From Polaromonas sp. (lineage in GTDB: Bacteria; Pseudomonadota; Gammaproteobacteria; Burkholderiales; Burkholderiaceae_C): DNA of 64,000 nt. Numbering within the stretch: the stretch's first letter is position 1; the number at the start of each line of letters is the position of its first letter. Shown piece by piece: positions 1 to 64,000 of this stretch. The stretch lies in the NCBI RefSeq assembly GCF_036676035.1, contig NZ_JAKFDR010000057.1, forward strand, positions 1,572 through 65,571, in the 5' to 3' direction. A program made the translations under genes and the position numbers. The notes under the pieces are model-generated. The model did no database searches and was not told where the DNA came from. It was given only the letters and a program-made list of their open reading frames with translations.

Positions 1-1
1 A

Positions 2-385
2 ACTGCAAAAAAATCCACCACTTCGCCCAGTGCCAAGGCTGCTGTACCCGCTCCCTCGGCAAAAAAAACTGCCGCCAAAGCCCCGCCCGCCAAGCCACGC
101 GCCACCCCAAAGCCGCAAGCCAAAGCGCCGCTTGCCAAGGCTGAAAAACCCGCCAAAGCCAAAAGACCCAAGCTGGTTCGGGACAGCTTCACCATTCCAA
201 AAACCGAATATGTGGTGCTCGACGAGCTCAAACAGCGCGCGGCCAAGCTGGCCCGCCCGACCAAAAAAAGTGAAGTGCTGCGTGCCGGTATCAAAGCGCT
301 CGCGGCCCTGTCCGATGCCGCATTTCTGACAGCGCTGGATAACGTTCCCGCGATCAAGACCGGCCGGCCCAGCCTGGCCAAGTAA
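2..385 (+). CDS. 5'-truncated Lys/Ala/Pro-rich (histone H1-like) protein with a conserved-looking C-terminal domain
   Basis: Frame 2 is open from the window edge to TAA 383-385: TAKKSTTSPSAKAAVPAP...KLVRDSFTIPKTEYVVLDELKQRAAKLARPTKKSEVLRAGIKAL. Absent from the ORF track because the start lies off-window. Confidence 0.75.
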   Translation, partial: TAKKSTTSPSAKAAVPAPSAKKTAAKAPPAKPRATPKPQAKAPLAKAEKPAKAKRPKLVRDSFTIPKTEYVVLDELKQRAAKLARPTKKSEVLRAGIKALAALSDAAFLTALDNVPAIKTGRPSLAK

Positions 386-409
386 GGTCCCGGGGGAAGC
401 CCGCCGTTT

Positions 410-574
410 CTAGTGTGGTGTTGCACGCTTGCAGGTACAAATAAAACCGATGGATTTTTGTCCAGGGCTAGGCGCAAACCACAGCCATAGTTCCACTATG
501 GCGCGGATTTGCAACGCCGCCATGGGCAAAAAGACGCGGTTTTATGTGCCTGATAGCGTGCAACACCACACTAG
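410..574. mobile_element. MITE family A, copy 1 (165 bp)
   Basis: Perfect 20-bp terminal inverted repeat CTAGTGTGGTGTTGCACGCT...AGCGTGCAACACCACACTAG; two homologous copies at 46987-47154 and 57156-57320; no transposase. Confidence 0.9.
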
Positions 575-576
575 CT

Positions 577-1050
577 TCAAAGCACTTCCGGCGACTGCAC
601 GGTCACCACGACAGTCTGCTCATGGCCGTCGCGGTCCCGGCTGCGCAGCCACCAGACTGCGCCCTTTTTCACCGGGCATTCGCTTTCCTGCAGGCCCAGC
701 AGCTGAGCAATCGTTTGACCCAAAGTGGGCTGGTGTCCGATCAGGAGAACGGGGGATTTGCCCAGGGGCCATTGCGCCAGTTCCAGCACTTGGGCCGGCG
801 ATGCACCGGGCCCCAGCTCCGGCCGGATTTTGTATTTACGCCCCAGCGCCAGCGCCGTCTGTTCGCAGCGGCGCGCCGGGCTGACCAGAATGCGGGCGCC
901 CTCGGGCAGTTGCCGGTCCAGCCAGGCTGCCATACGGGCGGCCTGTTTTTCGCCCCGGGCGGTCAGCGAACGATCCAGATCGCTGCTGACCTGGGCATCA
1001 CCTTGGGGCCCATCTTCAGCCTCTGCATGACGCCACAAGATCAGGTCCAT
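577..1050 (-). CDS. sixA: phosphohistidine phosphatase SixA family
   Basis: MDLILWRHAEAED (RH motif), SPARRCEQT, LLIGHQP. Confidence 0.9.
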   Translation of the reverse strand: MDLILWRHAEAEDGPQGDAQVSSDLDRSLTARGEKQAARMAAWLDRQLPEGARILVSPARRCEQTALALGRKYKIRPELGPGASPAQVLELAQWPLGKSPVLLIGHQPTLGQTIAQLLGLQESECPVKKGAVWWLRSRDRDGHEQTVVVTVQSPEVL

Positions 1051-1057
1051 CAAAGCT

Positions 1058-3175
1058 CTACTTTCCCCGTGTTTCACGCCCATTCTGGCGTGCCGAGTAA
1101 CGGGCCATCAGCGCCGCCTGGGCCCCATGCCTGGGGCCCTTCGCCTGCAGATCAACCCGGGTGTAGGTGCCATCCGCCTGCAAATCCCAAGCATCGCAGC
1201 TGTCATGCAGATAGGCGACCAGACACTCGTCAATGATGCGCTGGCGGATGACAGGGTCCGTGACGGGCCAGGCCAGTTCCACCCGGCGCAGCATGTTGCG
1301 GTTCATCCAGTCAGCACTGGACAGGTAAAGCGTTTCCTCATCGGCGCAGCGGAAGTAAAAGACCCGGGAATGCTCCAGAAAGCGCCCAATGATGGAGCGC
1401 ACCCGGATGTTGTCCGTGACGCCCGGCACCTGCGCCGGCAACATGCAGGCACCGCGCACAATCAGGTCGATTTTCACGCCACGCTGGCCGGCCCGGATCA
1501 AGGCCAGGATCAGGGCCTCGTCGGTCAGCGCATTCATCTTGGCCACCAGACGCGTGTCCTTGCCCAGTGCGGCAGCTTCACCCAACTGGTCAATTTTTTC
1601 AATCAGCTTGCGGTGCAGTTGAAATGGCGCCAGCAGGAGGTAATGCAGCCTGGGCAGACGGCTGTGGCTGGCCAGATGCACAAAGACGCTGTCGATATCG
1701 GCCGTGAGCAGTGGGTCGCTGGTCAGGTAGCTCAGGTCGGTGTACAGGCGGGCGGTGCGCGGGTTGTAGTTGCCGGTTGACAGGTGGGCGTAGCGCTTGA
1801 GGTGGCGGCCTTCCCGGCGCGTCACCAGCAGCATCTTGGCGTGGGTCTTCAGGCCCATCACACCGTACACCACCTGCGCGCCAATGGACTCCAGCATCTC
1901 GGCCCAGTTGATGTTGGCTTCCTCGTCAAAGCGGGCCTTGAGCTCCACCACCACCGTCACCTCCTTGCCGCGCCGCACCGCTTCACGCAACAAGCCCATC
2001 AGCTCGGAATCGGCGCCGGTGCGGTAAATGGTCTGCTTGATAGCCAGCACCTGCGGGTCATGGACAGCTTCACGCAGGAAAGCCAACACCCCGTCAAAAC
2101 TCTCAAACGGCTGGTGGATGGCCACATCCCCCTGCTGGAGCTGCTCAAAAAATGATTGCCCCGGCACCAGCTGGGTGGGATAACACGCCGCGTAGGCCGG
2201 AAACAGAAGCCGGGGATCGTTGACGAGGTCCACCAGCTGGGTCAGCCGCACCAGATTGACCGGGCCATGGACCCGGTACAGCGACGGCGTCGGCAGATTG
2301 AACTGCTTGAGCAAAAATCCGGAAAGGTAGTCCGAGCAGGCGGCAGATACTTCCAGACGGACGGCCTGACCGTAGTGGCGCTGCTCCAGGCCCTGGCGCA
2401 GTGCGGTACGCAGGTTTTGCACATCGTCTTCATCCACCGCCAGGTCGGAATGCCGTGTCACGCGGAACTGGGAGAATTGCGAGACTTCGCGCCCCGCAAA
2501 CAGCTCCGCCAGATGCGCGCGGATCACGCTGGACAGGGACACAAACAGGCTTTTCTTGTTCGAGCCTTTGTCAGGCATGTGAATCAGCCGTGGCAGAACG
2601 CGCGGCACCTTGACAATTGCAATGTCGTTTTCACGGCCAAACGCATCGCGCCCACCCAGGCGGACAATGAAGTTCAGCGACTTGTTGGCCACCTGCGGGA
2701 AAGGGTGCGAAGGGTCCAGCCCCACCGGGATCAGCAGCGGGCGCACCTCGCGCTCAAAGTAGTCCTTGACCCAGCGCCGCTGGGCCGGGTTGCGCTCACC
2801 GTGCGACAGGATCTTGATGCCTTGCTTTTCGAACTCGGGCATCAGCTCATCGTTGTACAGCGAGTACTGGCGCGCCACCATGCCGTGCGCCGCGGCCGCA
2901 AGCGCTGTGTACGACTGCGCGGTGTACAGGCCTTTTTGCTCGTTGTTCTGAGCCGCTGTCAGATGGGGTGCGGCGCGCACTTCAAAGAACTCATCCAGGT
3001 TGGACGAGACAATGCAGAGAAAGCGCAAGCGCTCCAGCAAGGGAACATCCGGGCGCTTCGCCCAGTCCAGCACCCGCTCATTGAAGGCAAGAATACTGTG
3101 GTCGCGGTCCAGCAGCTGGATGGCTGGCATCGCCACAGCGGAGGACGGGAGCGGCTCGGCAGTCAAAAAGGACAT
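1058..3175 (-). CDS. ppk1: polyphosphate kinase 1
   Basis: LRFLCIVSSNLDEFFEVR, HPFPQV, ELKARFDEEANI, GLKTHAKM, HLSTGNYN, IGRFLEHSR, SSADWMNRN; start codon uncertain. Confidence 0.97.
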   Translation of the reverse strand: MSFLTAEPLPSSAVAMPAIQLLDRDHSILAFNERVLDWAKRPDVPLLERLRFLCIVSSNLDEFFEVRAAPHLTAAQNNEQKGLYTAQSYTALAAAAHGMVARQYSLYNDELMPEFEKQGIKILSHGERNPAQRRWVKDYFEREVRPLLIPVGLDPSHPFPQVANKSLNFIVRLGGRDAFGRENDIAIVKVPRVLPRLIHMPDKGSNKKSLFVSLSSVIRAHLAELFAGREVSQFSQFRVTRHSDLAVDEDDVQNLRTALRQGLEQRHYGQAVRLEVSAACSDYLSGFLLKQFNLPTPSLYRVHGPVNLVRLTQLVDLVNDPRLLFPAYAACYPTQLVPGQSFFEQLQQGDVAIHQPFESFDGVLAFLREAVHDPQVLAIKQTIYRTGADSELMGLLREAVRRGKEVTVVVELKARFDEEANINWAEMLESIGAQVVYGVMGLKTHAKMLLVTRREGRHLKRYAHLSTGNYNPRTARLYTDLSYLTSDPLLTADIDSVFVHLASHSRLPRLHYLLLAPFQLHRKLIEKIDQLGEAAALGKDTRLVAKMNALTDEALILALIRAGQRGVKIDLIVRGACMLPAQVPGVTDNIRVRSIIGRFLEHSRVFYFRCADEETLYLSSADWMNRNMLRRVELAWPVTDPVIRQRIIDECLVAYLHDSCDAWDLQADGTYTRVDLQAKGPRHGAQAALMARYSARQNGRETRGK

Positions 3176-3225
3176 TCGGGGCGAAAACATTTGTAATCAA
3201 AGTTACAGCCGAGTGTTCACTGGCT

Positions 3226-4326
3226 TCATGACAAAGGCGTGACAGTGGTTTTGGCCGATATGACAGCCGGCTGCACCTGCCTCGAAGCCGCCGCCTGACG
3301 GGCGGGCACCAGATAACTTTCAAATAACTGGGCGGCATGCTGCCAGCTGAAGTCCAGGGCGCGGGCCCGGGCCTCATGCCGGGGCACGGCCAGAGCGCCG
3401 TAGCAGGCTTGCTGCAAATCCGTGTGCATGACACCGCCGTGACAGCTGCCATCGGGTTTTCCCAGCACTTCAAGCGGGCCGTCCACGGGATAAGCGGCGA
3501 CAGGTGTTCCCGTTGCCATGGCTTCCAGCATCACCAGGCCGAAAGTTTCAGATTTGCTGGGAAACACAAAAACATCTGCCGCCGCATAGACTTTGGCCAA
3601 CTCGTCCCTGGGCAACACCCCCAGCCAGCGAACTTGCGGATAGCGCTCCTTCAACGAAGCTTCCAGCGGCCCGACACCGCAAACCACCTTGGTGCCGGGA
3701 ATGTCCAGCCGCAGATAGGCCTCGATGTTCTTCTCGTAGGAAACGCGCCCGACAAACAGGGACATCGGGCGGACAAGCATGCCCATCCGGGCCTGCAGAC
3801 GCGATGCAGGTGTAGTTTCAAATTTGAAAAGCTGCGTGTCCACGCCATGCGTCCAGCCGCGCAATTGGCGAAAGCCGCGCTGCTCCAGCATGTGCAGCAC
3901 CCCGTGGGTCGGCACCATCACGCCGGACGAGGGCTTGTGAAAGTGGCGAAACAGCGCATAACCCCAGGACAGCGGGATTCTCAAAGCGGCATGAAGGATT
4001 TCCGGGAACTTGGTGTGAAACGCGGTCGTGAAGTTCAAGCCGCGCTTGAGGCAGTAGCTGCGCGCCGCCCAGCCCAGCGGCCCTTCCGTGGCGATGTGGA
4101 CCGCTTCGGGCTGCAGGGCGTCGAGTTTTTCAGTCAACTGGCGCTTGGGGCGAATGGCCAGCTCAATGCCGGCATAGCCCGGACAAGGCCGGGTTTTGAA
4201 CAGGCCGGGATGAAACACCTCCACCTGGTGCCCCAGGGCCTGCAGCTCACGCACCAGCTCCACCAGCGTGGTCACCACGCCGTTCACCTGCGGCTGCCAG
4301 GCGTCCGTGATCAAGGCGATTTTCAT
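3226..4326 (-). CDS. glycosyltransferase family 4 (Agt-like glycolipid synthase candidate)
   Basis: MKIALITDAWQPQVNGVVTTL, VGRVSYEKN, FVFPSKSETFGLVMLEAMATGTPV; ATGA overlap with the upstream gene. Confidence 0.88.
   Translation of the reverse strand: MKIALITDAWQPQVNGVVTTLVELVRELQALGHQVEVFHPGLFKTRPCPGYAGIELAIRPKRQLTEKLDALQPEAVHIATEGPLGWAARSYCLKRGLNFTTAFHTKFPEILHAALRIPLSWGYALFRHFHKPSSGVMVPTHGVLHMLEQRGFRQLRGWTHGVDTQLFKFETTPASRLQARMGMLVRPMSLFVGRVSYEKNIEAYLRLDIPGTKVVCGVGPLEASLKERYPQVRWLGVLPRDELAKVYAAADVFVFPSKSETFGLVMLEAMATGTPVAAYPVDGPLEVLGKPDGSCHGGVMHTDLQQACYGALAVPRHEARARALDFSWQHAAQLFESYLVPARQAAASRQVQPAVISAKTTVTPLS
3228..3245 (-). promoter_or_regulatory. Pho-box-like tandem site upstream of ppk1, inside the 3' end of the GT4 gene
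   Basis: Minus strand CTGTCAC-GCCT-TTGTCAT: two 7-mers 11 bp apart, matching PhoB half-site consensus. Confidence 0.55.
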
Positions 4327-5183
4327 GCGGTCACCGGCGCGCTGACATGGCCGCGGCCCTGGGTTTCATGGGTCGGCGCCCAGTGCAGCAGCTCCAGCCG
4401 GCCGTCGAAGTGCTCGACCAGGGCGGTGCGGCTTTCAACCCAGTCACCGTCATTGCAGTACAGCGTGCCATTGATCTCGCGCATTTCGGCGCGGTGAATA
4501 TGGCCGCACACCACCCCCTGGTAGCCCCGGCGGCGGGCTTCGCTGGCCACCGCCACTTCAAAGTCGGTCACGTAGTTCAGCGCTTTTTTGACCTTTTGCT
4601 TGAGATAGGCTGACAGCGACCAGTAAGGCAGGCCCATGCGTGCGCGCAAGCTGTTCAGATAGCGGTTGAGCTTGAGCGTGAATTCATACAGGTTGTCGCC
4701 CACATAGGCGAGCCATTTGGCACATTGCACCACCGCATCGAAGTAGTCGCCGTGGATGATCCACAGCTTGCGGCCATCGGCGGTGTTGTGGACGGCCTCG
4801 TCAATCACCTCGATGCCGCCGAACTGGTTGCCAATAAATTCACGCGCAAACTCATCATGGTTGCCCGGCACATAAATGATGCGGCAGCCTTTGCGGGCAC
4901 GCCGCAGCAGCTTTTGAACCACATCGTTATGCGACTGCGGCCAGTACCATTTGCGCCGCAACTGCCAGCCATCCACGATGTCCCCCACCAGGTACAGGTA
5001 ATCACTGGGATGGGCCTTCAGAAAGTCCAGCAGTGCCGAGGCCTGGCAGCCCGGGGTGCCCAGGTGCAGATCCGAAATGAAAATCGTGCGGTAGCGCTTG
5101 CGCAGCGATTCATCATCGTGCGCATCATCGGGCTGGGCAAAACCGTTGCCCAGCGTGCCCATGGCTTCAAACAGGGTTCGCAT
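4323..5183 (-). CDS. metallophosphoesterase, LpxH-like / PlcP-type phospholipase C
   Basis: FISDLHLG, LVGDIVDGW, PGNHDE, IHGD, CGHIH, NDGDWVES; WYWPQSHNDVVQKLLR segment resembles the PlcP subgroup as I recall it. Confidence 0.8.
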   Translation of the reverse strand: MRTLFEAMGTLGNGFAQPDDAHDDESLRKRYRTIFISDLHLGTPGCQASALLDFLKAHPSDYLYLVGDIVDGWQLRRKWYWPQSHNDVVQKLLRRARKGCRIIYVPGNHDEFAREFIGNQFGGIEVIDEAVHNTADGRKLWIIHGDYFDAVVQCAKWLAYVGDNLYEFTLKLNRYLNSLRARMGLPYWSLSAYLKQKVKKALNYVTDFEVAVASEARRRGYQGVVCGHIHRAEMREINGTLYCNDGDWVESRTALVEHFDGRLELLHWAPTHETQGRGHVSAPVTA

Positions 5184-6052
5184 CAGGCCTGCCTTGCATG
5201 GCCGGCAGACGGGGGCTTGCCTGAAAAATGCTTCAGGTAGCGTGGTGGCAGGTCGGCAATGCGCATCATCATCGGCAAGTCGGCCGAGTTGAAATCCGGG
5301 TCCCACGCCGGGGCGCCCAACACCTTCGCACCCAGGCGCAGGTAGCCCTTGATCAGGGCCGGCGGCTCCACATCCAGTGTGTCGTCGAGCTGCTCGACCG
5401 GCAGCGCCAGCCGTGGCGTCACGTGGTATTCAATCGGCGCCATGTGCGTTTGCCGGACCTGCCGCCAGATGCTGGCCGCAATGTGGCCGCTGGAGACCCC
5501 GTCGTGCTGCATCGGAATGCTGGCGCAGCCGATCATGGTGTCGAGCTGGTTGCGCGCCATGAACTCGGCCAGCGCGCCCCACAGGGCCAGAATCACACCG
5601 CCATGCCGGTGATCGGCATGCACGCAGCTGCGGCCCAGCTCGACCATGCGATCGCGCAGGCTGCGCAGGCGGGTCAGGTCGAACTCGGTGTCGCTGTAGG
5701 TGCTGCCCACGCGCTTGGCCTGGGTCGGCGTCAGCACCCGGTAGGTGCCTATGACCTCGCTGCTGTCGGCATCGCGCACCAGCAGGTGCTCGCAGTAGTC
5801 GTCAAACAGGTCGATGTCATGGCCCGGCAAGGTGTTGGGCAGCGTCGCCCCCATCTCGCTGGCGAAGACCTGGTACCTCAGACGCTGCGCCTGCCGGACC
5901 TCATCCTGATGGCGGGCCCAGCCGACCTGGATTTTCCCCACGGCAGGTTTTTGAACAAGGGCTGGACTGACAACATGACCGCTTTGATGAAGTGACCCCC
6001 GTGGCATGGCGACTGGCGACAATGCAAAGGTGGGGTTGGGCAGTTCTTTCAT
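5183..6052 (-). CDS. GNAT N-acyltransferase, OlsB (ornithine lipid)-like
   Basis: AQRLRYQVF, DIDLFDDYCEHLLV, VIGTYRVL, ELGRSCVH, PALIKGYLRLGA, DPDFNSAD; SD AAGGAG upstream; TGATG coupling to the next gene. Confidence 0.8.
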   Translation of the reverse strand: MKELPNPTFALSPVAMPRGSLHQSGHVVSPALVQKPAVGKIQVGWARHQDEVRQAQRLRYQVFASEMGATLPNTLPGHDIDLFDDYCEHLLVRDADSSEVIGTYRVLTPTQAKRVGSTYSDTEFDLTRLRSLRDRMVELGRSCVHADHRHGGVILALWGALAEFMARNQLDTMIGCASIPMQHDGVSSGHIAASIWRQVRQTHMAPIEYHVTPRLALPVEQLDDTLDVEPPALIKGYLRLGAKVLGAPAWDPDFNSADLPMMMRIADLPPRYLKHFSGKPPSAGHARQA

Positions 6053-6154
6053 GGCTAACTCCTTGTTATCTGGGTGTCTCAAAAAATGAAAACCGCTTGC
6101 TTGAAATTCGGCTGTAAAAAAGCCCCGGGAAAGGGGCTTGGGGGGCTTTGACTC

Positions 6155-6418
6155 TCAATCACCAGTGGCCTGCGAAACCGCGGCCCCATGTCGGCCACCC
6201 GGCAACCCGTCCAGCCAGGGCCGGGCACCCGCCTTGAAACGCAAGCCCCCGGGGCTACTGACCATGGCCTGCGCGGTGCATCGCAGGATGCGCAGACGCT
6301 GTTTGTCGAGCTCATGGATGCCGGGGTTGGAGGCCTCGCTGACGTCTCTACCCTGTTTTCCCTGCTCACCGGCCTGGTTCAACTTCAGTCTCATCGGGTG
6401 CTCCATCGTTCTGGTCAT
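6155..6418 (-). CDS. possible small ORF in the leader of the olsB-like operon
   Basis: 87-aa ORF starting 22 bp downstream of the Pho-box array; no family recognised. Confidence 0.3.
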   Translation of the reverse strand: MTRTMEHPMRLKLNQAGEQGKQGRDVSEASNPGIHELDKQRLRILRCTAQAMVSSPGGLRFKAGARPWLDGLPGGRHGAAVSQATGD

Positions 6419-6440
6419 GGCGTGATTCTGAAAGCCGGGG

Positions 6441-6480
6441 GTGACGCGTTCGTGTCAGTTCAGTGGCAGTTGTGTGACAG
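6441..6480 (-). promoter_or_regulatory. Pho-box-like array (four half sites, 11-bp period)
   Basis: Minus strand CTGTCAC-ACAA-CTGCCAC-TGAA-CTGACAC-GAAC-GCGTCAC, oriented toward the olsB/plcP/GT4/ppk1 genes. Confidence 0.7.
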
Positions 6481-6709
6481 CGCCCGCCGGGTCTGGGCTG
6501 CCAGACGACCAGGCGGGTCGTCGCCTTCCATGAGAGGCAACCCCACGGACGGGCCTGAAACGGCGAGCAGGGCCTGGCCAACCCGGTTGAGACTTTTCGC
6601 TATCAAATCAGGAGCTACTTGCGCACGTTTATCCGGGGCTGGAGCCTGAAAAGGCATCAAGATTTTCAGCGCCTGCCGGGAAGCTTGGGAAGCTCCACAG
6701 GAAGCGGCT

Positions 6710-7140
6710 CTAAGCGCCGGCCACACGCTCTCCCCGCTCGTTGATGACCTGCTCGCCATCCTCCTTGGCGAATGCGCCGCGTTGCGGCAAGGGCAGGATG
6801 TCCAGAACGGCCTCTGACGGACGGCACAAGCGCGTGCCCAGCGGCGTCACCACCACCGGCCGGTTGATCAGGATGGGTGTGCCAGCATGGCATCGATCAG
6901 TTGATCGTCGGTGAGCAAGGGGTTGTCCAGCTGCAGCTCGTCATAAGGCGTGCCCTTGCGTCTGAGCAGCTCCCTGACCGGAATCCCCATTTGGGCAAGC
7001 AGCTCGAGCAGCTTTTGTCGGCTGGGCGGCATCTTCAGGTACTCGATGACTTCAGGCTCTTCCCCGCTATTGCGGATCAGGCCGAGCACATTGCGCGACG
7101 TGCCGCAACCGGGGTTGTGATAAATCGTGATGTTGGGCAT
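6710..7140 (-). pseudogene. arsC: glutaredoxin-dependent arsenate reductase with a 1-nt frameshift
   Basis: IYHNPGCGTSRN N-terminus; frame ends at MLAHPS*, but the shifted frame continues ILINRPVVVTPLGTRLCRPSEAVLDILP to TAG at 6710-6712. One base is missing near 6875 (real or sequencing error). Confidence 0.85.
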
Positions 7141-7216
7141 GCAGGCTGGTCCTTGTTGATGCAGGTGGGTGCGATGAAGCTTAGATGCGGGTGGGCTTAT
7201 TGGCGTTGCGTTGATA

Positions 7217-7251
7217 TTGCATCAATTCAATAATTCAATTATATTTGAAAC
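7217..7251 (+). promoter_or_regulatory. arsR promoter with overlapping ArsR-type operator; likely leaderless transcript
   Basis: TTGCAT(7217-22)-17 bp-TATATT(7240-45)-6 nt-ATG(7252); inverted repeat TTCAA-TTATAT-TTGAA at 7234-7249; no SD. Confidence 0.55.
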
Positions 7252-7593
7252 ATGGAAATAAAAACCCTCGACGAAGCTTCCGCCATCAAGGCCCTGGCCG
7301 CGCTCGCGCAAGCGCAGCGGCTGCGCGCCTTCCGGGCACTGGTGGTGGCCGGGCCGGATGGCCTGACGCCCGGCACTCTTGGCCTGCAGCTGGACGTAGC
7401 GCCCAGCGCGCTGTCGTTCCACCTGAAAGAGCTGGCTTATTCGGGCCTGGTCAGCAGTGAGCCGCGTGGCCGCCACCTGATTTACCGCGCCAATTTTGAG
7501 CAGATGAGCGCCCTTTTGAGCTACATGACCGAGCACTGCTGCCAGGGCCAGGCCTGTGAGGTCAGTGCCGAGGCGGCCTGCATCAACTGCTAA
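7252..7593 (+). CDS. arsR: ArsR/SmtB family repressor
   Basis: LAALAQAQRLRAFRALV, ALSFHLKEL, GRHLIYRA, C-terminal HCCQG Cys pair. Confidence 0.92.
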   Translation: MEIKTLDEASAIKALAALAQAQRLRAFRALVVAGPDGLTPGTLGLQLDVAPSALSFHLKELAYSGLVSSEPRGRHLIYRANFEQMSALLSYMTEHCCQGQACEVSAEAACINC

Positions 7594-7630
7594 CCGCTAG
7601 CTATTAACCCCAAGCCCCCAGGAGAACCCG

Positions 7631-8155
7631 ATGAAACGCTTTCATGTACACGTTCACGTAGAAAACCTTGAGCAGAACATCGCCTTTTACTCGGCGATGT
7701 TCAACCAGAGCCCGGCGCGTCTTGAAGCCGACTACGCCAAATGGATGCTGACCGACCCGCCGGTCAACTTTGCCATCTCCACCCGCGGCGATGCACCGGG
7801 CGTGGACCACCTGGGCATCCAGGTCGAATCTGCCGAGGAACTGGCCGCGCTCAAGGACAACGCCACGAAGGCCGACATGGCCCTGCTGGACGACGGCGAG
7901 ACCACCTGCTGCTACTCGCGCAGCGACAAATACTGGGTGACCGACCCGCAAGGTATTGCCTGGGAGCAGTTCCACACGCTGGACAGCATCCCGGTGTTCA
8001 GTGAAAAGAAACTTGAATCAAATCAGGCTGTAGCCCAGGCATGCTGTGCATCAGCAGCTCCTGAAAACATAGCAAAAGTGCAATTCGTCAAATCCCGCCC
8101 GGCGCCTTCAACCGCCTCGGGCCTTGCAGGCAGCGCCGGCAAAGCCTGCTGCTGA
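7631..8155 (+). CDS. arsI: ArsI/CadI family VOC protein (C-As lyase-like)
   Basis: MKRFHVH, DHLGIQV, TTCCY vicinal Cys, DPQGIAWE; extra ACCA and terminal CC. Confidence 0.82.
   Translation: MKRFHVHVHVENLEQNIAFYSAMFNQSPARLEADYAKWMLTDPPVNFAISTRGDAPGVDHLGIQVESAEELAALKDNATKADMALLDDGETTCCYSRSDKYWVTDPQGIAWEQFHTLDSIPVFSEKKLESNQAVAQACCASAAPENIAKVQFVKSRPAPSTASGLAGSAGKACC
8021..8074 (+). repeat. 54-bp GCTAY-N7-RTAGC repeat, in frame within arsI
   Basis: aatcaggctgtagcccag...agcagctcctgaaaacatagca aligns without gaps to intergenic copies such as 48792-48845 and 54642-54695. Confidence 0.7.
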
Positions 8156-8431
8156 TCACTCAACCTAGAAACCGCAGTTGACCGCTCATTGACCGCTGGC
8201 TGAACCTCATGAACACGTACCTACCAACTCACGTACACGTTCACCTTTTGGGTGACAGCGCTACGCACCCGATTGAGCCGCCCTGGCGCGCGCTGGCGGC
8301 GTTGCTCCTCCTTGCAGGCATCAGCCTGCTGCCTCGTCACGCCTTGCCAGCCCACCCCATGCCGACCCACTCGGGCGCGTCCAACTGCGGTTTCTAGGTT
8401 CAAGAAACCAAACAACCACAAGGAGCAAGCT

Positions 8432-8935
8432 GTGAGCAAGCAGCCGATCAATGTTCTTTTCCTCTGCACCCACAATTCAGCGCGCAGCATTCTGGCTGAA
8501 GCCCTGCTCAACCATATCGGGCAGGGGCGTTTCAAAGCGTACTCGGCCGGTAGCAGCCCACGCGCGAACCAGCAGCCCAACCCGCTGGGACTGAAAGTCC
8601 TGCAAGCCGCAGGCATTTCGATAGAAGGCCTGCGCAGCAAAAGCTGGGACGATTTTGCAAAACCGGACGCCCCCCAGATGGACCTGATCGTTACGGTCTG
8701 CGACAACGCCGCCGGCGAGACCTGTCCTTACTGGCCCGGCCACCCCGCCACCGTGCACTGGGGCTACGCCGATCCGTCGGCCATTGACGGCACCGAGGAA
8801 CAAAAACTCGAAGCCTTTCGCCAGACGCTTCATGCGATTCATCGTCGCCTGGAGCTGCTGGTCAACCTGCCCCCCGAAAGCCTCGACAAGCTGATGCTGC
8901 AAACCAGCGCCCGCAATCTGGCCAAAACCGCCTGA
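8432..8935 (+). CDS. arsC: LMW-PTP-type (thioredoxin-coupled) arsenate reductase
   Basis: FLCTHNSARS, GLRSKSW, TVCDNAAGETCPYWPG, HWGYADP; GTG start after AAGGAG. Confidence 0.9.
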   Translation: MSKQPINVLFLCTHNSARSILAEALLNHIGQGRFKAYSAGSSPRANQQPNPLGLKVLQAAGISIEGLRSKSWDDFAKPDAPQMDLIVTVCDNAAGETCPYWPGHPATVHWGYADPSAIDGTEEQKLEAFRQTLHAIHRRLELLVNLPPESLDKLMLQTSARNLAKTA

Positions 8936-8971
8936 TCCCTGGCCCTCGCCTTCTCTTTTTCCGGCCTTCAC

Positions 8972-9850
8972 ATGAAAAAAATCCTCGCCAATGGGCTTCT
9001 GCCCGGCGCGCTGCTGGTCAGCGTGGCCACCTTTCTTTACGCGCGGCAAACCGGCGGCAACATGGAACTGGCCATTCTGCTCAGCAGCCTGGGCGCCTTG
9101 CTGCTGGCCATGCTGCTTGAGCGCCGCATGCCCCATCAACCCCAGTGGAACACCCCACGTGGCGACAGCCTTACCGACTGGCTGAGCTTCGGCCTGCTGG
9201 CCGGTGTCGTGCAGCCGCTGCTCAAATGGCTATCGCCACTCATCGTCATCGGCGTCTATGGCCTGATCGAGCCGGCTGCAGTGCTGTTTCCGGTCGATGC
9301 GCCCTTCGCCCTGCAGGTGCTACTGGTCACCCTGCTGGCGGAATTTGGCAAATACTGGGCCCATCGCTGGCACCACACCCAGCCGGCCCTGTGGTGGCTG
9401 CATGCCCTGCACCACGGCAGTGAGCGCCTTTACTCGGTCAACAACTTTCGCGTCCATCCGCTGGAATACGTCCTCAAACATGGCTTGAGCATGCTGCCGC
9501 TGATGCTGATGGGCGTGCCCGCCGATGTGTTGCTCGGCTACATCGCCCTGACCCAGCCCGTGCTGATGCTGCAGCATGTCAATCTGCCGCTGCGCCATGG
9601 CTGGCTCAACTACCTGCTCAGCACCAACGAGCTGCACCGCTGGCACCATTCAAGCCGGCAGGAAGAAGGCAACAACAACTACGGCAGCGCCCTGATGGTC
9701 TGGGATCTGGTGTTTGGCACCTTCCATTACCCGCGCCATGCTTCAGGCCCACAAGCCATCGGCCTGTATGCCGGCAGCCAATACCCGGCGCGCCAGCCCT
9801 ACTGGGCCCAGGTGCTGTCCATGTTCAGCCCGGCGTGTTGCAAAGCATGA
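8972..9850 (+). CDS. sterol desaturase / fatty acid hydroxylase superfamily membrane protein
   Basis: His boxes HRWHH, HALHH, QH, HRWHH; several hydrophobic helices; C-terminal ACCKA. Confidence 0.88.
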   Translation: MKKILANGLLPGALLVSVATFLYARQTGGNMELAILLSSLGALLLAMLLERRMPHQPQWNTPRGDSLTDWLSFGLLAGVVQPLLKWLSPLIVIGVYGLIEPAAVLFPVDAPFALQVLLVTLLAEFGKYWAHRWHHTQPALWWLHALHHGSERLYSVNNFRVHPLEYVLKHGLSMLPLMLMGVPADVLLGYIALTQPVLMLQHVNLPLRHGWLNYLLSTNELHRWHHSSRQEEGNNNYGSALMVWDLVFGTFHYPRHASGPQAIGLYAGSQYPARQPYWAQVLSMFSPACCKA

Positions 9851-10536
9851 GCACCAACACTTTGCGCACACCCCCCTGGCGGGTTCTGCTCGCCGAGTTT
9901 CTGGGCACCGCCGCCCTGCTCTGCGCCGTGATCGGCTCCGGCATCATGGCCGAGCGCCTGGCGGGCGGCAACGCCGCCATTGCCTTGCTGGCCAACACGC
10001 TGGCCACGGTGTTCGCGCTGTATGTGCTGATTGAAACGCTGGGCCCCGTCAGTGGCGCGCATTTCAACCCGCTGGTCACTCTAGCCTTATGGTCAAAAGG
10101 CACTCTAGCCCATGAAAAACGGGCGCAATCAGCTATATTTTTTATAGCATCCCAGTTGCTGGGTGCTGTGGCAGGTGCCTGGCTGGCGCATGCCATGTTT
10201 GATCTGCAGCTGCTGCAGTTCAGCACCAAGGTCCGCACGGGCCCGGGCCAGTGGATCGCCGAAGCCGTGGCCACGGCCGGGCTGGTGCTGGTGATCCTGC
10301 GCGCTCCGGCCGGCAAGGCGTCTGCCTTGGTGGCCTGCTACATCGGCGCGGCCTACTGGTTCACCGCCAGCACCTCATTTGCCAACCCGGCCGCCGTACT
10401 CGGGCGCATGCTGTCCGACAGTTTTGCCGGCATTGCACCAGCGAATGCCCCGGCGTTTGTAGTGGCCCAGACTGTGGGTGCCGGCGTTGGTGTGTTACTG
10501 GACCGCTGGCTGGGTCCCCGCCATGAGCGATGCTGA
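9847..10536 (+). CDS. MIP family channel (AqpS-like aquaglyceroporin)
   Basis: AEFLGT, SGAHFNPLVT, SFANPA; ATGA overlap with the desaturase stop. Confidence 0.88.
   Translation: MSTNTLRTPPWRVLLAEFLGTAALLCAVIGSGIMAERLAGGNAAIALLANTLATVFALYVLIETLGPVSGAHFNPLVTLALWSKGTLAHEKRAQSAIFFIASQLLGAVAGAWLAHAMFDLQLLQFSTKVRTGPGQWIAEAVATAGLVLVILRAPAGKASALVACYIGAAYWFTASTSFANPAAVLGRMLSDSFAGIAPANAPAFVVAQTVGAGVGVLLDRWLGPRHERC
10096..10149 (+). repeat. 54-bp repeat, in frame within the MIP gene
   Basis: aaaggcactctagcccatgaaaaacgggcgcaatcagctatattttttatagca; GCTAT-N7-ATAGC core and GCCC...GGGC arm; AT-rich in a GC-rich gene. Confidence 0.8.
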
Positions 10537-10661
10537 GAACTGGGAAGTCGAGCTCCAGGGAATGGTAAAACCCAAGTCCGCTGTGTGCGAGCTTTTTGCG
10601 TCTGGGGCCGATACTCACAGGGACAAAAGGCCACGGGATAGATGCATGCCAAGGCCAATTC

Positions 10662-11795
10662 TCAGTCGCATCCCTTGAACTTGCGCCGCTGACAGTCACG
10701 CGCCATCTGCTGTGCTTGGGCGACTTGCTGCGATGACATCAGGCTTGAAACGGAGTCGCGCCTTTTCACTGCAGCTGCAAAGCCCGCCTCGGCACCAAGG
10801 CTGAACCACATGTGCGCACGAACATGGTCCTGCACGACGCCATTCCCATCGGCATACATCAGACCGAGGCTGTACTGCGCTTTCACATCCCCCTGCGCTG
10901 CGGCCAGGCGAAACCACTTGAGCGCTTCCGCGTAATCCTGCGCGACGCCTTCCTGATCGCGATACATCACACCGAGGTTGAACTGCGCCAACGCATACCC
11001 CTGCGCCGCAGCCAGTCGAAACCATTTGAGCGCTTCTGCATCATCCTGTTCGACACCTAGCCGATCGCGATACATCATGCCGAGGTTGGACTGCGCAGCC
11101 GTCTCCCCCTGCGCTGCGGCCAGCTGAAACCATTTGAGCGCTTCCGCGTAATCCTGCGCGACGCCTTGCCCTTTGAAATACATCACGCCGAGGTTGTATT
11201 GCGCATCCGCGTGCCCCTGCGCTACGGCCAGTCGAAACCATTTGAGCGCTTCCGCGTAATCCTGCGCGACACCGTGCCCTTGGAAATACATCACGCCAAG
11301 GTTGGACTGCGCTTTCGCATCCCCCTGCGCTACGGCCAGTCGAAACCATTTGAGCGCTTCTACATAATCCTGCGCAACGCCTTGCCCGTTGGCATACATC
11401 AGGCCGAGGTTGAGCTGCGCTTTCGCATCCCCCTGCGCTGCGGCCCGTCGATACCACTTGAGCGCTTCCGCGTAATCCTGCGCGACACCGTGCCCTTGGA
11501 AATACATCCCGCCGAGGTTGTACTGCCCAGTCGCATCCCCCTGCGCTGCGGCCAGCCGATACCACTTGAGCGCTTCGGCGTAATCCTGCGCGACGCCTTG
11601 CCCATTGGCATACATCGCGCCGAGGTTGGATTGCGCAATCGGATATCCCTGCTCTGCAAGGGAGCGAGTTATTTTCAGTGCCTTTGCATAATCACCGCGA
11701 CCATAAGCTGCAGCCGCATCTTCAACTGGACCTGCCCACGCCGTACCAACGCCCAGCAGCAGGAGAGTCATCACCGTAAGAAGCAGTCGTTTCAT
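10662..11795 (-). CDS. secreted Sel1-like repeat (SLR) protein
   Basis: Signal peptide MKRLLLTVMTLLLLGVGTAWA; eight 36-aa repeats AQxNLGxMYxxGxGVAQDYAEALKW; 108-nt period (ATACATC at 10854, 10962, ... 11610). Confidence 0.92.
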   Translation of the reverse strand: MKRLLLTVMTLLLLGVGTAWAGPVEDAAAAYGRGDYAKALKITRSLAEQGYPIAQSNLGAMYANGQGVAQDYAEALKWYRLAAAQGDATGQYNLGGMYFQGHGVAQDYAEALKWYRRAAAQGDAKAQLNLGLMYANGQGVAQDYVEALKWFRLAVAQGDAKAQSNLGVMYFQGHGVAQDYAEALKWFRLAVAQGHADAQYNLGVMYFKGQGVAQDYAEALKWFQLAAAQGETAAQSNLGMMYRDRLGVEQDDAEALKWFRLAAAQGYALAQFNLGVMYRDQEGVAQDYAEALKWFRLAAAQGDVKAQYSLGLMYADGNGVVQDHVRAHMWFSLGAEAGFAAAVKRRDSVSSLMSSQQVAQAQQMARDCQRRKFKGCD

Positions 11796-12281
11796 GGGTC
11801 ACCTCCTTGGAGTGCACGTTCCGAGCTTGGCTCCGTGCTCCGGAAAGTAAAGCCTGTCTCGGACCTTGAGTTGCACAATAAGCTGTAGATGGCAGCGGAA
11901 TCTCGTTTGTCCAGGAAGGCGTTAACAGCCCTTGGCCAACGGCAATGACGACTGCCAAGTCCAAGTAATACAGGGGCTATAAAACACAGATAGTAAAGGG
12001 GTTGCGGAAGCCCGTCATCCCCTAAGTTGAGGTGAAGGCTGCGGCCGGGAGCGCCCTTGGGCGCGCCGCCGCCGGACGCAGCCTTTTACTCATAAGTCCG
12101 TAATTTGGGCGACGTTTTTGCATGGCTTCGACACGGTCAGCCAAGTCGCGCTTCCGCGCAACGCACCATGCCTGGCGCACCACAAGAAATGGGCGCCACA
12201 GGGGTGCCCATTTCCGTACCTAATTGGCTCGTCAGGCCGAACCGGTCTGAATACACCCGGTGGTTGGGCTCAGACCGGCAC

Positions 12282-12794
12282 TCAATCCAGCCACTTGTGC
12301 TGAAACCGGGCCTGCCCCATGGCCGGGTCCAGCTGGTAGTTGGCAAAGCCCACACGCTCGTACAAGCGGATGGCGCTGGCATTGCCGGCCAGCACCTCCA
12401 GCGTGAGCTTGCAAGCCCCGCGCTCGCGGGCGATCTGCTCCACCAGCGCCAGCATCTGCTCGCCGACCCGCTGGCCGCGGTGGCTGGCCAGCACCACCAC
12501 GTCGTGCACATTGACCAAGGGGCGGCAGGCAAAGGTGGAGAAACCTTCAATGCAATTGATCAGCCCCACAGGCTGGGCACCGTCGAAGGCCAGCACGCTA
12601 AAGGCCTGCGGCCGGGCGGCCAGCGCACTCGCCAGGTGGGTCTTGGCAAACTCGCTCAACGGCTCGCCGCCGCCGGCCGGGTCGCGGGCATAGGCATCGA
12701 GCAGGCTGACCAGCGCCGCCGCGTGCAGCGAATTGCCGTAGTCGGCCCGGCAGATGTGAAGTGATGGGGAGGTCGATGCGGAGACAGTTGTCAT
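12282..12794 (-). CDS. GNAT family acetyltransferase
   Basis: LVNVHDVVVLASHRGQRVG, LTLEVLAGNASAIRLYERVGF. Confidence 0.85.
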   Translation of the reverse strand: MTTVSASTSPSLHICRADYGNSLHAAALVSLLDAYARDPAGGGEPLSEFAKTHLASALAARPQAFSVLAFDGAQPVGLINCIEGFSTFACRPLVNVHDVVVLASHRGQRVGEQMLALVEQIARERGACKLTLEVLAGNASAIRLYERVGFANYQLDPAMGQARFQHKWLD

Positions 12795-12819
12795 CAAATA
12801 ATCCATTAAACGGGCGCCA

Positions 12820-13821
12820 TTATGACGGCGTCTTGCCGCGCCTTGCCGACTTGGGTTTGGGCTTGGGCTTGTCCTGGCGGTGAATAACGGACAGGAAAAA
12901 CCGGGACGCGTCACTGGCAGGCCGGTCCTTGCGTGTGATGGAGCCAAACGATTCCATCTTGTGCCGGATATGGCAGGGCAAGACCTTGAGCAGGCCGTGC
13001 CGGGCATAGCTGTCGGCAATCGATCGGGGCATCACCGCGATCATGTCGGTCTTGTCGATCAGATCGGTGGTGGTCAGTATGGAGGCCGTTTCGATCAGGC
13101 CCTTGGGCGCTGGCACCTGCAGCATGCGGAACTCCTGGTCCAGCACCTCGCGCATCGGGCTGCCCACCGGCTGCAAAATCCACGGGTAGCGCAGCAGGCT
13201 GGAAAAAGCCACCGAGGCCTGCCGGCATAAGGGGTGGTGCACGCCCACCACTACCGCCAGCGCTTCGTTTTCCAGCGGGGTAAAGCTGTAGTCCTGCCGG
13301 TGCTCGTCGCGGATGCGGCCAATCGCCACGTCCAGCGCGCCCTCGCGCAGCAGTTCCAGCAGGCGGTCGCTGGTGTCCATGGTGATGTCGACCGACAGCA
13401 GGGGATAGGCCTGCTTGAGCGCAATGATGGCGCTGGTCAGCAGCGTCGGCGACGGCGCCATGATGGTACCTACTGAGAGCCGCCCGGAGCTGCCCAGCTG
13501 CAATTCGGCCAGCTCGCGCGTCATCGACTCCACCGAGCCGCGCATGCCGCGAAAGTAGCCCAGCACGCTGTTGCCTGCGGCCGTCAGGCGCTGGCCGCGC
13601 CCCACCCGCTCAAACAGGCGTTGGCCGAGCGCCGATTCCAGCTCCTGGATCATCTTGGTGGCCGCCGGCTGCGTCATGCCCAGCTCGGCAGACGCCTTGC
13701 GCAAGGTGCCATGCTCCCCCACGGCCAGCATCAGGGCCACCTGCCGCATGCGCAGGCGGTTGAGCAATTGGGGGATCGGGTTGGGGGTGTTCATGGTGGA
13801 GCTCAGCGTGGGTGCGGACAT
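12820..13821 (-). CDS. LysR family regulator (divergent from the catabolic operon)
   Basis: GTLRKASAELGMTQPAATKMIQELE HTH; substrate-binding domain. Confidence 0.92.
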   Translation of the reverse strand: MSAPTLSSTMNTPNPIPQLLNRLRMRQVALMLAVGEHGTLRKASAELGMTQPAATKMIQELESALGQRLFERVGRGQRLTAAGNSVLGYFRGMRGSVESMTRELAELQLGSSGRLSVGTIMAPSPTLLTSAIIALKQAYPLLSVDITMDTSDRLLELLREGALDVAIGRIRDEHRQDYSFTPLENEALAVVVGVHHPLCRQASVAFSSLLRYPWILQPVGSPMREVLDQEFRMLQVPAPKGLIETASILTTTDLIDKTDMIAVMPRSIADSYARHGLLKVLPCHIRHKMESFGSITRKDRPASDASRFFLSVIHRQDKPKPKPKSARRGKTPS

Positions 13822-13967
13822 TCGGTGTGTGAATTTCCGGGAATTCAAATGATAACTACTGATTATCAAACAATCATGCATTTTCAATTTACGTTAACAG
13901 TCCGGATCCTTACCATCAAGCCATTCCCGAGTTCACCCCTGAGTTCATAAAAGCTGGAGACAAACCC

Positions 13968-14930
13968 ATGAAACTATTGCCTACCCTGATGCTGGCCGCC
14001 TGCGCGCTGGCCTGCCAGACCCATGTTGCCGCACAGGATTGGCCGGCCAAACCGGTGCGCATTCTGGTCGGCTCGGCCCCCGGCGGCGGGACCGACGCCA
14101 TGGCCCGTGCCGTGGCGGACCGGCTGGGCCCCCTGCTCAAGCAGCCCGTGGTGGTGGAAAACCGTCCGGGCGTATCCAACACGCTGGCCGCCGACGTGAC
14201 GGCCAAAGCCACCGACGGCCACACCATGGTGATGGGCGTTTCCACCGCGCACGCGATTGCGCCGCACCTGCTCAAGCTCGGCTACGACAACAACAAGGAC
14301 CTGGTGCCGGTGGTGTTTGTCGGCGCCGTGCCCAATGTGCTGGTGGTCAACAACGCGCTGCCGGTGGATTCGGTGCAGTCCCTGATCAAGCTGGCCAAGA
14401 GCCAGCCCGGCAAGCTCAATTACGCCACCAGCGGCGCCGGCAGCACCCAGCACATCGCGGCCGAGCTGTTCAAAGACCAGGCCGGCGTGTTCATCACGCA
14501 CATCCCTTACCGCGGCAGCGGCCCGGCTCTGGTCGACCTGGTCGGCGGCCAGGTGCAGCTGAGCTTTGACACCATGCCCTCGGTGATTGGCCAGATCAAA
14601 AACGGCCGCATCAAGGCATTGGCCGTGGCTGCTGCCCGCCGCAACCCCCAGTTGCCCGATGTCCCCACCATGGCCGAAGCCGGCCTCAAGGGCGTGGAAA
14701 TGAGCGCCTGGTACGGCATCTACATGCCGGCTTCCACACCGAAAGCCGTGCAGGAGCGCGTTTACACCGAAGTCACCAAAGTGCTGGCCATGCCAGAGAC
14801 GCAAACCCGCCTGAGCGCCATCGGCGCCGACCTCACGCCCATGACGCCGGCCCAGTTCGCGCAGTTTCACACGGCTGAAAACAAACGCTATAGCGACCTG
14901 ATCGCCAAGAAAAACATCAAACTGGATTGA
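13968..14930 (+). CDS. Bug/TctC tripartite tricarboxylate transporter substrate-binding protein
   Basis: Signal peptide; WPAKPVRILV, PGGGTD, VENRPG, HIPYRGSGPALVDL, PDVPT. Confidence 0.93.
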   Translation: MKLLPTLMLAACALACQTHVAAQDWPAKPVRILVGSAPGGGTDAMARAVADRLGPLLKQPVVVENRPGVSNTLAADVTAKATDGHTMVMGVSTAHAIAPHLLKLGYDNNKDLVPVVFVGAVPNVLVVNNALPVDSVQSLIKLAKSQPGKLNYATSGAGSTQHIAAELFKDQAGVFITHIPYRGSGPALVDLVGGQVQLSFDTMPSVIGQIKNGRIKALAVAAARRNPQLPDVPTMAEAGLKGVEMSAWYGIYMPASTPKAVQERVYTEVTKVLAMPETQTRLSAIGADLTPMTPAQFAQFHTAENKRYSDLIAKKNIKLD

Positions 14931-14935
14931 TTCCC

Positions 14936-15955
14936 ATGAGCAAGCAGCAGACACCAGTCATTGCCCTGACACTGGGCGACGCAGCAGGCATAGGCCCGGA
15001 GCTGATCGCCCGGTTGCTGAGCCAGCCCGGCATTACGGCCAGTGCCAACATCGTACTGGTGGGCGACCCCTGGCTCTGGCAGGACGGTCAGGCCATTGCC
15101 AAACTCACCGTGCCCACGCAGGCCGTTGCCAGCCTGGCCGAGGTGCGAAAACGCCCCGACCAGCGCCTGCCCGCCTTTCTTGCCGTGGACACTATTCGCC
15201 CGGAACAGGTGCAGCGCAGCCAGGCGCAGGCCGCTTGCGGCAGTGCGGTGCTGCAGGTGCTTGACCTGTGCATGGACGGCGCCAAGCGCGACGAGGTCGA
15301 TGCCATCTGTTTTGCGCCACTGAACAAACAGGCGATGAAGCTGGGCGGCCTGAAGCACGAAGACGAGCTGCACCACTTTGCCGAATACCTGGGCGTCACC
15401 GGCTACTTCTGCGAGTTCAACACGCTTGGCGACTTGTGGACCTCGCGCGTGTCCTCGCACATTCCGCTCAAGGATGCCGCCGCCGCCCTGTCCAAAGAGC
15501 GCATCGTGGACGCGGCACGGCTGATCTACCAGTCGCTGCAGGCCAGCGGTACCGCCAGCCCCACAGTGGCGATCGCGGCCTTCAACCCGCATGGCGGTGA
15601 CGGAGGCATGTGCGGGCGCGAGGAGATCGACATCATCGAGCCGGCCGTGCGCGAACTGCGCGCCAGCGGTGTTCCGGTCGATGGCCCCTTCCCTGCCGAC
15701 ACGATTTTCCTCAAGGCGCGAGACGGCCAGTACCAGGCCATCGTCACCATGTACCACGACCAGGGCCAGATCGCGATCAAGCTCATGGGTTTTTCCAAAG
15801 GCGTCACGGTACAGGGCGGCCTGCCACTGCCCATCACCACGCCGGCCCACGGCACGGCCTATGACATTGCCGGCCAGGGCCTGGCCGACGTCAACGCCAC
15901 CCTCAACGCATTTCGCATCGCTTGCCGCATGGGTGCGGCACGCCTTCATTCTTAA
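14936..15955 (+). CDS. PdxA-family decarboxylating dehydrogenase (atypical)
   Basis: LGDAAGIGPE, APLNK, SHIPLKD, FNPHGGDGG, GPFPADT, MYHDQGQI, TPAHGTAYDIAGQG. Confidence 0.85.
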   Translation: MSKQQTPVIALTLGDAAGIGPELIARLLSQPGITASANIVLVGDPWLWQDGQAIAKLTVPTQAVASLAEVRKRPDQRLPAFLAVDTIRPEQVQRSQAQAACGSAVLQVLDLCMDGAKRDEVDAICFAPLNKQAMKLGGLKHEDELHHFAEYLGVTGYFCEFNTLGDLWTSRVSSHIPLKDAAAALSKERIVDAARLIYQSLQASGTASPTVAIAAFNPHGGDGGMCGREEIDIIEPAVRELRASGVPVDGPFPADTIFLKARDGQYQAIVTMYHDQGQIAIKLMGFSKGVTVQGGLPLPITTPAHGTAYDIAGQGLADVNATLNAFRIACRMGAARLHS

Positions 15956-15967
15956 AAGGACGACACC

Positions 15968-17140
15968 ATGAAAATCAAATCAGTTCGCGCACGCGTGTTC
16001 GAGTGGAAAGGCAAGACCGTTCCACCCCAAGGCAACTTCTGCTCCAACGCCATGGACTTGCTCTACTCCAAAAAAGAGACCATGAGCACCTTTCGCTTTC
16101 ACAGCTGGACGGTGGTGGAAATTGAAACCGACGACGGCATCATCGGCCTGGGCAACGTGGCGCTGGCGCCCGCCATCGCCAAAGCCATCATCGACCAGTA
16201 CCTCACGCCGCTGGTGCTGGGCCAGGACCCCTGGGACTACGAATACCTGTGGCAGCGCATGTACCGCGCCACCCACGCCTGGGGCCGCAAGGGCGTGACC
16301 ATGGCGGCGATCTCGGCAATTGACCTGGCGATCTGGGACATCCTGGGCAAGTCGGTGGGCAAGCCGGTGTTCAAGCTGCTGGGCGGGCGTACCAAGGAAA
16401 AGATTCCCTGCTATTACTCCAAGCTCTACCGCACCGACCTGAAGGAAATGCAGGCCGAGGCCGAGAAGTTTTTGAACCAGGGCTTCACCGCCTTCAAGAT
16501 GCGCTTTGGCTACGGCCCGGCCCACCTGCAAAAGGGCGTGACGGAGAACCTGAAGTCGGTGGAGGCCATCCGCGAAGTCATCGGCTACGACAAGGACCTG
16601 ATGCTCGAGTGCTACATGGGCTGGAACCTGGAATACGCCAAGCGCATTTGCCCCAAGCTGGAGAAGTTCGAACCGCGCTGGCTTGAAGAACCCGTGATCG
16701 CCGACGACATCGATGGTTACGCCGAGCTGAATCAGCTCACCAGCATCCCGATCTCGGGCGGCGAGCACGAGTTTTCGCTCTACGGTTTCAAACAGCTGCT
16801 CGATAAAAAGGCGGTGTCGGTGGTGCAGTACGACACCAACCGTGTCGGTGGCATCACGGCGGCGCACAAGATCAATGCCCTGTGCGAGGCCTACAGCGTG
16901 CCGGTGATCCCGCACGCGGGCCAGATGCACAACTACCACCTGACCATGAGCACGCTGGCCTCGCCGATGAGCGAGTACTTTCCGATGTTTGACGTGGAAG
17001 TCGGCAACGAGCTCTTCTATTACATCTTTGACGGCGAACCCGTGGCCGAAAACGGCTTTGTGCAGCTCGACGACAACAAACCCGGCCTGGGCTTGAGCCT
17101 CAAGACCGAGTTCCTCAAAGACTTCAACATCATTGAGTGA
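15968..17140 (+). CDS. enolase-superfamily (MR/MLE) sugar-acid dehydratase, L-rhamnonate/L-lyxonate dehydratase-like
   Basis: [38 protein letters not shown]; exact substrate not determinable. Confidence 0.85.
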
Positions 17141-17145
17141 GCAGC

Positions 17146-18063
17146 ATGGCAGCCAGGTACAAGGGCGTATTTCCGGTGGTGCCCACCACCTTCAACGACG
17201 CGGGCGAGCTCGACCTCGAAAGCCAGAAGCGCTGCGTCGATTTCATGATCGACGCGGGCTCGACCGGCCTGTGCATTCTGGCGAATTTTTCCGAGCAGTT
17301 TTTGCTGTCGGATGACGAACGCGAAACGCTTACGCAAACCATCCTGAAGCACGTGGCGGGCCGGGTGCCGGTGATCGTCACCACCACGCACTTTGGCACG
17401 CGGGTCTGCACCGAGCGCAGCCGCCGCGCACAGGATGCCGGCGCGGCCATGGTGATGGTGATGCCGCCCTACCACGGCGCCACCCTGCGAGCGAGCGAGG
17501 AGAAGATTTACGAGTTCTACGCCGCGCTGTCAAACGCCATCGACATCCCCATCATGATCCAGGATGCCCCCATGAGCGGCACGACGCTGCCTGCGGCCTT
17601 CCTGGCGCGCATGGCCAAGGAGATCAAGCAGGTTTCCTATTTCAAGATCGAAACCGCCGGTGCGGCTTCCAAGCTGCGCGAGCTGATTCGCCTGGGCGGC
17701 GACGCGATTGAAGGCCCGTGGGACGGCGAAGAAGCCATCACCCTGCTGCCCGACCTGGACGCTGGCGCCACAGGCGCCATGACCGGCGGAGGCTACCCCG
17801 ACGGCATACGCCGCATCGTTGATGCCTATGCCGCAGGCCGCCGTGAAGAAGCGGTAGCGGAGTACACACGCTGGCTACCACTGATCAATTACGAAAACCG
17901 CCAGGGCGGCATCCTCACCGCCAAGGCGCTGATGAAGGAAGGAGGAATCATCGCCTGCGAAGCCCCGCGCCACCCGTTTCCCGCCATGCACCCCGAGGTG
18001 CGCAAAGGCCTGATCGAAACCGCCCAGCGGCTTGACCCCATGGTCTTGCGCTGGGGTAAATAG
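17146..18063 (+). CDS. DHDPS-family L-2-keto-3-deoxyarabonate (L-KDA) dehydratase-like
   Basis: GVFPVVPTTF, LCILANFSEQF, YFKIET, GPWDGEEAITL; as I recall it, close to the Azospirillum L-KDA dehydratase. Confidence 0.82.
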   Translation: MAARYKGVFPVVPTTFNDAGELDLESQKRCVDFMIDAGSTGLCILANFSEQFLLSDDERETLTQTILKHVAGRVPVIVTTTHFGTRVCTERSRRAQDAGAAMVMVMPPYHGATLRASEEKIYEFYAALSNAIDIPIMIQDAPMSGTTLPAAFLARMAKEIKQVSYFKIETAGAASKLRELIRLGGDAIEGPWDGEEAITLLPDLDAGATGAMTGGGYPDGIRRIVDAYAAGRREEAVAEYTRWLPLINYENRQGGILTAKALMKEGGIIACEAPRHPFPAMHPEVRKGLIETAQRLDPMVLRWGK

Positions 18064-18108
18064 TTTTTTCATTAACCCTTTAAAAAATCTTGAATCTGGA
18101 GACAACTC

Positions 18109-19092
18109 ATGAAAACCCGTTCCTTTCTCAAACTCGCTTTTTCCGCAGCAGTGCTTGCATCAGCCCTGAGCGCCAACGCCCAAACCACCAAAATCCGCTT
18201 TGCCCATGCCGGGCCGGAAACGGCGTCACAGCATCTGGCCGCGCTGGAATTTGCCAAACTCGTCAAGGACCGCAGCAAGGGGCAATTAGAGGTTCAGGTC
18301 TACCCGGGCAGCCAGCTGGGTAATGACTCGACCGTTTTGGGCGCTGTGCGCGGCGGCACCATCGACATGATGATGGCCGGCAGCGGCAACTTCTCGGGCA
18401 TGGCCTCGCATTTCGAGGTGCTCGACATTCCATTTTTGTTCCGTAACCCGGCCCACGCCTATGCCACGGTGGACGGTGCTGTCGGCCAGGGCCTGATGAA
18501 AGAGCTGGAAGGCAACGGCCTGAAGCAACTGGCGTTTTGGGAAGTGGGCTTTCGCTCCATCACCACCAAGAATCGCCCGGTCAGAACGCCTGCGGACGTG
18601 AAAGGTCTGAAGATCCGCACCATGGGCAACCCGGTGCATATCCAGGCCTGGAAGCTGCTGGGCACCAACCCGATTCCCATGCCTTTGGGCGAGCTGTACC
18701 AGGCACTGGAATCTGGCGCGGTGGACGCGCAGGAGCATCCGGTGGACATCACTTATGCGGCCAAGTTCTATGAAGTGCAAAAGCACCTCACGCTGACCAA
18801 ACACGCCTTTACGGCAATGCCGGTGGTCATCAACAAGGCAAAGTTTGACGGTTTCACCCCGGATCAGAAAAAGGCCTTGCTGTCCGCGGCCAGCGACTCC
18901 AAGCTTTTCCAGCGCAACCTGAATCAAAAGAACGAGGCAGGAATCATCGCGGACATGCGCAAGCAAGGCATGACGGTGATCGACACGTTTGATCCCGCGC
19001 CTTTCAAGGCACTGGTGGGCGAAGAAGTGCGCAAGTCTTACGTCGCCAAGAACGGCCCGGAGCTGCTGGTCGCGGTGGACGCCATCAAGTAA
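18109..19092 (+). CDS. dctP: TRAP transporter substrate-binding protein
   Basis: Signal peptide; GGTIDM, VGFR, DVKGLKIR, GELYQALESGAVDAQEHP. Confidence 0.92.
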   Translation: MKTRSFLKLAFSAAVLASALSANAQTTKIRFAHAGPETASQHLAALEFAKLVKDRSKGQLEVQVYPGSQLGNDSTVLGAVRGGTIDMMMAGSGNFSGMASHFEVLDIPFLFRNPAHAYATVDGAVGQGLMKELEGNGLKQLAFWEVGFRSITTKNRPVRTPADVKGLKIRTMGNPVHIQAWKLLGTNPIPMPLGELYQALESGAVDAQEHPVDITYAAKFYEVQKHLTLTKHAFTAMPVVINKAKFDGFTPDQKKALLSAASDSKLFQRNLNQKNEAGIIADMRKQGMTVIDTFDPAPFKALVGEEVRKSYVAKNGPELLVAVDAIK

Positions 19093-19113
19093 GCAGTGCG
19101 CCTGGAACCCATC

Positions 19114-19617
19114 ATGAAACTTCATTTTCTTGAGCGCGCCATCGAGTGGTTTCTCATCTCGCTGCTGGGTGTGATGATCGTGCTGGTGTTCGGTAACGTC
19201 GTCCTGCGCTACGTTTTCAACTCAGGCATCGTTTTTTCTGAAGAGGTGTCGCGCTTTGTCTTCATGTGGCTCACGCTGATAGGCGCTCTGCTGGTCATGA
19301 AAGAGAATGCCCACCTGGGCATGTCCAGCCTGGTGGACCGCCTGGGCGAGAAGGGCCAGCGCGTTTGCCGCTTTCTGGCAGACGCGCTGACGATGGCCTG
19401 CTGCGCGCTGCTGGCCCATGGCACCTGGAAACAGGTCGTCCTTGGCATGGACAACCGTTCGCCGGTGACCGATGTGCCTTTGGGACTGGTGTACCTCTGC
19501 CTGCTGATCAGCAGTGTGGGCATGGCTTGCGTGCTGGCCTGGTCGCTGTGGCGGCAGGTCACCGGGCAGATGTCCCGCGAAGAGCTGGTGTCACAGGGCA
19601 GCAGTGCCGGCGAATAA
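19114..19617 (+). CDS. dctQ: TRAP small permease
   Basis: GNVVLRYVFN, SEEVSR, four TM helices. Confidence 0.9.
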   Translation: MKLHFLERAIEWFLISLLGVMIVLVFGNVVLRYVFNSGIVFSEEVSRFVFMWLTLIGALLVMKENAHLGMSSLVDRLGEKGQRVCRFLADALTMACCALLAHGTWKQVVLGMDNRSPVTDVPLGLVYLCLLISSVGMACVLAWSLWRQVTGQMSREELVSQGSSAGE

Positions 19618-19633
19618 CAATCAAAGACAAATC

Positions 19634-20911
19634 ATGACAATCGCCATATTCCTGGCTGCCCTGCTGGGCGCCATGGCCCTCGGCATGCCCATCGCATTCG
19701 CCCTGCTGGCCTGCGGTGTAGCGCTGATGCTGCATCTCAACACTTTCGACACCCAGATCCTCGCGCAGAACCTGCTCGAAGGGGTCAACAACTACCCGCT
19801 GATGGCGGTGCCTTTCTTCATGCTGGCCGGTGAGCTGATGAACGCCGGCGGCCTGTCGCGGCGCATCGTTCACGTGGCCGACTCGCTGATCGGCCACGTG
19901 CGCGGCGGCCTGGGCTATGTCGCCATCATCGCCTGCGTGGTCGTGGCCAGCATCTCCGGCTCGGCCGTGGCCGACACCGCCGCCGTGGCCGCCCTGCTGA
20001 TACCGATGATGCGCAACGCGGGCTACAACGTGCCGCGCGCAGCGGGCCTGATCGCGGCCGGCGGCATCATTGCGCCGGTGGTCCCGCCGTCCATCGCGTT
20101 CGTGATATTCGGCGTCGCGGCCCAGATCTCGATCACCAAGCTGTTCCTGGCCGGAATATTTCCCGGCCTCATGATGGCGATCGCCCTGGCCGTGACCTGG
20201 GGACTATGCGCCCGCAAGGAGGCCCTGGTCACGCGCCGCAAGTTCGACCTGCGCCAGCTCCTTCGGGCGCTGGTCGATGGGGTCTGGGCCCTGGCCTTGC
20301 CGCTGGTCATCATAGGCGGGATGAAGGTCGGCGTGTTTACGCCCACCGAAGCGGCCGTGGTCGCCGTGGTTTATTCGCTGCTGGTGGGCTTGCTGGTCTA
20401 CCGCGAGCTCAAGCTTTCATGGTTGCCTGAGCTGATGCTCGCCGCGGCCAAGACCTCCAGCACGGTGATGTTCCTCGTGGCCTGCGCGCTGGTGTCGGCC
20501 TGGCTCATCACCATCGCGGATATTCCGGCACAGGCCACGGCGCTGCTGACGCCCTTCATGGAGAACCCAAAGCTCTTGATGTTCATGATCATGATCCTGG
20601 TCATCGTGGTCGGCACCGCGCTGGACCTGATGCCCACCGTGCTGATCCTCACGCCCATCCTGATGCCCGTGATCCGTCAGGCCGGCATAGACCCCGTCTA
20701 TTTCGGCGTGATGTTCATCATGAACAACGCGATTGGCCTGCTGACGCCGCCGGTAGGCACGGTGCTCAACGTCGTGGCCGGGGTGGCCAAAACCAACCTG
20801 GACAACGTGATCAAGGGGGTTTGGCCCTTCCTTCTGGCACAGACGGCATTGCTGTTCCTGTTTGTGCTGTTCCCGCAGCTGGTGATGGTGCCAGCGGCCT
20901 GGTTCCGCTGA
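19634..20911 (+). CDS. dctM: TRAP large permease
   Basis: AVPFFMLAGELMNAGG, ISGSAVAD, PPSI, FTPTEAA, LTPPVG. Confidence 0.93.
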   Translation: MTIAIFLAALLGAMALGMPIAFALLACGVALMLHLNTFDTQILAQNLLEGVNNYPLMAVPFFMLAGELMNAGGLSRRIVHVADSLIGHVRGGLGYVAIIACVVVASISGSAVADTAAVAALLIPMMRNAGYNVPRAAGLIAAGGIIAPVVPPSIAFVIFGVAAQISITKLFLAGIFPGLMMAIALAVTWGLCARKEALVTRRKFDLRQLLRALVDGVWALALPLVIIGGMKVGVFTPTEAAVVAVVYSLLVGLLVYRELKLSWLPELMLAAAKTSSTVMFLVACALVSAWLITIADIPAQATALLTPFMENPKLLMFMIMILVIVVGTALDLMPTVLILTPILMPVIRQAGIDPVYFGVMFIMNNAIGLLTPPVGTVLNVVAGVAKTNLDNVIKGVWPFLLAQTALLFLFVLFPQLVMVPAAWFR

Positions 20912-20953
20912 AGCGCACCGGCCTCCATTCCAAGCTTACAACCCAGGAAAAAC

Positions 20954-21898
20954 ATGTCTCTTCAGGAAACACTCTTGCTGGTGCAGAAATGCGCCCACAC
21001 CTTCAGCTTCTACGACCTGGCCACCGGCCAGGCTGAAAAGCACATCGTGCTGCCCAACTTTCCGCACGAGTTCACGGTAGACCCGGTGCGCCGGCGCGCC
21101 TATGTGGGCCACTACGGCATCGAGACCGCCAGCCACCTGGGCGACGCGGGCGGGCACTCCGTCTTCGTGATCGATCTGGACCGACGTGAACATGTGGCCA
21201 CGCTCAACATCTGGCCTTTCTATCGCCCGCATGGCCTGACGGTGGACGCCGAAGGCCGCCTGTACGTGATGTCGGAGGCGCACAACACGCTGCTGCGTTT
21301 CTCGGACCCGGTCAACCGCCATGTGCCCGACCTGGCCGTGCCCTCAGGCGGCTACAAGACTCATTTGTTCGCATTGACGAAGGATGCGCAGACAGCCTAT
21401 GCCCTCAACCTGCTGTCGAACACGGTCACCAAAATCAAACCGAATGACCCGACCTTCACACCGGTGGCCATGGTGCCGGGCCCGGTGCCTGAGGGCAATG
21501 TGCTGTCGGCGGATGAGTCGCTGCTGTATGTGGCCAACCGGGGCGACGACACCATCGTCGCCGTCGACACGACCAGCATGAAAGTCGTCGCGTCGGGCAA
21601 GACGCGGCGCGACCCGAACCGGGTCTACCGCTTCCGCAGCGCGCAGGGCCAGGACCTGCTGCTGACCACCAATTCCGGCGAGCATTCGCTGTCGGTGTTC
21701 GGCACCGATCTGCAAGAGCAGCGCTGCTTTGCCCTGCCCAGCAATCCGCTGGCGCTGTCCTTCCATCCGGTGGACCGTGCGGTCTACATCTCGTTCCAGG
21801 ACGAGACGGTACGTCGCCTCAACCTCGACAGTTTCGAGTTCGAGCAAGCGATCAAGACCCTGCGCGAACCCGATTCTTCCTACGTGTGGCAACACTGA
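20954..21898 (+). CDS. YVTN/YncE-like beta-propeller protein without a signal peptide
   Basis: Repeated blades (FPHEFTVD, RPHGLTVD, VPEGNVLS..LYVANRGDDTI, NPLALSF); no N-terminal hydrophobic stretch. Confidence 0.7.
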   Translation: MSLQETLLLVQKCAHTFSFYDLATGQAEKHIVLPNFPHEFTVDPVRRRAYVGHYGIETASHLGDAGGHSVFVIDLDRREHVATLNIWPFYRPHGLTVDAEGRLYVMSEAHNTLLRFSDPVNRHVPDLAVPSGGYKTHLFALTKDAQTAYALNLLSNTVTKIKPNDPTFTPVAMVPGPVPEGNVLSADESLLYVANRGDDTIVAVDTTSMKVVASGKTRRDPNRVYRFRSAQGQDLLLTTNSGEHSLSVFGTDLQEQRCFALPSNPLALSFHPVDRAVYISFQDETVRRLNLDSFEFEQAIKTLREPDSSYVWQH

Positions 21899-21929
21899 GG
21901 TTCACCCAAACCCTGCCCGAGTACCTTCA

Positions 21930-22883
21930 GTGAATCCTTCGCCCACCCCCCCAAATGTCCTGTCCGTGGTGGACGCGCACCATCATCTGTGGGACTTGTC
22001 GCGCGGCCGCTACCCGTGGCTGCAGCAAGCGTACAACCCGCAGGAATTCTTTCTGGGCGACTATGCTGCGTTGTGCCGGGACTTCTTGCCCGCAGACTAC
22101 CGCGCGGCAAGCGCGGGTGTTCAAGTGTTGGCAACGGTACACGTCGAGGCCGAGCGTGACCGTAGCGAGCAGGTGCTTGAGACCGCCTGGCTGCATGAGA
22201 TGAGCGCCTCGCATGGTTTTCCCAATGCCGTGGTGGCGCATGCCTGGTTCGACAGGCCCGATACGGAGGAGTGTCTGCTCAGCCATCTGCGCTATCCGCT
22301 GGTACGGGGTATCCGCAGCAAGCCGGTGACATCGGCAACGCCAGGGCAAACCGTGGCGGGGCAGCCAGGCAGCATGCAGGACGAGGCCTGGCTGCGCGGC
22401 TTTTCGCTGCTGCAAAAATACGGGTTGAGCTGGGACATGCGCGTACCCGCCTGGCACTTGCCCGAAGCGGCCCAGGTCGCGGCCATGTTTCCGCTGGTGC
22501 CCATGGTGCTCAACCACCACGGCTTTGCCTGGGACCGCAGTGAAGAAGGCCTCCGGCGCTGGCGTGGCTGGATGGGAACACTCGCACGCCAGCCGAATGT
22601 GCATGTGAAGCTCTCCGAATTCGGCCTGCGCGACCAACCCTGGAACTGGGAGGAGAACGCCCGCATCGTGCGCGACACGCTGGCCATCTTCGGCTGGCAG
22701 CGCTGCATGTTCGCCAGCAACTTTCCGGTGGCGCGCCTGCGTATCGGCTTTCAACCCCTGGTAGAGGCTATCTGGCGTATGCTGGATGGTCTCACCCACG
22801 ATCAGCAACAGGCCGTGATGAGCGGCAATGCACTGCGCTTTTACCGCATTGATCTTCCACCCACTTCAGACGTGAATATATGA
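21930..22883 (+). CDS. amidohydrolase-2 family, sugar lactonase-like
   Basis: VDAHHHLW, MVLNHHG, VKLSE, MFASNFP; ATGA overlap with the ALDH. Confidence 0.8.
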   Translation: MNPSPTPPNVLSVVDAHHHLWDLSRGRYPWLQQAYNPQEFFLGDYAALCRDFLPADYRAASAGVQVLATVHVEAERDRSEQVLETAWLHEMSASHGFPNAVVAHAWFDRPDTEECLLSHLRYPLVRGIRSKPVTSATPGQTVAGQPGSMQDEAWLRGFSLLQKYGLSWDMRVPAWHLPEAAQVAAMFPLVPMVLNHHGFAWDRSEEGLRRWRGWMGTLARQPNVHVKLSEFGLRDQPWNWEENARIVRDTLAIFGWQRCMFASNFPVARLRIGFQPLVEAIWRMLDGLTHDQQQAVMSGNALRFYRIDLPPTSDVNI

Positions 22884-24328
22884 CCACCTTCAACAACCTT
22901 ATCAACGGCCAATGGCTGGCGGCCAGCAGCACCAGCGCCAACCTCAACCCGTCGGACCTGTCCGATGTGATTGGCCAGTATGCCCAGGCCGATGCGGCAA
23001 CACTCGATGCCGCTGTACAGGCTGCGCAGGCGGCTTTTCCCGCCTGGTCCTCCGCCGGCATTCAGGCCCGTTCGGATGCACTCGACAAGATAGGCACCGA
23101 AATCCTGGCCCGCAAGGAAGAGCTGGGCACGCTGCTGTCCCGCGAAGAAGGCAAGACCAAGCCGGAAGGCATTGGCGAAGCCACCCGCGCCGGCCATATC
23201 TTCAAGTTCTTTGCCGGCGAGTGCCTGCGCCTGTCGGGCGAAACCCTGCCCTCCGTGCGCCCGAATATCGGCGTGGAAATCACCCGCGAGCCGGTAGGCG
23301 TGGTGGGCCTGATCACGCCCTGGAATTTCCCGATCGCGATTCCGGCCTGGAAGATTGCGCCGGCGCTGGCCTTTGGCAACTGCGTGGTGTTAAAGCCGGC
23401 CGATCTGGTGCCGGGCAGCGCCTGGGCCCTGGCCGAGATCATCTCGCGCTCTGGTATTCCGGCCGGCGTTTTCAACCTGGTCATGGGGCCGGGCCGGGTC
23501 ATCGGTGATGCGCTGGTCAATCACCCGGGCATCAATGCCATCAGCTTCACCGGCTCGGTCGGGGTGGGTGGGCGCATTGCGCTGGCCTGCGCCAAAAACC
23601 TGAAGAAGGTGCAGCTCGAAATGGGCGGCAAAAACCCGCAAGTCATTCTGGACGATGCGGACCTGGCCCGGGCGGTGGAACTGAGCACACAAAGCGCGTT
23701 TTACTCCACCGGCCAGCGCTGCACCGCGTCCAGCCGGTTGATCGTGACCGAAGGCATCTACCCGGCCTTTGTCAAAGCCCTGCAGGAGCGCATGGCCCGC
23801 ATCAAGGTCGGTGATGCGCTGACCGCCGGCACCGACATCGGCCCGGTGTCCTCACAAGCGCAACTCGAGCAGGACCTGAGCTACCTTGAAATCGGCAAGG
23901 CCGAGGGTGCGACGCTGGCCATGGGCGGCGAACGCGTCAAGTGCCACACCGGCAGCAGCGCCGAAGGCTACTTCATGGCCCCGGCGCTGTTCAGCGAGAG
24001 CACCGCCACCATGCGTATCAACCGCGAAGAAATCTTTGGCCCGGTGGCCAGCATCATCCGCGTCAAGGACTACGAAGCCGCGCTGGCCACCGCCAACGAC
24101 ACGCCGTTTGGCCTGTCCGCCGGCATTGCCACCACCAGCCTGAAATACGCCACACATTTCAAACGGCACAGCCAGGCCGGCATGGTCATGGTGAACCTGC
24201 CCACCGCCGGGGTCGACTACCACGTGCCATTTGGTGGGCGCAAGGGCTCCAGCTACGGACCGCGCGAACAGGGCAAGTATGCGCAGGAGTTTTTCACGAC
24301 GGTCAAAACCGCCTACACGCTGGCTTGA
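22880..24328 (+). CDS. aldehyde dehydrogenase, alpha-ketoglutaric semialdehyde dehydrogenase-like
   Basis: TPWNFP, FTGS, LEMGGKNP, GQRCTA, EEIFGP, PFGGRKGS. Confidence 0.88.
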   Translation: MTTFNNLINGQWLAASSTSANLNPSDLSDVIGQYAQADAATLDAAVQAAQAAFPAWSSAGIQARSDALDKIGTEILARKEELGTLLSREEGKTKPEGIGEATRAGHIFKFFAGECLRLSGETLPSVRPNIGVEITREPVGVVGLITPWNFPIAIPAWKIAPALAFGNCVVLKPADLVPGSAWALAEIISRSGIPAGVFNLVMGPGRVIGDALVNHPGINAISFTGSVGVGGRIALACAKNLKKVQLEMGGKNPQVILDDADLARAVELSTQSAFYSTGQRCTASSRLIVTEGIYPAFVKALQERMARIKVGDALTAGTDIGPVSSQAQLEQDLSYLEIGKAEGATLAMGGERVKCHTGSSAEGYFMAPALFSESTATMRINREEIFGPVASIIRVKDYEAALATANDTPFGLSAGIATTSLKYATHFKRHSQAGMVMVNLPTAGVDYHVPFGGRKGSSYGPREQGKYAQEFFTTVKTAYTLA

Positions 24329-24362
24329 AGGTCATGCAGTTGCGAAACCGGGTAGAGACATT

Positions 24363-24416
24363 TGCTATTTAATTGATAGCTTGTTGCAACCGTATCCAGA
24401 CGGCTGCGGCCATAAA
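24363..24416 (-). repeat. 54-bp GCTAT-N7-ATAGC repeat (intergenic)
   Basis: tgctatttaattgatagcttgttgcaacc...ggctgcggccataaa. Confidence 0.75.
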
Positions 24417-24466
24417 AGGCTATAAAAAATCAGTGTTATCCGCATCCGAAGTTTGCGGATCAATGC

Positions 24467-24746
24467 TCACCGTAAAAGCGGGGCCAGATCCCCGCCAATA
24501 CGGCCCACGTGGCGAATTTCGCCGTCGCGCCCAGCGTCTGCCGTGGCAATGTCGATGCTGTTCTTGTGCACGTCCAAACCCACGTACAGGGTGATAGAGT
24601 TACGCATGGCTCGTCTCCTTGCAACTTCACAACGACCCCAGCGCCCATCGCTGCGGTGCATTGTTGTAGCTCGGCACGCCTCAGGCGCGCAATCTACGTT
24701 GTTGCAGGAGTCGGGCCGTCCGAATTCATGAAGCCATTTTGTCTAG
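24467..24746 (-). mobile_element. IS110-family remnant: truncated transposase 5' end plus upstream non-coding end
   Basis: ATG 24607: MRNSITLYVGLDVHKNSIDIA..GEIRHVGRIGGDLA (IS110 RuvC-like N-terminus), stop after 46 codons; upstream imperfect long stem 24608-24625 / 24701-24717; element end guessed at GTCTAG ~24746. Confidence 0.8.
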
Positions 24747-24787
24747 ACGGCATGGCTCAGCCAAACTGCGTTGAGAAGGCTCCAGAT

Positions 24788-25384
24788 ATGAACCATCCAT
24801 TGCGATGCAGATGCGGAACTTTGAAAGGCTACGTCAGCCACCCGGAGAAAGTGAGCCGAGGCGTGTGCTACTGCAGAGACTGTCAAGCCTTTGCGCACTT
24901 CCTGGGCACGACCGGCGACATTCTGGACGAGATGGGAGGAACGGACGTTGTCGCAACCCTACCCAAGTACGTCACTTTCACTCAAGGCGTTGACGCCCTC
25001 GCTTGCATGTCCCTCACAGAGACCGGAATGCTGCGTTGGTATGCGAGTTGCTGCAACACGCCTATCGGCAACACCCCGCGTGACTTCAAGGTTTCTCACG
25101 TCGGCCTCATTCACACTTGCTTGGAAGATCCCCCGAGAACCTTGGAGAGTTCTTTCGGCCCCGTCCGCATGCGGGTGAACACAAAGCACGCCAAAGGCAA
25201 GCCAAAGTTAATGCCGATAAGCACAACCGCATCAGTTCTTCGGTTCATGAGTTCACTGATCCGCGCTCGCCTGGATGGCAGCTACAAGAGCACACCGTTC
25301 TTTGACCCGGATCGGGGAACCCCTTTCGTACCGCCAAAGGTGCTCACCAGCAGTGAGCGAGAGCGAGTGATGAATGCCATCTAA
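24788..25384 (+). CDS. DUF6151 / GFA-like Cys-rich protein, cassette-like
   Basis: LRCRCG, CYCRDCQ, RWYASCCNTPIGN; stop codon lies in ATCTAAC (RYYYAAC). Confidence 0.75.
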   Translation: MNHPLRCRCGTLKGYVSHPEKVSRGVCYCRDCQAFAHFLGTTGDILDEMGGTDVVATLPKYVTFTQGVDALACMSLTETGMLRWYASCCNTPIGNTPRDFKVSHVGLIHTCLEDPPRTLESSFGPVRMRVNTKHAKGKPKLMPISTTASVLRFMSSLIRARLDGSYKSTPFFDPDRGTPFVPPKVLTSSERERVMNAI

Positions 25385-25394
25385 CACGTTAGAC
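25379..25394 (+). other. collapsed attC-like junction
   Basis: ATCTAAC (RYYYAAC)-AC-GTTAGAC (GTTRRRY), between two short co-oriented ORFs. Confidence 0.5.
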
Positions 25395-25431
25395 CGCTAA
25401 CACTTTTCATTTCCGCGCACGGAGATAGAAC

Positions 25432-25617
25432 ATGAAGCCCTTCACTACCATCGCAGTTGCTCTCTTCTCGCTAATCGCGTTGCTTCAGCTGCTGCGCGTT
25501 CTGCTGGGCTGGGAGGTGGTTGTCAACGGGGTGCATATTCCACTCTGGGTGAGCGGGGTCGCGTTTGCCGTCACAGCAGGGCTTGCGGCAATGGTGTGGC
25601 GGGAAAATCGCCCGTAA
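25432..25617 (+). CDS. small two-TM membrane protein
   Basis: 61 aa with two hydrophobic helices; GGAG SD. Confidence 0.65.
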   Translation: MKPFTTIAVALFSLIALLQLLRVLLGWEVVVNGVHIPLWVSGVAFAVTAGLAAMVWRENRP

Positions 25618-25749
25618 AACATCAACCTAAACTTACCTCTGTTCAAGCAAACTTCAGAGTCACTCCCGCGCTAAGACGCAGTGCCAGTCGAACAGGCCAA
25701 GGCAGTTCTTCGGAAGATGAACTTTGACAGGCGCTTCAAACTGGAGAAT

Positions 25750-25805
25750 GTTTAACACTTCAGTCAAGTAGCGCCTACGGCGTCAGCTTGACCCCAACGT
25801 CAAAG
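25750..25805 (+). other. degenerate attC-like site
   Basis: GTTTAAC...GTCAAG-TAG-CGCC-TAC-GGCG-TCAG-CTTGAC...GTCAAAG; nested inverted repeats, imperfect right core. Confidence 0.45.
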
Positions 25806-25937
25806 AGCTCGGATATTCGAGGGCGCGCGGTACCCTTCCAATACGCTTTAATCCGGATTCAGGCAATGTTTGATGCGCATCCCGCACTCAGAAAAGGCGG
25901 ATGCCTTCGGGTTGCGCTAACCGCGCGCCCTTTATTT

Positions 25938-25991
25938 TGCTATTAATTTAATAGCTCCTTGTGCCCGTTTTTAAAGGGCCAGAAGCCTATT
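25938..25991 (-). repeat. 54-bp repeat (intergenic)
   Basis: tgctattaatttaatagctccttgtgcccgtttttaaagggccagaagcctatt. Confidence 0.8.
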
Positions 25992-26008
25992 TACCTCAAG
26001 AAAACGGA

Positions 26009-27340
26009 TCAGGCACGCACGGTATCGGCCACGCGCTCGGCGCAAGCTTGGGCCTGCTGGGCGTCGCGCGCCTCAACCATCACCCGCAGCAGCGGCTCGG
26101 TGCCGCTGGCGCGGATCAGCACGCGGCCGCTGTCGCCCAACTCGGCCTCTACGGTTTTGGTCACAGCGGCCAGCTGCGCGCTGCTTTTCCAGTCTTGCCC
26201 GGGCTTGAGCCGTACATTGATCAGAGTCTGGGGAAACAGCACCACATCGCCAAGCAACTGCGCAATCGTCTTGCCGCTGCGCACGCAAGCCTGCAGCACC
26301 TGCAGCGCGCTGATCAGGCCGTCGCCGGTGGTGTGTTTGTCCAGCGCCAGCAGGTGGCCCGAACCTTCGCCGCCCAGCAGCCAGCCGCGCTTGTCGAGTT
26401 CTTCGAGCACATAGCGGTCACCCACCTTGGCGCGCACAAACTCGACGCCCTTGCGTTGTAGGGCCACCTCCACGGCCATGTTGGTCATCAACGTGCCGAC
26501 CGTGCCGGGCACTTTTTCGCCGCGCGCCAGCCGCTCGCTGACCATCAGGAACAGCACCTCATCGCCGTTGAACAGGCGGCCCGTGGCGTCCACCAGCTGC
26601 AGCCGGTCGGCGTCACCGTCCAGCGCGATGCCGTAGTCGGCATGGTTGGCCTTGACGGCACGGATCAAGGCTTCGGGGTGCGTGGCGCCCACCTCGTGGT
26701 TGATGTTCATGCCGTCGGGCGCGCAGCCGATGGCGATGACTTCGGCGCCCAGTTCGTGAAAGACCTTGGGCGCAATGTGATAGGCCGCACCATGCGCGCC
26801 ATCGACCACGATCTTGAGCCCCTTGAGGGTCAGGTCATTGGCAAAGGTGCTCTTGCAGAACTCGATGTAGCGGCCCGCCGCGTCATCCAGCCGGCGTGTC
26901 TTGCCCAGGGTAGCCGAGTCGGCCCATACCGGGGGTTCCTCGAGCGCAGCTTCGACGTCCCGCTCCCAGGCGTCGGACAGCTTGGTGCCCTGGGCGCTGA
27001 AAAACTTGATGCCGTTGTCCGGGTAGGCATTGTGGCTGGCGCTGATGACCACGCCCAGGCTGGCGCGCTGCGCCCGCGTGAGGTAGGCCACACCCGGTGT
27101 CGGCAGGGGCCCGAGCAGCACCACGTCGACGCCGGCCGAGTTGAAACCCGACTCCAGTGCGCTTTCCAGCATGTAGCCCGAAATGCGTGTGTCTTTGCCA
27201 ATCAGGACCGTGGGGCGCGCCTCGGTTTTCTTGAGCACACGGCCCACGGCGTGCGCCAGGCGCAGCACAAAGTCAGGCGTGATGGGCGGCTGCCCCACGG
27301 TGCCCCGAATGCCATCTGTTCCGAAATACTGTCTGGTCAT
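26009..27340 (-). CDS. glmM: phosphoglucosamine mutase
   Basis: [36 protein letters not shown]. Confidence 0.97.
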
Positions 27341-27388
27341 TGCCATCTTTTCCGCGGGGCTTGCCCGGCTTGTTATGAGCTGCTTATT

Positions 27389-28285
27389 TTAGAGGGCCGC
27401 GCTGCTTGCGGCCGTCCAGACCTTGAGCGCCTGCACGGTCTCGCGCACATCGTGCACGCGCACGATGCGGGCGCCGCGGTCCACCGCCAGCAAGGCCGCC
27501 GACACACTGGGCACCATCCGGTCCACGGTGTCCAGCTGGGCCACGGCCGCCAGCGAGGTGCTGCTCACCGCCGCGAGCGATGACTTGCGCGACCAGCCGG
27601 CCAGCAGGGGGTAGCCGGCGGCCAGCAAGGCCTGCTGGTGCGCCAGCAATGCAAAGTTCTGCGCCACCGTTTTACCAAAGCCTATGCCCGGGTCCAGCAC
27701 GATGCGGTCTTTGCCAACACCCAGCGCCCGCAAGTCGCGCGCAGACTGCTCAAGGAAGGACAGCACCTGGGCCACCACATCGCCCTCCATGGGAGCGGCT
27801 TGCATGGTTTGAGGCTCCCGGTGCATGTGCATCAGGCAAACCCCGCAGCTGGGGTGGCGAGCCACCACTTGCCGGGCTCCCGGATGGCCCGATGGACCAG
27901 GCTGGGCAGGCTGACGCAAGGCCCAGATGTCGTTGATGATGTCGGCGCCCAGGTCCAGCACGGCCTGCATGACCTCTGGCTTGTAGGTGTCCACGGAAAC
28001 CGGCACGCCGAGCTGCACCGCATGGCGCAGCACCGGCAACACGCGGGCCAGCTCTTCCTCCAGCGGCACGGGCGGCGCGCCGGGGCGCGTCGATTCCCCA
28101 CCAATGTCCAGCATGTCGGCGCCATCCTTGAGCAGCTGTTCGCAATGCCCGAGCACCGCCGACAGGCTGCCGTCCTGCGTGAAATACTTGCCGCCATCCG
28201 AAAACGAGTCCGGCGTCGCATTGACAATGCCCATGACGCGCGGCTGCGACAAGTCAATCTGAAAGCGTGAGGTTTGCCAGATCAC
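27389..28285 (-). CDS. folP: dihydropteroate synthase
   Basis: VMGIVNATPDSFSDGG, DIGGESTRPG, DPGIGFGK, SRKS, RVHDV; GTG start assumed. Confidence 0.96.
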   Translation of the reverse strand: MIWQTSRFQIDLSQPRVMGIVNATPDSFSDGGKYFTQDGSLSAVLGHCEQLLKDGADMLDIGGESTRPGAPPVPLEEELARVLPVLRHAVQLGVPVSVDTYKPEVMQAVLDLGADIINDIWALRQPAQPGPSGHPGARQVVARHPSCGVCLMHMHREPQTMQAAPMEGDVVAQVLSFLEQSARDLRALGVGKDRIVLDPGIGFGKTVAQNFALLAHQQALLAAGYPLLAGWSRKSSLAAVSSTSLAAVAQLDTVDRMVPSVSAALLAVDRGARIVRVHDVRETVQALKVWTAASSAAL

Positions 28286-28320
28286 AGAATGCCCATTGAG
28301 AAAATCAAAATCTGTCTGGA

Positions 28321-28349
28321 AAAAAGAAAACCGGGGACCAGCCCCGGTT
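28321..28349 (-). terminator. intrinsic terminator after ftsH
   Basis: Minus strand AACCGGGG-CTGGT-CCCCGGTT followed by TTCTTTTT. Confidence 0.65.
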
Positions 28350-28387
28350 GTCATGGATCATGGATTCAGTAGACGGGCTGATCCGGC

Positions 28388-30307
28388 TCATGCCACGGTA
28401 TGCGCCGGCTCGGTGCTGACAGCCGGTGTGCCGCCGCTGGGGCCGCCGCCATCCACGGAAGAACTGCGCGGCGCCCAGTCCTTGGGCGGACGCGGCTCTT
28501 TGCCGGCCATGATGTCGTCGAGCTGGTCACCGTCAATGGTTTCCCACTCCAGCAGCGCCTTGGCCATGGCGTGCATCTTGTCCTTGTTGTCTTCAATCAG
28601 CTTGCGCGCCTGGGCGTATTGCTGGTCGATGATGCGGCGCACTTCGTTGTCGACCTTTTGCAGGGTCGACTCGCTCATGTTGTTGGTCTTGGTCACCGAA
28701 CGGCCCAGGAACACTTCGCCTTCGTTCTCGGCGTAGACCATGGGGCCCAGCGCATCGGTCATGCCGTAACGCGTCACCATGTCGCGAGCCAGTGCCGTGG
28801 CGCGCTCGAAGTCGTTGCTGGCGCCGGTGGTCATCTGGTGCATGAAGACTTCTTCGGCAATGCGGCCGCCAAACAGCATGCTGATCTGGCTGAGCATGTA
28901 CTCGCGATCGTAGCTGTAGCGGTCTTGCGCCGGCAGGCTCATGGTCACGCCCAGGGCGCGGCCACGCGGAATGATGGTCACTTTGTGCACCGGGTCGCAC
29001 TTGGGCAGCATCTTGCCGATGAGTGCGTGGCCAGACTCGTGGTAAGCCGTGTTCCTGCGCTCTTCTTCGGGCATCACCATGCTCTTGCGCTCGGGGCCCA
29101 TGAGGATTTTGTCCTTGGCTTTTTCAAAGTCCTGCATCTCCACCACGCGGGCGCTGCGGCGGGCGGCCATCAAGGCGGCTTCGTTGCACAGGTTGGCCAG
29201 GTCGGCGCCTGACATGCCGGGGGTGCCGCGCGCAATCACGCTGGCATTGACGTCCTGGCCGAGCGGCACCTTGCGCATGTGCACGTTGAGAATCTGCTCG
29301 CGGCCCCGGATGTCGGGCAGCGTCACATACACCTGGCGGTCAAAACGGCCGGGGCGCAGCAAGGCGGCATCCAGGATGTCGGGCCGGTTGGTGGCAGCCA
29401 CCACAATCACGCCGGCATTGGTTTCAAAGCCGTCCATCTCGACCAGCATCTGATTGAGGGTTTGTTCACGCTCGTCATTGCCGCCGCCCAGGCCCGCGCC
29501 GCGCTGGCGGCCGACCGCGTCGATTTCATCGATGAAGATGATGCAGGGGGCGTTTTTCTTGGCGTTTTCGAACATGTCGCGCACGCGGGCGGCGCCCACA
29601 CCGACAAACATTTCAACGAAATCGGAACCCGAGATCGAGAAGAACGGCACCTTGGCTTCGCCGGCAATGCCTTTGGCGAGCAGGGTCTTGCCGGTGCCCG
29701 GAGGGCCTACCAGCAGCAGGCCGCGCGGAATGCGTCCGCCCAGCTTCTGGAATTTTTGCGGGTCCTTGAGGAAGTCCACGACTTCCTTGACTTCTTCCTT
29801 GGCCTCGTCGCAGCCGGCCACATCGGCAAAGGTCACGGGATTGGTGGACTCGTCGAGCATGCGCGCCTTGCTCTTGCCAAAGCTGAACGCCCCGCCCTTG
29901 CCGCCGCCCTGCATCTGGCGCATGAAGTAAATCCAGACACCGATCAGCAGCAGCATGGGACCCCAGCTGACCAGCAGGGTCATGAGGAGGGAGCCTTCTT
30001 CGCGGGGTTTGACATCAAACTTCACGTCGTTGGCAATCAGGTCGCCAACCAGGCCGCGGTCCAGGTACGTCGCCGTGGTGCGGATCTTGCGGTCATCGAT
30101 GGTCACGGCTGCAATCTCGGTGCCGCCCTGGCCTTCCGAAATCGTGGCGGTCTTGATGCGCTTGCCGCGGACCTCTTCGAGAAAATCGGAATACCCCAGG
30201 TAGTTCGAGCCGGCGCCGGTGCGCGTATCGAACTGCTTGAAGACGGTGAACAGCACCATTGCAATCACCAGCCAGATTGCAATTTTTGAAAACCACTGAT
30301 TGTTCAA
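28388..30307 (-). CDS. ftsH: ATP-dependent zinc metalloprotease FtsH
   Basis: [26 protein letters not shown]. Confidence 0.98.
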
Positions 30308-30431
30308 GGACTACTCCGATGTAAGCACAAAAGGCACATACGGTTGATTTTAGGTCTTTCAAGGGCTAAAACCGCATAAATAGGCGGCACACCCCTTGCT
30401 TTAGGACGGGTTTAGGTGATTTTTGACCATT

Positions 30432-31127
30432 TCAAACCACCTCGGGCACCGATTTCCCATTCTTTTTAAGACCAATACCCACCAGAAAGGTTTCCGACGA
30501 GTTGGGGCGCGAGGCCTTGGGCTTGATGGGTTTGACCACCTTGAAAGTGTCCTTGAACAGCTTGACCAGCGGGCTGTAGCTGCTGCCATGAAACACCTTG
30601 ACCAGCAGCGCACCATCGGCTTTCAGGTGGCTTTGGGCAAAGTCCACGGCCAGTTCCACCAGGTGGGTGATGCGCGCCGCGTCGGCGGACTCAATGCCCG
30701 ACAGATTGGGCGCCATGTCTGAAATAACCACATCAACCTTGACGAAGCCCTTGTCGGAGCTCAAAGTCTGCTCCAGTTTTTGCAGCACTTGCGGCTCCCG
30801 GAAGTCGCCCTGGATGAAGACCACGCCCTCCACAGGTTCCATCGGCAAAATGTCCAGCGCCACGATACGGCCGTTGAGCTCGCCCGCGGCCGCCCCGGAA
30901 GGTGACAGCTTGCGGCGCGCGTACTGGCTCCAGGCGCCGGGCGTGCTGCCCAGATCCACCACGCAATGGCCGGGCTTGATCAGGCCCAGCGTTTCGTCAA
31001 TCTCCTTGAGCTTGTAGGCCGCCCTTGCCCGATAGCCCTCTTTCTGGGCCAGCTTGACATAGGTATCGTTAACGTGGTCGTTTAACCACGCTTTATTGAC
31101 CTTTTTGCTTTTAGTATTTACTTTCAT
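30432..31127 (-). CDS. rlmE: 23S rRNA Um2552 methyltransferase
   Basis: [36 protein letters not shown]. Confidence 0.96.
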
Positions 31128-31158
31128 GCGTCTATTGTCCTCTCACCGATAATCAGGC

Positions 31159-31632
31159 ATGGCTCAAATACAACTTACCCCCGCCCAGCGCAAAGAACAC
31201 CGTGCCAATGCACACCACCTCAATGCCGTGGTGATGATTGGTTCGGACGGCCTGACGGCTGCCGTCAAAAAGGAAACCGACGCTGCGCTGAACTCGCACG
31301 GGCTGATCAAGATCCGGGTGCTGTCCGACGACCGCGCCGGTCGGGAAACCATTTTCCAGACCCTGGCCGACGAGCTCAATGCCGCGCCCATCCAGCACAT
31401 CGGCAAGCTGCTGGTGCTGTGGCGCCCCATGCCGGAAAAAGTAAAAAAGGTCAACGAAGACCGCATGCCCGGCCCGCGCGATGTGAAAGTGCTGAAAAAC
31501 AGCACGCGCTACGGTCAGCGGCCCGAAGTCAAAATCCTGCGCGTGCTCGGCAACCAGCGCCTGACGCCGGGCGGCACGGTCAAGCGCGCCAAGCCCAAGC
31601 AGCGCAGCATCAAGAAAAGCGCGCAAGACTGA
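31159..31632 (+). CDS. yhbY: YhbY RNA-binding protein with basic C-terminal extension
   Basis: AHHLNAVVMIG, HGLIKIRV, IQHIGKLLVLWRP. Confidence 0.9.
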   Translation: MAQIQLTPAQRKEHRANAHHLNAVVMIGSDGLTAAVKKETDAALNSHGLIKIRVLSDDRAGRETIFQTLADELNAAPIQHIGKLLVLWRPMPEKVKKVNEDRMPGPRDVKVLKNSTRYGQRPEVKILRVLGNQRLTPGGTVKRAKPKQRSIKKSAQD

Positions 31633-31746
31633 GGGACAGGGACTGGCCACCGGCTTGTGCCTCTTTTGTCCTCTTCTTGGTGCGCCCCGGGGTACTTTCC
31701 CATGGGTCCCCTTTAGATTCGCTCTTATAGCCCACAGCTTTCTGCC

Positions 31747-33819
31747 ATGACCAATCCACTGCTCGACTTTTCCGACCTTCCGCTGTTTGACCGCATCCTG
31801 CCCGAGCATGTCGGCCCCGCCGTCGACGAGTTGCTGCTCAAGGCCGATGCCGCGCTGGAGCAGGTCACGGCCCCCGGTTTTCCGGCGCGCTGGACCGATA
31901 TGGCCGCGGTGCTGGATGTGGCCACCGAGAACCTGGGCCGTGCCTGGGGCGCGGTGAGCCACCTCAACAGCGTGGCCGACACCCCCGAGCTGCGTGCCGC
32001 CTACAACGCCGCCCTGCCCAAAGTCACCGAGTTTTACACCCGTCTGGGTGCCGACGAGCGGCTGTACGCCAAGTACAAGGCCATTGATGTCGCCACCCTC
32101 AATGCCGAGCAGTGCCAGGCCCACAAAAATGCCATGCGCAACTTTGTGCTGTCGGGCGCCGAACTGGTGGGCGCCGCCAAGGAGCGTTTTGCCCAGATCC
32201 AGGAACGCCAGGCCGAACTGAGCCAGAAATTCAGCGAAAACGCGCTGGACGCCACCGATGCCTTTGCCTATTACGCCCGGGCCGACGAGCTGGCGGGCGT
32301 GCCCGAAGACGTGCGCCAGACGGCCCGCGCCCAGGCCGAGGCCGAAGGCAAAGACGGCTACAAGCTCACCCTGAAAATGCCCAGCTACCTGCCCGTCATG
32401 CAGTTTGCCGACAGCAGCGCGCTGCGCGAAACCCTGTACCAGGCCTACAACACCCGCGCCAGCGACCAGGCGAGCGCCGAATTCAGCCAGTACGACAACA
32501 GCGCCGTCATGCGCGAAACCCTCGCGCTGCGGCTCGAAGAAGCGCAGCTGCTCGGCTACCGCAACTTCGGTGAAGTCTCGGTGGTGGCCAAAATGGCCGA
32601 ATCGCCCGAGCAGGTCATTGGCTTTTTGCGCGACCTGGCCCGCCGCGCCCGCCCCCATGCCGAACAAGACGTCGCCGACCTGCACGCCTTTGCCGCTGAC
32701 GCACTGAAGCTGCAAAACCCCCAGCCCTGGGACTACGCCTACATCGGCGAAAAGCTCAAGGAAGCCCGCTACGCCTTCAGCGAGCAGGAGGTCAAGCAAT
32801 ACTTCACCGCGCCCAAGGTGCTGGCGGGTCTTTTCAAAATCGTGGAAACCCTGTTTGAAGTGGCCATCCGCAAAGACTCGGCACCTGTCTGGAAACCCGG
32901 CGTGGAGTTTTACCGGATCGAACGTACCGGTCAGCTCGTCGGCCAGTTTTACCTGGACCCGGCCGCCCGCACCGGCAAGCGTGGCGGCGCCTGGATGGAC
33001 GACGTGCGTGCCCGCTGGCTGCGCCCCGACACCGGCAAGCTGCAAACCCCGGTGGCGCACCTGGTCTGCAACTTTGCAGAGGGCGTGGGCGGCAAACCGC
33101 CGCTGCTGACGCACGACGACGTGACCACGCTGTTTCACGAGTTCGGCCACGGCCTGCACCACATGCTCACGCAGGTCAATGAGCGCGATGTCTCGGGCAT
33201 CAGCGGCGTCGAATGGGATGCCGTCGAGCTGCCCAGCCAATTCATGGAAAACTTCTGCTGGGAATGGGATGTGCTCAAGCACATGACAGCCCATGTGGAC
33301 ACCGGCGAGCCCCTGCCGCGCGCCCTGTTCGACAAAATGCTGGCCGCCAAAAACTTCCAGAGCGGCATGCAGACGCTGCGCCAGATCGAACTCTCGCTGT
33401 TTGACATGCTGCTGCACACGCAGCACCAGCCCGAAGAAGACCTGATGGCCCTGCTGGCCGAGGTGCGCAAAGAGGTCGCCGTGATCACGCCGCCCGCCTA
33501 CAGCCGCACGGCGCATACATTCAGTCACATTTTTTCTGGCGGTTATGCGGCCGGCTATTACAGCTACAAATGGGCCGAGGTTCTCTCTGCCGACGCCTAT
33601 GCCGCCTTCGAAGAATCAGCCCGGCCCGTCATCCCGGGCGCAGGTGCAGACACGGGTGACGGGCTGGCGTCCAGCACCGTTTCGGTGGAAACTGGCCGAA
33701 AATACCGCCAGGAAATTCTGGAAACCGGCGGCAGCCGCCCTGCCATGGAATCGTTCAAGGCCTTCCGGGGCCGTGAGCCTTCGATTGATGCGCTGCTGCG
33801 CCACCAGGGCATGGCTTGA
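31747..33819 (+). CDS. prlC: oligopeptidase A (M3)
   Basis: MTNPLL, GKRGGAWM, HEFGHGLH, DAVELPSQFMEN, GYAAGYYSYKWAE. Confidence 0.95.
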   Translation: MTNPLLDFSDLPLFDRILPEHVGPAVDELLLKADAALEQVTAPGFPARWTDMAAVLDVATENLGRAWGAVSHLNSVADTPELRAAYNAALPKVTEFYTRLGADERLYAKYKAIDVATLNAEQCQAHKNAMRNFVLSGAELVGAAKERFAQIQERQAELSQKFSENALDATDAFAYYARADELAGVPEDVRQTARAQAEAEGKDGYKLTLKMPSYLPVMQFADSSALRETLYQAYNTRASDQASAEFSQYDNSAVMRETLALRLEEAQLLGYRNFGEVSVVAKMAESPEQVIGFLRDLARRARPHAEQDVADLHAFAADALKLQNPQPWDYAYIGEKLKEARYAFSEQEVKQYFTAPKVLAGLFKIVETLFEVAIRKDSAPVWKPGVEFYRIERTGQLVGQFYLDPAARTGKRGGAWMDDVRARWLRPDTGKLQTPVAHLVCNFAEGVGGKPPLLTHDDVTTLFHEFGHGLHHMLTQVNERDVSGISGVEWDAVELPSQFMENFCWEWDVLKHMTAHVDTGEPLPRALFDKMLAAKNFQSGMQTLRQIELSLFDMLLHTQHQPEEDLMALLAEVRKEVAVITPPAYSRTAHTFSHIFSGGYAAGYYSYKWAEVLSADAYAAFEESARPVIPGAGADTGDGLASSTVSVETGRKYRQEILETGGSRPAMESFKAFRGREPSIDALLRHQGMA

Positions 33820-33858
33820 AGACCGTTTGAAGACTGACTGGACCGACTGGAGAGATTG

Positions 33859-34533
33859 ATGACATCGAACGTGATTGAATTTCTGGCCCCCAAAGCTGCC
33901 GCGCTTGCAGCCGTGGTGCTGACAGGCAGCCTGTGGGCGCCACTGACCCAGGCCCAGCAGGTCTACCGCATCGTCGGCCCGGACGGCAAGATCACTTTCT
34001 CGGACCAGCCACCACCGCCATCGAGCAATGCCAAGGTCAGCAGCGCGACGGCCAGTGCGTCGAAAGGAGTGGCCACGGCCAACCTGCCTTTTGAGTTGCG
34101 GCAGGTCGCCAACCAGTACCCGGTCACGCTTTACACCGGCGACAACTGCAGCCCCTGCGCTTCGGCGCGCACCATGCTGAGCAACCGCGGCATTCCTTTT
34201 GCCGAAAGAACCGTCAATACCCCCGAAGACGCCCAGGCCCTGCAGCGCATGAGCGGCGACACCTCACTGCCCTTTGCGACCATTGGCAGCCAGCAGCTCA
34301 AGGGGTTTTCGGACGCCGAATGGACGCAGTTCCTCGACGCGGCGGGCTACCCCAAAACCTCGGTGCTGCCCGCCAGCTACCGCCAGGCGCCGGCCACACC
34401 GCTGGTGACGGTAAGCACCGCACCTGCGGCCAATGGCAGCAATCCGGCACAAGCCAGTGCTCCCGCACGCCCGGCCCGGCCGGCCCCTGCGCCGCAACCG
34501 TCTGCCGAGAACCCCGCAGGCATCCGGTTTTAA
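33859..34533 (+). CDS. exported DUF4124 plus glutaredoxin-like protein
   Basis: Signal peptide; VYRIVGPDGKITFSDQPP; CSPC; SLPFATIG. Confidence 0.8.
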   Translation: MTSNVIEFLAPKAAALAAVVLTGSLWAPLTQAQQVYRIVGPDGKITFSDQPPPPSSNAKVSSATASASKGVATANLPFELRQVANQYPVTLYTGDNCSPCASARTMLSNRGIPFAERTVNTPEDAQALQRMSGDTSLPFATIGSQQLKGFSDAEWTQFLDAAGYPKTSVLPASYRQAPATPLVTVSTAPAANGSNPAQASAPARPARPAPAPQPSAENPAGIRF

Positions 34534-34557
34534 GTACGTTGAGCCGATTGGCGTGGT

Positions 34558-34584
34558 GCCCGGGGCCCGCGCGGGGCCCCGGGC
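34558..34584. terminator. GC hairpin between convergent genes
   Basis: GCCCGGGGCCC-GCGCG-GGGCCCCGGGC. Confidence 0.55.
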
Positions 34585-35256
34585 TTAAAACACCAGGGTC
34601 TTGACGCCGCCCGGCGCCCCCAGCAGGCACACGCTGGCCTTCTGGAAGGCAAACACCCCCACCGTCACCACGCCCGGCCACTGGTTCACCTGGGATTCAA
34701 ACGCCAGCGGGTCGGCGATCTTCAGACCCGTCACGTCCAGAATGTGCTGGCCGTTGTCGGTCAGCAGGGGCACACCGTTTTTGAGCCGCAGGGTCGCGCT
34801 GCCGCCCATTGCGGCAAACTGGCGCGCAATGCGCTTGGCGGCCATGGGAATCACCTCCACGGGCAGGGGAAAATTGCCCAGCGTTTGCACCAGCTTGGAC
34901 TCATCGGCAATGCAGACAAATTTGCGAGACTGCGCCGCCACGATTTTTTCGCGCGTGAGCGCCGCGCCGCCACCCTTGATCATGTAGCCGGCATGGTCGA
35001 TCTCGTCGGCGCCGTCGATATAGACCGCCAGTTCATCGACCTCGGTGGCGTCGAACACCTTGATGCCCAGCGCCTGCAGGCGCTCGGTGGAGGCCACCGA
35101 GCTGGAGACGGCGCCGGCAATCTGCGCCTTCATGCCGGCCAGGGCGTCAATGAATTTGTTGACGGTGGAGCCGGTGCCCACCCCCACGATGGTGCCGGGC
35201 TGGACATAGTGCAGGGCCGCTTGGCCTACCAGTGTTTTGAGTTCGTCTTGGGTCAT
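34585..35256 (-). CDS. rpiA: ribose-5-phosphate isomerase A
   Basis: [25 protein letters not shown]. Confidence 0.97.
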
Positions 35257-35358
35257 GTTCTGGGTCATTGCGGTGATGGGCTGGGTTTTTGCGACAATTG
35301 AAGGCTCCTGGCTTGCGGGCAACCCCCAAGCCGCACAGCCCTCTGCCTGAATTATCCA

Positions 35359-36420
35359 ATGCCCCTGCTCCCCTACGCCCTGGCCCGCCCCTTTTTATTT
35401 GGTCTGGACCCTGAAACCGCCCACGAACTGACCATGGCCTCGCTGGCACGCATCCAGCGCACGCCGCTTGAACTGGCCTATTGCTCGGGCCGGGTGAGCG
35501 ACCCGATCGAGCTGGCCGGACTGAAGTTTCCCAACCGGGTCGGCCTGGCCGCCGGGCTGGACAAAAACGCGCGCTGCATCGATGGCCTGGCCGCCATGGG
35601 TTTTGGCTTTGTCGAGGTGGGCACCGTCACGCCCAAGGCCCAGCCGGGCAACCCCAAGCCGCGCATGTTCCGCCTGCCCGAAGCCAACGCGCTGATCAAC
35701 CGCCTGGGCTTCAACAACGACGGGCTGGACGCCTTCATTGCCAATGTGCAGCAATCCAGATTTCGCCAGCAGAACCCGAAAAACCCCTTGCTGCTGGGCC
35801 TGAACATCGGCAAAAACGCCGCCACCCCGATTGAGAACGCGGTCGACGACTACCTGGTCTGCCTCGACGGCGTCTACCCGCACGCCGACTACGTCACCGT
35901 CAATATCTCCAGCCCCAACACCAAAAACCTGCGGGCGCTGCAAAGCGACGAAGCCCTGGACGGTTTGCTCGGCGCCCTGGCCGAGCGCCGCGAAGCGCTG
36001 GCCCGCCTGCACGGCAAACATGTGCCCCTCTTCGTCAAGATCGCCCCCGACCTGGATGAAGCGCAGGTTGACGTGATTGCCGCGACCCTCAAACGCCATG
36101 GCATGGACGGCGTGGTCGCCACCAACACCACGCTGAACCGCGAGGCCGTCAAACACCTGCGCCACGCCGAAGAAGCCGGCGGCCTGAGCGGCGCCCCCGT
36201 GCTTGAAGCCAGCAACCGCGTGATTGCCCAGTTGCGTGCGGCCCTGGGCACGGGCTTTCCCATCATCGGCGTGGGCGGCGTGATGAGCGGTGCCGACGCG
36301 GTCTCCAAAATCCGCGCCGGCGCTGACGTGGTGCAGATCTACACCGGCCTGATCTACAAAGGCCCGGAGCTTGTCGCCGAGGCTGCCAATTCCATTAAAC
36401 AGAGCAAAAACAGCCGTTAG
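35359..36420 (+). CDS. pyrD: dihydroorotate dehydrogenase (quinone)
   Basis: [41 protein letters not shown]. Confidence 0.97.
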
Positions 36421-36461
36421 CCCTTAAGAAGTATGCACAAGCAGCTATTGTTTTCGTAGCA
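36408..36461 (+). repeat. 54-bp repeat supplying the stop codons of both convergent genes
   Basis: aaacagccgtTAGcccttaag...gcagCTAttgttttcgtagca; contains the pyrD TAG (36418-20) and the opposite-strand TAG (36445-47). Confidence 0.75.
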
Positions 36462-37554
36462 AATCGCCGACATGCTCGCCAATTGCCAGCGCACTGGTCA
36501 GCCCCGGCGACTCGATGCCGAACAGGTTGACCAGCCCCGGCACGCCGTGCTCGGCCGGACCCTGGATCAAAAAGTCCTTGGCCGGCTCATGAGGGGGCCC
36601 AATCTTGGGGCGCAGGCCCGCGTAGCCGGGAATCAGGGCGCCGTCCTGCAGCACCGGCCAGTACTTGCGCACCTCGGCGTAAAACGCGTCGCCGCGCGCC
36701 GGGTCCACCACCAGATCGTCGGGGGAGTCCACCCACTGCACGTCGGGACCGAATTTGGCCTGGCCGCCCAGATCAATTGTCAGGTGTACGCCAAGCCCGG
36801 CGGCCTCGGGCACCGGGTAAATCAGGCGCTGAAATGGCGAGCGGCCTGAGAGCGTGAAGTAATTGCCTTTGGCGTAATAACTTGCCGGCACAAAGCGCGC
36901 GGACAGCCCCGCAAAACGCTGGGCCAGCGCCGGCGCGTACAGACCCGCCGCGTTGACCACGCTGCGCGCCTGCAGCTCGGTGCCGTCTTTTGCTATCAAA
37001 TGAATAGCTGCTGGCGAACATTCAGCATGGGCCAGGGGCGAATTGAGCACCACCATCCCGCCGGCGTTCTCGAGGTCGCCCTGCAGCGCCAGCATCAGGG
37101 CATGGCTGTCCACAATGCCGGTGCTGGGTGACTGCACGGCGGCCACGCAGTCCAGCTGCGGCTCCAGCGCCCTCGCCTGCTCGCGCGTGAGCAGCAGCAG
37201 ATCGTGCACGCCATTGGCGGCAGCCTTGGCGATGATGGTCTGCAACTGCGCCACCTGCGCCTGGCTGGTCGCCACAATCAGTTTGCCGCAGCGGCGGTGC
37301 GCAATGCCGCGCTCGCCGCAGTAGGCGTACAGCAGCGCCTTGCCCTGCACGCACAGCCTGGCCTTGAGCGAGCCTTGCGGGTAGTAAATGCCGGCGTGGA
37401 TGACCTCGCTGTTGCGCGAGCTGGTGCCCGTGCCAATCGCGTCTGCCGCCTCCAGCACCATCACCTCGCGGCCCTGCAAAGCCAGCGCACGCGCCACGGC
37501 CAGCCCCACCACACCCGCACCCACCACCACGCAATCGACCTGGTCCACGCTCAT
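36445..37554 (-). CDS. FAD-dependent oxidoreductase, L-2-hydroxyglutarate oxidase (LhgO)-like
   Basis: [49 protein letters not shown]. Confidence 0.85.
36991..37044 (-). repeat. 54-bp repeat, in frame within the LhgO-like gene
   Basis: tgctatcaaatgaatagctgctggcgaac...gggccaggggcgaatt encodes [18 protein letters not shown]. Confidence 0.8.
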
Positions 37555-37573
37555 ATGTCTGCTCTTGCTTCCA

Positions 37574-38611
37574 TCAAACCTGCTCGAAGCCCTCAATCAC
37601 ATTGACGGCGTTCACGCCCAACTCGGCCGCCGCGTAGCCGCCCTCCAGCACAAACACGGTCGACAGGCCCAGCCTGCCCAGGCGCTCGCCCAGGCGGGAA
37701 AAGTCGCCGGACTGCAGCGCAAACTTCGAGATCGGGTCATCGGCAAAGGTGTCCAGCCCCAGCGAGACCACCAGCGCCTCAGCACCGTACTGCGCGATGC
37801 GCCGGCAGGCCGTTTCAAGCGCCTCAAACCAGTGCGGCACTGTGCAGCCGGCCGGTAGCGGCAGGTTCAGGTTGAAGCCCGCGCCGGCGCCTTCACCGGT
37901 TTCGTCGGCATGCCCCAGGTAAAAAGGATATTCCGTGCGCGGGTCGCCATGCACGCTGACAAACAGCACGTCGGCGCGTTCGTAAAAAATGCTTTGCGTG
38001 CCGTTGCCGTGGTGGTAGTCCACGTCCAGCACGGCCACCCGGGCGGCGCCCGCGTCGCGCAGTGCCTGCGCGGCCACGGCCGCATTGTTCAAAAAGCAGT
38101 AGCCGCCCATGAAGTCGGCCCCGGCATGGTGGCCGGGCGGGCGGCTGCAGCAAAACACGGCGCGCTGGCCCTCGCCCAGCAGGGCCGCGGCGCTGGCAGC
38201 GGCATCGGCCCCGGCTTTGGCGGCGGCCCAGGTGCCGGCCACCATGGGCGAGCCGTTGTCCATGGAGTAAAGCCCCAGCCGGGCGATGAAGTTGGCCGGT
38301 TCGATATCGCTGCGCAAGGTGCGCACCGGCCAGACCGAGGGAAAAGGCTGGCGCTGCTCATTGCCAGGCTCCAGCGCCGCCCAGTCGCGCCAGGCCTGCT
38401 GCAGAAACGCCAGGTAGCGCGCCGTGTGGACCTTGCCCAGCACCGCACGGCTGTCCACCTGCGGCGAACGCAGCACATGGCCGCGCTCGGTCAGACGGGT
38501 CTTGACGAAATCGGCCCGGGCCGGGGTTTCAAAGCAAGGCACGCGGTCGCCGCGAAAAAATTCAAAGGCCGGGGCATGGGACTGGTGACTGTCGCTGAAG
38601 AAGGTAATCAT
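37574..38611 (-). CDS. histone deacetylase family (acetylpolyamine amidohydrolase-like)
   Basis: [35 protein letters not shown]. Confidence 0.9.
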
Positions 38612-38658
38612 GGTCAGAGTCGGCGTGAAGGCGCCCCCGAAACATGGGGCGATGAAGG

Positions 38659-39513
38659 CTACAAAACTTGAAACGTACGCGGATCGGTCTTGAGCAGGCG
38701 CTCCACCAGCGAGCGCAGGCTGGCCTTGAGCGGTTCGAACCCGGCCGTCATGGCGAAGGTCTGCTCATTCATGTACAGCTTGCGGTTGATCTCGAGCTGG
38801 ATACTGTGGCGCTGTTGCGCCGGATCGCCATAACGCCTGACCAGCTCCACCCCTTTGTACGGGTGGTTGTAGGCCACGCTGTAGCCCAAACCGCTCAGAT
38901 GCTCGCACATCAGACGCGACAGTGCGGTGCTGGCGGTGGTGCCTTCGCGGTCACCCACCACAAAGTCGGCATGCTCTTCGCCCGGAAACTCGGTGGCGTT
39001 ACTCGACGCCACGGCCGGCATGGAGTGGCAGTTGATATGCAGGCTGTAGCCGTGCTGGCGGTGCGCCGCTTCAATGGCCTGCGCTACCGCCGCGTGGTAG
39101 GGCTGCCAGCATTGCGCAATGCGCGCCTGCACCTCGGCCACGGTCAGTTTGCGCTGGTAAATCTCCACGCCGTCGTCGGTGGTGCGCCAGATCAGGCCCT
39201 TGCCCAGGCGTACCTTGGACAGCACCTTGGGATCGGTGGCCACCGGCTCTGGCCACGGCGTATCGAACAGCGTGACATCAATCTCTGTGGTGTCGCGGTT
39301 GGCGTCCAGGTAGCTGCGCGGAAAGTGCGCCTCGATCCAGTGCACCCCCAGGGCCGGGGCAAAGTCGTAAAGCTTTTCGACATGCGTGTCTTCGGCGCTG
39401 CGCAGCGTGCTCAGGTCGCAGGCGTAGGCAAAGTCGGCGGGGTAAGTGGTTCCGCTGTGCGGAGAGTCGAGCACCAGGGGGGTGCGCCCGGGCAGATGGG
39501 TAATGAGCTGCAT
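38659..39513 (-). CDS. N-formylglutamate amidohydrolase family
   Basis: DSPHSG, EDTHV, RSYLDANR, NCHSMP, NHPYKG, QLEINRKLY. Confidence 0.88.
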   Translation of the reverse strand: MQLITHLPGRTPLVLDSPHSGTTYPADFAYACDLSTLRSAEDTHVEKLYDFAPALGVHWIEAHFPRSYLDANRDTTEIDVTLFDTPWPEPVATDPKVLSKVRLGKGLIWRTTDDGVEIYQRKLTVAEVQARIAQCWQPYHAAVAQAIEAAHRQHGYSLHINCHSMPAVASSNATEFPGEEHADFVVGDREGTTASTALSRLMCEHLSGLGYSVAYNHPYKGVELVRRYGDPAQQRHSIQLEINRKLYMNEQTFAMTAGFEPLKASLRSLVERLLKTDPRTFQVL

Positions 39514-39719
39514 GACTGGACTTTAGCAGTTGGCCGGGGGCCACCCGTCGATTGAATGTGAACGGTGGTCAACGAGTTTTTGGCAAATTTACATTTGTTC
39601 TCTACACACTCCGCGTCTGCGCTGCTACCATGGTCTTTCAGAGTGCTCTAAATTAAACGTTGTTTTTGAAGAAAAAAAGAGCCATTCAATGGCGTTCTTC
39701 AAACACTCAAGGAGCTGCC

Positions 39720-40346
39720 GTGAACGCATTCAACCGTGCTTTTTCCGGTGTTTTTCTGGCTGTGGCGGTTCTGGCCACCGGTGTGGTCCAGGCCCAAAGC
39801 AGCTCATCCTCCACATCCAGCTCGGCAAGCGGCAGTGGCAGCCCGTCCTGGTATGCCCATAGCGGGGGCTACATCGGCTTCAATGCCGGCCGCTCCCGGT
39901 ATTCCCTGAGCCCTGGCGCCGGTGGGTTCCCCGCCGAAAGCCAGGACAACATTTACAGCATTTACGGCGGCGGCTACTTCAGCGACAACTTCGGCCTGGA
40001 ACTGGGTTACACCGACTTTGGCCGGATCCATCGGGCCGGCGGCACCACCAAGGCGCATGGCCTGAACCTGAGCCTGGTCGGCAGGCTGCCGCTGGCGGAG
40101 TCCTTCCAGCTGACAGGCCGCCTGGGCTCGACCTACGGCCGCACCGAAGTCACGGCCAGTTCCACGTCGGGCTTTAGCAACGGCACGAAAAGCGGCTTTG
40201 GCCTGTCTTATGGCCTGGGGGTCAGCTACGACTTCAGCACCAACTGGTCCGCCGTGCTGCAGTGGGACCGCTACAAGCTTGACTTTGCCAACACCGGGCG
40301 CGATCCCGTCACGTCCACAACCGTGGGTCTGAAATACCGCTTCTGA
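39720..40346 (+). CDS. outer-membrane beta-barrel (OmpA-like transmembrane domain)
   Basis: Signal peptide, Ser-rich linker, alternating strands, C-terminal KYRF. Confidence 0.82.
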   Translation: MNAFNRAFSGVFLAVAVLATGVVQAQSSSSSTSSSASGSGSPSWYAHSGGYIGFNAGRSRYSLSPGAGGFPAESQDNIYSIYGGGYFSDNFGLELGYTDFGRIHRAGGTTKAHGLNLSLVGRLPLAESFQLTGRLGSTYGRTEVTASSTSGFSNGTKSGFGLSYGLGVSYDFSTNWSAVLQWDRYKLDFANTGRDPVTSTTVGLKYRF

Positions 40347-40387
40347 ACCGTCAAGCCACTGAACGGTCTTTCAGGAAACCCAAAGCC

Positions 40388-40425
40388 AAAAAGCCCGTCA
40401 TGCCTGCTGGTGTGACGGGCTTTTT
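40388..40425 (+). terminator. intrinsic (possibly bidirectional) terminator
   Basis: AAAAAGCCCGTCA...TGACGGGCTTTTT. Confidence 0.8.
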
Positions 40426-40455
40426 GGTGATTTTTGTGGGGTCGACACCCAAATC

Positions 40456-40509
40456 CGCTACCAAATCAATAGCTGTTGGTGCCTATTCAGCAAGGGCTAC
40501 AGGTCAAAA
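40456..40509 (-). repeat. 54-bp repeat (intergenic)
   Basis: cgctaccaaatcaatagctgttggtgcc...gggctacaggtcaaaa. Confidence 0.75.
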
Positions 40510-40520
40510 TGGCTGAAACC

Positions 40521-41405
40521 TCAAGGCCCAGGCCGGTGCGGCGCCAGCATTTCTTCGAGCAGCCAGGTGCCGGCCTGCCCCAGCGGCCGCTGGCGCGACC
40601 ATACGGCATCGACCGGCACGCGGCGGGGCCAGCCCCGGGCATCGAGCTCGTGCAGGGTGTCCACGGCAAAGCGTGTGACCATCCAGCGCGGTATGGCGGC
40701 CCAGCCGAAGCCGAGCACCGCCATTTCCAGCAGCATCAGGTAGCTGGGCGCTGACCAGGCGCGGCGCGATGCAGGGGCGCCAGCCTCCCCGACCCCTTCA
40801 AGGTAGGTTCCCAGCCGCAGCGCCCGAAAGTCCGCCAGCACCTCGGGCGTGATGTCGCACATGCCCGCCAGGGGATGGGTTTTGGCGACAAACAGCGTGA
40901 TCTCGGACTGCTCGGCAATCGTGGCCGAGCCAATGTCGGGCGGGTACGCGCTTTGCGCGGCCACCACGCCAATCTGCGCGCGGCCGCTTTGCACCAGCGA
41001 CACCAGATCGCCGTGTTCGGCAATCAGGCATTCGAACTGCAGGTCGGGAAAGCGCTGCTCAAAGGCCTTGAGCATGTCTTCAAAGTGGTCGGACTGGTAG
41101 GTGTCTGACCAGACCACGCTTAGCCTGGCCTCCAGGCCGCTACCGAGCTGGCTGGCCGAGCGGTCCAGCCGGTCGCTGGCGGCCAGGATTTCCTGCACCT
41201 TGCCCAGCATCACGCGCCCATGCCCGGTCAGCGTGGGCTTGCGGCTGCTGCGGTCAAACAGGCTCAGCCCCAGGTCAAGCTCCAGATTGGCAATCGCCGT
41301 GCTGACGCTGGACTGGCTTTTGCCCAGCTTGCGGGCCGCCGCCGAGAACGAGCCCAGCGTGGCGGCTTCCGCAAAGGCGAGCAGGGATTCCGGGGAGTGG
41401 CGCAC
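40521..41405 (-). CDS. LysR regulator (AceR-like, divergent from the PACE gene)
   Basis: GSFSAAARKLGKSQSSVSTAIANLE. Confidence 0.9.
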   Translation of the reverse strand: MRHSPESLLAFAEAATLGSFSAAARKLGKSQSSVSTAIANLELDLGLSLFDRSSRKPTLTGHGRVMLGKVQEILAASDRLDRSASQLGSGLEARLSVVWSDTYQSDHFEDMLKAFEQRFPDLQFECLIAEHGDLVSLVQSGRAQIGVVAAQSAYPPDIGSATIAEQSEITLFVAKTHPLAGMCDITPEVLADFRALRLGTYLEGVGEAGAPASRRAWSAPSYLMLLEMAVLGFGWAAIPRWMVTRFAVDTLHELDARGWPRRVPVDAVWSRQRPLGQAGTWLLEEMLAPHRPGP

Positions 41406-41529
41406 GATATATCTATTTTTTAGATGATTACTGGTTTTTAAGTATCCACAATAACGATGAAAATTACAACCATGGCGCTTTTATCGGACCCATCCGGGCC
41501 CCAGCTGTATTTCAACGAGTAGTCCATTC

Positions 41530-41973
41530 ATGAGCCTTCAAAAATCCGTCAAGGAACGTTTCTTCCACGCCCTCGTGTTCGAGGTGCTGGCCATTGCCTT
41601 GTGCGCCCCGCTGGGCGCCTGGCTGCTGGGTTATCCGCTGGTGCACATGGGCTTGCTGACCTTGATGATTTCACTGATTGCCATGAGCTGGAACATGGCC
41701 TTCAACGCCCTGTTTGACCGGGCGCAACAGCGCTGGGGCTTCAAGCGCAACCTGAAAGTCCGGGCGGTTCATTCGCTGCTGTTTGAACTGGGCCTGATCA
41801 TGGCCGTGGTGCCGCTGGCCGCCTGGTGGCTGGGCATTGGCCTGTGGGAAGCCTTTGTGCTGGACATCGGCATCGCGCTGTTTTTTCTGCCCTATACCTT
41901 CGTCTTCAATTGGACCTACGACCACTTGCGCGCGGTGGTGATCGCCCGCAAAAACCGCTTGTCTGCAGCCTGA
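41530..41973 (+). CDS. PACE family efflux transporter (AceI-like)
   Basis: ERFFHALVFEV, WNMAFNALFD, RAVHSLLFE, PYTFVFNWTYD; duplicated BTP-like halves. Confidence 0.9.
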   Translation: MSLQKSVKERFFHALVFEVLAIALCAPLGAWLLGYPLVHMGLLTLMISLIAMSWNMAFNALFDRAQQRWGFKRNLKVRAVHSLLFELGLIMAVVPLAAWWLGIGLWEAFVLDIGIALFFLPYTFVFNWTYDHLRAVVIARKNRLSAA

Positions 41974-42057
41974 AGGCGGCCTGAAAACCCGTCCCGGGGC
42001 GGCGGTGCATGGCCCTTGATCAGCGCCGCGTGCCCCTTTGGCCCTTCTGTCTTCACG

Positions 42058-42768
42058 TCACTTCATCTGCACCGAACCGCTGACATTGACCAGCACCGTG
42101 CTTTTGCCCGCTTCCACGGAAATCGGAGCGTCCGACATCTCGGCCTTGGCCTGCATGGCCATCATGCGGGGACGGGGCGTATGGCCCTGGTCATTGGCGT
42201 TGACGGCCACTTCGCGCAGCGTGTAGCTGCCAAAGCCGAAGTTTTTGGCGATCTCCGACGCCTTGGCCTTGAAGCGCTCGATGGCCTGGGCTTGCGCCTC
42301 GCCTTCGACCTTGGCGCGCTGCTCGCGGCTCAGGGCAAAACCCACATGGCCCAGCGTCAGGGTCTGAATCTTGCCGGCCGTGCTGGTGATGCGTGCAAAA
42401 TCCTTGCCTTCGAGCACCAGCTCGGTCGAGCCCTGCCAGCCGTTGATCTTGCCGTCTTTGCCATAGCGCGGGTAAAGGCTGAAGTTGCCGGTCCGCACGT
42501 CCAGCTGGCCGGGCAGCGCGGCTTTTTTGGCCTCTGCCAGCGCCGTGTCCAGCGCCTGCTTGAGCTGGGTCTGCACTGTGTTGGCATCGCTGCCGTCACG
42601 CGTGGTGTTCATGGTGATTGACAGCAGGTCCTGCTGCACTTCCACCGAGCCGCTGGCCGACAGCTGGGCCACGTTTTGCAGCGGTTCGCGCTGCATGGTC
42701 TGGGCAAAAACCCCGGTTGCCCCCGCAAACACTGCGCAGGCAGCTATTATTTTTGTAGTATTTTTCAA
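42058..42768 (-). CDS. SIMPL domain (DUF541) periplasmic protein
   Basis: TTG start with GAAAGG SD; signal peptide; VRTGNFSLYPRY, VNVSGSVQM. Confidence 0.85.
   Translation of the reverse strand: MKNTTKIIAACAVFAGATGVFAQTMQREPLQNVAQLSASGSVEVQQDLLSITMNTTRDGSDANTVQTQLKQALDTALAEAKKAALPGQLDVRTGNFSLYPRYGKDGKINGWQGSTELVLEGKDFARITSTAGKIQTLTLGHVGFALSREQRAKVEGEAQAQAIERFKAKASEIAKNFGFGSYTLREVAVNANDQGHTPRPRMMAMQAKAEMSDAPISVEAGKSTVLVNVSGSVQMK
42707..42760 (+). repeat. 54-bp repeat forming the SIMPL signal peptide
   Basis: aaaaccccggttgcccccgcaaacactgcgcaggcagctattatttttgtagta; read antisense as TTKIIAACAVFAGATGV. Confidence 0.75.
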
Positions 42769-42778
42769 GTTTGACCTT

Positions 42779-43975
42779 TCAGGTTTTAAGAAATTTGAGG
42801 GGTTCGAAGCGCCCGCGCACCACGGCGTCAGGGTTCACACCCCACCAGTCTTTTGCCACCGTGGCGTAGATCTGGCGGAAATCGGTGCTGTAGCCGGCGT
42901 TTTGCGTGCTGTCCAGTCGCGTCAGGTCGGGCGCCTGGCCATACAGCCCGCCGCGCACCGCACCGCCGGCCACAAAATGAGGCGCCACCGTCCCATGGTC
43001 CGTGCCGTTGGAGTTGTTCTGGCGTGCGCGGCGGCCAAACTCTGAGAAGGTCATGACCAGGGTGCGGTCCCAGGCGCCCAGCTCGGTCAGCGCGCTTTTC
43101 AAGGCGGCCAGGCCTTCCGCCAGTTGCCTGAGCAGGTTGGCGTGGGTGCCCGGCTGGTTCTGGTGCGTGTCAAAGCTGCCCAGCGTGAGCGTGATCACCG
43201 GCACGCCGCCCTTGCCCTTCTGGGACGCCACCACCTGCGCGGCGGCCTTGACGCCGTTGCCAAAAGCGCCCGCCGGGAACTCGGTGCTGAAGTTGTAGGG
43301 CTCACCGCGCAAGCCCTGGGCCGCCTGGCTGATGTCGCTTTCCACCCGCAGCAAATGCTGCAGCGCCGGGTTGCGCACCGCCACGGCGCTGCTCATGTCC
43401 TGCGCAAAGCGCGACTGGTTCACAAAGGCCTCGGGGTTGTTCAGGGCCACGGCACGGGCGCCCAGCAGCGGGCCAAAGTCATTGCCGCCAATCAGAACGC
43501 CTTCGGCGGTGAAGCCCGCCCGGGCGGCGTAACCGGCCCTCATGCCGCGCGTGGCCCAGCCCTCTTCCAGGTACTCGTCGGACCTGGACGCAGTTTCCCA
43601 GATCTCGATCGAACGAAAGTGCGACAGATTGGGCTGCGGGTAGCCCACGCCCTGCACAATCGCCAGCTCGCTTTTTTCCCAGAGCGGCAGCAGCGCCTTG
43701 AGCTCCGGGTGCAAGCCGGCCTGCGAATCAATTCTGATCACCTCGTCACGCTTGATGCCAATCGTGTTGCGCAGTTGGTAGTAGCTGGGGTCGGTATAGG
43801 GCACCACGGTGTTCAAGCCGTCGTTGCCGCCTTTGAGCTCGACCAGCACCAGGATGCGGTCGGCCGCCGCAGCGGCACGCTGGCCGGCGGCTTGCGCCCA
43901 GCCCGGGGCGTGGGCTGACAGCAGGGCAGCGCCCGTGGTGCTTGCAAACAGGTGGATGAAATCGCGTCGTTGCAT
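42779..43975 (-). CDS. DUF1501 protein with Tat signal
   Basis: MQRRDFI, ELKGGNDGLNTVVP, SHFRS, FDTH, SEFGRR, GTDHG. Confidence 0.9.
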   Translation of the reverse strand: MQRRDFIHLFASTTGAALLSAHAPGWAQAAGQRAAAAADRILVLVELKGGNDGLNTVVPYTDPSYYQLRNTIGIKRDEVIRIDSQAGLHPELKALLPLWEKSELAIVQGVGYPQPNLSHFRSIEIWETASRSDEYLEEGWATRGMRAGYAARAGFTAEGVLIGGNDFGPLLGARAVALNNPEAFVNQSRFAQDMSSAVAVRNPALQHLLRVESDISQAAQGLRGEPYNFSTEFPAGAFGNGVKAAAQVVASQKGKGGVPVITLTLGSFDTHQNQPGTHANLLRQLAEGLAALKSALTELGAWDRTLVMTFSEFGRRARQNNSNGTDHGTVAPHFVAGGAVRGGLYGQAPDLTRLDSTQNAGYSTDFRQIYATVAKDWWGVNPDAVVRGRFEPLKFLKT

Positions 43976-44001
43976 GATGGTTGACCTATCTGCTTATTGG
44001 C

Positions 44002-45642
44002 TTATTTGAGCTGGTAGGCCGGATCAAGCGTGAGGGTGCGCAGATACGCCACTCCCACCGTGCCGACGGCTATGGTTTGCGTGGGTGGCACCGCCAGCAA
44101 GGTCTGGGTCAAACGGCTTTTGAGCTCGTCCGAAGGCTCCCGGTCGGTGTAGCCGCCGTACTGCGCCAGCCAGCGGTCCGGATCAAAGGTGATGCGGGCC
44201 ATGCCCTCGGCCACGCGCATGATGCCGTCACGGCCCAGCAGGCGCAGCGCCTGCCGGTTGCTGCCGCGCCCTGCCCCGTCGGCCTTGCCGGCGCCCAGCT
44301 CGGCCTGCAGCTGCTGGATTGGCTGTGCGGGCCGCATGGCATCCGGGGCGGGCGCTTCAATCCTGCGTCCGCCCGGGCCCATGGCCAGTGGCGCCATCTT
44401 CGACTCGTTCTTGAGTTCCACCGCCCTAAACAGCTGCTCGGTAAAGCGCTTGCGCTCCAGCAAGGTGGTGGCGTTGATCCAGTCGTTCTGGCCCGGCCAG
44501 CCTTTCACATTGGGCGGCACCAGCAGGTTCTGGCCCAGTTGCGCCGCCTTGAGCGCAAAGGGCATCACATCGGTGTAGCTGAAGTCGAACTGCCGCACCG
44601 TGCCCACCACCAGGTCCACCGGCGATTTGATCAGGCTGCCGCGGTTGCTCTCGGCCCAGAACGCATCGCCAAGCAGCAGTTCGCGCACGGCGGTGCTGAT
44701 GTCGTAGCCGCTTTGGCGGAAACGCTGCGCGATGCGCTCGACCTGCGCCGCATCGGGCACGGGCGAGACCAGCTCCTTCCAGAGCTTGCTGACGATGAAG
44801 CGGGCGGCCGCCGGCTGATCGAGCATCAGGTCCAGCACGGCATCGCCGTCAAAGTTGCCGCTGCGCCCCAGCACGGTTTTGCTGCCCGTGTCATGAAAGG
44901 CCGGCCGGAACCTGAAACTGAAATCTTCGCGCTCCACACTCCAGCCGGTAAAGGCCCGGGCCGACTCGCGGATGTCCTGCTCGGTGTAGCCGCCGCCCTG
45001 GCTGGCTTCGCCCAGGGTGAACAGCTCCATCACCTCGCGGGCGAAGTTTTCATTGGGGGCTTCCTTGCGGCTGTTGGCGCCGTCCAGGTACACCAGCATG
45101 GCCGGGTCTTTGGCCACCGCGTGCAGCAAGACGCGAAAGTTGCCCAGTGCGTTGGCGCGCAGCAGCTGGTGCTGGCGCCACATGGCCTGCGAGCTGATCA
45201 CCTTTTGCTGGGAGGTGGCAAAGTGGTTGTGCCAGAACAGCGTCATGCGCTCGGCCAGCGGCGTGGGCGTCTCTATCATCTCGCGCACCCACCAGGTCTT
45301 GAGCTCCAGCCCCTCGCGCTGCTGCTGCTGGCGCATGGCCTGCTGCTCGTCCTTGCTTTTGAGCAGCCTGTAGGGAATGGGTGGCGGCTGCAAGGCAAAG
45401 GCCGGCACCGAGTACAGCGGCTTCGCCGCCTGCGCTTTGCGGATCAGCTCAGACACCGCCTGCCGCGTGTCCTGGCCGGTCAGCGCGTCGACCTCGGCCT
45501 GATCCGGTGCAAAACCGGTGCGCACCAGCAAGTGCCGCGCCTGCAGCGCCGACAGCTGGGCCGGCACCCCGCCCACCGCCGCCTGCAGGCCGGTGGCCCC
45601 GGCCAGCAGCACACAACAAGCAATGATTTTGATGGTTTTCAT
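44002..45642 (-). CDS. DUF1800 protein
   Basis: ERMTLFWHNHFATS, DPAMLVYLD, PNENFAREVMELFTLG, SARAFTGW, PPNVKGW. Confidence 0.92.
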   Translation of the reverse strand: MKTIKIIACCVLLAGATGLQAAVGGVPAQLSALQARHLLVRTGFAPDQAEVDALTGQDTRQAVSELIRKAQAAKPLYSVPAFALQPPPIPYRLLKSKDEQQAMRQQQQREGLELKTWWVREMIETPTPLAERMTLFWHNHFATSQQKVISSQAMWRQHQLLRANALGNFRVLLHAVAKDPAMLVYLDGANSRKEAPNENFAREVMELFTLGEASQGGGYTEQDIRESARAFTGWSVEREDFSFRFRPAFHDTGSKTVLGRSGNFDGDAVLDLMLDQPAAARFIVSKLWKELVSPVPDAAQVERIAQRFRQSGYDISTAVRELLLGDAFWAESNRGSLIKSPVDLVVGTVRQFDFSYTDVMPFALKAAQLGQNLLVPPNVKGWPGQNDWINATTLLERKRFTEQLFRAVELKNESKMAPLAMGPGGRRIEAPAPDAMRPAQPIQQLQAELGAGKADGAGRGSNRQALRLLGRDGIMRVAEGMARITFDPDRWLAQYGGYTDREPSDELKSRLTQTLLAVPPTQTIAVGTVGVAYLRTLTLDPAYQLK

Positions 45643-45669
45643 GAGCTTGCACCGCCTTTTTGTTCTTAA

Positions 45670-46003
45670 GAGCCTGTTTACGATTTATTTGGGGTCGCGT
45701 TGGGACGCAATCGGGATGAGTTGGCTGCCAACATCGCGCCGCATGGGCTCATGCCCATGCAAGGGATTTGGCTGTCAAATCGCCCGACCGCACAGCCGGT
45801 CGGCTGTGCGTCGTGCGGCTGCCCCAATGGGGATGCAAACGCGTCCGCGTTTGCGTCGCCCCAACCCGAAGGGCAGGTGCCTTTTCGGGCGGTCTGCGGC
45901 GTTGCACTGCTTGCCAATAGCCGGGCTATTGGCGGCGCACTGCGTCTTGCATTCCATCCCGAAAAGACACCTGCGCGACCCCAAATAAATCGTAAACAGG
46001 CTC
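45670..46003. mobile_element. MITE family B (334 bp)
   Basis: 30-bp perfect TIR GAGCCTGTTTACGATTTATTTGGGGTCGCG, flanked by TAA on both sides; interior is a chain of hairpins; no ORF of note. Confidence 0.9.
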
Positions 46004-46159
46004 TAACAACGTCTTGAGCCTAAGCGGGGTTCACATTACCCTCATGTACGGCTTGCATATTGCCGCAACTTTTGTAACAGTGTGTCAAAGTAACTCCAAT
46101 AGCCGGTTTGTCACCTTTTCAGCCCTCAAAATGTGCTTGTTACAAATTACGTGATGACT

Positions 46160-46897
46160 ATGACCCAAGCTACACCTACTGGCCGCGCCGACAAAATCCT
46201 GATTCTTGACGACGATGCCCGCATTCGCGACCTGCTTCGCCGCTACCTTGCCCAAGAGGGTTTCGAAGTCATTCTGGCGGAAGACAGCAAGGCGCTGAAC
46301 CGCATCATGCTGCGCGACGCCGTCGACCTGATCGTGCTGGACCTGATGATGCCCGGGGAAGACGGGCTGTCCATTTGCCGGCGCCTGCGCGCCGCCAACG
46401 ACCGCACCCCCATCATCATGCTCACGGCCAAGGGGGAAGACGTTGACCGCATTGTCGGTCTGGAGGTCGGCGCCGACGACTACCTGGCCAAGCCTTTCAA
46501 TCCGCGCGAGCTGCTGGCCCGCGTCCATGCCGTGCTGCGCCGCCGCCCCACGGTCGAGGTGCCCGGTGCGCCGTCCAGCGACCAGGAATTGATCACCTTC
46601 GGTCCGTTTTCCTTTGACCTGGGCCTGCGCACCCTGCACAAGAACGGCGAAGAGCTCCCGCTGACCACCGGTGAATTTGCCATGCTCAAGACCTTGGTGC
46701 GGCATCCGCGCCAGCCACTGTCGCGCGAAAAACTGGCCCAGCTGGCGCGCGGCCGCGAGTTCGAGCCGTTTGACCGCAGCCTGGATGTGCAGGTGTCGCG
46801 CCTGCGCAAGCTCATCGAGGTGGACGCCGCGGTGCCCCGCTACATCCAGACGGTCTGGGGCATTGGCTATGTCTTTGTGCCGGACGGAACGAATTAA
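46160..46897 (+). CDS. ompR: two-component response regulator OmpR/RisA
   Basis: DDDARIRDLLRRYL, DLMMPGEDG, GADDYLAKPF, DRSLDVQVSRLRK, IQTVWGIGY. Confidence 0.93.
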   Translation: MTQATPTGRADKILILDDDARIRDLLRRYLAQEGFEVILAEDSKALNRIMLRDAVDLIVLDLMMPGEDGLSICRRLRAANDRTPIIMLTAKGEDVDRIVGLEVGADDYLAKPFNPRELLARVHAVLRRRPTVEVPGAPSSDQELITFGPFSFDLGLRTLHKNGEELPLTTGEFAMLKTLVRHPRQPLSREKLAQLARGREFEPFDRSLDVQVSRLRKLIEVDAAVPRYIQTVWGIGYVFVPDGTN

Positions 46898-46986
46898 CGG
46901 CCCTACGCTCCCTGATCCGTTGAGAACCCGGGTTTGCAGCTTTGCGCCATGCACGGCTGGCAGGCCGGGCTGCATGTCGGCTTCCC

Positions 46987-47154
46987 CTAGTGCGGTGTTG
47001 CACGCTATCTGGCACATAAAAAAATGCGTCTTTTCGGCCATGGCGGCGTTGCAAATCCGCGCGATACCTACGGGTATCGCTGTGGTTTGCGCCTTGCCCT
47101 GACCAAAAGTCCATCATTTTTATTTGTGCCATCAAGCATGCAACACCACACTAG
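46987..47154. mobile_element. MITE family A, copy 2 (reverse orientation)
   Basis: CTAGTGCGGTGTTGCACGCT...AGCATGCAACACCACACTAG. Confidence 0.88.
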
Positions 47155-47206
47155 CGATCGCCACGCGTCAAAATCAGTCACCTAACTCCGGTTTACACAC
47201 TTGCGC

Positions 47207-48583
47207 ATGGAAGCCACCAACCCCGCCAACCTGGAAACCACCCCGGCCCCGCTGGATATGCGGCCACGCCGGGGCTTCAGCCTGTTCTGGCGCACGTTTT
47301 TCTTTCTGTCCCTGCTGCTGTTCGGCTCCATCGTGGCCTGGCTGCAGACCTTTCGCGCGCTGGAGTCCGAGCCCCGCGCCATCCAGAGCGCCCAGCAACT
47401 CGCCTCGCTGGTCAACCTGAGCCGTGCCGGGTTGCGCTACTCCGACGCGATTGCGCGCGTCTCGCTGATCAAGACGCTGGCAGACCAGGAAGGGGTGCGC
47501 ATCACGCCGCGCGAGCCCGGCGACACCTATGTGGATTTCGATACCGACCCGCTGAGCGGGCGCATCAGCGAGGAGCTCAACAAGCGCATGGGCAGCGGCA
47601 CCGTGGTGGCCAAATCCGTCAACGGCAGGGAAGGCCTGTGGATTGGATTCAAGATTGAAAACGATGCCTACTGGCTGCTGACCGACGCCTCACGCGTGGG
47701 CCCGTCCAAAAGCAGCACTTGGCTCATCTGGCTGAGCATCGCCGCCGCCCTGTCGCTGGCGGGCGCGGCCTTTATTGCCCGGCTGATCAACCAGCCGCTC
47801 AAGCAGCTGTCGTTTGCGGCCAGCCGCATGCGTGACGGCGATTTTGACGCCAGCCTGCTCGACGAGAAAGTCGCCACCAGCGAGATCCGCGAAGTCAACA
47901 TCGGCTTTAACCGCATGGCCGAGCAACTGTCCAAGATCGAGCAGGACCGGGTCATCATGCTGGCCGGCATCTCGCACGACTTGCGCACGCCTCTGGCGCG
48001 CCTGCGGCTGGAAACCGAAATGAGCGTGGCCGACGAAGACGCCCGGGCCCACATGGCGGCCGACATCACCCAGCTCGACGCCATCATCGACAAGTTTCTG
48101 GATTACGCACGGCCGGATCCGGCGCAGCTTGAGTCCGTGTCACTCAACGCGGTGATCGATGCCGCTGTGTACTCGGTCTCGGATTACGAGGACATGCGCG
48201 TGACCGTCAACATCCCGGACAGCATGGCGGTACTGGCCGACGAGGTGGAGCTGTCGCGCGTGATTGCCAACCTGCTTGAAAACGCACGCCGTTATGGCAA
48301 GACGCCGGAGACCGGTATTGCCCTGGTCGATATTGCGGCCAAAAGCCGCGACCAATGGGTGTTGATCAAGGTGCGCGACCACGGCATGGGGGTGGCGCCA
48401 GAGACCCTGAGCAAGCTGACACGCCCGTTTTTCAGGGGCGATGCCGCGCGCACCGCCGCCACGGGCGCCGGACTGGGCCTGGCCATTGTTGAAAAAACGA
48501 TTTTGCGCATGGGCGGCATTTTTGCGCTGGCCAACACCGCCTCGGGCGGGCTGGCCGCCCATATCAAGCTGCGTCGAAGCTGA
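47207..48583 (+). CDS. envZ: sensor histidine kinase EnvZ/RisS-like
   Basis: Two TM, HAMP, ISHDLRTPLARLRL, NLLENA, DHGMG, GLGLAIV. Confidence 0.88.
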   Translation: MEATNPANLETTPAPLDMRPRRGFSLFWRTFFFLSLLLFGSIVAWLQTFRALESEPRAIQSAQQLASLVNLSRAGLRYSDAIARVSLIKTLADQEGVRITPREPGDTYVDFDTDPLSGRISEELNKRMGSGTVVAKSVNGREGLWIGFKIENDAYWLLTDASRVGPSKSSTWLIWLSIAAALSLAGAAFIARLINQPLKQLSFAASRMRDGDFDASLLDEKVATSEIREVNIGFNRMAEQLSKIEQDRVIMLAGISHDLRTPLARLRLETEMSVADEDARAHMAADITQLDAIIDKFLDYARPDPAQLESVSLNAVIDAAVYSVSDYEDMRVTVNIPDSMAVLADEVELSRVIANLLENARRYGKTPETGIALVDIAAKSRDQWVLIKVRDHGMGVAPETLSKLTRPFFRGDAARTAATGAGLGLAIVEKTILRMGGIFALANTASGGLAAHIKLRRS

Positions 48584-48586
48584 AAA

Positions 48587-48752
48587 GCCCCCACACTTGT
48601 CACTGCGTGTACTGCGCTGCCCCCCGAGGGGGCTGAACTTGCTCGGGGCGGCCCTTCGCGGCGTTCGCTGGCCCCCACGTTCGCTCACAACGCGCGAGCT
48701 CTCTGCCCCCCCGAGGGGGCTAATTTTCCTAGGGGCGGCCCGGCGGAAAATT
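48587..48752. repeat. two tandem ~84-bp REP-like units
   Basis: Units start GCCCCCAC at 48587 and 48671; each has CTGCCCCCCGAGGGGGCT and GGGGCGGCCC. Confidence 0.8.
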
Positions 48753-48791
48753 GCACGCACGGCAAGGCGTTTTATTCAAAATATGTAGTCA

Positions 48792-48845
48792 AATCGGCCT
48801 CCAGTCCTTATTAAATGGGCGCAAGATGCTCCTAAAACAATAGCG
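48792..48845 (+). repeat. 54-bp repeat supplying the ispF stop
   Basis: aatcggcctccagtcc...gcgcaagatgctcctaaaacaatagcg; last ispF codons and TAG lie within it. Confidence 0.75.
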
Positions 48846-49323
48846 CCACGGCGCGCGCCTCGATGCTCAGCCCCTGCCCCACCGGGCCCAGCTTTTCGGC
48901 GGTCTTGGCCTTGACGTTCACGCGGTCCGCGTCCAGACCCAGCGTGTTTGCAATGCGCTGGCGCATGGCTGCGATATGCGGTGCCAGCTTGGGCGCCTGC
49001 GCAATCACCGTGCTGTCGATGTTGCCAATCTGCAAGCCCCGCTGCGCCAGCAGACGCCCGGTCTCGGCCAGCAGGGCCACGGAATCTGCGCCCTTGAAGC
49101 GCGCATCGGTGTCCGGAAAGTGCGAGCCAATGTCGCCCAGGCCCGCAGCGCCAAGCAGCGCATCGATGATGGCATGCAGCAGCACATCGGCGTCGGAGTG
49201 GCCCAGCAAGCCGACGGTGTGCGCTACCTCCACGCCACCGATGATGAGCTTGCGCCCCGGCACCAGTGCGTGGGTGTCCCAGCCTTCACCGATGCGAAAT
49301 GGAGGCCGATTAGCTGAAGTCAT
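48832..49323 (-). CDS. ispF: 2-C-methyl-D-erythritol 2,4-cyclodiphosphate synthase
   Basis: [31 protein letters not shown]. Confidence 0.97.
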
Positions 49324-49368
49324 GAGGCAAAACTTTCGTGGAAGATTTCGTGGGAAGGATTGGCGGGC

Positions 49369-50148
49369 TCATTTTGCAAAGCGCTCAAAACTCCTGGCGG
49401 CCCGGCTCTGCAAAATGGCCTCCGCCAGGGCAAAGTCCTCGGGGTAAGTCACCTTGAAGTTCTGCGCACTGCCAGGCACCAGTTTGGGTGACAGCCCCAT
49501 GGCCTCGATGGCGCTGGATTCATCGGTGACGCCATCGCCGGCTTGTTCAAGCGCCGCGATCAGCGCACCGATGCGAAACATCTGCGGCGTCTGTGCCAGC
49601 CATTTGTCGCTGCGGTCAATGGTGGCGGCCACCCGGCCGCCCGCTTCGCTTTTCAGGGTGTCAGGCAGTTTCTGCGCCAGCAGGCCCCCCACTTCGTCGT
49701 GCTGGCAGGCTTCGATAAGGGCCAGAATTTGCGCAGGCGTGATCAGGCAACGCGCCGCATCGTGCACCAGCACCCAGTCGGTCAATGCGGCGCCATCGGG
49801 CCGGTGATTCACCATGGCCTTCAAGCCATTGAGCACGGTCGCTGCACGCGTGTTGCCGCCGCCCGCCAGCAGCATTTCGCCTTCTGCGTTGTAGTCGGGG
49901 AAAACGTTCAGAAAAACATCGTCCGCCGGCGCAATCACCACCCAGAGCGCCGCCAGCCTGTCTTTAACCGCCCGGAAAGCTTGCACCGTGTGCCTGACCA
50001 TGGGCTGGCCCAGCAGCGTCTGGTATTGCTTGGCCATGGGCGTTTGCGCACGGCTACCCTGCCCCGCACAGGGAATCAGGACAAAAAAACGGGGCGAGCT
50101 TGAGGGGAGATCCCCTGAAATCAGGGATTTGGCGCGGTCTGTCGTCAT
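49369..50148 (-). CDS. ispD: MEP cytidylyltransferase
   Basis: AGQGSR, KQY, VLVHDAARC, QTPQ, TDE, NFKVTYPED. Confidence 0.95.
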   Translation of the reverse strand: MTTDRAKSLISGDLPSSSPRFFVLIPCAGQGSRAQTPMAKQYQTLLGQPMVRHTVQAFRAVKDRLAALWVVIAPADDVFLNVFPDYNAEGEMLLAGGGNTRAATVLNGLKAMVNHRPDGAALTDWVLVHDAARCLITPAQILALIEACQHDEVGGLLAQKLPDTLKSEAGGRVAATIDRSDKWLAQTPQMFRIGALIAALEQAGDGVTDESSAIEAMGLSPKLVPGSAQNFKVTYPEDFALAEAILQSRAARSFERFAK

Positions 50149-50298
50149 GAGGTCATCATAGATTCTAAAATCAGGGTCTGGCTGCTTGACGCACCCCATA
50201 CACCCCATTCCGCCCGGTTTGGGGTGCTTGTCTTTTGCTTCTTGCCTTTCACTTGATTTTGCCGGCTGATTTTTGACTGCTTTACCGATCGCTGATTG

Positions 50299-53200
50299 AT
50301 GGACTTACCCAAACTCGTTCCCGGCAAGCGCTACACCCTGCCGCAGCCCGCGGGCTCTGCCGACGCCCTGCTGCTCGCCCACCTGGGCCTGCGGGAAAAA
50401 TCCGCCGGCAGGCTCACCGCCATCATCACGTCGGACGCCGCCACCGCCCAGCGTCTGATCGACGAGATTGCGTTTTTTGCGCCCGATCTGCGCTGCGCGC
50501 TGTTTCCCGACTGGGAAACCCTGCCCTACGACACCTTCTCGCCGCACCAGGACCTGATCAGCGAGCGGCTGGCCACCTTGTGGCGGATCTCGCAGCGCGA
50601 CAAGGAAACCGGCGCCGACCTCGTCATCGTGCCCGCGACCACCGCGCTGTACCGGCTGGCGCCCCCCAGTTTTCTGGCGGGCTACACCTTTCATTTCAAG
50701 GTCAAGCAAAAGCTCGACGAAGCGCGGCTCAAGGCCCAGCTCACGCTGGCCGGGTACAGCCACGTGACGCAGGTGGTGAGCCCCGGCGAATACGCCGTGC
50801 GCGGCGGCCTGATTGACCTGTTCCCCATGGGCTCGGCCGTGCCTTACCGCGTCGACCTGTTTGACGACGAGATCGACAGCATCCGCACCTTCGACCCCGA
50901 CAGCCAGCGCAGCCTGTACCCGGTGCCCGAAGTGCGCCTGCTGCCGGGCCGTGAATTCCCCATGGACGACGACGCGCGCGCCAAATTCCGCAACCGCTGG
51001 CGCGAACTGCTCGATGGCGATCCGACCAAGAGCCGCATCTACAAGGACATGGGCAACGGTGTGGCCACCGCCGGCATCGAGTACTACCTGCCGCTGTTTT
51101 TTGAAGACACCGCCACCGTGTTCGACTACCTGGGCAGCGATGCAACTGTCGTGTTGCACGGCGACCTGGAACCGGCTTTCCAGCGCTTCTGGCAAGACAC
51201 CAAAGACCGTTACCGGCTGGTTCGCAATGCGCCCGACCGGCCTGCCCTGCCGCCAGAATCGCTGTTTCTGGGCACCGAACAGTTTTACGCCCGCGCCAAC
51301 GACTACGCCCAGCTGGCGTTGAAAGCGGGGAGCCCTCTCCCTCTCCCAGGGGGAGAGGGGATTAAGGGGAATTTACTCCCTCTCCCCCTGGGAGAGGGCA
51401 GGGGTGAGGGCTCCCCGTACGTCGAATTCAACTCACTACCGCCAATGGCCGCCGTTCGTGGCGCCGAAGACCCTTTGGCCCGGCTCAAGGCGCACATCCA
51501 CAACACGCCACACCGCGTGCTGGTGCTGGCCGAAAGCGAGGGCCGGCGCGAAAGCCTGCTCGACTTTCTGCACGCCAGCAATGTCAGCCCGCCCGCGTTT
51601 GACTCGCTCGAAGACTTCCAGGTCAGCGACGAAAAACTGGGCATTGCCACAGCGGCCCTGGATGTGGGCTTTAGCTGGCTCGAAGCCGGCATCGACTTCG
51701 TCACCGAAACCGAGCTGTTTGCCGCCGGTGCCGTCACGCGCCGGCGCAACAAAAAACAGGAACAGGTCAGCGATGTCGAAGCGCTGATCAAGGATCTCTC
51801 GGAGCTCAATGTCGGTGACCCCGTGGTCCATAGCGCCCACGGCATTGGCCGCTACAGGGGCCTGATCAATATGGACCTGGGCCAGGAAAAAAACCCCGAC
51901 GGCACGCCCGCGCTTCAGGAATTTTTGCACCTTGAATACGCCGACAAGGCCACGCTGTATGTGCCCGTCAGCCAGTTGCATCTGATCAGCCGCTACACCG
52001 GCGTCAGCGCCGAAGAAGCGCCACTGCACCGGCTGGGCAGCGGCCAGTGGGAAAAGGCCAAGCGCAAGGCCGCCGAGCAGGTGCGCGATTCGGCCGCCGA
52101 GCTGCTCAACATCTATGCCCGCCGCGCGGCACGCGAGGGCCATGCTTTCCGCTATTCACCCCACGACTACGAAGCTTTCGCCAACGATTTCGGCTTTGAG
52201 GAAACCGCCGACCAGCGCGCCGCCATTCATGCCGTGATTCAGGACATGATCAGCCCGCGCCCCATGGACCGGCTGGTCTGCGGCGACGTGGGCTTTGGCA
52301 AAACCGAAGTCGCCCTGCGCGCCGCCTTCATCGCGATTACCGGTGGCAAACAGGTCGCCTTGCTGGCGCCCACCACGCTGCTGGCCGAGCAGCACTACCA
52401 GACGCTGGTCGACCGCTTTGCCAAATGGCCGGTGAAAGTGGCCGAGATGAGCCGCTTCCGCTCGACCAGGGAAATCACCACCGCCATCAAGGGCCTGGCC
52501 GATGGCAGCGTGGACATTGTGGTGGGCACGCACAAGCTGCTGAGCCAGGACGTGAAGTTCCAGCGCCTGGGCCTGCTCATCATCGATGAAGAGCATCGCT
52601 TTGGCGTGCGTCACAAGGAAACCATGAAGGCCATGCGCGCCGAGGTGGACGTGCTCACGCTGACGGCCACGCCGATTCCGCGCACGCTGGGCATGGCGCT
52701 GGAAGGCCTGCGCGACCTCAGCGTGATTGCCACCGCGCCGCAGCGGCGCCTGGCCATCAAGACCTTTGTGCGCAGTGAAAACAACGGCGTCATCCGTGAG
52801 GCCGTGCTGCGCGAACTCAAGCGTGGCGGCCAGGTGTACTTCCTGCACAACGAGGTGGACACCATCGAGAACCGCCGCCAGAAGCTCGAGGAAATCCTGC
52901 CCGAGGCGCGCATTACCGTGGCCCATGGTCAGATGCCCGAGCGCGAGCTGGAGCGGGTGATGAAAGACTTCGTGGCGCAGCGCTACAACCTGTTGCTGTG
53001 CTCCACCATCATTGAAACCGGCATTGACGTGCCGACGGCCAACACCATTGTGATGAGCCGTGCCGACAAGTTTGGCCTGGCCCAGCTGCACCAGCTGCGC
53101 GGCCGGGTCGGACGCTCGCACCACCAGGCCTATGCCTACTTGATGGTGCCCGACATCGAGGGCCTGACCAAACAGGCCAGCCAGCGGCTCGAAGCCATCC

Positions 53201-53859
53201 AGCAGATGGAAGAGCTTGGTTCGGGCTTTTACCTCGCCATGCATGACCTGGAGATTCGCGGCACGGGCGAGGTGTTGGGCGAAAACCAGTCCGGCAACAT
53301 GCTCGAAGTGGGGTTTCAGCTCTACAACGAAATGCTCTCGGAGGCCGTGCGCAGCCTCAAAGCCGGCAAGGAGCCTGACCTGCTGGCGCCGCTGTCGGTC
53401 ACCACCGAGATCAACCTGCATGCCCCGGCCCTGCTGCCGTCCGACTACTGCGGCGATGTGCACCTGCGCCTGAGTTTTTACAAAAAACTGGCCACAGCCA
53501 AGAACACCGATCAGATCGATGCGCTGCTGGAAGAAATCGTCGACCGCTTCGGCAAGCTGCCCGCGCAGGCACAAACGCTGGTCGACGTGCACCGCCTGCG
53601 CGTGATTGCCAAGCCTTACGGCGTGCTCAAGGTCGATGCGGCGCCGGGCATGATCAACATCACCTTCAAGAAAGACCCGCCCATCGATTCGATGGCCATC
53701 ATGCAGCTGATCCAGAAAAACCGGCACATCAAGCTGGCCGGCAATGACAAGCTGCGCATTGAGCGCGAGCTGGAAAACCCCAAGGACCGCGCGCAGTTGG
53801 TGCGCGATGTGCTGCGCAGTCTGGGGCAACCCAAACCCGTGACATATGCCGAGGCATAG
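50299..53859 (+). CDS. mfd: transcription-repair coupling factor
   Basis: ETLPYD, GDVGFGKTEV, IDEEHRFG, TATPIPRTL, QLRGRVGR, DLEIRG; carries a 30-aa insertion. Confidence 0.98.
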   Translation: MDLPKLVPGKRYTLPQPAGSADALLLAHLGLREKSAGRLTAIITSDAATAQRLIDEIAFFAPDLRCALFPDWETLPYDTFSPHQDLISERLATLWRISQRDKETGADLVIVPATTALYRLAPPSFLAGYTFHFKVKQKLDEARLKAQLTLAGYSHVTQVVSPGEYAVRGGLIDLFPMGSAVPYRVDLFDDEIDSIRTFDPDSQRSLYPVPEVRLLPGREFPMDDDARAKFRNRWRELLDGDPTKSRIYKDMGNGVATAGIEYYLPLFFEDTATVFDYLGSDATVVLHGDLEPAFQRFWQDTKDRYRLVRNAPDRPALPPESLFLGTEQFYARANDYAQLALKAGSPLPLPGGEGIKGNLLPLPLGEGRGEGSPYVEFNSLPPMAAVRGAEDPLARLKAHIHNTPHRVLVLAESEGRRESLLDFLHASNVSPPAFDSLEDFQVSDEKLGIATAALDVGFSWLEAGIDFVTETELFAAGAVTRRRNKKQEQVSDVEALIKDLSELNVGDPVVHSAHGIGRYRGLINMDLGQEKNPDGTPALQEFLHLEYADKATLYVPVSQLHLISRYTGVSAEEAPLHRLGSGQWEKAKRKAAEQVRDSAAELLNIYARRAAREGHAFRYSPHDYEAFANDFGFEETADQRAAIHAVIQDMISPRPMDRLVCGDVGFGKTEVALRAAFIAITGGKQVALLAPTTLLAEQHYQTLVDRFAKWPVKVAEMSRFRSTREITTAIKGLADGSVDIVVGTHKLLSQDVKFQRLGLLIIDEEHRFGVRHKETMKAMRAEVDVLTLTATPIPRTLGMALEGLRDLSVIATAPQRRLAIKTFVRSENNGVIREAVLRELKRGGQVYFLHNEVDTIENRRQKLEEILPEARITVAHGQMPERELERVMKDFVAQRYNLLLCSTIIETGIDVPTANTIVMSRADKFGLAQLHQLRGRVGRSHHQAYAYLMVPDIEGLTKQASQRLEAIQQMEELGSGFYLAMHDLEIRGTGEVLGENQSGNMLEVGFQLYNEMLSEAVRSLKAGKEPDLLAPLSVTTEINLHAPALLPSDYCGDVHLRLSFYKKLATAKNTDQIDALLEEIVDRFGKLPAQAQTLVDVHRLRVIAKPYGVLKVDAAPGMINITFKKDPPIDSMAIMQLIQKNRHIKLAGNDKLRIERELENPKDRAQLVRDVLRSLGQPKPVTYAEA
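51327..51416. repeat. 90-bp palindromic element inserted in frame in mfd
   Basis: 11-bp terminal IR GGGGAGCCCTC / GAGGGCTCCCC enclosing two CTCTCCC-N3-GGGAGAG hairpins. Confidence 0.85.
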
Positions 53860-53876
53860 GCTAAACTAAAGCCTAT
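53845..53876 (+). promoter_or_regulatory. candidate VapBC operator palindromes overlapping the mfd stop
   Basis: TATGCC-GA-GGCATA (53845-58) and ATAGGCT-N7-AGCCTAT (53856-76). Confidence 0.45.
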
Positions 53877-53897
53877 CCGCACTCATGGGAGAAGATC

Positions 53898-54206
53898 ATG
53901 CATCACGTCGCTGAAAAAACTGCTGAATACCCAGTGGAGGCCCCAGCGCGTCATGTGCGCCTGTTTCGCAACGGGGCCAACCAGGCCGTGCGTATTCCCA
54001 AAGAGTTCGAATTGCCCGGTAAAGAGGCGATCATGCACCGCGAAGGCGACCGGCTCATTATTGAAGCCGTCACAGTCAAACCCGCCAAAGGCACGCTGGC
54101 TGCGCTGGTTGCGGCGCTGGAGGCCATGCAACATCTGGAGCCGGTGCTTGAACCGTTTCCCGACGTCGATGAAGGCATGTTGCCCCTGGATGACATCAAT
54201 TTATGA
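53898..54206 (+). CDS. vapB: AbrB/MazE-type antitoxin VapB
   Basis: LFRNGANQAVRIPKEF, REGDRLII; ATGA overlap with a PIN toxin. Confidence 0.9.
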   Translation: MHHVAEKTAEYPVEAPARHVRLFRNGANQAVRIPKEFELPGKEAIMHREGDRLIIEAVTVKPAKGTLAALVAALEAMQHLEPVLEPFPDVDEGMLPLDDINL

Positions 54207-54646
54207 CCGGCTCAATCCTGACGCCACTCCTGCTCGACACCAACATCATCTCCGACATGATGCGCGACCTGCAAGGCCCAGCGGCAAGGCGTGCCATGGC
54301 AGCCGACCCATCAAGCGCGAGCCGACCGTTGTACACCAGTGCGGTGGTTCAGTGCGAGCTGGAGTACGGCCTTGCACGGCGCAAGAACGCTCGCCTGGAG
54401 GTGGCTTACCAGGGCGTCATGGCCACGGTTGAGGTGCTGCCAATCACCAGCGACGTCGCCGAGCACTACGCCCGTCTGCGCACCCAATTGGAAGCCCTTG
54501 GCCAGCCTATCGGCCCCAACGACGCACTGATTGCCGCCCATGCGTTGGCCCTGGATGCCACCCTGGTCAGCGCCGATGCCGAATTCCGTCGTGTACCAGG
54601 GCTGCGGGTTGAAAACTGGCTGGAACCAGAAAATACAGCCAAATAG
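54203..54646 (+). CDS. vapC: PIN-domain toxin VapC
   Basis: LLDTNIIS, ELEYG, IGPNDALIAAHA, LVSAD..EF.RVPGL.VENW. Confidence 0.92.
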   Translation: MTGSILTPLLLDTNIISDMMRDLQGPAARRAMAADPSSASRPLYTSAVVQCELEYGLARRKNARLEVAYQGVMATVEVLPITSDVAEHYARLRTQLEALGQPIGPNDALIAAHALALDATLVSADAEFRRVPGLRVENWLEPENTAK

Positions 54647-54695
54647 GCTTGCAGCCCATTCGTTTATTGCGCTACCAGCTATCAAAATAATAGTA
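54642..54695 (+). repeat. 54-bp repeat supplying the vapC stop
   Basis: aaTAGgcttgcagcccat...gcgctaccagctatcaaaataatagta. Confidence 0.8.
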
Positions 54696-54703
54696 CCCAC
54701 CCC

Positions 54704-55417
54704 ATGACTCCCACAGAAATCTCCCCCGGCCTCGTCGTCAACGTGGCAATGCCTTCATCTTTAAAGCTCAGCGACTTCAAGCTGATCGCCTTCGACATGG
54801 ATTCCACGCTCATCAACATCGAATGCGTGGACGAAATCGCCGATGCAGCCGGCCGCAAGGCCGAGGTTGCGGCGATCACCGAAGCCGCGATGCGCGGCGA
54901 AATCACCGACTACAAAGACAGCCTGCGCCAGCGCGTGGCCCTGCTCAAGGGCGTGACTGTGGCCAGCATGGACGAGGTCTATCGCCTGCGCCTCAAACTC
55001 AACCCCGGTGCGGCGGAACTGGTGCAGGCCTGCAAGGCAGCCGGCCTGAAGGTGCTGCTGGTCAGTGGCGGCTTTACGTTTTTTACCGACCGCATTCGTG
55101 ACGAGTTGGGCATTGACTACACCCGCTCCAACGTGCTTGAAACCGAGAACGGCCTGCTCACGGGCCGCATGGTGGACCAGCCCTGGGGAGACATCTGCGA
55201 CGGCGCGGAAAAACGCAAGATGTTGCTGGAGACCTGCGGCCAGCTCGGCATCGACCCGAAGCAAGCCATTGCCATGGGCGACGGCGCCAACGACCTGCCC
55301 ATGATGGCCGCGGCCGGCCTCTCGGTGGCCTACCACGCCAAGCCCAGGGTGCGCGAGCAGGCCATGGTGGCCATCAATGATGGTGGGCTGGACCGCTTGC
55401 TGGAAATAATCGCTTAA
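54704..55417 (+). CDS. serB: phosphoserine phosphatase
   Basis: FDMDSTLINIECVDEIA, VSGGF, GDGANDLPM, AYHAKP. Confidence 0.95.
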   Translation: MTPTEISPGLVVNVAMPSSLKLSDFKLIAFDMDSTLINIECVDEIADAAGRKAEVAAITEAAMRGEITDYKDSLRQRVALLKGVTVASMDEVYRLRLKLNPGAAELVQACKAAGLKVLLVSGGFTFFTDRIRDELGIDYTRSNVLETENGLLTGRMVDQPWGDICDGAEKRKMLLETCGQLGIDPKQAIAMGDGANDLPMMAAAGLSVAYHAKPRVREQAMVAINDGGLDRLLEIIA

Positions 55418-55446
55418 AGCATGCCCCTGTTCATCAGTACCCCGGA

Positions 55447-57039
55447 TCAGGCCTTTTCAATTACCGGACGCCCGGCCTGTACAGAAAACTGCGCCAGGGT
55501 TTCAATGCTGCTGTCCTGACGGGTGACGTCACTCACGACACGCAAGGTGGTCGTCAGTTGCCGGGGCGTGAACTCCACCACGCCATAGCCCCGGCGCTCC
55601 GAATCGGCAAACACAAAGTGCGGATTCTCGGCCAGGTACTCGGGAATTTTGGCGTTGCCGGCCGAGCGCGAGGTGATGCTGGTGCCGCAAAACTCCACCC
55701 CGATGGCAGGACTGGCGGCATCGGCATAGTCCGCCTTGACATGGCCCACCCAGTTCTCATGCACGTCGCCCCCCAGCAGCACCGGGTTGCTGGCGGCGTT
55801 TTTGCGCAAGGCATCCAGCAGGCGCGTCCGCGCTGCCGCGTAGCCGTCCCAGCCGTCATTCCATAGGCGCTGTCCCGGCCCCGGATGAAGATCGCGCTGC
55901 CCGAACAGCGAGGTCTGGCCCAGCACGTTCCAGCCGGTTTGCCTGCTGCCAGCCCTGCCCAGCTCGGCATCGAGCCAGCGCTCCTGCGGCAGGCCCAGCA
56001 TGCTGCGTGCCGGGTCGTTCCATGACAGGCAGGTGGCCGGTTTCAGCGTGCCCGATCGCCCCTTGCCTTGTGGGGTGCAGACCTGCGCATCCTTGTACTG
56101 CCGTGCATCCAGCATGTACAGCGATGCCAGCCGCCCATAGTGCAGACGGTTGTGGATGCGCATCTCGGAGCCGCTTGCCAAACCCGCCACAGCGCGGGTG
56201 AGCACCGACGCGCGAACCGGCATGTGTTCATAAAAGGCCTGGTAGGCCGCAGCACGCCTGGCCGCAAAGCTTGCCACCGCCGGGCCGTTGTCGCCTTCTG
56301 TCAAGCCCGCGTAATCGTTTTGCACCTCGTGATCGTCCCAGGTGAGCAGCCAGGGGCAGGCCGCATGCATGGCCTGCAGGTCAGCGTCCCCCTTGTGCAG
56401 GGCATAACGCTGACGGTAGTCGTCCAGCGTCAGCACCCAGCCGCCCGTCGGCACACGGACCGCGTTGCCGGCATTGGGGTATTCATAGATGTAGTCCCCC
56501 AAGAACAGCACGAGGTCGAGGTTTTCATCGCGCATGTGCCGGTAGGCGCTGTAGTAGCCGTGCTCCCAGCGCTGGCACGACGCATAGGCCAGCCGCAGTC
56601 GTGCCACCGCGGCATCGGGCGCCGGGAAGGTGCGCGTGCGGCCGGTGCTGCTTACGGCATCGCCTGTGGCAAAGCGGTAAAAGTACCAGCGATCCGCCTC
56701 CAGCCCCTGCACCTCCACATGCACGGAATGCGCGAGCCCGGCCTGCGCCTGGGATTGGCCGGTTTGGACCAGGTGGAAAAATTTCTCGTCATGCGCCACC
56801 TCCCAGCGCACGGTGACGGGCCCCTGCTGCAGACCTGAAGCCTGGTCCTTCCCAAAAACCAGCCGCGTCCATAACACCACCGAGTCATGGGTGGGGGAGC
56901 CGCTGGCAACCCCCAACCGGAAGGGATTGGCATCCAGGCGCGGCTGGGCCCATGCGTTGCGTGGCAGCCACAAGCCGGCGGCGCTGGCAGCAGCCCACTG
57001 CAGCAGCTGGCGGCGGTCGGTCAACAAAGAGGTGTTCAC
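55447..57039 (-). CDS. phoD: alkaline phosphatase D (Tat-exported)
   Basis: DRRQLL, GVASG, GDYIYE, WDDHEV.ND, LDARQY, WDGY, GDVH; GTG start assumed. Confidence 0.92.
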   Translation of the reverse strand: MNTSLLTDRRQLLQWAAASAAGLWLPRNAWAQPRLDANPFRLGVASGSPTHDSVVLWTRLVFGKDQASGLQQGPVTVRWEVAHDEKFFHLVQTGQSQAQAGLAHSVHVEVQGLEADRWYFYRFATGDAVSSTGRTRTFPAPDAAVARLRLAYASCQRWEHGYYSAYRHMRDENLDLVLFLGDYIYEYPNAGNAVRVPTGGWVLTLDDYRQRYALHKGDADLQAMHAACPWLLTWDDHEVQNDYAGLTEGDNGPAVASFAARRAAAYQAFYEHMPVRASVLTRAVAGLASGSEMRIHNRLHYGRLASLYMLDARQYKDAQVCTPQGKGRSGTLKPATCLSWNDPARSMLGLPQERWLDAELGRAGSRQTGWNVLGQTSLFGQRDLHPGPGQRLWNDGWDGYAAARTRLLDALRKNAASNPVLLGGDVHENWVGHVKADYADAASPAIGVEFCGTSITSRSAGNAKIPEYLAENPHFVFADSERRGYGVVEFTPRQLTTTLRVVSDVTRQDSSIETLAQFSVQAGRPVIEKA

Positions 57040-57155
57040 GGAGTTCTCCCCGGCGAGTACGCTGAAAAGATCATGAGCTGGGCGTTTTCGTTTCGGGCCA
57101 TTATCCATGCCGCATGGCGCTGGCTCCCAGCCTTCTTGCGCACAGAGCTGGCAAA

Positions 57156-57320
57156 CTAGTGTGGTATTGCATGCTTGACGGCACTAATAAAACCGATGGA
57201 TTTTTGTTCAGGGCAAGGCGCAAACCACAGCAATAGTTCCACTATTGCGCGGATTTGCAACGCCGCCATGGACAAAAAGACGCGGTTTTATGTGCCGGAT
57301 AGCGTGCAACACCACACTAG
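57156..57320. mobile_element. MITE family A, copy 3
   Basis: CTAGTGTGGTATTGCATGCT...AGCGTGCAACACCACACTAG. Confidence 0.88.
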
Positions 57321-57360
57321 GCCGCGCATGCGGTAGAGTCACCGGACGGAGGACAACACC

Positions 57361-57690
57361 ATGGCTCTTACCCACGCTTTGCCGCTTGATGTCATCAATG
57401 TTCGCCCGCTGGGCGCGCAGCTCCCCGAAACAAAAACCCACAGCCTGATCAAAACCGGCAAACTGCAGCTGATGCGCATGGCCCTGACTGCCGGAGACAG
57501 CGTGCCCGTGCACCACGTGACGGGTGAAATCACGATTCAATGCCTGGAAGGTGAAGTGCTGGTCACCACATCCGCACGCGCTTGCACCCTGAGCGCCGGA
57601 GAGCTGCTGCTGCTGCCGGCAGCCGAGCCGCATGGCTTGCAAGCCAAAAGCAACGCATCGCTGTTGGTGACCGTGCTTTTGCACCAGTAA
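57361..57690 (+). CDS. cupin domain protein
   Basis: VPVHHVTGEITIQCLEGE, EPHGLQA; GGAGG SD. Confidence 0.85.
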   Translation: MALTHALPLDVINVRPLGAQLPETKTHSLIKTGKLQLMRMALTAGDSVPVHHVTGEITIQCLEGEVLVTTSARACTLSAGELLLLPAAEPHGLQAKSNASLLVTVLLHQ

Positions 57691-57714
57691 GCCCAAGCGT
57701 TTGCGAATATTTTT

Positions 57715-57768
57715 TGCTACCCTTTTAATAGCTTGAAACGCTCGAATTAAAAGGGCTTGAGCCTTGTT
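57715..57768 (-). repeat. 54-bp repeat (intergenic)
   Basis: tgctacccttttaatagcttgaaacgc...gggcttgagccttgtt. Confidence 0.7.
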
Positions 57769-57818
57769 TTTCTTCAAAAACGCGCACACTGGCTGAACAG
57801 GCCCTCAAGCCTGGGTCT

Positions 57819-58604
57819 TCAATCCAGCGCGGCGGGCCGGCTGTCAGGCTGGGTAAAAGAGTCTTCCCACTGCGTGGCAAACCGGTCGGGTTTGCTGGTG
57901 GACTTGGGCGCCGCTGTGCCGTCGGGGTTGAAGCCCGCAGCGCGGCTTGCCTTCGGGCGTTCGGTGTCTTCGCTGTCCTTGATTTCTTTCAGGGCGGCTT
58001 CTTTGGTTGCCTGTACTTTTTGGCGCGTGAAGGCCGTGAGATCCGCATGGAAGCTGCTGTCGCCGCCCCGGGTCTGCAATATTTCTTCTTCCTCTGCTTT
58101 GGTCATGACCTCCACTTCACCCAGGAAGGCAGCCCGCATGGCATGGGCCGCGGGCAGATGGCTGCTGTAAACCACGGTGTAGGCAATGTCGCAGTCCGAC
58201 AAAAGCCTTTCTTTCAGTTCGCGGCTGGCCTTGCTGAAGCCGCGTTTGCCCGGCACATCCACACAGCCCACCACCTTGCCGTGAGGAGTGCACACGGTAA
58301 AGGTGGCGTACACACCGTTGAGCAACTCCTGCCACTGCTCACTCTTGTCTTTGGAGCGCGGAACGGTGAAACGCAAGACCGGGGTCTTGACCATGATGAA
58401 GTGGTCGTGAAACGCCTCGCGCAGCCACTCCCAGACCTCCTGCTCCTCGGTGCTCACCAGGCCGCGCGGGTTCAGCGGCCATTTGGCCGGCAGGCGGCGC
58501 CTGGCCTCTTCCTTGCGCCGCACCCACCCCGCATGAAGCAAGCCGCCCAGCAGCAGCCCCACCACAACGCCCAGCCCGATCATCAGCCATGTTGATAAAT
58601 TCAA
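57819..58604 (-). CDS. membrane-anchored protein, DUF2726-like
   Basis: N-terminal TM; KWPLNPRGLV, VKTPVLRF, TFTVCT..GKVVGCVDV. Confidence 0.65.
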   Translation of the reverse strand: MNLSTWLMIGLGVVVGLLLGGLLHAGWVRRKEEARRRLPAKWPLNPRGLVSTEEQEVWEWLREAFHDHFIMVKTPVLRFTVPRSKDKSEQWQELLNGVYATFTVCTPHGKVVGCVDVPGKRGFSKASRELKERLLSDCDIAYTVVYSSHLPAAHAMRAAFLGEVEVMTKAEEEEILQTRGGDSSFHADLTAFTRQKVQATKEAALKEIKDSEDTERPKASRAAGFNPDGTAAPKSTSKPDRFATQWEDSFTQPDSRPAALD

Positions 58605-58824
58605 GATACCCCTCTTTATGCAATCACTTGTACGGTTTACTGGCCATGCCCAAGCGCACACGGCTTGGTAGCATTTTCTGTCAGAAAAACCTGTGACAGT
58701 GAGTCACGAAATGACAACTTTGTCAATTTTGGCAACGCACATGGCCCTTTACCTTACCTTTACCCTTCGCCTCCAAACTAGGCCGGTTTCCGCCGGTATG
58801 CTGGATTTTTTTGAAGGAGCCCCC

Positions 58825-59715
58825 ATGGAGCGCAGAACGGCCCACGATTTTGACCAGGAACTGCTCATTCTGTTTGACGCCTATGTACACGGCACGATAG
58901 ATCGCCGCGGTTTTCTGGAGCGCGCCCAGAAGTTCGCCGTCGGCGGCATGACCGCGGGCATGCTGCTGACCGCGCTCAGCCCCAAGTTTGCCCAGGCGCA
59001 GCAGGTGCCCAAAGACGACAAACGGCTCAAGACGGAGGTGCTGGAGTACGCCTCGCCAAATGGCTACGGAACGATGAAAGGCTATCTGGCCAAGCCGGCC
59101 AACGCCACCGGCCGCCTGCCGGGCGTGCTCGTCATTCATGAGAACCGGGGGCTCAACCCGCACATTGAGGACATCGCGCGCCGGCTGGCGCTGGACAACT
59201 TCGTGGCCTTTGCGCCCGATGCACTCACCCCGCTGGGTGGCTATCCCGGTGACGAAGACAAGGCGCGCGAACTCTTCCCCAAACTTGACCAGTCCAAAAC
59301 CATTGAAGACTTTGTGGCGGCAGCCAAGCTGCTCAAAAGCCGCCCGGACTGCACCGGCAAATACGGCGTGGTGGGCTTTTGCTACGGCGGCGGCATTGCG
59401 CACACGCTGTCAACCCGCCTGGACGACCTGGGCGCAGCGGTGCCCTTCTACGGCAACCAGCCCAAGGCCGAAGCCGCGGCCCAGATCAAGGCCCCGCTGC
59501 TCATTCACTTTGCTGCGGTCGATGAACGCATCAACGCGGCCTGGCCCACTTACGAGGCCGCGCTGAAAGCAGCCTCGGTGCGCTACACGGCGCACCAGTA
59601 CGCGGGCACGCAACACGGCTTCAACAACGACACCACGCCGCGTTTTGATGCGGCGGCGGCCAAACTGGCCTGGGAGCGGACGCTGGAGTTCTTCAACAAA
59701 AACCTGAGGGGGTAG
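58825..59715 (+). CDS. dienelactone hydrolase family (YghX-like)
   Basis: DRRGFL, IHENRGLNPHI, GFCYGG, HGFNND. Confidence 0.9.
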   Translation: MERRTAHDFDQELLILFDAYVHGTIDRRGFLERAQKFAVGGMTAGMLLTALSPKFAQAQQVPKDDKRLKTEVLEYASPNGYGTMKGYLAKPANATGRLPGVLVIHENRGLNPHIEDIARRLALDNFVAFAPDALTPLGGYPGDEDKARELFPKLDQSKTIEDFVAAAKLLKSRPDCTGKYGVVGFCYGGGIAHTLSTRLDDLGAAVPFYGNQPKAEAAAQIKAPLLIHFAAVDERINAAWPTYEAALKAASVRYTAHQYAGTQHGFNNDTTPRFDAAAAKLAWERTLEFFNKNLRG

Positions 59716-59724
59716 TTGTTGGGC

Positions 59725-61014
59725 TCAGGCCACAGCAGGCCGGCCCAGCCCACGGCTACCCCGTGAGCGGTAAATCAAAAATGCGACGATGCCCACGTTG
59801 AGCAGGTTCCACGCAATGCCGTTCACGAACGCCGCGCGGTAAGAGCCCGTCAGGTCAAAAATCGCCCCGGACATCCAGCCCCCCAGCGCCATGCCAAACA
59901 GCGTGGCCATCAGCACCGTGCCCACCCGCGCGCCGGCTTCCCTGGGTGTGAAGTACTCACGCACAATCAGGGCATACGAGGGCACGATGCCGCCCTGAAA
60001 CAGGCCAAACATCCCCGACACCACATAGAGCGACACCAGGCCATTGAACGGCAAAAACAGCAGCAGCGCCACGCCCTGAAGAAGGGAGCCCAGCAGCAGC
60101 GTGCGCAGCCCGCCAATGCGGTCAGATATCCAGCCCGAGGCGAGCCGGCTGACAACGCCCAGGCCCAGCATCAGCGCCAGCATCTCGGCGCCCCGCGCTG
60201 CGCCAAAACCCAGATCACCACAATAAGCCACGATGTGCACCTGCGGCATGGACATCGCCGTGCAGCAAGCCACTCCGGCAATGCACAGCAAAATCTGCAG
60301 CGCAGCGGGCGACATGCCCAAAGGCCGCTCGGCAGCCCTGCCTGAGACTACTGCCGGCGCAGTTTTCACCAGGGCAGCAACGGGCGCCACGTCAGATGCC
60401 GCCGGCTTCGCCAGGATTGGTGCGCGCTGGCGCAACACCAGGGCCAGCGGCAGCATGGACAGCAGGCAGAACACGCCCATGCCAATATAAGTAGGGCGCC
60501 AGCCCGCACTGTCAATAAAGTGCTGCATGATGGGCGGCCAAAGGGCGCCTGCCAGGTAGTTGCCACTCATGCAGATAGCCACCGCCATGCCGCGGCGGCG
60601 CGTGAACCATTGCGAGGTGTCGGCTACCAGCGGTGCAAAGGTAGCCGATGTGCCCAGCAGGCCCATCAGCACGCCCTGCGCCAGGCTGAACTGCCAAAGG
60701 CTGCCCGCAGAGCCCGCGGCAATAAAACCCAGACCCAGACCGACCGAACCCAGCATGACCGGCACCATCACGCCAAAGCGATCAGACAGCCGCCCCATGA
60801 GAATGCCGCCCAGCCCAAAGCCGAGCATGGTGAGCGTATAGGGCAGCGAGGCATCGGCACGCGCCACCCCAAAGTCAGCCTGAATACGCGGCAGCACGAC
60901 CGTGACCGAGTACATGCCCGAGCCCCCAATGGTCATGAGCAGCAGCGACACGAACAGACGTGTCCAAGCGTAAGAAGATTCTGCGTCCTGTCGGGTTTCG
61001 GCGTGTGCTGTCAT
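59725..61014 (-). CDS. MFS transporter (OFA-like)
   Basis: ~12 TM; GRLSDRFG, GWISDRIG. Confidence 0.9.
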   Translation of the reverse strand: MTAHAETRQDAESSYAWTRLFVSLLLMTIGGSGMYSVTVVLPRIQADFGVARADASLPYTLTMLGFGLGGILMGRLSDRFGVMVPVMLGSVGLGLGFIAAGSAGSLWQFSLAQGVLMGLLGTSATFAPLVADTSQWFTRRRGMAVAICMSGNYLAGALWPPIMQHFIDSAGWRPTYIGMGVFCLLSMLPLALVLRQRAPILAKPAASDVAPVAALVKTAPAVVSGRAAERPLGMSPAALQILLCIAGVACCTAMSMPQVHIVAYCGDLGFGAARGAEMLALMLGLGVVSRLASGWISDRIGGLRTLLLGSLLQGVALLLFLPFNGLVSLYVVSGMFGLFQGGIVPSYALIVREYFTPREAGARVGTVLMATLFGMALGGWMSGAIFDLTGSYRAAFVNGIAWNLLNVGIVAFLIYRSRGSRGLGRPAVA

Positions 61015-61106
61015 GACCGGTATTGGAACCGATATACCCGCCGCTGTCTTTCTGCGCACGGTCGCAGGAGTCATCCCGCCAACCATGGCACAAGCGACCG
61101 GAATCG

Positions 61107-61319
61107 TTACCGCTTTCGCAGCGGGTCCAGCAGCGACGACAGGCCGTTGTGGTCTATCTCCTGCATCAGCGCCAGCAGCCGGCCGATTTCACCGGACGGA
61201 AACCCCTCGCGGGCAAACCAGTTGAGGTAGTTGCCGGGCAAGTCGGCAATCAGGCGGCCCTTGTACTTGCCGAAAGGCATTTCGCGGGTCACCAACAGCT
61301 GCAAGTCTTCGGGGTTCAA
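61107..61319 (-). CDS. DUF3820 family small protein
   Basis: MPFGKYKG..IADLP..YL.WF, EIDHNGL. Confidence 0.8.
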   Translation of the reverse strand: MNPEDLQLLVTREMPFGKYKGRLIADLPGNYLNWFAREGFPSGEIGRLLALMQEIDHNGLSSLLDPLRKR

Positions 61320-61320
61320 A

Positions 61321-61683
61321 CTATCCCCCGACCCGCTTGACGACATAGCCCTGCGTCTTCAGCACTTGCATCACCCGCTCACAATGATCGCCCTGCACTT
61401 CGATCACGCCGTCTTTCACCGTGCCACCGGAGCCGCATGCGGTTTTGAGCTGCTTGCCCAGCTGCGCCAGTGACAGCGCATCCAGCGCCAGCCCCTTGAT
61501 CAGCGTCACGCCTTTTCCAGCGCGGCCTTTGGTTTCCCTTAAAACCCGCACCACACCATCTGATGGCGCCATGGCTTTGGCCTGCCTGCAAATGCAGTCG
61601 GCAACCGGCTTGCGGCATTCGGGGCACATTCTGCCGGCTTCGGTGGAATAGACGAGGCCGCTATTCGTTTTATTGCTTCTCAT
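61321..61683 (-). CDS. yciH: SUI1/YciH translation factor
   Basis: GRAGKGVTLI, LKTACGSGGTVKDG.IEVQGDH. Confidence 0.92.
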   Translation of the reverse strand: MRSNKTNSGLVYSTEAGRMCPECRKPVADCICRQAKAMAPSDGVVRVLRETKGRAGKGVTLIKGLALDALSLAQLGKQLKTACGSGGTVKDGVIEVQGDHCERVMQVLKTQGYVVKRVGG

Positions 61684-61791
61684 AAAGTTTCATTGGTAGC
61701 CGCTATGTACATGCTTGATGGAGCTCGGAAATCATCAGCGGCCCCAGCGATTACACAACAAACCAGTGCAGCGCTGCACTAGTACTGCTTA

Positions 61792-62430
61792 TCAGTTTTT
61801 CAGCAAAAACTCCATCTCGGTTCCCGCCAGGTTCAACACATCGTGATGGGCCAAGGGAATCGCCTCCGGCCCAATGGGCATGCCATTAAGTGTGGGCGAC
61901 GTCTCGCCTCCCATATGCGCCACATAGTAGCCGTCGCGCCGGTGCGAGATGGAAACGACAGAAACGCCCGGCTGGCCGAAAGTCGTCACCGCCTTGACCA
62001 CCGGGACCTCCAGCCCGACTGCGGAGCCAGACAACACTTTAAGACTGGCCTGCAGTACGCCGCTGGTGCCTGGAAAGCCGAGTTCATCCAGCGACATGGT
62101 GGTAGTCGCTTCGTGGGCGCTGGGCTGCTCACGCTCTGATCCCGCGAGGAACTGAACCCTGAAATTGCCGATGGCGATGATGTCCCGGTCTTGAAGCAGC
62201 CGCCTGGACTTGATCATGTTGCCGTTGATGTAGGTGCCGTTGGTGCTGCCAAGATCTTCAATGTACACATCCGCGATGCCCTCGAGCTCAAACACGCAGT
62301 GCTCGCCGCTCACCACCATGTTGTCAAACACGATGTCGTTATGCGGCTTGCGGCCCAGCGTCGTCCGGTCATTTTGCAGGTAAACGTGCTTGATCTCGAC
62401 GCCTTCGACGGATGCGATGAGCTGCGGCAT
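61792..62430 (-). CDS. FHA domain protein
   Basis: LGRKPHNDI, VSGEH, DLGSTNGT, second degenerate FHA-like C-terminal domain. Confidence 0.88.
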   Translation of the reverse strand: MPQLIASVEGVEIKHVYLQNDRTTLGRKPHNDIVFDNMVVSGEHCVFELEGIADVYIEDLGSTNGTYINGNMIKSRRLLQDRDIIAIGNFRVQFLAGSEREQPSAHEATTTMSLDELGFPGTSGVLQASLKVLSGSAVGLEVPVVKAVTTFGQPGVSVVSISHRRDGYYVAHMGGETSPTLNGMPIGPEAIPLAHHDVLNLAGTEMEFLLKN

Positions 62431-62547
62431 GGTGCCCCCTGTTGGAAGATGCAGACCGCCAGACACGCCCGGTGCGGTGGCGGCAACTCATGGTAGCCGT
62501 CCCGCTGCAAGTGGACAAGGGGCACAAGGCCAGCCGAGCCCGCCCTG

Positions 62548-63333
62548 TCAGCCCGCCAGCCAGTCGCCCATGCACTGGTTGAACGCCTCGGGCTGCTCCA
62601 CCATCACCCAATGGCCGGTTTTGAACTCGCGCACCGCGCAGCCGGGCAGCGTGGCAAGCTGCTGCACCCACTGGGGCGAATGAAACAGGAAAGGCTTGCG
62701 CCTGCCATAAACGTACAGCATGGGGCACTGCGGCACGAACCGGGCCGCGGCACGGTATCCGCCCGTCCACTGCAGGTAGTAGGGATAGTTCATCTGCCAC
62801 CCGATCAGCGCCGGGTCGGTTCGGCAGCGCAGCGTGCGGACCATGAAGCGCGTCATCCGGTCCCCCAGGCGGCCGCCCAGCTTCCACGCCATGGCCAGCC
62901 AGACCTGGTACGCAGCAATCATCAGCTTGGCCTTGGGCGTCAACGACTTGAGGTACGCGCCGGAGTTGGTGTCGCCAATGTCCACGCCGATGATGCGCGC
63001 CACCCGGTCGGGGTGCTGCGCCGCGAACTCATAGCCAAACATCGCGCCCCAGTCGTGCAGCAGCAGCGTGACCGGCTGGCCCGGGCTCACGCGGTCCACA
63101 ATCGCCTTGAACAAATCCACCATCTGCACCAGCGAAGCAAGCCGTGCAGGCTGGGCCGTGTCAAACCCCGGCAGCGTGAAACGCACGCAGCGGTACCGTC
63201 CCTTGAGCCACGCCACCTGCGCGTCCCACAGGCGGTGGGTGTCGGGCCAGCCGTGGATCATCACCACGGTCTGCGGTCCCTCCCCTTCGATGAAAACCTC
63301 GACCCCGTCTACGATGAGTTGCTGTGGCGCCAT
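62548..63333 (-). CDS. alpha/beta hydrolase
   Basis: IHGWPD, HDWGA, GHW. Confidence 0.85.
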   Translation of the reverse strand: MAPQQLIVDGVEVFIEGEGPQTVVMIHGWPDTHRLWDAQVAWLKGRYRCVRFTLPGFDTAQPARLASLVQMVDLFKAIVDRVSPGQPVTLLLHDWGAMFGYEFAAQHPDRVARIIGVDIGDTNSGAYLKSLTPKAKLMIAAYQVWLAMAWKLGGRLGDRMTRFMVRTLRCRTDPALIGWQMNYPYYLQWTGGYRAAARFVPQCPMLYVYGRRKPFLFHSPQWVQQLATLPGCAVREFKTGHWVMVEQPEAFNQCMGDWLAG

Positions 63334-63345
63334 GGGAATCCTATC

Positions 63346-63399
63346 CGCTATGTATTTGATAGCTGCTTGCGTACTATTCGCAAGGGCTGCAGGTTCATT
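63346..63399 (-). repeat. 54-bp repeat (intergenic)
   Basis: cgctatgtatttgatagctgcttgcgtac...gggctgcaggttcatt. Confidence 0.8.
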
Positions 63400-63411
63400 T
63401 CTCCATGGATC

Positions 63412-63861
63412 TCAGCCGCGCAGCATGTGAAAGTTGAGCAGGCGCGTGGCGATCACCGTCTCCGTCAGAAAGCACAGCAGCGCCAGCAGAAAGCAGACCA
63501 CGCCCGAGAGAAAACTGCCGATGGCAAAGCGGTTGATCTGGAACGCCGTGGTCTCACCCAGAAACAGCAGGATGATCGTCAGCCCGATCAGGAAGGCGCA
63601 GAAGGTCAGCAGCGCAATACAGCCATTGGCCAGCCGGCCCCGAAGCCGCAGCTCGGCCAGCTCTGTGTAGGCACGCTGCAGGAACTCCTCGTCGGTCGAC
63701 GTCCGGGCCCGGTCTTCCACCAGGCGCGCGCGGTCAATGATGCGAGCCAGACGGCCGGCGATGGCGCCTATCATTCCCGATACCGCCGTCAACAGGAACA
63801 CCGGCGCAACGGCCAGTTGAATGCCGTGGGTAACGACGCTGGCATCAACAGGAAGACTCAT
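63412..63861 (-). CDS. DUF2721 family membrane protein
   Basis: IQLAVAPVFLLTA, RLARIIDRAR, three TM helices. Confidence 0.8.
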   Translation of the reverse strand: MSLPVDASVVTHGIQLAVAPVFLLTAVSGMIGAIAGRLARIIDRARLVEDRARTSTDEEFLQRAYTELAELRLRGRLANGCIALLTFCAFLIGLTIILLFLGETTAFQINRFAIGSFLSGVVCFLLALLCFLTETVIATRLLNFHMLRG

Positions 63862-63956
63862 GGCATGACTCCGACAATAAGATGAAAGCGATTATTGCGC
63901 GATGACAAGCTCGGCCCCGTCTACGATGAGTTTTGTGGTGCCATGCGAATCAAATT

Positions 63957-64000
63957 TGCTATGTATTTGATAGCTATTTACGCCCTATTTGCAAAGGCTT
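63957..64000 (-). repeat. 54-bp repeat, cut by the window edge
   Basis: tgctatgtatttgatagctatttacgccc... Confidence 0.7.

Follow-up and report, generated by a model that had tools for sequence, protein, structure and literature searches.

A bulged hairpin is the conserved core of bacterial MITEs whose ends come from unrelated transposon families

An imperfect hairpin of ~80 nt, hereafter the module, forms the conserved core of MITEs that make up a pan-bacterial superfamily and have taken their ends from at least three unrelated transposon families. The 64-kb stretch of DNA that was analyzed (the window) had previously received a sequence-only reading, in which two MITE families were said to have a hairpin in common, and this hairpin was taken to be under selection as a structure that travels with non-autonomous elements differing in their ends. 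Our analysis confirmed the first claim and supports the second on a much larger scale, with carriers in at least eight phyla and ends of IS630, IS5, and IS1380-like types. The structure had been labeled "cargo"; it is indeed carried by elements, but "core" is the more apt term because the polarity of the module and its distance to the element end are fixed. MITEs are usually seen as deletion derivatives that are defined by their ends alone. Conservation of a hairpin and a 19-nt block regardless of transposase family points to a second requirement for the success of a MITE, be it a host factor, a DNA geometry, or a role as RNA.

Module-bearing elements in the window

Five copies of the module were found in the window (Table 1), and a sixth lay 177 nt beyond its end. 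Four of the five elements had been reported beforehand at exactly these positions, and the four stem pairs quoted as keeping their pairing were all correct; the fifth element, of family G, had been missed. A search with the pattern GGCGTTGC-N28-40-GCGYCTWG gave four matches in the window vs. 0.01 expected from 100 shuffles.

Table 1. MITEs of the window and the module copy within each (positions are those of the window).
Element	Position	Strand	Length and ends	Module
Family A MITE copy 1	410..574	(-)	165 bp; CTAG both ends	454-534(-), 61.3 bits
Family G MITE	8163..8399	(+)	237 bp	8283-8359(+), 37.3 bits, E 6.6e-7
Family B MITE	45670..46003	(+)	334 bp	45882-45963(+), 74.1 bits
Family A MITE copy 2	46987..47154	(+)	168 bp; CTAG ends	47029-47110(+), 51.7 bits
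Family A MITE copy 3	57156..57320	(-)	165 bp; CTAG ends	57200-57280(-), 62.6 bits

The three copies of family A aligned with 93% column identity. Their inverted repeat is perfect over 20 bp and extends to 35 nt at 86%, and the CTAG flanking both ends fits an IS630-like insertion into CTAG with duplication of TA. The apical stem reads GCGATACC/GGTATCGC in copy 2 and GCAATAGT/ACTATTGC in copy 3. When folded as single-stranded DNA, copy 1 gave z-scores of -4.8 for the module strand and -6.2 for the opposite strand. Copy 2 is missing from the orthologous spacer in 7 same-genus genomes, a presence/absence polymorphism that suggests mobility; the spacers of these 7 relatives were too diverged for a base-exact empty site to be recovered.

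The inverted repeat of family B (GAGCCTGTTTACGATTTATTTGGGGTCGCG) is perfect and measures 31 nt rather than the 30 nt given; its TAA flanks had also been noted. Its TAA target duplication occupies positions 45667-45669 and 46004-46006, and 54 nt separate the module from the right end and 227 nt from the left. Family B is probably IS5/Tourist-like, judging by its TNA duplication and GRGCCTGT terminus. The family G element is bounded by the inverted repeat ACCTAGAAACCGCAGTTGACC and a TCA duplication (8160-8162 and 8400-8402), and other copies of the family showed duplications of TGA, TCA, TAA, or TTA. Its module is a TCCTCC...CGTC variant that terminates in ACGCCTTG; on the complementary strand, the TCCTCC...CGTCGTC variant reads GACGAGG.../...AAGGAGGAGCAACGCC.

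Structure, covariation, and constraint of the module

The center of the hairpin is formed by a 53-54-nt motif. Within the hairpin, a nearly invariant, asymmetric block (GCGGCGTTGC ... GCGCCTTGC) is flanked by strongly covarying helices. In the block, GGCG and CGCC are inverted with respect to each other, whereas the TTGC that follows each of them is a direct repeat, an arrangement that produces bulges and a T.G pair. The covariation first seen among the window copies holds across 121 copies from many phyla. In this alignment, which was fitted to the model, pairing held in 83.6% of cells vs. 58.4% after shuffling and 31-45% when partners were slid. The covariation score was 0.531 vs. 0.144, and 21 of the 27 pairs had changed on both sides. 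Even within the conserved block, covariation was seen for pair 0-54 and for pairs 8,9/46,47. The estimate of block conservation is inflated because most of the foreign copies were retrieved with an exact pattern for the block. Nonetheless, 19 nt were >93% fixed in copies that had not been retrieved by pattern as well, and these nucleotides were unchanged across phyla over which all helices had diverged to saturation. Within families, substitutions affected 2.8% of the block vs. 8-9% elsewhere and singletons 1.25% vs. 2.8% (p = 0.001); the singleton depletion could reflect selection after insertion, i.e., a host-level role.

The two strands of the module are not equivalent. In 112 of 115 modules the spacers were jointly rich in pyrimidines on one strand, and Y.Y mismatches far outnumbered R.R mismatches (310 vs. 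52), an asymmetry not expected of a plain duplex palindrome. The conserved T.G pair favors one strand, whereas the purine-rich loops and better folding favor the other. Variable helices contained 118 G.T and 147 A.C combinations and thus no excess of G.T. No conserved apical loop or UNCG-type loop was found among the 121 copies, TACG occurring in three.

Distribution and origin of the ends

Carriers were found in at least eight phyla (Pseudomonadota, Actinomycetota, Planctomycetota, Acidobacteriota, Verrucomicrobiota, Nitrospirota, Elusimicrobia, and Latescibacterota), and the module of each named carrier lay within a MITE-like palindrome. The module was present in 59 of 301 sampled Pseudomonadota genomes; Ottowia caeni had 78 copies and one Nitrospirales chromosome at least 150. 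A phage origin was considered and rejected, as pattern matches in viral contigs were mostly due to chance and had no hairpin.

The genome to which the window belongs gave 101 covariance-model matches in total, distributed over at least nine MITE families. Elements of ~165 bp carried one module and elements of ~265 bp carried two, head to head, while those of 235-335 bp had additional DNA on one side. The elements end in inverted repeats, show target duplications of the TA/CTAG or TNA type and, being small (165-334 bp), non-coding, and multi-copy, they have the properties by which prokaryotic MITEs are recognized. In 69 of 91 elements the module was 54-59 nt from the nearest end; its polarity was fixed, surplus DNA was always on the opposite side, and its position was constant within each family. 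The modules of double-module elements, which lie off the symmetry axis of the element, retained hairpins of their own. Hybrid copies, with an A-type module inside E-type ends, were also observed, as were a few apparently solo modules (L013; C123:23431). Placement was intergenic for 47 of 49 assessable copies. Relative to flanking genes, module orientation was unbiased (12 same, 9 opposite), and no replichore bias was evident from position along two chromosomes. Random orientation is in keeping with a function in mobilizing the element itself rather than in host transcripts.

The earlier suggestion that autonomous transposases with the same terminal repeats be sought was productive for several families. 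Ends of the C/F families were identical to those of an IS5 (IS427-like) element on pWTJH2, G-family ends matched an IS1380-like element on Polaromonas plasmid CP087967.1, and an IS630 on pMPC6-328K had ends matching the CTAG-type MITEs (L016/L073) of Paracidovorax and a Planctomycetota MAG. In the case of families A and B, the putative insertion-sequence family was assigned from target site and terminus type instead of from an identical autonomous copy. Judged by these sequence matches, the ends of module-bearing MITEs derive from at least three unrelated families of DDE insertion sequences (IS630, IS5/IS427-like, and IS1380-like), members of which could mobilize these MITEs in trans.

The possibility that the module is simply part of a known insertion sequence, raised earlier as a refutation, did not hold: it was absent from all three autonomous elements with matching ends. 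Nor was it found in the IS1182 loci with a transposase above the cut-off in three carrier genomes (G044, G043, and G008; best E-value 0.087). Several candidate autonomous carriers were examined and dismissed. Locus L068 proved to be a MITE plus a mini-palindrome of inverted repeats only; inverted repeats without a partner, seen in the Nitrospirales chromosome and in Streptomyces S186, proved to be solo remnants or adjoined ordinary genes; and module pairs 2.7-3.2 kb apart bracketed housekeeping genes. Among 120 loci, the only neighboring proteins to recur belonged to generic families (response regulators, ABC ATPases, and the like).

Known repeats, possible role, and alternatives

Rfam, proposed earlier as a possible source of refutation, contains no family that matches the module. 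No matches were obtained at gathering scores over the whole window, and a search at E <= 10 around the family B element and family A copy 2 returned chance-level matches only (P33, 16.6 bits vs. a threshold of 45, lay off the module). A literature search by sequence strings and by topic found no description of the module. Bacterial MITEs derived from IS630 include Nezha in cyanobacteria and RUP in Streptococcus pneumoniae, and MITEs derived from IS5 are also known. The present elements are like these in being short, non-coding, intergenic, and multi-copy, in having the inverted repeats of autonomous insertion sequences with TA (CTAG) or TNA duplications, and in that DDE enzymes can mobilize them in trans. 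The known families, however, are lineage-specific and defined by their ends, whereas here one internal module is combined with the ends of three insertion-sequence families, and its carriers span at least eight phyla. Correia elements (CREE/NEMIS) of Neisseria are 100-155 bp long and have a documented internal IHF site and RNase III processing. They too are inverted-repeat elements with a TA duplication and occur in single and composite forms, but they are limited to one genus, have other ends, and lack a conserved bulged hairpin. In plants, Stowaway elements are Tc1/mariner MITEs and Tourist elements are PIF/Harbinger MITEs, and internal sequence tunes the activity of one Stowaway element. 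Together they use both target types seen here (TA and TAA/TTA), and the IS5-type ends of the present elements are similar to Tourist-like termini (GGGCCTGTT/GAGCCTGTT); unlike the present elements, the plant MITEs are eukaryotic, with no core module common to both superfamilies.

Folded repeats of other kinds were also compared. REP/BIME/REPIN sequences, which RAYT mobilizes, likewise consist of inverted, paired hairpin repeats with a short conserved motif beside a variable stem, but they have a conserved GTAG 5' of the hairpin and an HUH partner gene and are without terminal inverted repeats or target duplication. This identity was rejected, as module elements possess both of these terminal features, lack GTAG, and had no recurrent neighbor in the 120 loci. 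Integron attC sites resemble the module in their conserved structure with free sequence and, as may also apply to the module, in their important extrahelical bases and recognition in folded form; the module differs in having no R''/R' consensus (RYYYAAC/GTTRRRY), cassette context, or integrase. Neither the block as written above nor its other strand (GCAAGGCGC ... GCAACGCCGC) fits the attC boxes, and this identity was likewise discarded. Other candidates were a sigma-54 promoter (wrong GG-GC spacing, and the module is present in Actinomycetota), a sigma-70 promoter (-10 not conserved), a coding sequence (module lengths not divisible by 3), and a RuvC site (a junction resolvase would not cleave in concert the strands bearing the two TTGC). 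Sites of the dif and parS type, a K-turn, and group II intron domain V were considered from sequence and dropped, as was a MOBQ nic site, to which there was only a loose resemblance.

One module serves the ends of unrelated transposases and is therefore not a specific transposase site. We favor, with confidence just short of even, a transposase-independent, cis-acting structural module that is selected for the propagation of MITEs. The mechanism that we infer is that the module would be selected since short elements propagate better with it, most likely as DNA that folds into an extruded hairpin or a cruciform, or as an asymmetric site that a conserved host protein would bind. The recognized part would be the invariant block, and the helices would need only to pair. 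A hinge or architectural site ~54-59 nt from the terminus may aid synapsis or processing of ends that are only ~110 bp apart; IHF sites near transposon ends are a similar architectural part. A hinge role alone leaves the 19 conserved nt unexplained. More tentatively, and with doubt outweighing belief, the invariant bulge-helix-bulge may constitute a transposase-independent "MITE core" that is read by a universally conserved host factor or adopts a special geometry, boosts the mobility of short elements, and passes between MITEs that parasitize IS630, IS5, and IS1380-like elements. If so, the module would itself count as a mobile structural unit and would resolve, in general terms, the problem of end synapsis in 165-bp elements.

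It is unlikely that selection instead acts on RNA, with MITE transcripts folding into a rod and the conserved internal loop of this rod acting as a signal for processing, stability, or protein binding or giving rise to a small RNA. The motif would then be the purine-rich internal loops of the complementary strand with their tandem G.A pairs. Spacers of that strand are indeed jointly purine-rich (112/115 modules), RNA parameters favor its folding by 4.8 kcal/mol, in 123 of 150 modules, each strand of a double-module element receives one sense copy, and the depletion of singletons in the block is possibly constraint after insertion. However, the folding asymmetry persists under DNA parameters, orientation relative to flanking genes is unbiased, the variable helices show no G.T excess, the apical loop is unconserved, no Rfam family matches, and no promoter was identified. 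The missing wobble signature would suit the absence of any function, whereby related MITEs merely share descent and the "compensatory" changes arise by self-correction of quasi-palindromes through template switching rather than by selection. We consider this very improbable. While the whole MITE is palindromic, both strands of family A fold equally well, and block conservation is inflated by the way in which copies were found, helices and ends are saturated across phyla, yet the 19 nt stay fixed in pattern-independent copies. Furthermore, the asymmetric bulges and the T.G pair were never "corrected" to a perfect palindrome, the off-axis module of double-module elements keeps its own hairpin, block substitutions within families are three times rarer, and symmetric decay cannot yield the pyrimidine/purine asymmetry.

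Descent alone does not account for the fixity of the block if the module is an ancestral remnant, i.e., a leader or subterminal hairpin ~54 nt inside the repeat of an autonomous element that was inherited by MITEs whose terminal repeats were replaced later. The fixed polarity and 54-59-nt distance and the single unit per end of double-module elements would fit such an origin. We regard it as quite unlikely, given that no module-bearing autonomous element was found among the three matching insertion sequences or the IS1182 copies of three carrier genomes, that module pairs 2.7-3.2 kb apart enclose housekeeping genes, and that the 120 loci have no recurrent neighbor. An explanation that we rate as highly doubtful has the module moving between MITE families because it is itself a small mobile or recombination unit, read as folded single-stranded DNA by an HUH/Y1 enzyme (REP/RAYT, IS200/IS605) or an integrase (attC). 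Its constant position within each family argues that it does not move on its own, and there is no replichore bias, no recurrent neighboring gene, and neither the REP GTAG nor the attC R''/R' motif, against which stand the bulged hairpin with two direct TTGC repeats on one strand, the resemblance of double-module elements to REPINs, the hybrid copies with E-type ends around an A-type module, and the few apparently solo modules.

The data suggest that cores have been exchanged between MITE families. The covariance model detects module elements in roughly a fifth of the sampled Pseudomonadota genomes. In the assembly that contains the window, 50 copies lay at contig ends; this accounts for about half of its copies and explains a practical nuisance.

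Module-bearing elements in the window and in the Polaromonas genome

The sequence-only reading had placed three family A elements and one family B element in the window, and all four were found at the claimed positions (see table). The family A copies showed 93% column identity when aligned, and the 20-bp terminal inverted repeat and CTAG ends ascribed to them were recovered, the repeat (CTAGTGTGGTGTTGCACGCT) being perfect over 20 bp with an imperfect extension to 35 nt. The terminal repeat and TAA flanks attributed to family B were also present. The pattern GGCGTTGC-N28-40-GCGYCTWG occurred four times in the window versus 0.01 expected from shuffles; a covariance model built later located a fifth module at 8283-8359, and a sixth copy lay 177 nt past the window end. 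The window also contains a 108-bp unit in eight tandem copies (61-79% identity), which is probably a repeat-domain coding region, and a second, unrelated repeat family with GCTAT-N7-ATAGC (TATTTGATAGCTGCTTGCG).

Coordinates of MITEs, module-free palindromes and other repeats
Feature	Sequence	Position	Strand	Size	Ends or remarks
Family A MITE	window	410-574	-		CTAG ends
Family A MITE, copy A2	window	46987-47154	+		CTAG ends
Family A MITE	window	57156-57320	-		CTAG ends
Family B MITE	window	45670-46003			perfect 31-nt inverted repeat, TAA both sides
MITE holding fifth module	window	8163-8399		237 bp	inverted repeat ACCTAGAAACCGCAGTTGACC, TCA duplication
Tandem array	window	10696-11751			
Unrelated repeat	window	63323-63388			
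Unrelated repeat	window	63934-63999			
Unrelated repeat	window	54641-54693			inverted
Mini-palindrome	L068	3146-3182			without module
Mini-palindrome	Streptomyces S186 (G045)	1986393-1986451			without module
Mini-palindrome	Streptomyces S186 (G045)	5263527-5263585			without module
Mini-palindrome	Streptomyces S186 (G045)	6474172-6474229			without module

The Polaromonas draft assembly (4.30 Mb, 62.8% G+C, 136 contigs) was searched with a loose pattern and then with the covariance model, yielding ~100 module copies in at least nine element families distinguished by ends, size and stem sequences. Families A and E are ~165 bp long with CTAG ends; family B is 334 bp with a TAA duplication; families C/F and C/D (~265 bp) carry two modules head to head and have ends GGGCCTGTTAACGC; families G/H are ~237 bp or larger with a TNA duplication; and family I is 165 bp with ends TTA|GGGCTCGTTCAG. 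One hybrid element combined E-type ends with an A-type module. Among the matches listed, 50 of 99 modules were <400 nt from a contig end (e.g., contigs C1, C10, C52, C74, C77, C100, C113, C117 and C136). Because half of the copies adjoin contig ends, module-bearing repeats break the assembly, and these MITEs are one main cause of its fragmentation. Copy A2 was missing from the orthologous spacer in seven same-genus genomes. In one module immediately 3′ of a stop codon (C123:23431-23561), where terminal repeats were not evident, the conserved blocks and basal helix were normal and an insert of ~85 nt replaced the apical hairpin.

Element ends and matching insertion sequences

A search for autonomous transposases with the same terminal repeats, as the earlier reading had proposed, succeeded for the C/F and G ends and for CTAG-type ends elsewhere, but not for the exact ends of families A and B, whose insertion-sequence family we infer. 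On the P. aeruginosa plasmid pWTJH2, an 830-bp IS5-family element with DUF4096 and DDE_Tnp_1 domains (NCBIfam IS5_3) and an A8 frameshift site has the C/F ends. A Polaromonas plasmid carries a 1.6-kb element with the G ends and a TTA duplication; for its DDE_Tnp_1_4 transposase of 510 aa, the best NCBIfam model was IS1380 (155 bits, under the 180-bit cut-off), and a G-type MITE is located 350 bp from this element. Module-bearing CTAG-type MITEs of Paracidovorax and of a Planctomycetota MAG share their ends with a 1.17-kb, CTAG-flanked IS630 element on the Pseudomonas plasmid pMPC6-328K. The module was absent from all three insertion sequences, and also from the loci of IS1182 copies in three carrier genomes. 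The claim that one structure is borne by different non-autonomous elements thus holds for at least three end types: the carriers form a MITE superfamily whose ends, drawn from at least three DDE families, are exchangeable and whose core is conserved, structured and asymmetric. Neither PF13701 nor PF13340 was detected in the Polaromonas assembly, and its sole IS630 signal was a truncated transposase remnant consisting of the C-terminal DDE part only (C44:1483-1755); the assembled sequence therefore offers the ~100 copies no intact partner.

Structure, polarity and possible role of the core

Folding and alignment showed the module to be a rod of ~80 nt, starting with a basal helix of free sequence and then two base pairs. 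The conserved helix (GGCGT/GCGCC), which contains a T.G pair, is flanked 3′ by a TT bulge and 5′ by TGC; above it come a second helix or internal loop and an apical stem of 5-11 bp closed by a 3-7-nt loop. In a possible alternative register, TGC is paired with GCG and the conserved helix is continuous with the second helix. Another reading of the conserved block is inverted GGCG/CGCC with a direct TTGC after each. Apical loops showed no conservation across the aligned modules.

The stem covariation first proposed from four copies persisted in 121, with a covariation score of 0.531 versus 0.144, paired cells at 83.6% versus 58.4% under shuffling and 31-45% for slid partners, and two-sided changes at 21 of 27 pairs, all in an alignment fitted to the model and so favoring the structure. 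Block positions 0 and 54 covary, with G-C, T-A, A-T and C-G all occurring; GC to AT at positions 8 and 9 is accompanied by GC to AT at 46 and 47; and in four distinct contexts G3 to T co-occurs with T52 to A. Since most foreign copies were obtained with an exact pattern, block conservation across phyla is partly by construction. Evidence of constraint independent of the search pattern came from substitution counts within the Polaromonas genome (seven families, 59 copies), where the 19-nt block had 2.8% substitutions versus 8.8% in flanks and 7.9% in variable helices, and 1.25% singletons versus 2.8% (p = 0.001).

In 69 of 91 elements, 54-59 nt separated the last G of GCGCCTTG from the outer edge of the inverted repeat closest to it. 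Lengths of the opposite arm fell into discrete classes of about 51-57, 131-135, 157-163 and 226-231 nt, extra DNA always being on the GCGGCG side, and in double-module elements the GCGCCTTG side of each module faces its own end. In 112 of 115 modules, the two spacers flanking the apical stem were, taken together, rich in pyrimidines on the GCGGCG strand (mean pyrimidine share 0.63, where a palindrome should give 0.5). Y.Y mismatches numbered 310 versus 52 R.R, and among 150 modules the complementary strand gave the better fold in 123 under RNA parameters and in 127 under DNA parameters.

A single core serves transposases that are unrelated, and its geometry relative to the terminus is fixed. 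From this we propose as the most likely reading, at slightly less than even confidence, that the core is a cis-acting architectural part of the MITE itself, independent of the transposase and either folded DNA or a host-factor site. Such a site might aid very short elements in end synapsis or processing. We give an RNA role a low but not negligible probability; against it, G.T was not in excess over A.C (118 versus 147), orientation was random against flanking genes (12 versus 9), and no pattern was evident along two chromosomes viewed without reference to ori and ter. The strand asymmetry would not be expected of a plain duplex palindrome undergoing symmetric decay. Neutral descent with palindrome self-correction is, in our estimation, very improbable. 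We give little credence to the module being left over from the leader or subterminal region of an autonomous element not yet seen, and very little to an independently mobile single-stranded-DNA unit.

Distribution across bacteria

The exact pattern GCGGCGTTGC-N30-38-GCGCCTTG was found in 17 of 41 related genomes, whereas a reversed control pattern gave zero matches throughout. With one genome per species, at least 120 loci were obtained, and among the 120 listed nearly all shared the hairpin architecture, central in MITE-like palindromes. Carriers included many beta-, gamma- and deltaproteobacteria, Streptomyces, Nocardioides, Crossiella, Acidimicrobiales, Bifidobacteriaceae, Planctomycetota, Acidobacteriota, Verrucomicrobiota, Nitrospirales, Elusimicrobia and Latescibacterota. 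With the covariance model, one Nitrospirales chromosome yielded at least 150 copies and Ottowia caeni 78; Massilia had 28, an Acidimicrobiales genome 27 and a Streptomyces genome 21. At E <= 1e-5 the model was positive in 59 of the 301 Pseudomonadota genomes sampled; ~40 of these fall in one especially module-rich family (f49, genomes of ~2 Mb), many with at least 15 matches. The module was rejected as a phage feature, as exact-pattern matches in viral contigs were mostly chance coding-sequence matches without the hairpin; the pattern alone therefore does not impose structure.

Several individual loci were also recorded. In O. caeni, three same-orientation modules spaced exactly 166 nt apart (C1:1710501, 1710667 and 1710833) are a tandem array of a 165-bp element. 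A 263-bp Nitrospirales MITE (G044, L133 215-477) contains one good module and a diverged partner (AGCGTCGC ... GCTCCTTGG), whose T7-to-C/G48-to-T variant recurs in two aligned copies. Mini-palindromes of 36-59 bp, consisting of two terminal repeats only, occur beside full 168-bp MITEs. In a Rhodoferax MAG (L030, about 7000-7230), a module-bearing palindrome lies immediately downstream of a tRNA gene.

Follow-up and report, generated by a model that had tools for sequence, protein, structure and literature searches.

The 64,000-nucleotide stretch of Polaromonas sp. DNA analysed here (hereafter the window) carries one palindromic sequence both between genes and inside them, where it is translated, which raises the question of whether this sequence is a repeat that still jumps or a signal that the host preserves. 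The window has nine occurrences of the pattern GCTAYN7RTAGC, whereas chance would give 0.01. A profile derived from the copies and then iterated over the whole genome (nhmmer) recovered 14 copies in the window, with genome-wide E-values from 1e-12 to 1e-6. Thirteen of the 14 copies listed in an earlier note on this DNA matched the profile at a genome-wide E<=1e-6. The remaining site, at 45584, stayed unmatched when filters were switched off and E-values up to 50 were allowed, and corresponds to a signal peptide of similar composition, and one intergenic copy (6596..6651, plus strand, E=1.3e-11 genome-wide) was absent from that list. Scanning beyond the window, as the note had proposed, returned 502 copies at E<=1e-4 in the Polaromonas genome, about one per 8 kb, and the family was also abundant in relatives among the Comamonadaceae.

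The 502-copy profile described an element of fixed length, about 66 bp, with sharp edges and unconserved flanks, and a larger composite element was rejected because of this lack of flank conservation. It consists of three short palindromic modules, namely P1 (GCTAY-N7-RTAGC, with an AT-rich N7), P2 (a GC-rich hairpin whose sequence varies between genera) and P3 (GGCT-N2-AGSC, then ATTT), and terminates in a T-rich tail. The information content is about 53 bits per copy. Genome-wide, fixed blocks were 90-100% conserved and spacers near random, with identical conservation profiles for in-gene and intergenic copies. The RTAG head, located upstream of P2, reads mostly ATAG (82% of copies) and otherwise mainly GTAG (17%). 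A GCCC..GGGC arm had been described as usually present; it was found in only about one third of the genome-wide copies (CC at positions 29-30 in 33%), so that "usually" was an overstatement. No covariation was found in P1, where Y7 and R15 vary independently of each other, and a selected hairpin was therefore rejected for this module. In this genome, the stability of P2 slightly exceeded that of column shuffles (-4.90 versus -4.46 kcal/mol), and P2 displayed compensatory UA/CG changes in sister genera (G091/G188; covariation score 0.143 versus 0.094, 0 of 500 shuffles, n=20).

By our own crude gene calls, about half of the copies are intergenic and about 165, or one third, lie within genes, 16 sites having been checked by homology. 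Copies mostly sit just after genes: convergent spacers hold 122 of them (57 expected) and divergent spacers 24 (79 expected). In the window, intergenic copies were found on the plus strand 33 bp past the stop of gene 22880-24328 (24361..24415, E=6e-7), 17 bp from the stop codon of the minus-strand gene 26009-27340 (25936..25992, E=1.3e-12), between convergent genes (40454..40513, E=1.8e-11, and 57713..57769, E=6e-7) and between two co-directional genes (63344..63400, E=8e-11), while another plus-strand copy (63955..64000) is cut by the window end and extends over 63955-64011 of the contig (E=5.7e-10 on the contig). There was no orientation bias with respect to genes or transcription (87 versus 91 copies). 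Replication polarity was rejected, orientation relative to GC skew being merely 57:43, and an all-plus orientation apparent in two complete genomes finds its simplest explanation in the order of match listing. Copy pairs less than 1 kb apart were under-represented (31 versus 59 expected) and regular spacing amounted to a weak effect only (CV 0.89 versus 0.98). DNA of atypical codon usage held 0.73 copies per 10 kb versus about 1.2 elsewhere.

The earlier claim that at least three copies lie wholly in frame inside genes was confirmed. The copy at 8019..8076 (minus strand, E=2.4e-8) encodes residues 130-149, the C-terminal tail, of an ArsI-like glyoxalase-fold protein (7631-8155, plus strand) whose Pfam and PDB matches span residues 1-114 only. 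The copy at 10092..10149 (minus strand, E=2.2e-10) encodes residues 86-105 of a MIP aquaporin (9835-10536, plus strand, PF00230); it lies directly past the first NPx motif and, but for four extra residues, can be aligned with native residues of AqpM. The third (36989..37044, plus strand, E=2.2e-11) encodes residues 171-189 of a DAO-family, LhgO-like FAD oxidoreductase (36445-37554, minus strand), where alignment with PDB 3dme and alignments across genus and family showed the length of orthologues to be unaltered. All three do share one frame, as had been stated, but this reflects a stop-codon constraint and not a biological bias, because the consensus leaves a single frame per orientation free of stop codons. 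Genome-wide, the open frame is used by 73 of 82 antisense and 68 of 83 sense in-gene copies.

Four genes of the window, pyrD, the DAO gene, ispF and a PIN-domain gene, indeed take their stop codon from a copy. The copy at 36404..36463 (minus strand, E=8e-11) lies across the 3' ends of the convergent pyrD and DAO genes (Pfam assignments), its two TAG triplets being the stops of pyrD (35359-36420, plus strand) and of the DAO gene; it is kept in G006, G008, G009 and G016, where the downstream DNA differs and is unrelated. The other two cover the last codons and stop of ispF (copy 48788..48845, minus strand, E=2.1e-10; gene 48832-49323, minus strand, PF02542) and the stop of the PIN-domain gene (copy 54638..54693, minus strand, E=1.3e-10; gene 54344-54646, plus strand, PF01850). 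One of the two signal peptides previously ascribed to copies stood, since the copy at 42705..42758 (minus strand, E=1.2e-6) encodes that of a SIMPL/DUF541 protein (42058-42732, minus strand), MKNTTKIIAACAVFAGATGVFA-QT, with PF04402 beginning at residue 24. Over the whole genome, copies provide the stop of 81 genes and encode about 12-15 signal peptides. This part of the earlier reading was supported, in that copies are translated and supply stop codons as well as signal-peptide cores.

Comparison of 13 in-gene sites with motif-less outgroups gave net length changes of -2 to +25 residues: LhgO -2, TruB 0, AroE 0, NadE +4, LeuS +5, PurK +5, ThiL +8, PutA +9, PurL +9, Pgi +11, GpsA +18, DapE +23 and MetH +20 to +25. 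In-frame insertion in the manner of the Rickettsia palindromic elements (RPE), invoked earlier as a precedent, is consistent with MetH and DapE (about +20-25 residues) but not with the LhgO-like, TruB and NadE sites, which were overwritten with little or no change in length. At these three sites the peptide encoded by the motif can be aligned, position by position, with its native counterpart in motif-less relatives; distant orthologues thus carry the peptide there without the nucleotide motif, an outcome that the earlier note had named as speaking against its own reading. Among paralogues, one of 43 cases was near +19 residues. The ispF site, the sole cleanly comparable one in the intergenic synteny comparison, has a spacer of 248 bp in this genome versus 0-130 bp in motif-poor relatives. 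Constraint was visible at the level of DNA: GC3 is 0.37-0.40 in in-gene copies versus 0.79-0.80 in flanks, the dicodon score is -0.06 versus +0.39, and at the LhgO-like site lineages either retain AT-rich synonymous codons compatible with the motif or have gone back to GC-rich ones, the peptide being unchanged. RPE are likewise old palindromic repeats, translated in frame in housekeeping genes and found at orthologous sites. They differ in being clean insertions of 30-50 residues, whereas several copies of the present element overwrite homologous residues, about half are intergenic and the DNA is conserved rather than the peptide.

About 75% of Polaromonas species had 200-650 core matches and the remaining ones fewer than 35; at the family level, about 40 of 200 related genera were motif-rich. 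Dialects are genus-specific with fixed spacing; in that of G176, P2 is invariant and the P1 loop free. Of 81 genomes, 26, from several genera, have a copy at the LhgO-like site, and at MetH and TruB decayed peptide relics of copies were found in motif-poor Polaromonas species. A spaced motif reported from P. naphthalenivorans CJ2, ATAGCT(N)22CAAAAG, has 125 copies, 81% of them intergenic and many between convergent genes, and was left unexplained (PMC5217627). It almost certainly represents the same family in another dialect, although that report gives a statistical word pair only, without anatomy, analysis of coding copies, distribution or evolutionary history; nothing else was found in the literature on this motif in Polaromonas or Comamonadaceae. 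The BRE repeat of Bordetella and Comamonadaceae reaches its highest number in Polaromonas JS666, and part of its copies lie within coding sequences (PMC3110155). Identity with BRE was rejected, the latter being a different GC-rich repeat (about 90 bp, 69% GC, often in tandem arrays) while the present element is AT-rich and 66 bp long. A separate element of the window, at 51327-51416, resembles BRE.

Our data suggest a DNA signal preserved by the host rather than a currently jumping repeat. The explanation that we favor, with a confidence that is about evenly balanced, is an ancient, largely vertically inherited dispersed element kept by selection on DNA. Copies would have reached their sites long ago, some bringing about 20 codons and others taking the place of codons already there while hardly altering the length, if at all, and purifying selection would since have acted on the DNA sequence itself and not on the encoded peptide. 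Most likely, a putative lineage-specific, co-evolving factor recognises the element on the chromosome, in which case its role would be architectural or topological, as for REP/BIME; copies would decay in lineages freed from this constraint. In E. coli, REP/BIME are host-bound sites (gyrase, IHF). Translation, donated stops and signal-peptide cores may be by-products of where copies are tolerated, because each orientation has one open frame, encoding an Ala/Ile-rich peptide. How abundant the element is, how it is built and placed, its age, the constraint on its DNA, its mixed history of insertion and overwriting and its independence from RAYT are shown by the present data. We infer the existence and nature of the reader as well as the entry route of the copies, the proposed function being deduced from conservation. 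Selection on DNA within coding regions would be unusual for REP-like elements, and the inserts of about 20 residues (MetH, DapE, GpsA), the extra ispF spacer DNA and a small excess of similar copy pairs point to a copying mechanism. Block conservation could partly reflect the needs of rare trans-mobilisation instead of a host function.

A selfish, REP- or MITE-like mobile element, with multiple-of-three insertions surviving in frame and conserved blocks reflecting transposase needs, is a possible but doubtful alternative. The defined 66-bp unit with its hundreds of copies, the net inserts in MetH and DapE and that of +18 in GpsA, the longer ispF-site spacers in motif-rich relatives, the RTAG head preceding a GC-rich hairpin, which shows compensatory changes in sister genera, and the patchy taxonomic distribution are all in its favor. 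Pairwise identity at 40 variable positions was close to the column-shuffled expectation with a small excess of similar pairs, so that some pairs are more alike than by chance; yet no near-identical pairs were found genome-wide and nothing therefore indicates mobility today. Furthermore, copies are orthologous across genera, 10 of the 13 in-gene sites changed by only -2 to +11 residues, with native-peptide homology at TruB and LhgO, and uniform decay would not yield 100%-fixed blocks beside random spacers. The copies lack both the terminal inverted repeats and the target duplications that would mark a MITE, their flanks show no conservation, no gene-enclosing copy pairs occur in the genome, and a genome survey for Y1 transposases found one, unrelated to the motif.

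A linked RAYT, which the earlier note had suggested looking for, was rejected. The single RAYT gene of the genome (NF047646, 82.6 bits, contig C11) has another repeat on its flanks, the 23-nt inverted repeat TAATTGGGGTCAGATTCCAATTA with about 11 genomic copies, and the nearest motif copies are 5-7 kb off. RAYT does not track the motif either, being present in 60 of 61 Polaromonas species, all motif-poor ones included, and in 128 of 201 family genomes, with no match in the motif-rich G129, G189 and G249. The designation "REP-like" is supported as regards a dispersed, abundant family; a RAYT link and present-day mobility are not supported. As in the REP/BIME/REPIN-RAYT systems of Enterobacteria, Pseudomonas and Stenotrophomonas, there are hundreds of short palindromic copies per genome, in both orientations, after genes and between convergent genes, with an RTAG head upstream of a GC-rich hairpin. 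In contrast to these systems, one third of the copies lie in genes and are translated, P1 lacks base-pair covariation, RAYT is neither motif-flanked nor co-occurring, and neither inverted doublets (REPINs) nor clusters of identical copies were found, close pairs being rarer than expected.

A family-wide signature of about 66 bp may have been written into chromosomes, over codons of housekeeping genes too, by a directional process instead of ordinary transposition, and be read by a putative factor co-evolving with its genus-specific dialects; the process could be biased uptake or recombination, or the replacement of patches from a template. We regard this as unlikely; if true, the signal would be by far the longest of its kind and the first outside Neisseriaceae and Pasteurellaceae. 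A sequence bias like that of the DNA uptake sequences of these two families, in which motif-bearing fragments are favored in uptake or recombination, matches accumulate by substitution, also within genes, and dialects follow the receptor, appears quite unlikely. To our knowledge, uptake signals are all several times shorter than this 66-bp, 53-bit element. Known uptake sequences occur roughly once per 1 kb, far more densely than the present one per 8 kb. A hairpin with compensatory changes is no feature of such signals, true 20-residue inserts exist, and ComEC was present throughout, in motif-rich and motif-poor species alike, a distribution that is uninformative about a competence link. No literature was found that reports natural transformation in these genera or ties them to uptake sequences. 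What speaks for it is overwriting without length change, the use of rare codons, equal frequency of both orientations, fairly even spacing, depletion in atypical DNA, genus-specific dialects with decayed copies in whole lineages, and the TruB site, motif-bearing in two genera and native in a congener. The Neisseriaceae DUS and Pasteurellaceae USS likewise overlie coding sequence in tolerated frames, in both orientations equally, have dialects that differ by lineage and are conserved at orthologous sites; the present element is at least five times longer and about eight-fold sparser, and has a hairpin module and true inserts.

An RNA-level element (intrinsic terminator, mRNA 3'-end stabiliser or small RNA) would suit the enrichment after genes and between convergent genes, the T-rich tail and the terminator-like flag on the copy at 54638..54693, but is very improbable given the lack of orientation bias relative to transcription, the equal conservation of the third of copies within genes, a terminator scan of 20 kb that flagged one of six copies with total sites no commoner than in shuffles, and folding z-scores of -2.6 to +0.6, two of nine copies folding better than shuffled sequence. 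A separate strong terminator hairpin (40385-40428) adjoins the copy at 40454..40513. Rfam gave no match in the window at gathering thresholds and none explaining the copies at E<=10 within 36300-40700; a Thr_leader overlap at 40384-40488 (28.6 bits versus a gathering score of 55) is centred on that terminator hairpin.

In many Comamonadaceae, the element accounts for about 1% of the genome, and there seems to be no published description of it beyond the statistical word pair of PMC5217627. It has shaped proteins through added loops, signal-peptide cores and stop codons. Its strong DNA-level conservation in coding regions means that more than 100 genes contain non-neutral synonymous sites, which bears on how genes are annotated in these genomes, on dN/dS analyses and on inference from codons. 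Owing to the existence of motif-rich and motif-less lineages and of genus dialects, the putative reader should be findable by phylogenetic profiling, which would make the old question of the purpose of REP-like repeats directly testable.

The core GCTAYN7RTAGC was matched nine times in the window, where chance would give 0.01. The copies listed in an earlier note on this DNA aligned without gaps, and an nhmmer profile built from them and iterated over the same genome (4.30 Mb, 136 contigs) detected 502 copies at E<=1e-4, rising to 591 when the cut-off was relaxed to E<=1e-2, or approximately one per 7-8 kb, which bears out that note's suggestion of a family abundant beyond the window. Thirteen of the 14 window copies it had listed were recovered by the profile; the remaining one, described as degenerate at 45584, gave no match even when filters were disabled and the threshold was raised to E<=50, and an additional copy at 6596-6651 kept the window total at 14. 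Each copy is a unit of about 66 bp (consensus ATTTGCTATTAATTTAATAGCTGCTTGCGCACATTTTACAAGGGCTAGAGGCCTATTTGGC) with an information content of about 53 bits, composed of the modules P1 (GCTAY-N7-RTAGC), P2 (a GC-rich hairpin) and P3 (GGCT-N2-AGSC, then ATTT). Positions C4, T5, A17, G18 and C19 were 100% fixed, GCGC (positions 25-28) and GGGC (40-43) 86-97% and the ATTT tail 82-99%; spacers were near random, except that the N7 loop favoured A/T, and no conservation was found in the flanks outside the unit. The profile was common to intergenic and in-gene copies.

According to the gene calls of a custom dicodon-based caller, which are crude (4025 genes, 88% coding density), 252 of the 502 copies were intergenic, 165 lay wholly within genes and 85 overlapped a gene end. 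Copies were spaced almost at random, with close pairs under-represented, and replication polarity was weak. For copies not wholly in-gene, convergent spacers were strongly enriched (122 copies versus 57 expected) and divergent ones depleted (24 versus 79), while tandem spacers held 178 copies, 188 being expected, and favoured neither orientation (87 versus 91). The copies do not qualify as canonical terminators, and the one at 40454 is not needed as such because a very strong terminator-like hairpin between convergent genes (40385-40428; 20 pairs, then a T run) directly adjoins it. The convergent genes around the copy at 57713 (57361-58583) are separated by 3-4 kb in G006, G008 and G009, which are close relatives, so that this copy lies at a deletion or rearrangement junction in the present genome.

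In-gene copies were spread evenly along gene length, in sense (83) and antisense (82) orientation, and were flanked on both sides by the 3-base GC periodicity typical of coding sequence. The in-frame window copies reported earlier were found in an ArsI-like protein of glyoxalase fold, a MIP aquaporin and a DAO-family FAD oxidoreductase (LhgO-like; 36445-37554, minus strand, internal copy at 36989). Their common reading frame was also seen, but does not stand as a bias: stop codons in the consensus close the other frames, and 141 of the 165 in-gene copies occupied the one stop-free frame of their orientation. Likewise, the copy at 42705 does encode the signal peptide of a SIMPL/DUF541 protein, whereas a second signal peptide attributed to the family falls with 45584, which is not a copy; genome-wide, copies of either orientation supply about 12-15 N-termini that resemble a signal peptide or a lipoprotein leader. 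Stop codons supplied by copies were confirmed in the window for pyrD, the DAO gene, ispF and a PIN-domain gene, and amounted to 81 genes over the genome. Two of the three genes of a cluster resembling an arsenic-resistance locus (7631-10536; ArsI-like protein, membrane enzyme and MIP aquaporin) bear a translated copy.

Whether such copies entered genes by in-frame insertion, as previously read, was addressed with a chimeric query of twelve 110-residue segments, compared with four motif-poor Polaromonas genomes and four other genera. In all, 16 in-gene sites were checked by homology. Net lengths relative to motif-less outgroups were 0 for TruB and AroE, +4 for NadE, +5 for LeuS and PurK, +8 for ThiL, +9 for PutA and PurL, +11 for Pgi, +18 for GpsA, +23 for DapE and +20 to +25 for MetH. 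The insertion reading thus holds for MetH and DapE, which contain genuine inserts of about 20 residues, but not for TruB, where a beta-strand region was overwritten residue by residue, nor for the LhgO-like protein. The latter has the length of Bordetella 3dme, shows no length change at the site relative to 16 orthologues from the genus and order, and is also matched in length in Hylemonella, Variovorax, Curvibacter and Pseudorhodoferax genomes; in these relatives, which lack the motif, the site is occupied by a homologous peptide (e.g. NSPLASASMTAQGIELHARDGT versus NSPLAQAKCAQAAIDLIAKDGT). Comparison of paralogues within the genome (43 cases, mostly 0 to +13, a single one near +19) broadly agreed with the outgroups, and at ispF, the one cleanly syntenic intergenic site, the spacer measured 140-336 bp in motif-rich and 0-130 bp in motif-poor relatives. 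As judged from these alignments, the apparent history of the in-gene copies is mixed, part overwrite and part insertion. The assembly itself contains NadE twice (contig C47:16362-17606 and contig C68:2849-4543; 87% identical DNA), once with a strong and once with a decayed motif, as well as three ComEC matches, which may reflect a MAG with two related strains or real paralogues.

Constraint was evident at the DNA level. GC3 was 0.37-0.40 in in-gene copies versus 0.79-0.80 in the flanking 40 codons (genome 0.80), and dicodon log-odds per codon dropped from +0.39 in the flanks to -0.06 in the copies. At the LhgO-like site, the nucleotide motif ranged across species from near perfect to absent while the peptide was almost constant; strong copies used CTA, ATT, TTG and GCA where decayed lineages had reverted to CTG, ATC, CTG and GCG, and single substitutions separated very close relatives. 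It is the motif DNA, and not the encoded peptide, that has been preserved.

About 75% of the Polaromonas species sampled had 200-650 matches to the core pattern, and the remainder fewer than 35. With a stricter 26-nt pattern, about 40 of 200 genera belonging to the GTDB family of this genome were rich (up to 384 matches) and the others had about none; the core pattern was not found in other families of the order. Of 81 genomes, 26 carried the internal LhgO copy at an identical position, Acidovorax, Rhodoferax and Ramlibacter among them, which requires at least nine gains or losses on the protein tree; the copy at the 3' end of this gene persisted in five species, also where the DNA downstream of it was unrelated. 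In motif-poor Polaromonas, decayed peptide remnants of copies persisted in MetH, and in G001 also in TruB, so that the upkeep of the motif, whatever provides it, seems to have been lost in these lineages. At the TruB site (contig C10:44636-45682), the motif occurs here and in G176, from another genus, and the congener G039 has the outgroup-like native sequence, a pattern which implies either that the site was written independently or that an allele was transferred. Copy density was 0.73 per 10 kb in the bins of least native codon usage versus about 1.2.

Of three rivals to the reading favoured below, the best supported regards the motif as a purely selfish REP/RPE-like element. No near-identical pairs of copies were found in the genome on comparison of 40 variable positions, and pairwise identity was close to the column-shuffled expectation, with a small upper-tail excess only. 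A linked RAYT/TnpA(REP), for which the earlier note had proposed a search, did not emerge as a partner: the sole RAYT gene (NF047646) has a 23-nt inverted repeat of another kind on either side, RAYT is present in 60 of 61 Polaromonas species, motif-poor ones included, and across the family the motif neither requires RAYT nor follows from its presence. This Y1 transposase gene lies outside the window (contig C11:37700-38560; L001:1412-2272), and its bracketing repeat (TAATTGGGGTCAGATTCCAATTA, about 11 genome copies) constitutes a minor REP-like family distinct from the motif. Another palindromic element, rich in GC, is found in frame at 51327-51416, within a 1186-residue ORF (50299-53859, first labelled Mfd); its two CTCTCCC-N3-GGGAGAG hairpins (2 matches versus 0 expected by chance) bring it closer to the Beta-proteobacterial repeat element (BRE, PMC3110155) than to the 66-bp motif, from which the GC-rich BRE is distinct. 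The only published trace of the motif that was found is the word pair ATAGCT(N)22CAAAAG of P. naphthalenivorans CJ2, left unexplained there (PMC5217627). An uptake-sequence-like drive has less support than a selfish element; ComEC is universal across Polaromonas, in motif-rich and motif-poor species alike, and so does not discriminate.

In six other genera, each sampled over 114-160 kb, the unit had unchanged spacing and genus-specific middle modules: GCGCTTG-N5-CAAGCGC in G091 and G188, TACCGCTGG..CATTGGCC in G249 and, in G176, a near-invariant CCCGCGATATTCTATTGGG adjoining a freely varying P1 loop. An invariant module beside a free loop cannot result from recent amplification and points to sequence-specific constraint. 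P2 of G091 and G188 formed a hairpin with compensatory UA/CG changes (81% of cells paired; covariation score 0.143 versus 0.094±0.016, 0 of 500 shuffles as high, in a small sample of n=20), and P2 of the present genome was only slightly more stable than column-shuffled controls (-4.90 versus -4.46±0.06 kcal/mol). P1 showed no base-pair covariation (Y7 and R15 being independent). An RNA-level role is the least supported rival: single copies were weakly structured (2 of 9 beat shuffles) and no Rfam family was found.

Altogether, the data fit an ancient element once spread by copy-in, since vertically inherited and kept by DNA-level selection. The past copy-in process would have been capable of both insertion and overwriting, its copies would afterwards have been passed on vertically, and their DNA would be maintained by selection. 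The most likely reason for this upkeep is that the motif is a putative recognition site of a co-evolving factor, and translation of its copies would then be a tolerated by-product.

Follow-up and report, generated by a model that had tools for sequence, protein, structure and literature searches.

A LyxD-linked PdxA-family gene of Polaromonas as a probable 2-carboxy-L-lyxonate decarboxylase without the GHT motif

The PdxA family (PF04166) includes several described enzymes with which the Polaromonas protein considered here can be compared. Escherichia coli PdxA (b0052; PDB 1ps6, 1ps7, 1ptm) oxidizes a beta-hydroxy acid and then decarboxylates it, and the Polaromonas protein has the same fold, dimer-type metal site and NAD motif and is predicted to use the same chemistry. 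The two are only 31% identical, however, and G135-H136-T137-E138, R292 and S294 of E. coli PdxA are all replaced in the Polaromonas protein, which in contrast to PdxA is predicted to act on a non-phosphorylated substrate, probably yields no net NADH and is encoded in a non-housekeeping context. PdxA2, the D-threonate/D-erythronate 4-phosphate dehydrogenase (2hi1, 6e85), is similar in having a catabolic role for acid sugars, but it keeps both the GHT motif and the arginine and needs a DUF1537 kinase partner, which the Polaromonas cluster does not have. TphB, the terephthalate 1,2-cis-dihydrodiol dehydrogenase (4aty), is a PdxA-family member with a non-phosphorylated dicarboxylate substrate and is encoded beside a TctC-family binding protein; it differs in being a more distant match, in the aromatic origin of its substrate and in having a dioxygenase in its operon. 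The D-apionate oxidoisomerase ApnO was considered as a precedent for a non-phosphorylated substrate in the PdxA family and was ruled out, as it is a KARI-like protein and not a member of PF04166 (PMC13753588). The initial annotation of the Polaromonas gene, made from the DNA sequence, gave the known activities of the family as those of PdxA, PdxA2 and TphB, a list that left out the decarboxylation of 2-carboxy-L-lyxonate.

That activity reportedly belongs to bacterial ascorbate catabolism. According to Stack et al. 2020, ascorbate in Ralstonia eutropha (Cupriavidus necator) H16 is oxidized by a cytochrome b561-family enzyme, after which a gluconolactonase-family enzyme reportedly opens the ring to give 2,3-diketo-L-gulonate (DKG). 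The next step, a benzilic-acid rearrangement to 2-carboxy-L-lyxonolactone, is said to be carried out by a protein whose predicted fold is WD40-like, and an amidohydrolase reportedly hydrolyzes this lactone. A PdxA-family member is then said to decarboxylate 2-carboxy-L-lyxonate to L-lyxonate in a novel reaction, using NAD+ catalytically; the L-lyxonate reportedly feeds the LyxD pathway, and the whole route is said to be present in hundreds of bacteria, Pseudomonas aeruginosa included. Papers that cite this ascorbate pathway study (J Am Chem Soc 142:1657) attest that it exists and that its route passes through the COG4948 L-lyxonate dehydratase. Plant chemistry includes the same intermediates: hydrolysis of dehydroascorbate gives DKG, which yields 2-carboxy-L-lyxono/xylonolactone and the free dicarboxylate, and loss of CO2 then leads to L-lyxonate and L-xylonate (PMC11066805).

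The window, that is, the whole stretch of DNA that was analyzed, is 64,000 nucleotides of a Polaromonas sp. genome (GCF_036676035.1, contig NZ_JAKFDR010000057.1, positions 1,572 to 65,571). Its PdxA-like gene lies within a run of same-strand genes beside a divergent LysR gene, with close spacing at the junctions examined. The genes are the following.

12820..13887, minus strand: LysR-family regulator, divergent (PF00126 and PF03466; HTH from residue 47)
13968..14930, plus strand: Bug/TctC-family periplasmic solute-binding protein (PF03401, 224 bits)
14936..15955, plus strand: PdxA-like gene (PF04166), predicted NAD+-dependent 2-carboxy-L-lyxonate decarboxylase, with D143-E144-L145 in place of GHT and I300 in place of R292
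15968..17140, plus strand: L-lyxonate dehydratase LyxD, mandelate-racemase subgroup of the enolase superfamily (PF13378, PF02746)
17137..18063, plus strand: DHDPS-family enzyme (PF00701), with a 4-nt overlap with the LyxD stop
18109..19092, plus strand: TRAP solute-binding subunit DctP (PF03480, TIGR00787)
19096..19617, plus strand: TRAP small permease DctQ (top NCBIfam match YiaM, of the 2,3-diketo-L-gulonate transporter, below cut-off)
19634..20911, plus strand: TRAP large permease DctM (top NCBIfam match YiaN, 538 bits; cut-off 800)
20954..21898, plus strand: beta-propeller protein, 314 aa (weak NHL, YncE and lactonase-propeller matches only)
21900..22883, plus strand: amidohydrolase-2 family lactonase (PF04909; top NCBIfam match L-fucono-1,5-lactonase, below cut-off)
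22880..24328, plus strand: aldehyde dehydrogenase (PF00171; top NCBIfam match the alpha-ketoglutarate semialdehyde dehydrogenase GucD, 518 bits, below cut-off)

The real start of the LysR gene is probably about 40 codons inside the open reading frame, and the DctM start was set at the ATG at 19634. We also note that the start codon of the amidohydrolase-2 gene is uncertain, its frame being open from 21729. LyxD starts 12 nt downstream of the PdxA-like gene and has full-length matches to PDB 3stp, 3ssz and 3sqs (E from 3e-189 for 3stp to 4e-187); 3stp is reported to be the L-lyxonate dehydratase of Labrenzia aggregata of Ghasempur et al. 2014. The DHDPS-family gene presumably encodes a 2-keto-3-deoxy-L-lyxonate dehydratase and the aldehyde dehydrogenase gene an alpha-ketoglutarate semialdehyde dehydrogenase (KGSADH). 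The propeller protein presumably rearranges 2,3-diketo-L-gulonate to 2-carboxy-L-lyxonolactone, the amidohydrolase-2 protein is presumed to be the 2-carboxy-L-lyxonolactonase, and the Bug/TctC protein presumably binds a carboxylate intermediate from the same pathway. None of the 11 operon genes encodes a Rieske/ring-hydroxylating dioxygenase or any other aromatic-pathway protein.

The PdxA-like reading frame (14936-15955, plus strand) is stop-free and encodes 339 aa, and its ATG is 5 nt past the stop of the Bug/TctC gene. Its product belongs to the PdxA family, with a score of 286 bits against the PF04166 profile, but it reaches the curated cut-off of none of the NCBIfam equivalog models for PdxA and PdxA2. 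Its TIGR00557 score, for instance, is 257.6 where 290.35 is required, and its NF002891 score is 197 where 583 is required. The best PDB sequence matches are PdxA2 structures (2hi1, 6e85; E 4e-54), and TphB (4aty) is a weaker match than PdxA and PdxA2, at rank 10 with E 9e-33. All close homologues are nevertheless named 4-hydroxythreonine-4-phosphate dehydrogenase PdxA by NCBI and JGI. A literature search gave no describing paper for PDB 8zhy, 8zi8 and 8zj7, which are labelled PdxA.

The motifs quoted in the initial annotation (APLNK, LKHEDELHHF, SHIPL, NPH, MYHDQG and HGTA) are all found in the translation, and its central observation, that the segment after APLNK does not contain GHT, is borne out by the alignments. 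DEL lies under the GHT of 2hi1, 6e85 and 4jqp in the HMMER alignments and likewise in a MAFFT alignment of 196 sequences that comprised E. coli PdxA, the second PdxA of the Polaromonas genome, 80 loci taken from species-representative genomes, and 50% cluster representatives; no GHT-equivalent occurs anywhere else in the window protein in these alignments. When the columns of the canonical rows (38) were compared with those of the window's group (79 rows), the following separated the groups (E. coli to window numbering): T118 to F126, G135 to D143, H136 to E144, T137 to L145, E138 to H146, T285 to Q293, R292 to I300, S294 to T302 and S313 to A321. The aspartate-glutamate pair at the G135/H136 columns is present in all 79 relatives, with eight more clade-specific replacements alongside it, R292 to I300 and S294 to T302 among them, so the motif change is not a chance one. 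D296 is also replaced by alanine, as it is in most rows.

The loss of the arginine goes together with the loss of GHT. It had been missed in the initial annotation and makes the GHT observation stronger than it was first stated. The HMMER alignments place PLPITT of the window protein under PFIRTS of the PdxA2 structures 2hi1, 6e85 and 4jqp. H136 of E. coli PdxA forms a hydrogen bond to the substrate 4HTP (PMC10471632). The metal histidines (H175, H219 and H274, equivalent to E. coli H166, H211 and H266), D255, D275, K131 and the N-terminal G14-D15-x-x-G18-x-G20 motif are invariant in both alignment groups; the metal and NAD motifs are thus intact, as had been proposed. Judged by these residues, the protein has kept the catalytic machinery of PdxA and has lost the residues that hold a phosphorylated substrate.

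Relatives of the PdxA-like gene were surveyed at 158 loci, 133 of which have at least 3 kb on each side. A LyxD gene with 55% identity or more to that of the window is present within 3 kb at 111 of these 133 loci, and a DHDPS-family gene, conserved beside LyxD, at 59; TctC (56/133) and amidohydrolase-2 (49/133) genes are found within the same distance, and a LysR homologue occurs in 102 of the 133. The taxa represented include Comamonadaceae, Achromobacter, Burkholderia/Paraburkholderia, Cupriavidus, Pseudomonas, Halomonas and Roseobacter-group alphaproteobacteria. The PdxA-like gene is co-inherited with enzymes that act before and after 2-carboxy-L-lyxonate in the pathway. Among 120 other genera of the window's own family, 15 have a relative that is 70-82% identical and always in single copy, and a more distant second copy (47%) was present in just one genome of this search; this distribution is that of a patchy accessory operon.

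Among the 146 family members placed in a FastTree tree, all non-GHT proteins form one clade (112 rows; support 98, starred), separate from PdxA and PdxA2. Because the 150 tree representatives were those that match the query best, the share of non-GHT proteins in the tree is greater than their share in the whole family. Within the tree, a clade of 38 rows (support 92, not starred) has aspartate-glutamate throughout and holds both the window's subclade (21 rows; support 99, starred), with members of the Comamonadaceae, Achromobacter, Paraburkholderia, Halomonas type, and a Cupriavidus/Pseudomonas subclade (12 rows; support 96, starred).

The Polaromonas operon was compared with a genome of Cupriavidus necator; as the C. 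necator loci are GC-rich, genes were called there with a GC3-minus-GC2 filter. The best C. necator match to the window protein is 53% identical and lies in the gene order LysR, TctC, PdxA-like, LyxD, with DHDPS and aldehyde dehydrogenase genes divergently upstream. The sole other match is partial and 38% identical, and is presumably the housekeeping gene. A homologue of the propeller protein (59% identity) is on a different contig from the PdxA-like locus and is directly followed by genes for a cytochrome b561-like membrane protein, a GntP permease and an SMP30/gluconolactonase-family protein; the cytochrome b561-like and gluconolactonase families are those reported for the ascorbate pathway of Stack et al. 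2020. Homologues of the amidohydrolase-2 protein are 52-55% identical. The two systems therefore share the PF04166 fold with D-E-L, I and A at the GHT, R292 and D296 columns, the TctC-PdxA-LyxD order, and the co-occurrence of propeller, amidohydrolase lactonase, DHDPS-family dehydratase and KGSADH. They differ in that the proteins, at about 53% identity, fall in sister subclades, in that the Polaromonas genes all lie together in a single operon that includes a TRAP transporter, and in that two components are missing from the Polaromonas genome: the cytochrome b561 oxidase, for whose gene a search gave no homologue, and the lactonase of the gluconolactonase family, for which it gave only weak homologues.

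Contig C11 of the Polaromonas genome carries another PF04166 gene, which is canonical and retains both GHT and the arginine. The sole PF07005 (DUF1537 kinase) match of the genome is on contig C114, unlinked to the cluster, and no PF07005 gene is present in the cluster itself, in agreement with the initial annotation.

By analogy with the ascorbate pathway reported by Stack et al. 2020, and from the matching gene set, synteny and tree, we conclude with a probability of about 0.8 that the gene encodes a PdxA-family 2-carboxy-L-lyxonate decarboxylase of bacterial L-ascorbate/2,3-diketo-L-gulonate catabolism, both substrate and reaction being predicted from sequence and gene context. DKG or a later product of vitamin C breakdown would be imported, likely by the YiaMNO-like TRAP transporter, the Bug protein or both. 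The propeller protein would convert DKG to 2-carboxy-L-lyxonolactone, and the amidohydrolase-2 lactonase would open the lactone. The PdxA-like enzyme, with bound NAD+ and its three-histidine metal site, would then oxidize the C3 hydroxyl; the resulting beta-keto acid would lose one of the two C2 carboxylates, and the ketone would be reduced again by the NADH to give L-lyxonate with zero net redox change. LyxD, the DHDPS-family dehydratase and the aldehyde dehydrogenase would finally take L-lyxonate to 2-oxoglutarate. In such an active site the hydroxyls of the substrate would lie at the position of the phosphate in PdxA and PdxA2, which would account for the replacement of GHT and R292 by D-E-L and isoleucine; D143, E144, H146 and Q293 may bind the polyol tail there.

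A mechanistic precedent is the tartrate dehydrogenase/decarboxylase of Pseudomonas putida, which carries out the NAD+-dependent, redox-neutral conversion of meso-tartrate to D-glycerate and CO2; it belongs to a different family of the same superfamily, that of the isocitrate/isopropylmalate dehydrogenases. A redox-neutral conversion of a linear hexarate to L-lyxonate was considered as well and is ruled out by stereochemical reasoning, as galactarate, D-glucarate, D-mannarate and L-idarate would yield D-arabinonate, D-lyxonate or D-xylonate and not L-lyxonate. The absence of a cytochrome b561-like homologue and the weakness of the gluconolactonase matches in the Polaromonas genome, together with the YiaMNO-like TRAP and Bug genes of the operon, make DKG, or an intermediate further along the pathway, a more likely import substrate than ascorbate.

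These results bear on the proposal, made in the initial annotation, of a new decarboxylating dehydrogenase for an unphosphorylated sugar acid. An unphosphorylated acid sugar is very probably the substrate, and both the GHT loss and the missing kinase point that way. An NAD+-using decarboxylase is likewise very probable, but a net dehydrogenase is improbable given the catalytic use of NAD+ in the reported pathway. Nor does the enzyme appear to be new: it is a member of the LyxD-linked clade of the PdxA family, whose activity was reportedly described in 2020.

The window's clade could be a diverged sister of the Cupriavidus/Pseudomonas clade, its members being decarboxylating NAD+ enzymes, possibly with a net oxidative reaction, for another unphosphorylated dicarboxylic sugar acid that feeds LyxD. 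The identity of only 50-54% between the clades is compatible with this idea, as are the support values, which are high for each clade alone and only 92 for their union, and the fact that the Polaromonas operon encodes Bug and TRAP uptake systems of its own and is without the ascorbate oxidase and dehydroascorbate lactonase. Both clades, however, share all of the clade-specific pocket residues (D, E, L/H, I/V, T and A) and the same neighbors (LyxD, DHDPS, propeller and amidohydrolase-2), and the relatives in the 15 of 120 genera, with 70-82% identity and single copies apart from the one genome with an extra 47% copy, look like orthologues rather than specialized paralogues. We consider such a diverged sister unlikely. 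It is quite improbable, too, in more general terms, that the window's clade is not isofunctional with the Cupriavidus/Pseudomonas clade, whether through another non-phosphorylated dicarboxylic sugar acid delivered by the Bug protein or through another stereochemical or redox outcome; if it were so, the operon would represent a separate way of reaching L-lyxonate.

A role like that of PdxA or PdxA2, the oxidative decarboxylation of a 4-phosphorylated C4 acid with other residues binding the phosphate and a kinase encoded elsewhere, would fit the name that the databases all give to the protein, 4-hydroxythreonine-4-phosphate dehydrogenase, and the presence of one DUF1537 kinase in the genome. That kinase is on a different contig, however, a canonical PdxA with GHT and the arginine is encoded elsewhere in the genome, and the window protein has two acidic residues and an isoleucine at the GHT and R292 positions and scores under every NCBIfam PdxA and PdxA2 cut-off; with conserved neighbors that handle non-phosphorylated acid sugars, a phosphorylated substrate is very unlikely. 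The match to 4aty (E 9e-33) suggests a TphB-like dehydrogenase that would act on an aromatic cis-dihydrodiol dicarboxylate supplied through the neighboring Bug protein, as happens in tph operons. That match is weaker than those to PdxA and PdxA2, however, the operon contains neither a ring-hydroxylating dioxygenase nor any further gene of an aromatic pathway, and it is LyxD to which the linkage is conserved, all of which makes this reading extremely improbable. A 2-carboxy-L-lyxonate decarboxylase is thus the function that we prefer.

Most likely, then, the product of the reading frame is not a vitamin B6 enzyme: the odd motif is real, the enzyme class is already known and the database name is wrong. 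The gene is a typical component of an operon with a wide distribution and neither settles nor raises an open question, and its main value is for annotation, as close homologues are called PdxA though they fall under all curated cut-offs and are without GHT and the arginine. A simple sequence rule, aspartate-glutamate at the GHT columns with isoleucine or valine at the R292 column, sets the LyxD-linked clade apart from true PdxA and PdxA2 and would explain the lost phosphate site. For Polaromonas itself, the operon suggests that the organism scavenges breakdown products of vitamin C, such as 2,3-diketo-L-gulonate, and not ascorbate itself.

The operon carries a TRAP transporter as well as the TctC-family binding protein (Bug), and it therefore encodes two binding-protein-dependent uptake systems. 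The former is located as follows:

18109-20911, TRAP transporter, whose membrane subunits have YiaM and YiaN as their top NCBIfam matches

YiaM and YiaN are subunits of the 2,3-diketo-L-gulonate transporter. The YiaN model scores 538 bits against the TRAP membrane subunit (cut-off 800), and these matches fit with import of a vitamin C breakdown product. A search of the whole Polaromonas genome (93% complete) found no homologue of the cytochrome b561-like gene of C. necator, and in the same genome the gluconolactonase-family homologues are weak (34-38%). The Polaromonas pathway seems to start downstream of ascorbate oxidation and ring opening.

The Polaromonas genome (G000) also has one, and only one, DUF1537 gene:

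G000:C114:22738-23421 (L083), DUF1537 (PF07005) acid-sugar kinase

This kinase has no PdxA2-type partner, because the genome contains only two PF04166 genes, the housekeeping copy and the gene studied here (14936-15955).

Among the sampled PF04166 relatives, one well-supported clade (98*) in the tree is devoid of GHT. At the columns of E. coli PdxA GHT and R292 its members display many further signatures, for example S-E-x/I, D-G-x/T and G-Q-T/R, and to our knowledge no function has been assigned to the majority of them. All close homologues of the query protein (P0003-P0122) are labelled "4-hydroxythreonine-4-phosphate dehydrogenase PdxA" by both NCBI and JGI, even though the query scores below every NCBIfam equivalog cut-off; none of the models retrieved for it from NCBIfam release 20 is specific to its clade. 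We also note a recent PDB series of 316-336 aa proteins named "4-hydroxythreonine-4-phosphate dehydrogenase" (8zhy, 8zi8, 8zin, 8zj0, 8zj3, 8zj5 and 8zj7), which match the query at E 3e-28, more weakly than TphB does, and for which a literature search found no publication. Separately, a candidate ORF of 219 aa, flanked by the Sel1-repeat and LysR genes, gave no match in Pfam or NCBIfam searches:

12105-12764 (+), candidate ORF

In C. necator (G001), paralogues of the window's beta-propeller and amidohydrolase-2 genes occur at three loci:

C105:187906-188814, propeller and/or amidohydrolase-2 paralogue locus
C177:13563-16844, propeller/amidohydrolase-2 paralogue locus
C94:43565-53219, propeller and/or amidohydrolase-2 paralogue locus

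There are two propeller paralogues (59% and 45% identity to the window's propeller) and three amidohydrolase-2 paralogues, one of which has a TAG stop inside it; one propeller and one amidohydrolase are paired on contig C177. This may point to a second, related pathway in C. necator.

Follow-up and report, generated by a model that had tools for sequence, protein, structure and literature searches.

The DUF1800-DUF1501-SIMPL gene cluster

The window, by which is meant the whole 64-kb stretch of DNA analyzed (64,000 nucleotides), comes from a 4.3-Mb Polaromonas genome whose assembly is a draft of 136 contigs. It carries a conserved DUF1800-DUF1501-SIMPL cluster that is kept in loci L046-L049, with DUF1501 as the middle gene. 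Gene calls were based on GC3 rather than on a gene finder, and Pfam confirms SIMPL and DUF1800, the family names given in the initial annotation, as well as DUF1501. The features of the cluster are:

42058..42768, minus strand: SIMPL (DUF541) gene, 236 aa, TTG start at 42768; Pfam PF04402, E = 5.4e-34, domain from residue 36
42706..42759, minus strand: repeat copy (nhmmer), model positions 3-56, in-frame peptide TTKIIAACAVFAGATGVF
42779..43975, minus strand: DUF1501 gene, Pfam PF07394; N-terminus MQRRDFIHLF..., of the Tat (twin-arginine) type and not repeat-derived
44002..45642, minus strand: DUF1800 gene, 546 aa, ATG at 45642; Pfam PF08811, E = 1.2e-120, domain from residue 37
45583..45636, minus strand: probable decayed repeat copy (in-register score), peptide TIKIIACCVLLAGATGLQ

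SIMPL family proteins are normally exported. Here the SIMPL N-terminus reads MKNTTKIIAACAVFAGATGVFAQT, in which a heuristic caller predicts a Sec signal peptide, MKNTTKIIAACAVFAGATGVFA, followed by QT and laid out as MKNTTK / IIAACAVFAGATGVF / VFA. The same caller predicts a Sec signal peptide, MKTIKIIACCVLLAGATGLQA, followed by A, at the N-terminus of DUF1800, with the layout MKTIK / IIACCVLLAGATGL / LQA. Each of the two N-termini thus shows a positively charged n-region, an h-region of 10-15 uncharged hydrophobic residues and small residues at -3/-1, and both fall outside the respective Pfam domains.

A dispersed repeat of Polaromonas

The repeat has a consensus of approximately 56 nt, TTGCTATCAATTTAATAGCTGCTTGCGCACATTTTACAAGGGCTAGAGGCCTATTT, with the conserved blocks GCTAT-N7-ATAGCTG...GCGC...GGGC...GGC...ATTT and a variable middle part. 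A model search with nhmmer gave 539 matches at E<=1e-3 in the genome, and the same model gave none at E<=1 in the reversed genome, which served as control; the dispersed repeat is real. Approximately 360 of the 539 copies are non-coding, while 148 lie in two open frames of coding-like ORFs. The repeat is AT-rich for its host (about 45% GC, the genome having 63%), is dispersed as single copies, and is present in at least 14 other genera of the Polaromonas family. The copies of the window outside the cluster are:

63347..63399, plus strand: non-coding copy, immediately upstream of a minus-strand gene; 40.7 bits, E = 9.4e-10
36990..37044, plus strand: copy lying inside a minus-strand coding ORF and read in the open frame of the other strand; 42.5 bits, E = 2.5e-10
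8020..8075, minus strand: in-frame copy close to the C-terminus of a coding ORF, NQAVAQACCASAAPENIAK; 30.9 bits, E = 1.1e-6
25937..25992, plus strand: top-scoring copy of the window
6597-6649, 40457-40506, 57714-57768, 24362-24414 and 63956-64000 (running off the window), plus strand: further copies
10103-10149, 36407-36462, 48791-48844 and 54641-54693, minus strand: further copies

E-values of the top-scoring copy and the further copies range from 2.2e-11 to 1.7e-5. The copy at 63347 had been cited in the initial annotation for its translation, which is indeed AMYLIAACVLFARAAGSF.

The only stem in the repeat is one of 5 bp, GCTAT/ATAGC, and no long palindromic structure was found; nor were terminal inverted repeats, as expected of a MITE, visible in a 156-nt consensus profile around the repeat. 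No Rfam family matched the 64-kb window at gathering thresholds. A structured RNA was considered as the identity of the repeat and dropped, because mutual information over 281 gapless copies gave no covarying column pairs.

The consensus has exactly one stop-free frame per strand; the two read AINLIAACAHFTRARGLF and NRPLALVKCAQAAIKLIA. The initial annotation proposed that the antisense frame yields a ready-made Sec signal. Comparison beyond the two genes supports the view that one frame can supply such a signal, but the label "antisense" only reflects the orientation chosen, the frame being sense in the orientation used here, and "ready-made" is too strong, since the consensus peptide AINLIAACAHFTRARGLF contains a His and two Arg. 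The frame of the other strand supplies predicted signal peptides as well.

A repeat-coded signal peptide of SIMPL and a probable one of DUF1800

The peptides TTKIIAACAVFAGATGVF of SIMPL and TIKIIACCVLLAGATGLQ of DUF1800 read as first described and share 11 of 18 residues without gaps. The SIMPL DNA had been called a clear copy of the repeat, and it is: in a search with a model from whose training both target loci had been masked, the copy aligned at 42712-42758 of the minus strand, gapless over model positions 4-50, with 30.5 bits and E = 1.4e-6. The 5' DNA of SIMPL is thus homologous to the repeat, which supplies the h-region of the predicted signal peptide together with the last residues of the n-region and some of the c-region, using the codons ATA ATA GCT. 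Orthologues have an ATG or TTG start 2-5 codons upstream of the repeat-coded part. This type of peptide is common to the SIMPL orthologues of 19 Polaromonas genomes, at least six of which match the repeat model at 17-33 bits, and three metagenome loci match at 36-37 bits, so that orthologous copies span 17-37 bits. A comparison with repeat-free lineages, suggested in the initial annotation as a possible refutation, did not refute it: a repeat-coded SIMPL signal peptide was found in 6 of 10 other repeat-bearing genera (14.8-27.1 bits) and in 0 of 9 repeat-free genera, where the signal peptides are unrelated, a contrast that is partly phylogenetic if, as may be the case, the repeat-bearing genera form one clade. 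Acquisition of the repeat by SIMPL is ancient, predating the divergence of the genus, and is not a recent insertion.

The copy at DUF1800 was held to be a decayed one. A genome-wide nhmmer search gave no match to this 5' DNA even at E<=10 and so does not demonstrate a decayed copy. In the in-frame register that the peptide alignment predicts, its gapless model score (z = +3.5) ranks 7th among 919 non-repeat N-termini. All four N-termini with at least 10 of 18 identities to the DUF1800 peptide are significant repeat copies; the base rate is 28 in 947 among signal-peptide- or TM-like N-termini, a set drawn by a crude heuristic that certainly includes TM proteins and wrong starts. Informative orthologues, taken from the protein database and from metagenome contigs, have the peptides ATGATAGCTATAAAAGAAATAGCTG (12.8 bits), GTGAAAGCTATAAAAAAAATAGCG and ATGAGAACTATAAAAAGAATAGCG, and keep the hallmark GCTAT-N7-ATAGC with two rare ATA codons. 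Only two DUF1800 orthologues were found in the 24 sampled genomes of the genus, both with quite different signal peptides. Together, the peptide neighbors, the rank statistic and the orthologue motifs are the basis for a repeat origin of the DUF1800 signal-peptide DNA, which is likely rather than proven.

Repeat-coded N-termini across the genome

The 28 signal-peptide-like N-termini that overlap significant repeat copies include those of conserved proteins, among them SIMPL, BamB, an M16 peptidase and LivK-like binding proteins. In some Polaromonas species (6-9 orthologues), the M16 peptidase and the lipoprotein BamB have repeat-coded signal peptides scoring 21-42 bits, whereas 5-6 other Polaromonas orthologues, as well as outgroups, have ordinary, unrelated signal peptides with no match to the repeat. 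Repeat-coded predicted signal peptides are present in some orthologues and absent from others. Where present, the repeat-coded stretch provides the sole hydrophobic segment ahead of the conserved mature start or lipobox; in BamB it comes from the other-strand open frame, NRPLALVKCAQAAIKLIA. The proposal in the initial annotation that insertion could create or replace export signals draws support from both the 28 overlaps and this contrast between orthologues.

Copies encoding a 10-residue window with a Kyte-Doolittle mean of at least 2.0 make up 43% of N-terminal, 23% of non-coding and 8% of internal copies. The motif K[IL]IA[AC]C.{4,5}GA.G, which had been offered as a search tool, proved too narrow, matching only SIMPL and DUF1800 in the six-frame translation; of the 127 occurrences there of a looser form, [IL]IA[ACVSG][CGS]A, 96 fall on repeat copies. 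The repeat-coded peptides would presumably direct Sec or lipoprotein export. Some N-terminal copies, such as those at C72:10970 and C11:32807, probably belong to 5' UTRs whose frame happens to be open.

Copies within coding sequences

Intragenic copies are biased to the two open frames, with 148 in these frames and 31 in the other four. Of the 148, approximately 79 are internal, flanked to either side by 60 or more coding codons, and 28 overlap signal-peptide-like N-termini. Recurring peptides are AI(N/K)LIA... and ...AQ(A/T)AIK(L/S)IA(N/D). The copy at 36990..37044 of the window is an in-frame example, coding for a 19-residue peptide with 184 open codons upstream, 180 downstream and a coding GC3 pattern. 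When compared with PDB 7s0s, TlyA has approximately 18 extra residues exactly at the repeat, in a protein that is length-variable everywhere. Copies in the NadE linker, an asparaginase and the N-terminus of a ferredoxin come with little or no change in length relative to homologues without the repeat, and NadE is length-invariant. A search of TlyA and NadE gave no clean empty site with target duplication. The small or absent length change at several intragenic copies implies that simple insertion is not the whole explanation.

Origin of the signal peptides

It is probable (roughly 0.78) that the SIMPL signal peptide is an exapted copy of the repeat and that of DUF1800 most likely a second copy, acquired independently. 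Copies landing in or overwriting coding DNA would survive mainly in the two open frames, with the consequence that the repeat would be translated as a module of 18-19 residues. Inside proteins, hydrophilic variants would be retained, as in the TlyA loop, and at 5' ends hydrophobic ones. There, the core (I/L)IA(A/V/S)(C/G)A and the variable middle would make up the h-region, the hairpin loop would contribute a Lys or Asn to the n-region, and a GLF/GVF end followed by Ala-Gln would provide the signal-peptidase site, unless a native lipobox follows instead. The SIMPL copy would have been acquired before the genus diverged and kept since, and the DNA of the DUF1800 copy, in the same operon, would have drifted towards host codon usage.

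For the mode of copy origin we infer either insertion or conversion. It is conceivable, though doubtful, that the repeat may also overwrite DNA of similar length by gene conversion, rewriting coding segments towards the family consensus; these segments would then include essential envelope-biogenesis signal peptides (BamB) and interdomain linkers (NadE). If true, this would explain near-consensus copies at old, length-invariant positions, same-site orthologues that range from 47 bits down to no match, and one-for-one swaps of signal peptides, and would amount to a genome-wide, template-driven exchange of short protein modules.

A narrower account is that only SIMPL is repeat-derived and that the DUF1800 signal was copied by recombination from SIMPL or another repeat-coded signal peptide. 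The two genes lie 3 kb apart in one conserved cluster and the same operon, the stricter motif above is unique to them, and the string LLAG.TGL in DUF1800 is similar to the consensus of SIMPL orthologues. However, the DUF1800 peptide is equally close or closer to unlinked repeat-coded N-termini, with 12 of 18 identities to one on contig C117 and 10 of 18 to two on C99, and DUF1800 orthologues have the full GCTAT-N7-ATAGC stem, whereas the SIMPL copy here is altered to ACTAC...ATAGC. Copying of this kind is therefore improbable.

Convergence has a smaller chance still of being correct, and for SIMPL it is already largely refuted. Sec signal peptides, with a Lys and a core rich in Ala, Leu, Ile, Cys and Gly, are compositionally biased and might look alike by chance, all the more with a variable repeat middle and a DUF1800 DNA that has no significant HMM match. 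Yet most of the 947 heuristically chosen N-termini share only 3-6 residues with the SIMPL peptide in their best 18-mer, and just five others reach at least 9 of 18, namely DUF1800 and four significant repeat copies. Convergence also sits poorly with the E-value of SIMPL under the leave-out model and the empty reversed genome, with the rare codons ATA and GCT used by the copies, and with the unrelated SIMPL signal peptides of repeat-free genera.

Least credible is the notion that copies at gene starts are untranslated 5'-UTR elements with true starts downstream (Met25, MQREPLQ..., in SIMPL): in-phase UTR copies would look translated because the consensus is open in frame, several N-terminal cases do look untranslated, and SIMPL starts with TTG, but every SIMPL homologue examined has an N-terminal hydrophobic signal that a start at Met25 would remove, orthologues in at least 25 genomes of 7 genera preserve the open frame, with an ATG or TTG start shortly before the repeat-coded part, and the M16 peptidase and BamB have no other hydrophobic segment before the mature start or lipobox.

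Relation to known repeats and implications

REP/REPIN elements are short (20-60 nt), very abundant and mostly extragenic, with a small hairpin, and the Polaromonas repeat resembles them in all these respects. REPs are usually strongly palindromic, often form inverted doublets, and are found on either side of a RAYT (Y1 transposase) gene. The REP/REPIN-RAYT system was rejected as an identity: the single Y1_Tnp homologue of the genome (PF01797, C11:37789-38115) has no strong copy within 1.7 kb and matches of 15-18 bits about 2 kb away, so is not flanked by copies, and no doublet organization was seen in the window.

The Beta-proteobacterial repeat element (BRE) is approximately 90 bp with 69% GC and is often tandem, its behavior being that of a variable-number tandem repeat (Hot et al. 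2011, PMC3110155). It has been reported from Bordetella and Comamonadaceae; Polaromonas sp. JS666 has the most copies, and some copies are wholly within coding sequences (PMC3110155). Although BRE thus shares with the present repeat its occurrence in Polaromonas and partly inside coding DNA, the size (~56 nt), GC content (~45%) and dispersed single copies of the latter identify the two as different families.

Closer in behavior are the Rickettsia palindromic elements (RPEs), of approximately 100-150 bp, described from AT-rich, obligate intracellular Rickettsia (Ogata et al. 2000, summarised in PMC10969869). As that summary presents them, RPEs are, like the Polaromonas repeat, small dispersed elements of high copy number, found in intergenic DNA and in frame in unrelated, often housekeeping genes, where the frame is kept and a conserved peptide module is added without destruction of the protein. 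Unlike RPEs, the Polaromonas repeat is only about 56 nt, resides in a free-living host of 63% GC and in other genera of the family (at least 14), is read on both strands, serves at a sizeable subset of N-termini as a predicted signal peptide, and has a 5-bp stem without covariation in place of a long palindrome.

The enterobacterial ERIC-like intragenic repeat units RU-1 and RU-2 (127-168 bp) are likewise small mobile repeats whose open frames have become joined to genes, and the same idea of signal-peptide formation has been applied to them (Delihas 2007, PMC2759123). In Y. pestis YPO1552, part of the signal peptide predicted by SignalP comes from RU-2, and the signal sequences of its homologues in other genera are unrelated (PMC2759123). 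These loci are few and mostly small and hypothetical, and offer no series of orthologue polymorphisms; the Polaromonas repeat, in contrast, is found at about 28 N-termini, including those of conserved proteins, with conservation across genera and with presence and absence states both within one genus. [quoted passage not shown]

Gain or change of a signal peptide is usually credited to point mutation or N-terminal extension. With exaptation of repeat copies as the preferred reading, a selfish or structural DNA repeat would instead have supplied the hydrophobic core repeatedly, and from both strands. The conserved proteins affected include an outer-membrane assembly lipoprotein, and since states before and after coexist in one genus, they would provide a natural series for testing the minimal sequence of an export signal and for studying how repeats shape proteomes outside Rickettsia. 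With about a quarter of the copies translated, repeat masking or downstream start calls would lead to wrong annotation of exported proteins, both in Polaromonas and in genera related to it. The repeat also has genus-specific variants that might bear on concerted evolution of the SIMPL copies, CCA versus CTT within ATAGCTG-NNN-GCGC, where the signal is a single nucleotide.

The repeat family

The dispersed repeat was modelled from five copies in the window, with nhmmer iterated on the whole 4.3-Mb assembly and both target loci, SIMPL and DUF1800, masked (the leave-out model). The resulting model has 56 positions (consensus TTGCTATCAATTTAATAGCTGCTTGCGCACATTTTACAAGGGCTAGAGGCCTATTT); the blocks GCTAT, ATAGCTG, GCGC, GGGC, GGC and ATTT are conserved and the segments between them are variable. 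The unmasked genome contains 539 matches with E<=1e-3, and relaxing the threshold to E<=1 raises the number to 669. At that relaxed threshold the reversed, uncomplemented genome gave no match, which shows the E-values to be reliable. Fourteen copies lie within the window. Neither covarying column pairs nor an Rfam family were found for the repeat. A search for the strict pattern GCTAT-N7-ATAGCTG-N3-GCGC gave 89 matches in this genome; among 80 other genera of the family, 14 have 10-64 matches and four more have 1-4. Read backwards, the pattern was never found.

The predicted SIMPL signal peptide

SIMPL and DUF1800 belong to a conserved three-gene cluster on the minus strand (window 42058-45642; ORF reading and Pfam), whose gene order recurs unchanged in four metagenome contigs from related Polaromonas:

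44002-45642, minus strand, DUF1800
42779-43975, minus strand, DUF1501, with a twin-arginine N-terminus
42058-42768, minus strand, SIMPL/DUF541

The initial annotation had proposed that these two exported proteins share a signal peptide derived from the repeat. Its reading of both N-terminal peptides was reproduced, as was the gapless match of their 18-residue segments at 11 identities, and its observation holds overall. Its interpretation is supported by comparison across genes and genera, but it needs corrections, "ready-made" being too strong a term for the encoded signal.

The SIMPL 5' end is a copy of the repeat. With the leave-out model, window 42712-42758 (minus strand) aligns without gaps to model positions 4-50 (30.5 bits, E=1.4e-6); the frame begins at model position 3, with codons ACT ACA AAA ATA ATA GCT GCC TGC GCA... 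The same type of N-terminus is seen in SIMPL orthologues of 19 sampled Polaromonas genomes (70-83% identity; e.g., MRTTKLIAACALAALTTGVFAQN), where the start, ATG or TTG, lies just upstream of it. At least six Polaromonas orthologue 5' ends match the model at 17-33 bits, and three metagenome orthologues at 36-37 bits. Outside Polaromonas, the SIMPL 5' end matches in six of 10 repeat-bearing genera (14.8-27.1 bits) versus none of the nine repeat-free genera sampled, whose signal peptides are ordinary and unrelated; the motif is thus not equally common where the repeat is lacking. This distribution across Polaromonas and other repeat-bearing genera indicates that the acquisition is older than the genus and that the peptide has been retained since.

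The DUF1800 5' end

The description of the DUF1800 5' end as a decayed copy fared less simply. A genome search with the repeat model gave no nhmmer match there even at E<=10, but neighbouring peptides, register and orthologues point to a repeat origin, which we consider probable at about two in three. Among 947 hydrophobic N-termini of the genome, called by a simple heuristic, those with at least 10 of 18 residues identical to the DUF1800 peptide are C117:4545 (12), SIMPL (11), C99:58447 (10) and C99:72628 (10), where C numbers denote contigs of the draft assembly. All four are significant repeat copies, against a base rate of 28/947. When the 54 nt were scored in frame and without gaps against the model emissions, the maximum fell in the exact register predicted from the peptide alignment, and the site came 7th among the 919 non-repeat N-termini (z about +3.5), the few placed above it also resembling sub-threshold copies. 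The closest orthologues (79-85% identity) start M(R/K)(A/T)IK(R/K)IAS..., MTPLKIIASC... or MIAIKEIAVF..., the DNA being GTGAAAGCTATAAAAAAAATAGCG, ATGAGAACTATAAAAAGAATAGCG and ATGATAGCTATAAAAGAAATAGCTGTTTTCGC. In them the GCTAT-N7-ATAGC hallmark is present, together with two ATA codons, and ATGATAGCTATAAAAGAAATAGCTGTTTTCGC reaches 12.8 bits across model positions 3-42; the corresponding positions in this genome read ACCATCAAAATCATTGCT. Two more distant orthologues from the same genus have different signal peptides.

Predicted signal peptides of other proteins

An M16 peptidase (C99:58054-58566) starts V-KIATKKIAACAILALATGLF-YQESARA/AIPIQ on a copy of 41.6 bits. A repeat-coded segment also occurs in six orthologues of the genus (22.7-37.4 bits), while five others and five homologues from outside the family have ordinary signal peptides, such as MLISKFSGPATRVVLAVFVGLAALLQSQTALA/ALPIQ, and no match. 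In one orthologue locus (L060) the copy lies upstream of a second hydrophobic segment, an arrangement that looks like an intermediate. The lipoprotein BamB (C110:41993) begins MNLKS-FKPLALVVRAPAAIVLIAI-LAAC, encoded by an antisense copy that scores 41.5 bits. Among its orthologues, eight score 15-35 bits and six carry ordinary lipoprotein signals, for instance MTFNFSVRLLTAVLALAGLAAC. Two LivK-like binding proteins (MKKRF-ALKLIAACAITVSASTGF-AQD) are good candidates too, as are one TRAP-type binding protein and several of the lipoproteins. Copies also lie in the putative signal peptides of LolB-like and LolA-like proteins as well as BamB (C99:50443-50493, C42:47669-47719 and C110:41993-42070), so several envelope-biogenesis genes are affected; the copy in the LolB-like protein may provide its lipobox, LIAGC.

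As to how complete this signal is, the consensus peptide AINLIAACAHFTRARGLF contains three basic residues and its hydrophobic run is too short; the outcome is decided by the variable middle of the repeat. When copies were read in the sense frame and tested for a 10-residue window of mean Kyte-Doolittle hydropathy >=2.0, such a window was present in 23% of non-coding, 43% of N-terminal and 8% of internal copies, which indicates that copies are sorted or reshaped by context. The repeat offers a favourable start for such a signal, not a complete one.

Copies inside coding sequences

The repeat consensus has one stop-free frame per strand. Copies were counted as in-gene when spanned by a stop-to-stop ORF with the coding GC1/GC2/GC3 pattern in its flanks; the two open frames hold 69 (sense) and 79 (antisense) of them, and the remaining four frames together 31. 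With at least 60 coding codons required on each side, 38 sense and 41 antisense copies are left. Host proteins include TlyA, MetH, PutA, MnmE, NadE and LeuRS-like and asparaginase-like proteins. The PutA-like gene apparently has two copies, C2:22140 and C2:24100, one per orientation, each in the corresponding open frame (E=3.5e-7 and 4.5e-5).

TlyA has about 18 additional residues exactly at the copy relative to the solved structure 7s0s, and the segment ranges from 69 to 189 nt across all 30 orthologues, 14 of which match the repeat. In NadE the linker measures 78 nt across about 20 orthologues regardless of copy score (46.7 bits down to nothing), and the asparaginase copy aligns to native 3nxk sequence with only a 6-residue gap. 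Several intragenic copies thus barely alter host-protein length; either old insertions decay at very unequal rates, or conversion refreshes copies. A second NadE fragment in the assembly is 87% identical overall and 40/56 within the repeat, and matches the consensus at 31/56 positions versus 42/56 in the first. The two segment versions (C47:16848-17606, where C47 ends at 17606, and C68:3335-4093; 92% protein and 87% DNA identity), of which only C47 has a significant copy, may stem from a paralogue or from two strains sharing one bin. In a putidaredoxin-type 2Fe-2S ferredoxin (C28:16201-16250), the N-terminal MITINFIAADG... corresponds to the repeat's first half (ACTATCAATTTCATAGCTGCC, E=1.1e-5), and the protein's length is presumably unchanged relative to family members.

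No clean empty site, target duplication or linked transposase was found for the repeat. The genome's only homologue of an IS200/IS605-type Y1 transposase (PF01797) lies at C11:37789-38115, without strong flanking copies.

Relation to known elements and other repeats

The Polaromonas repeat is a new, unusually rich case of an already known phenomenon. Its intragenic behaviour is like that of the Rickettsia palindromic elements, the classic in-frame case (summarised in PMC10969869). Enterobacterial repeat units likewise have open frames and occur within genes; in Y. pestis YPO1552, the signal peptide predicted by SignalP is made up in part of RU-2, and homologues elsewhere have unrelated ones (Delihas 2007, PMC2759123). 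BRE (Hot et al. 2011) is a separate element. No published description of this particular repeat was found in a search of literature other than the Polaromonas JS666 genome paper.

Other repeats are also present in the window. At 10696-11751 a 108-nt unit (36 codons) is repeated eight times in tandem; its copies show 61-79% identity to the reference copy and are distinct from the ~56-nt dispersed repeat. A MITE-like family of roughly 165 nt is found at 410-574, 46987-47155 and 57156-57320; its ends are mutually inverted copies (CTAGTGTGGTGTTGCA... and ...TGCAACACCACACTAG), two of the copies share 93% identity, and that at 46987-47155 sits between response-regulator and sensor-kinase genes.
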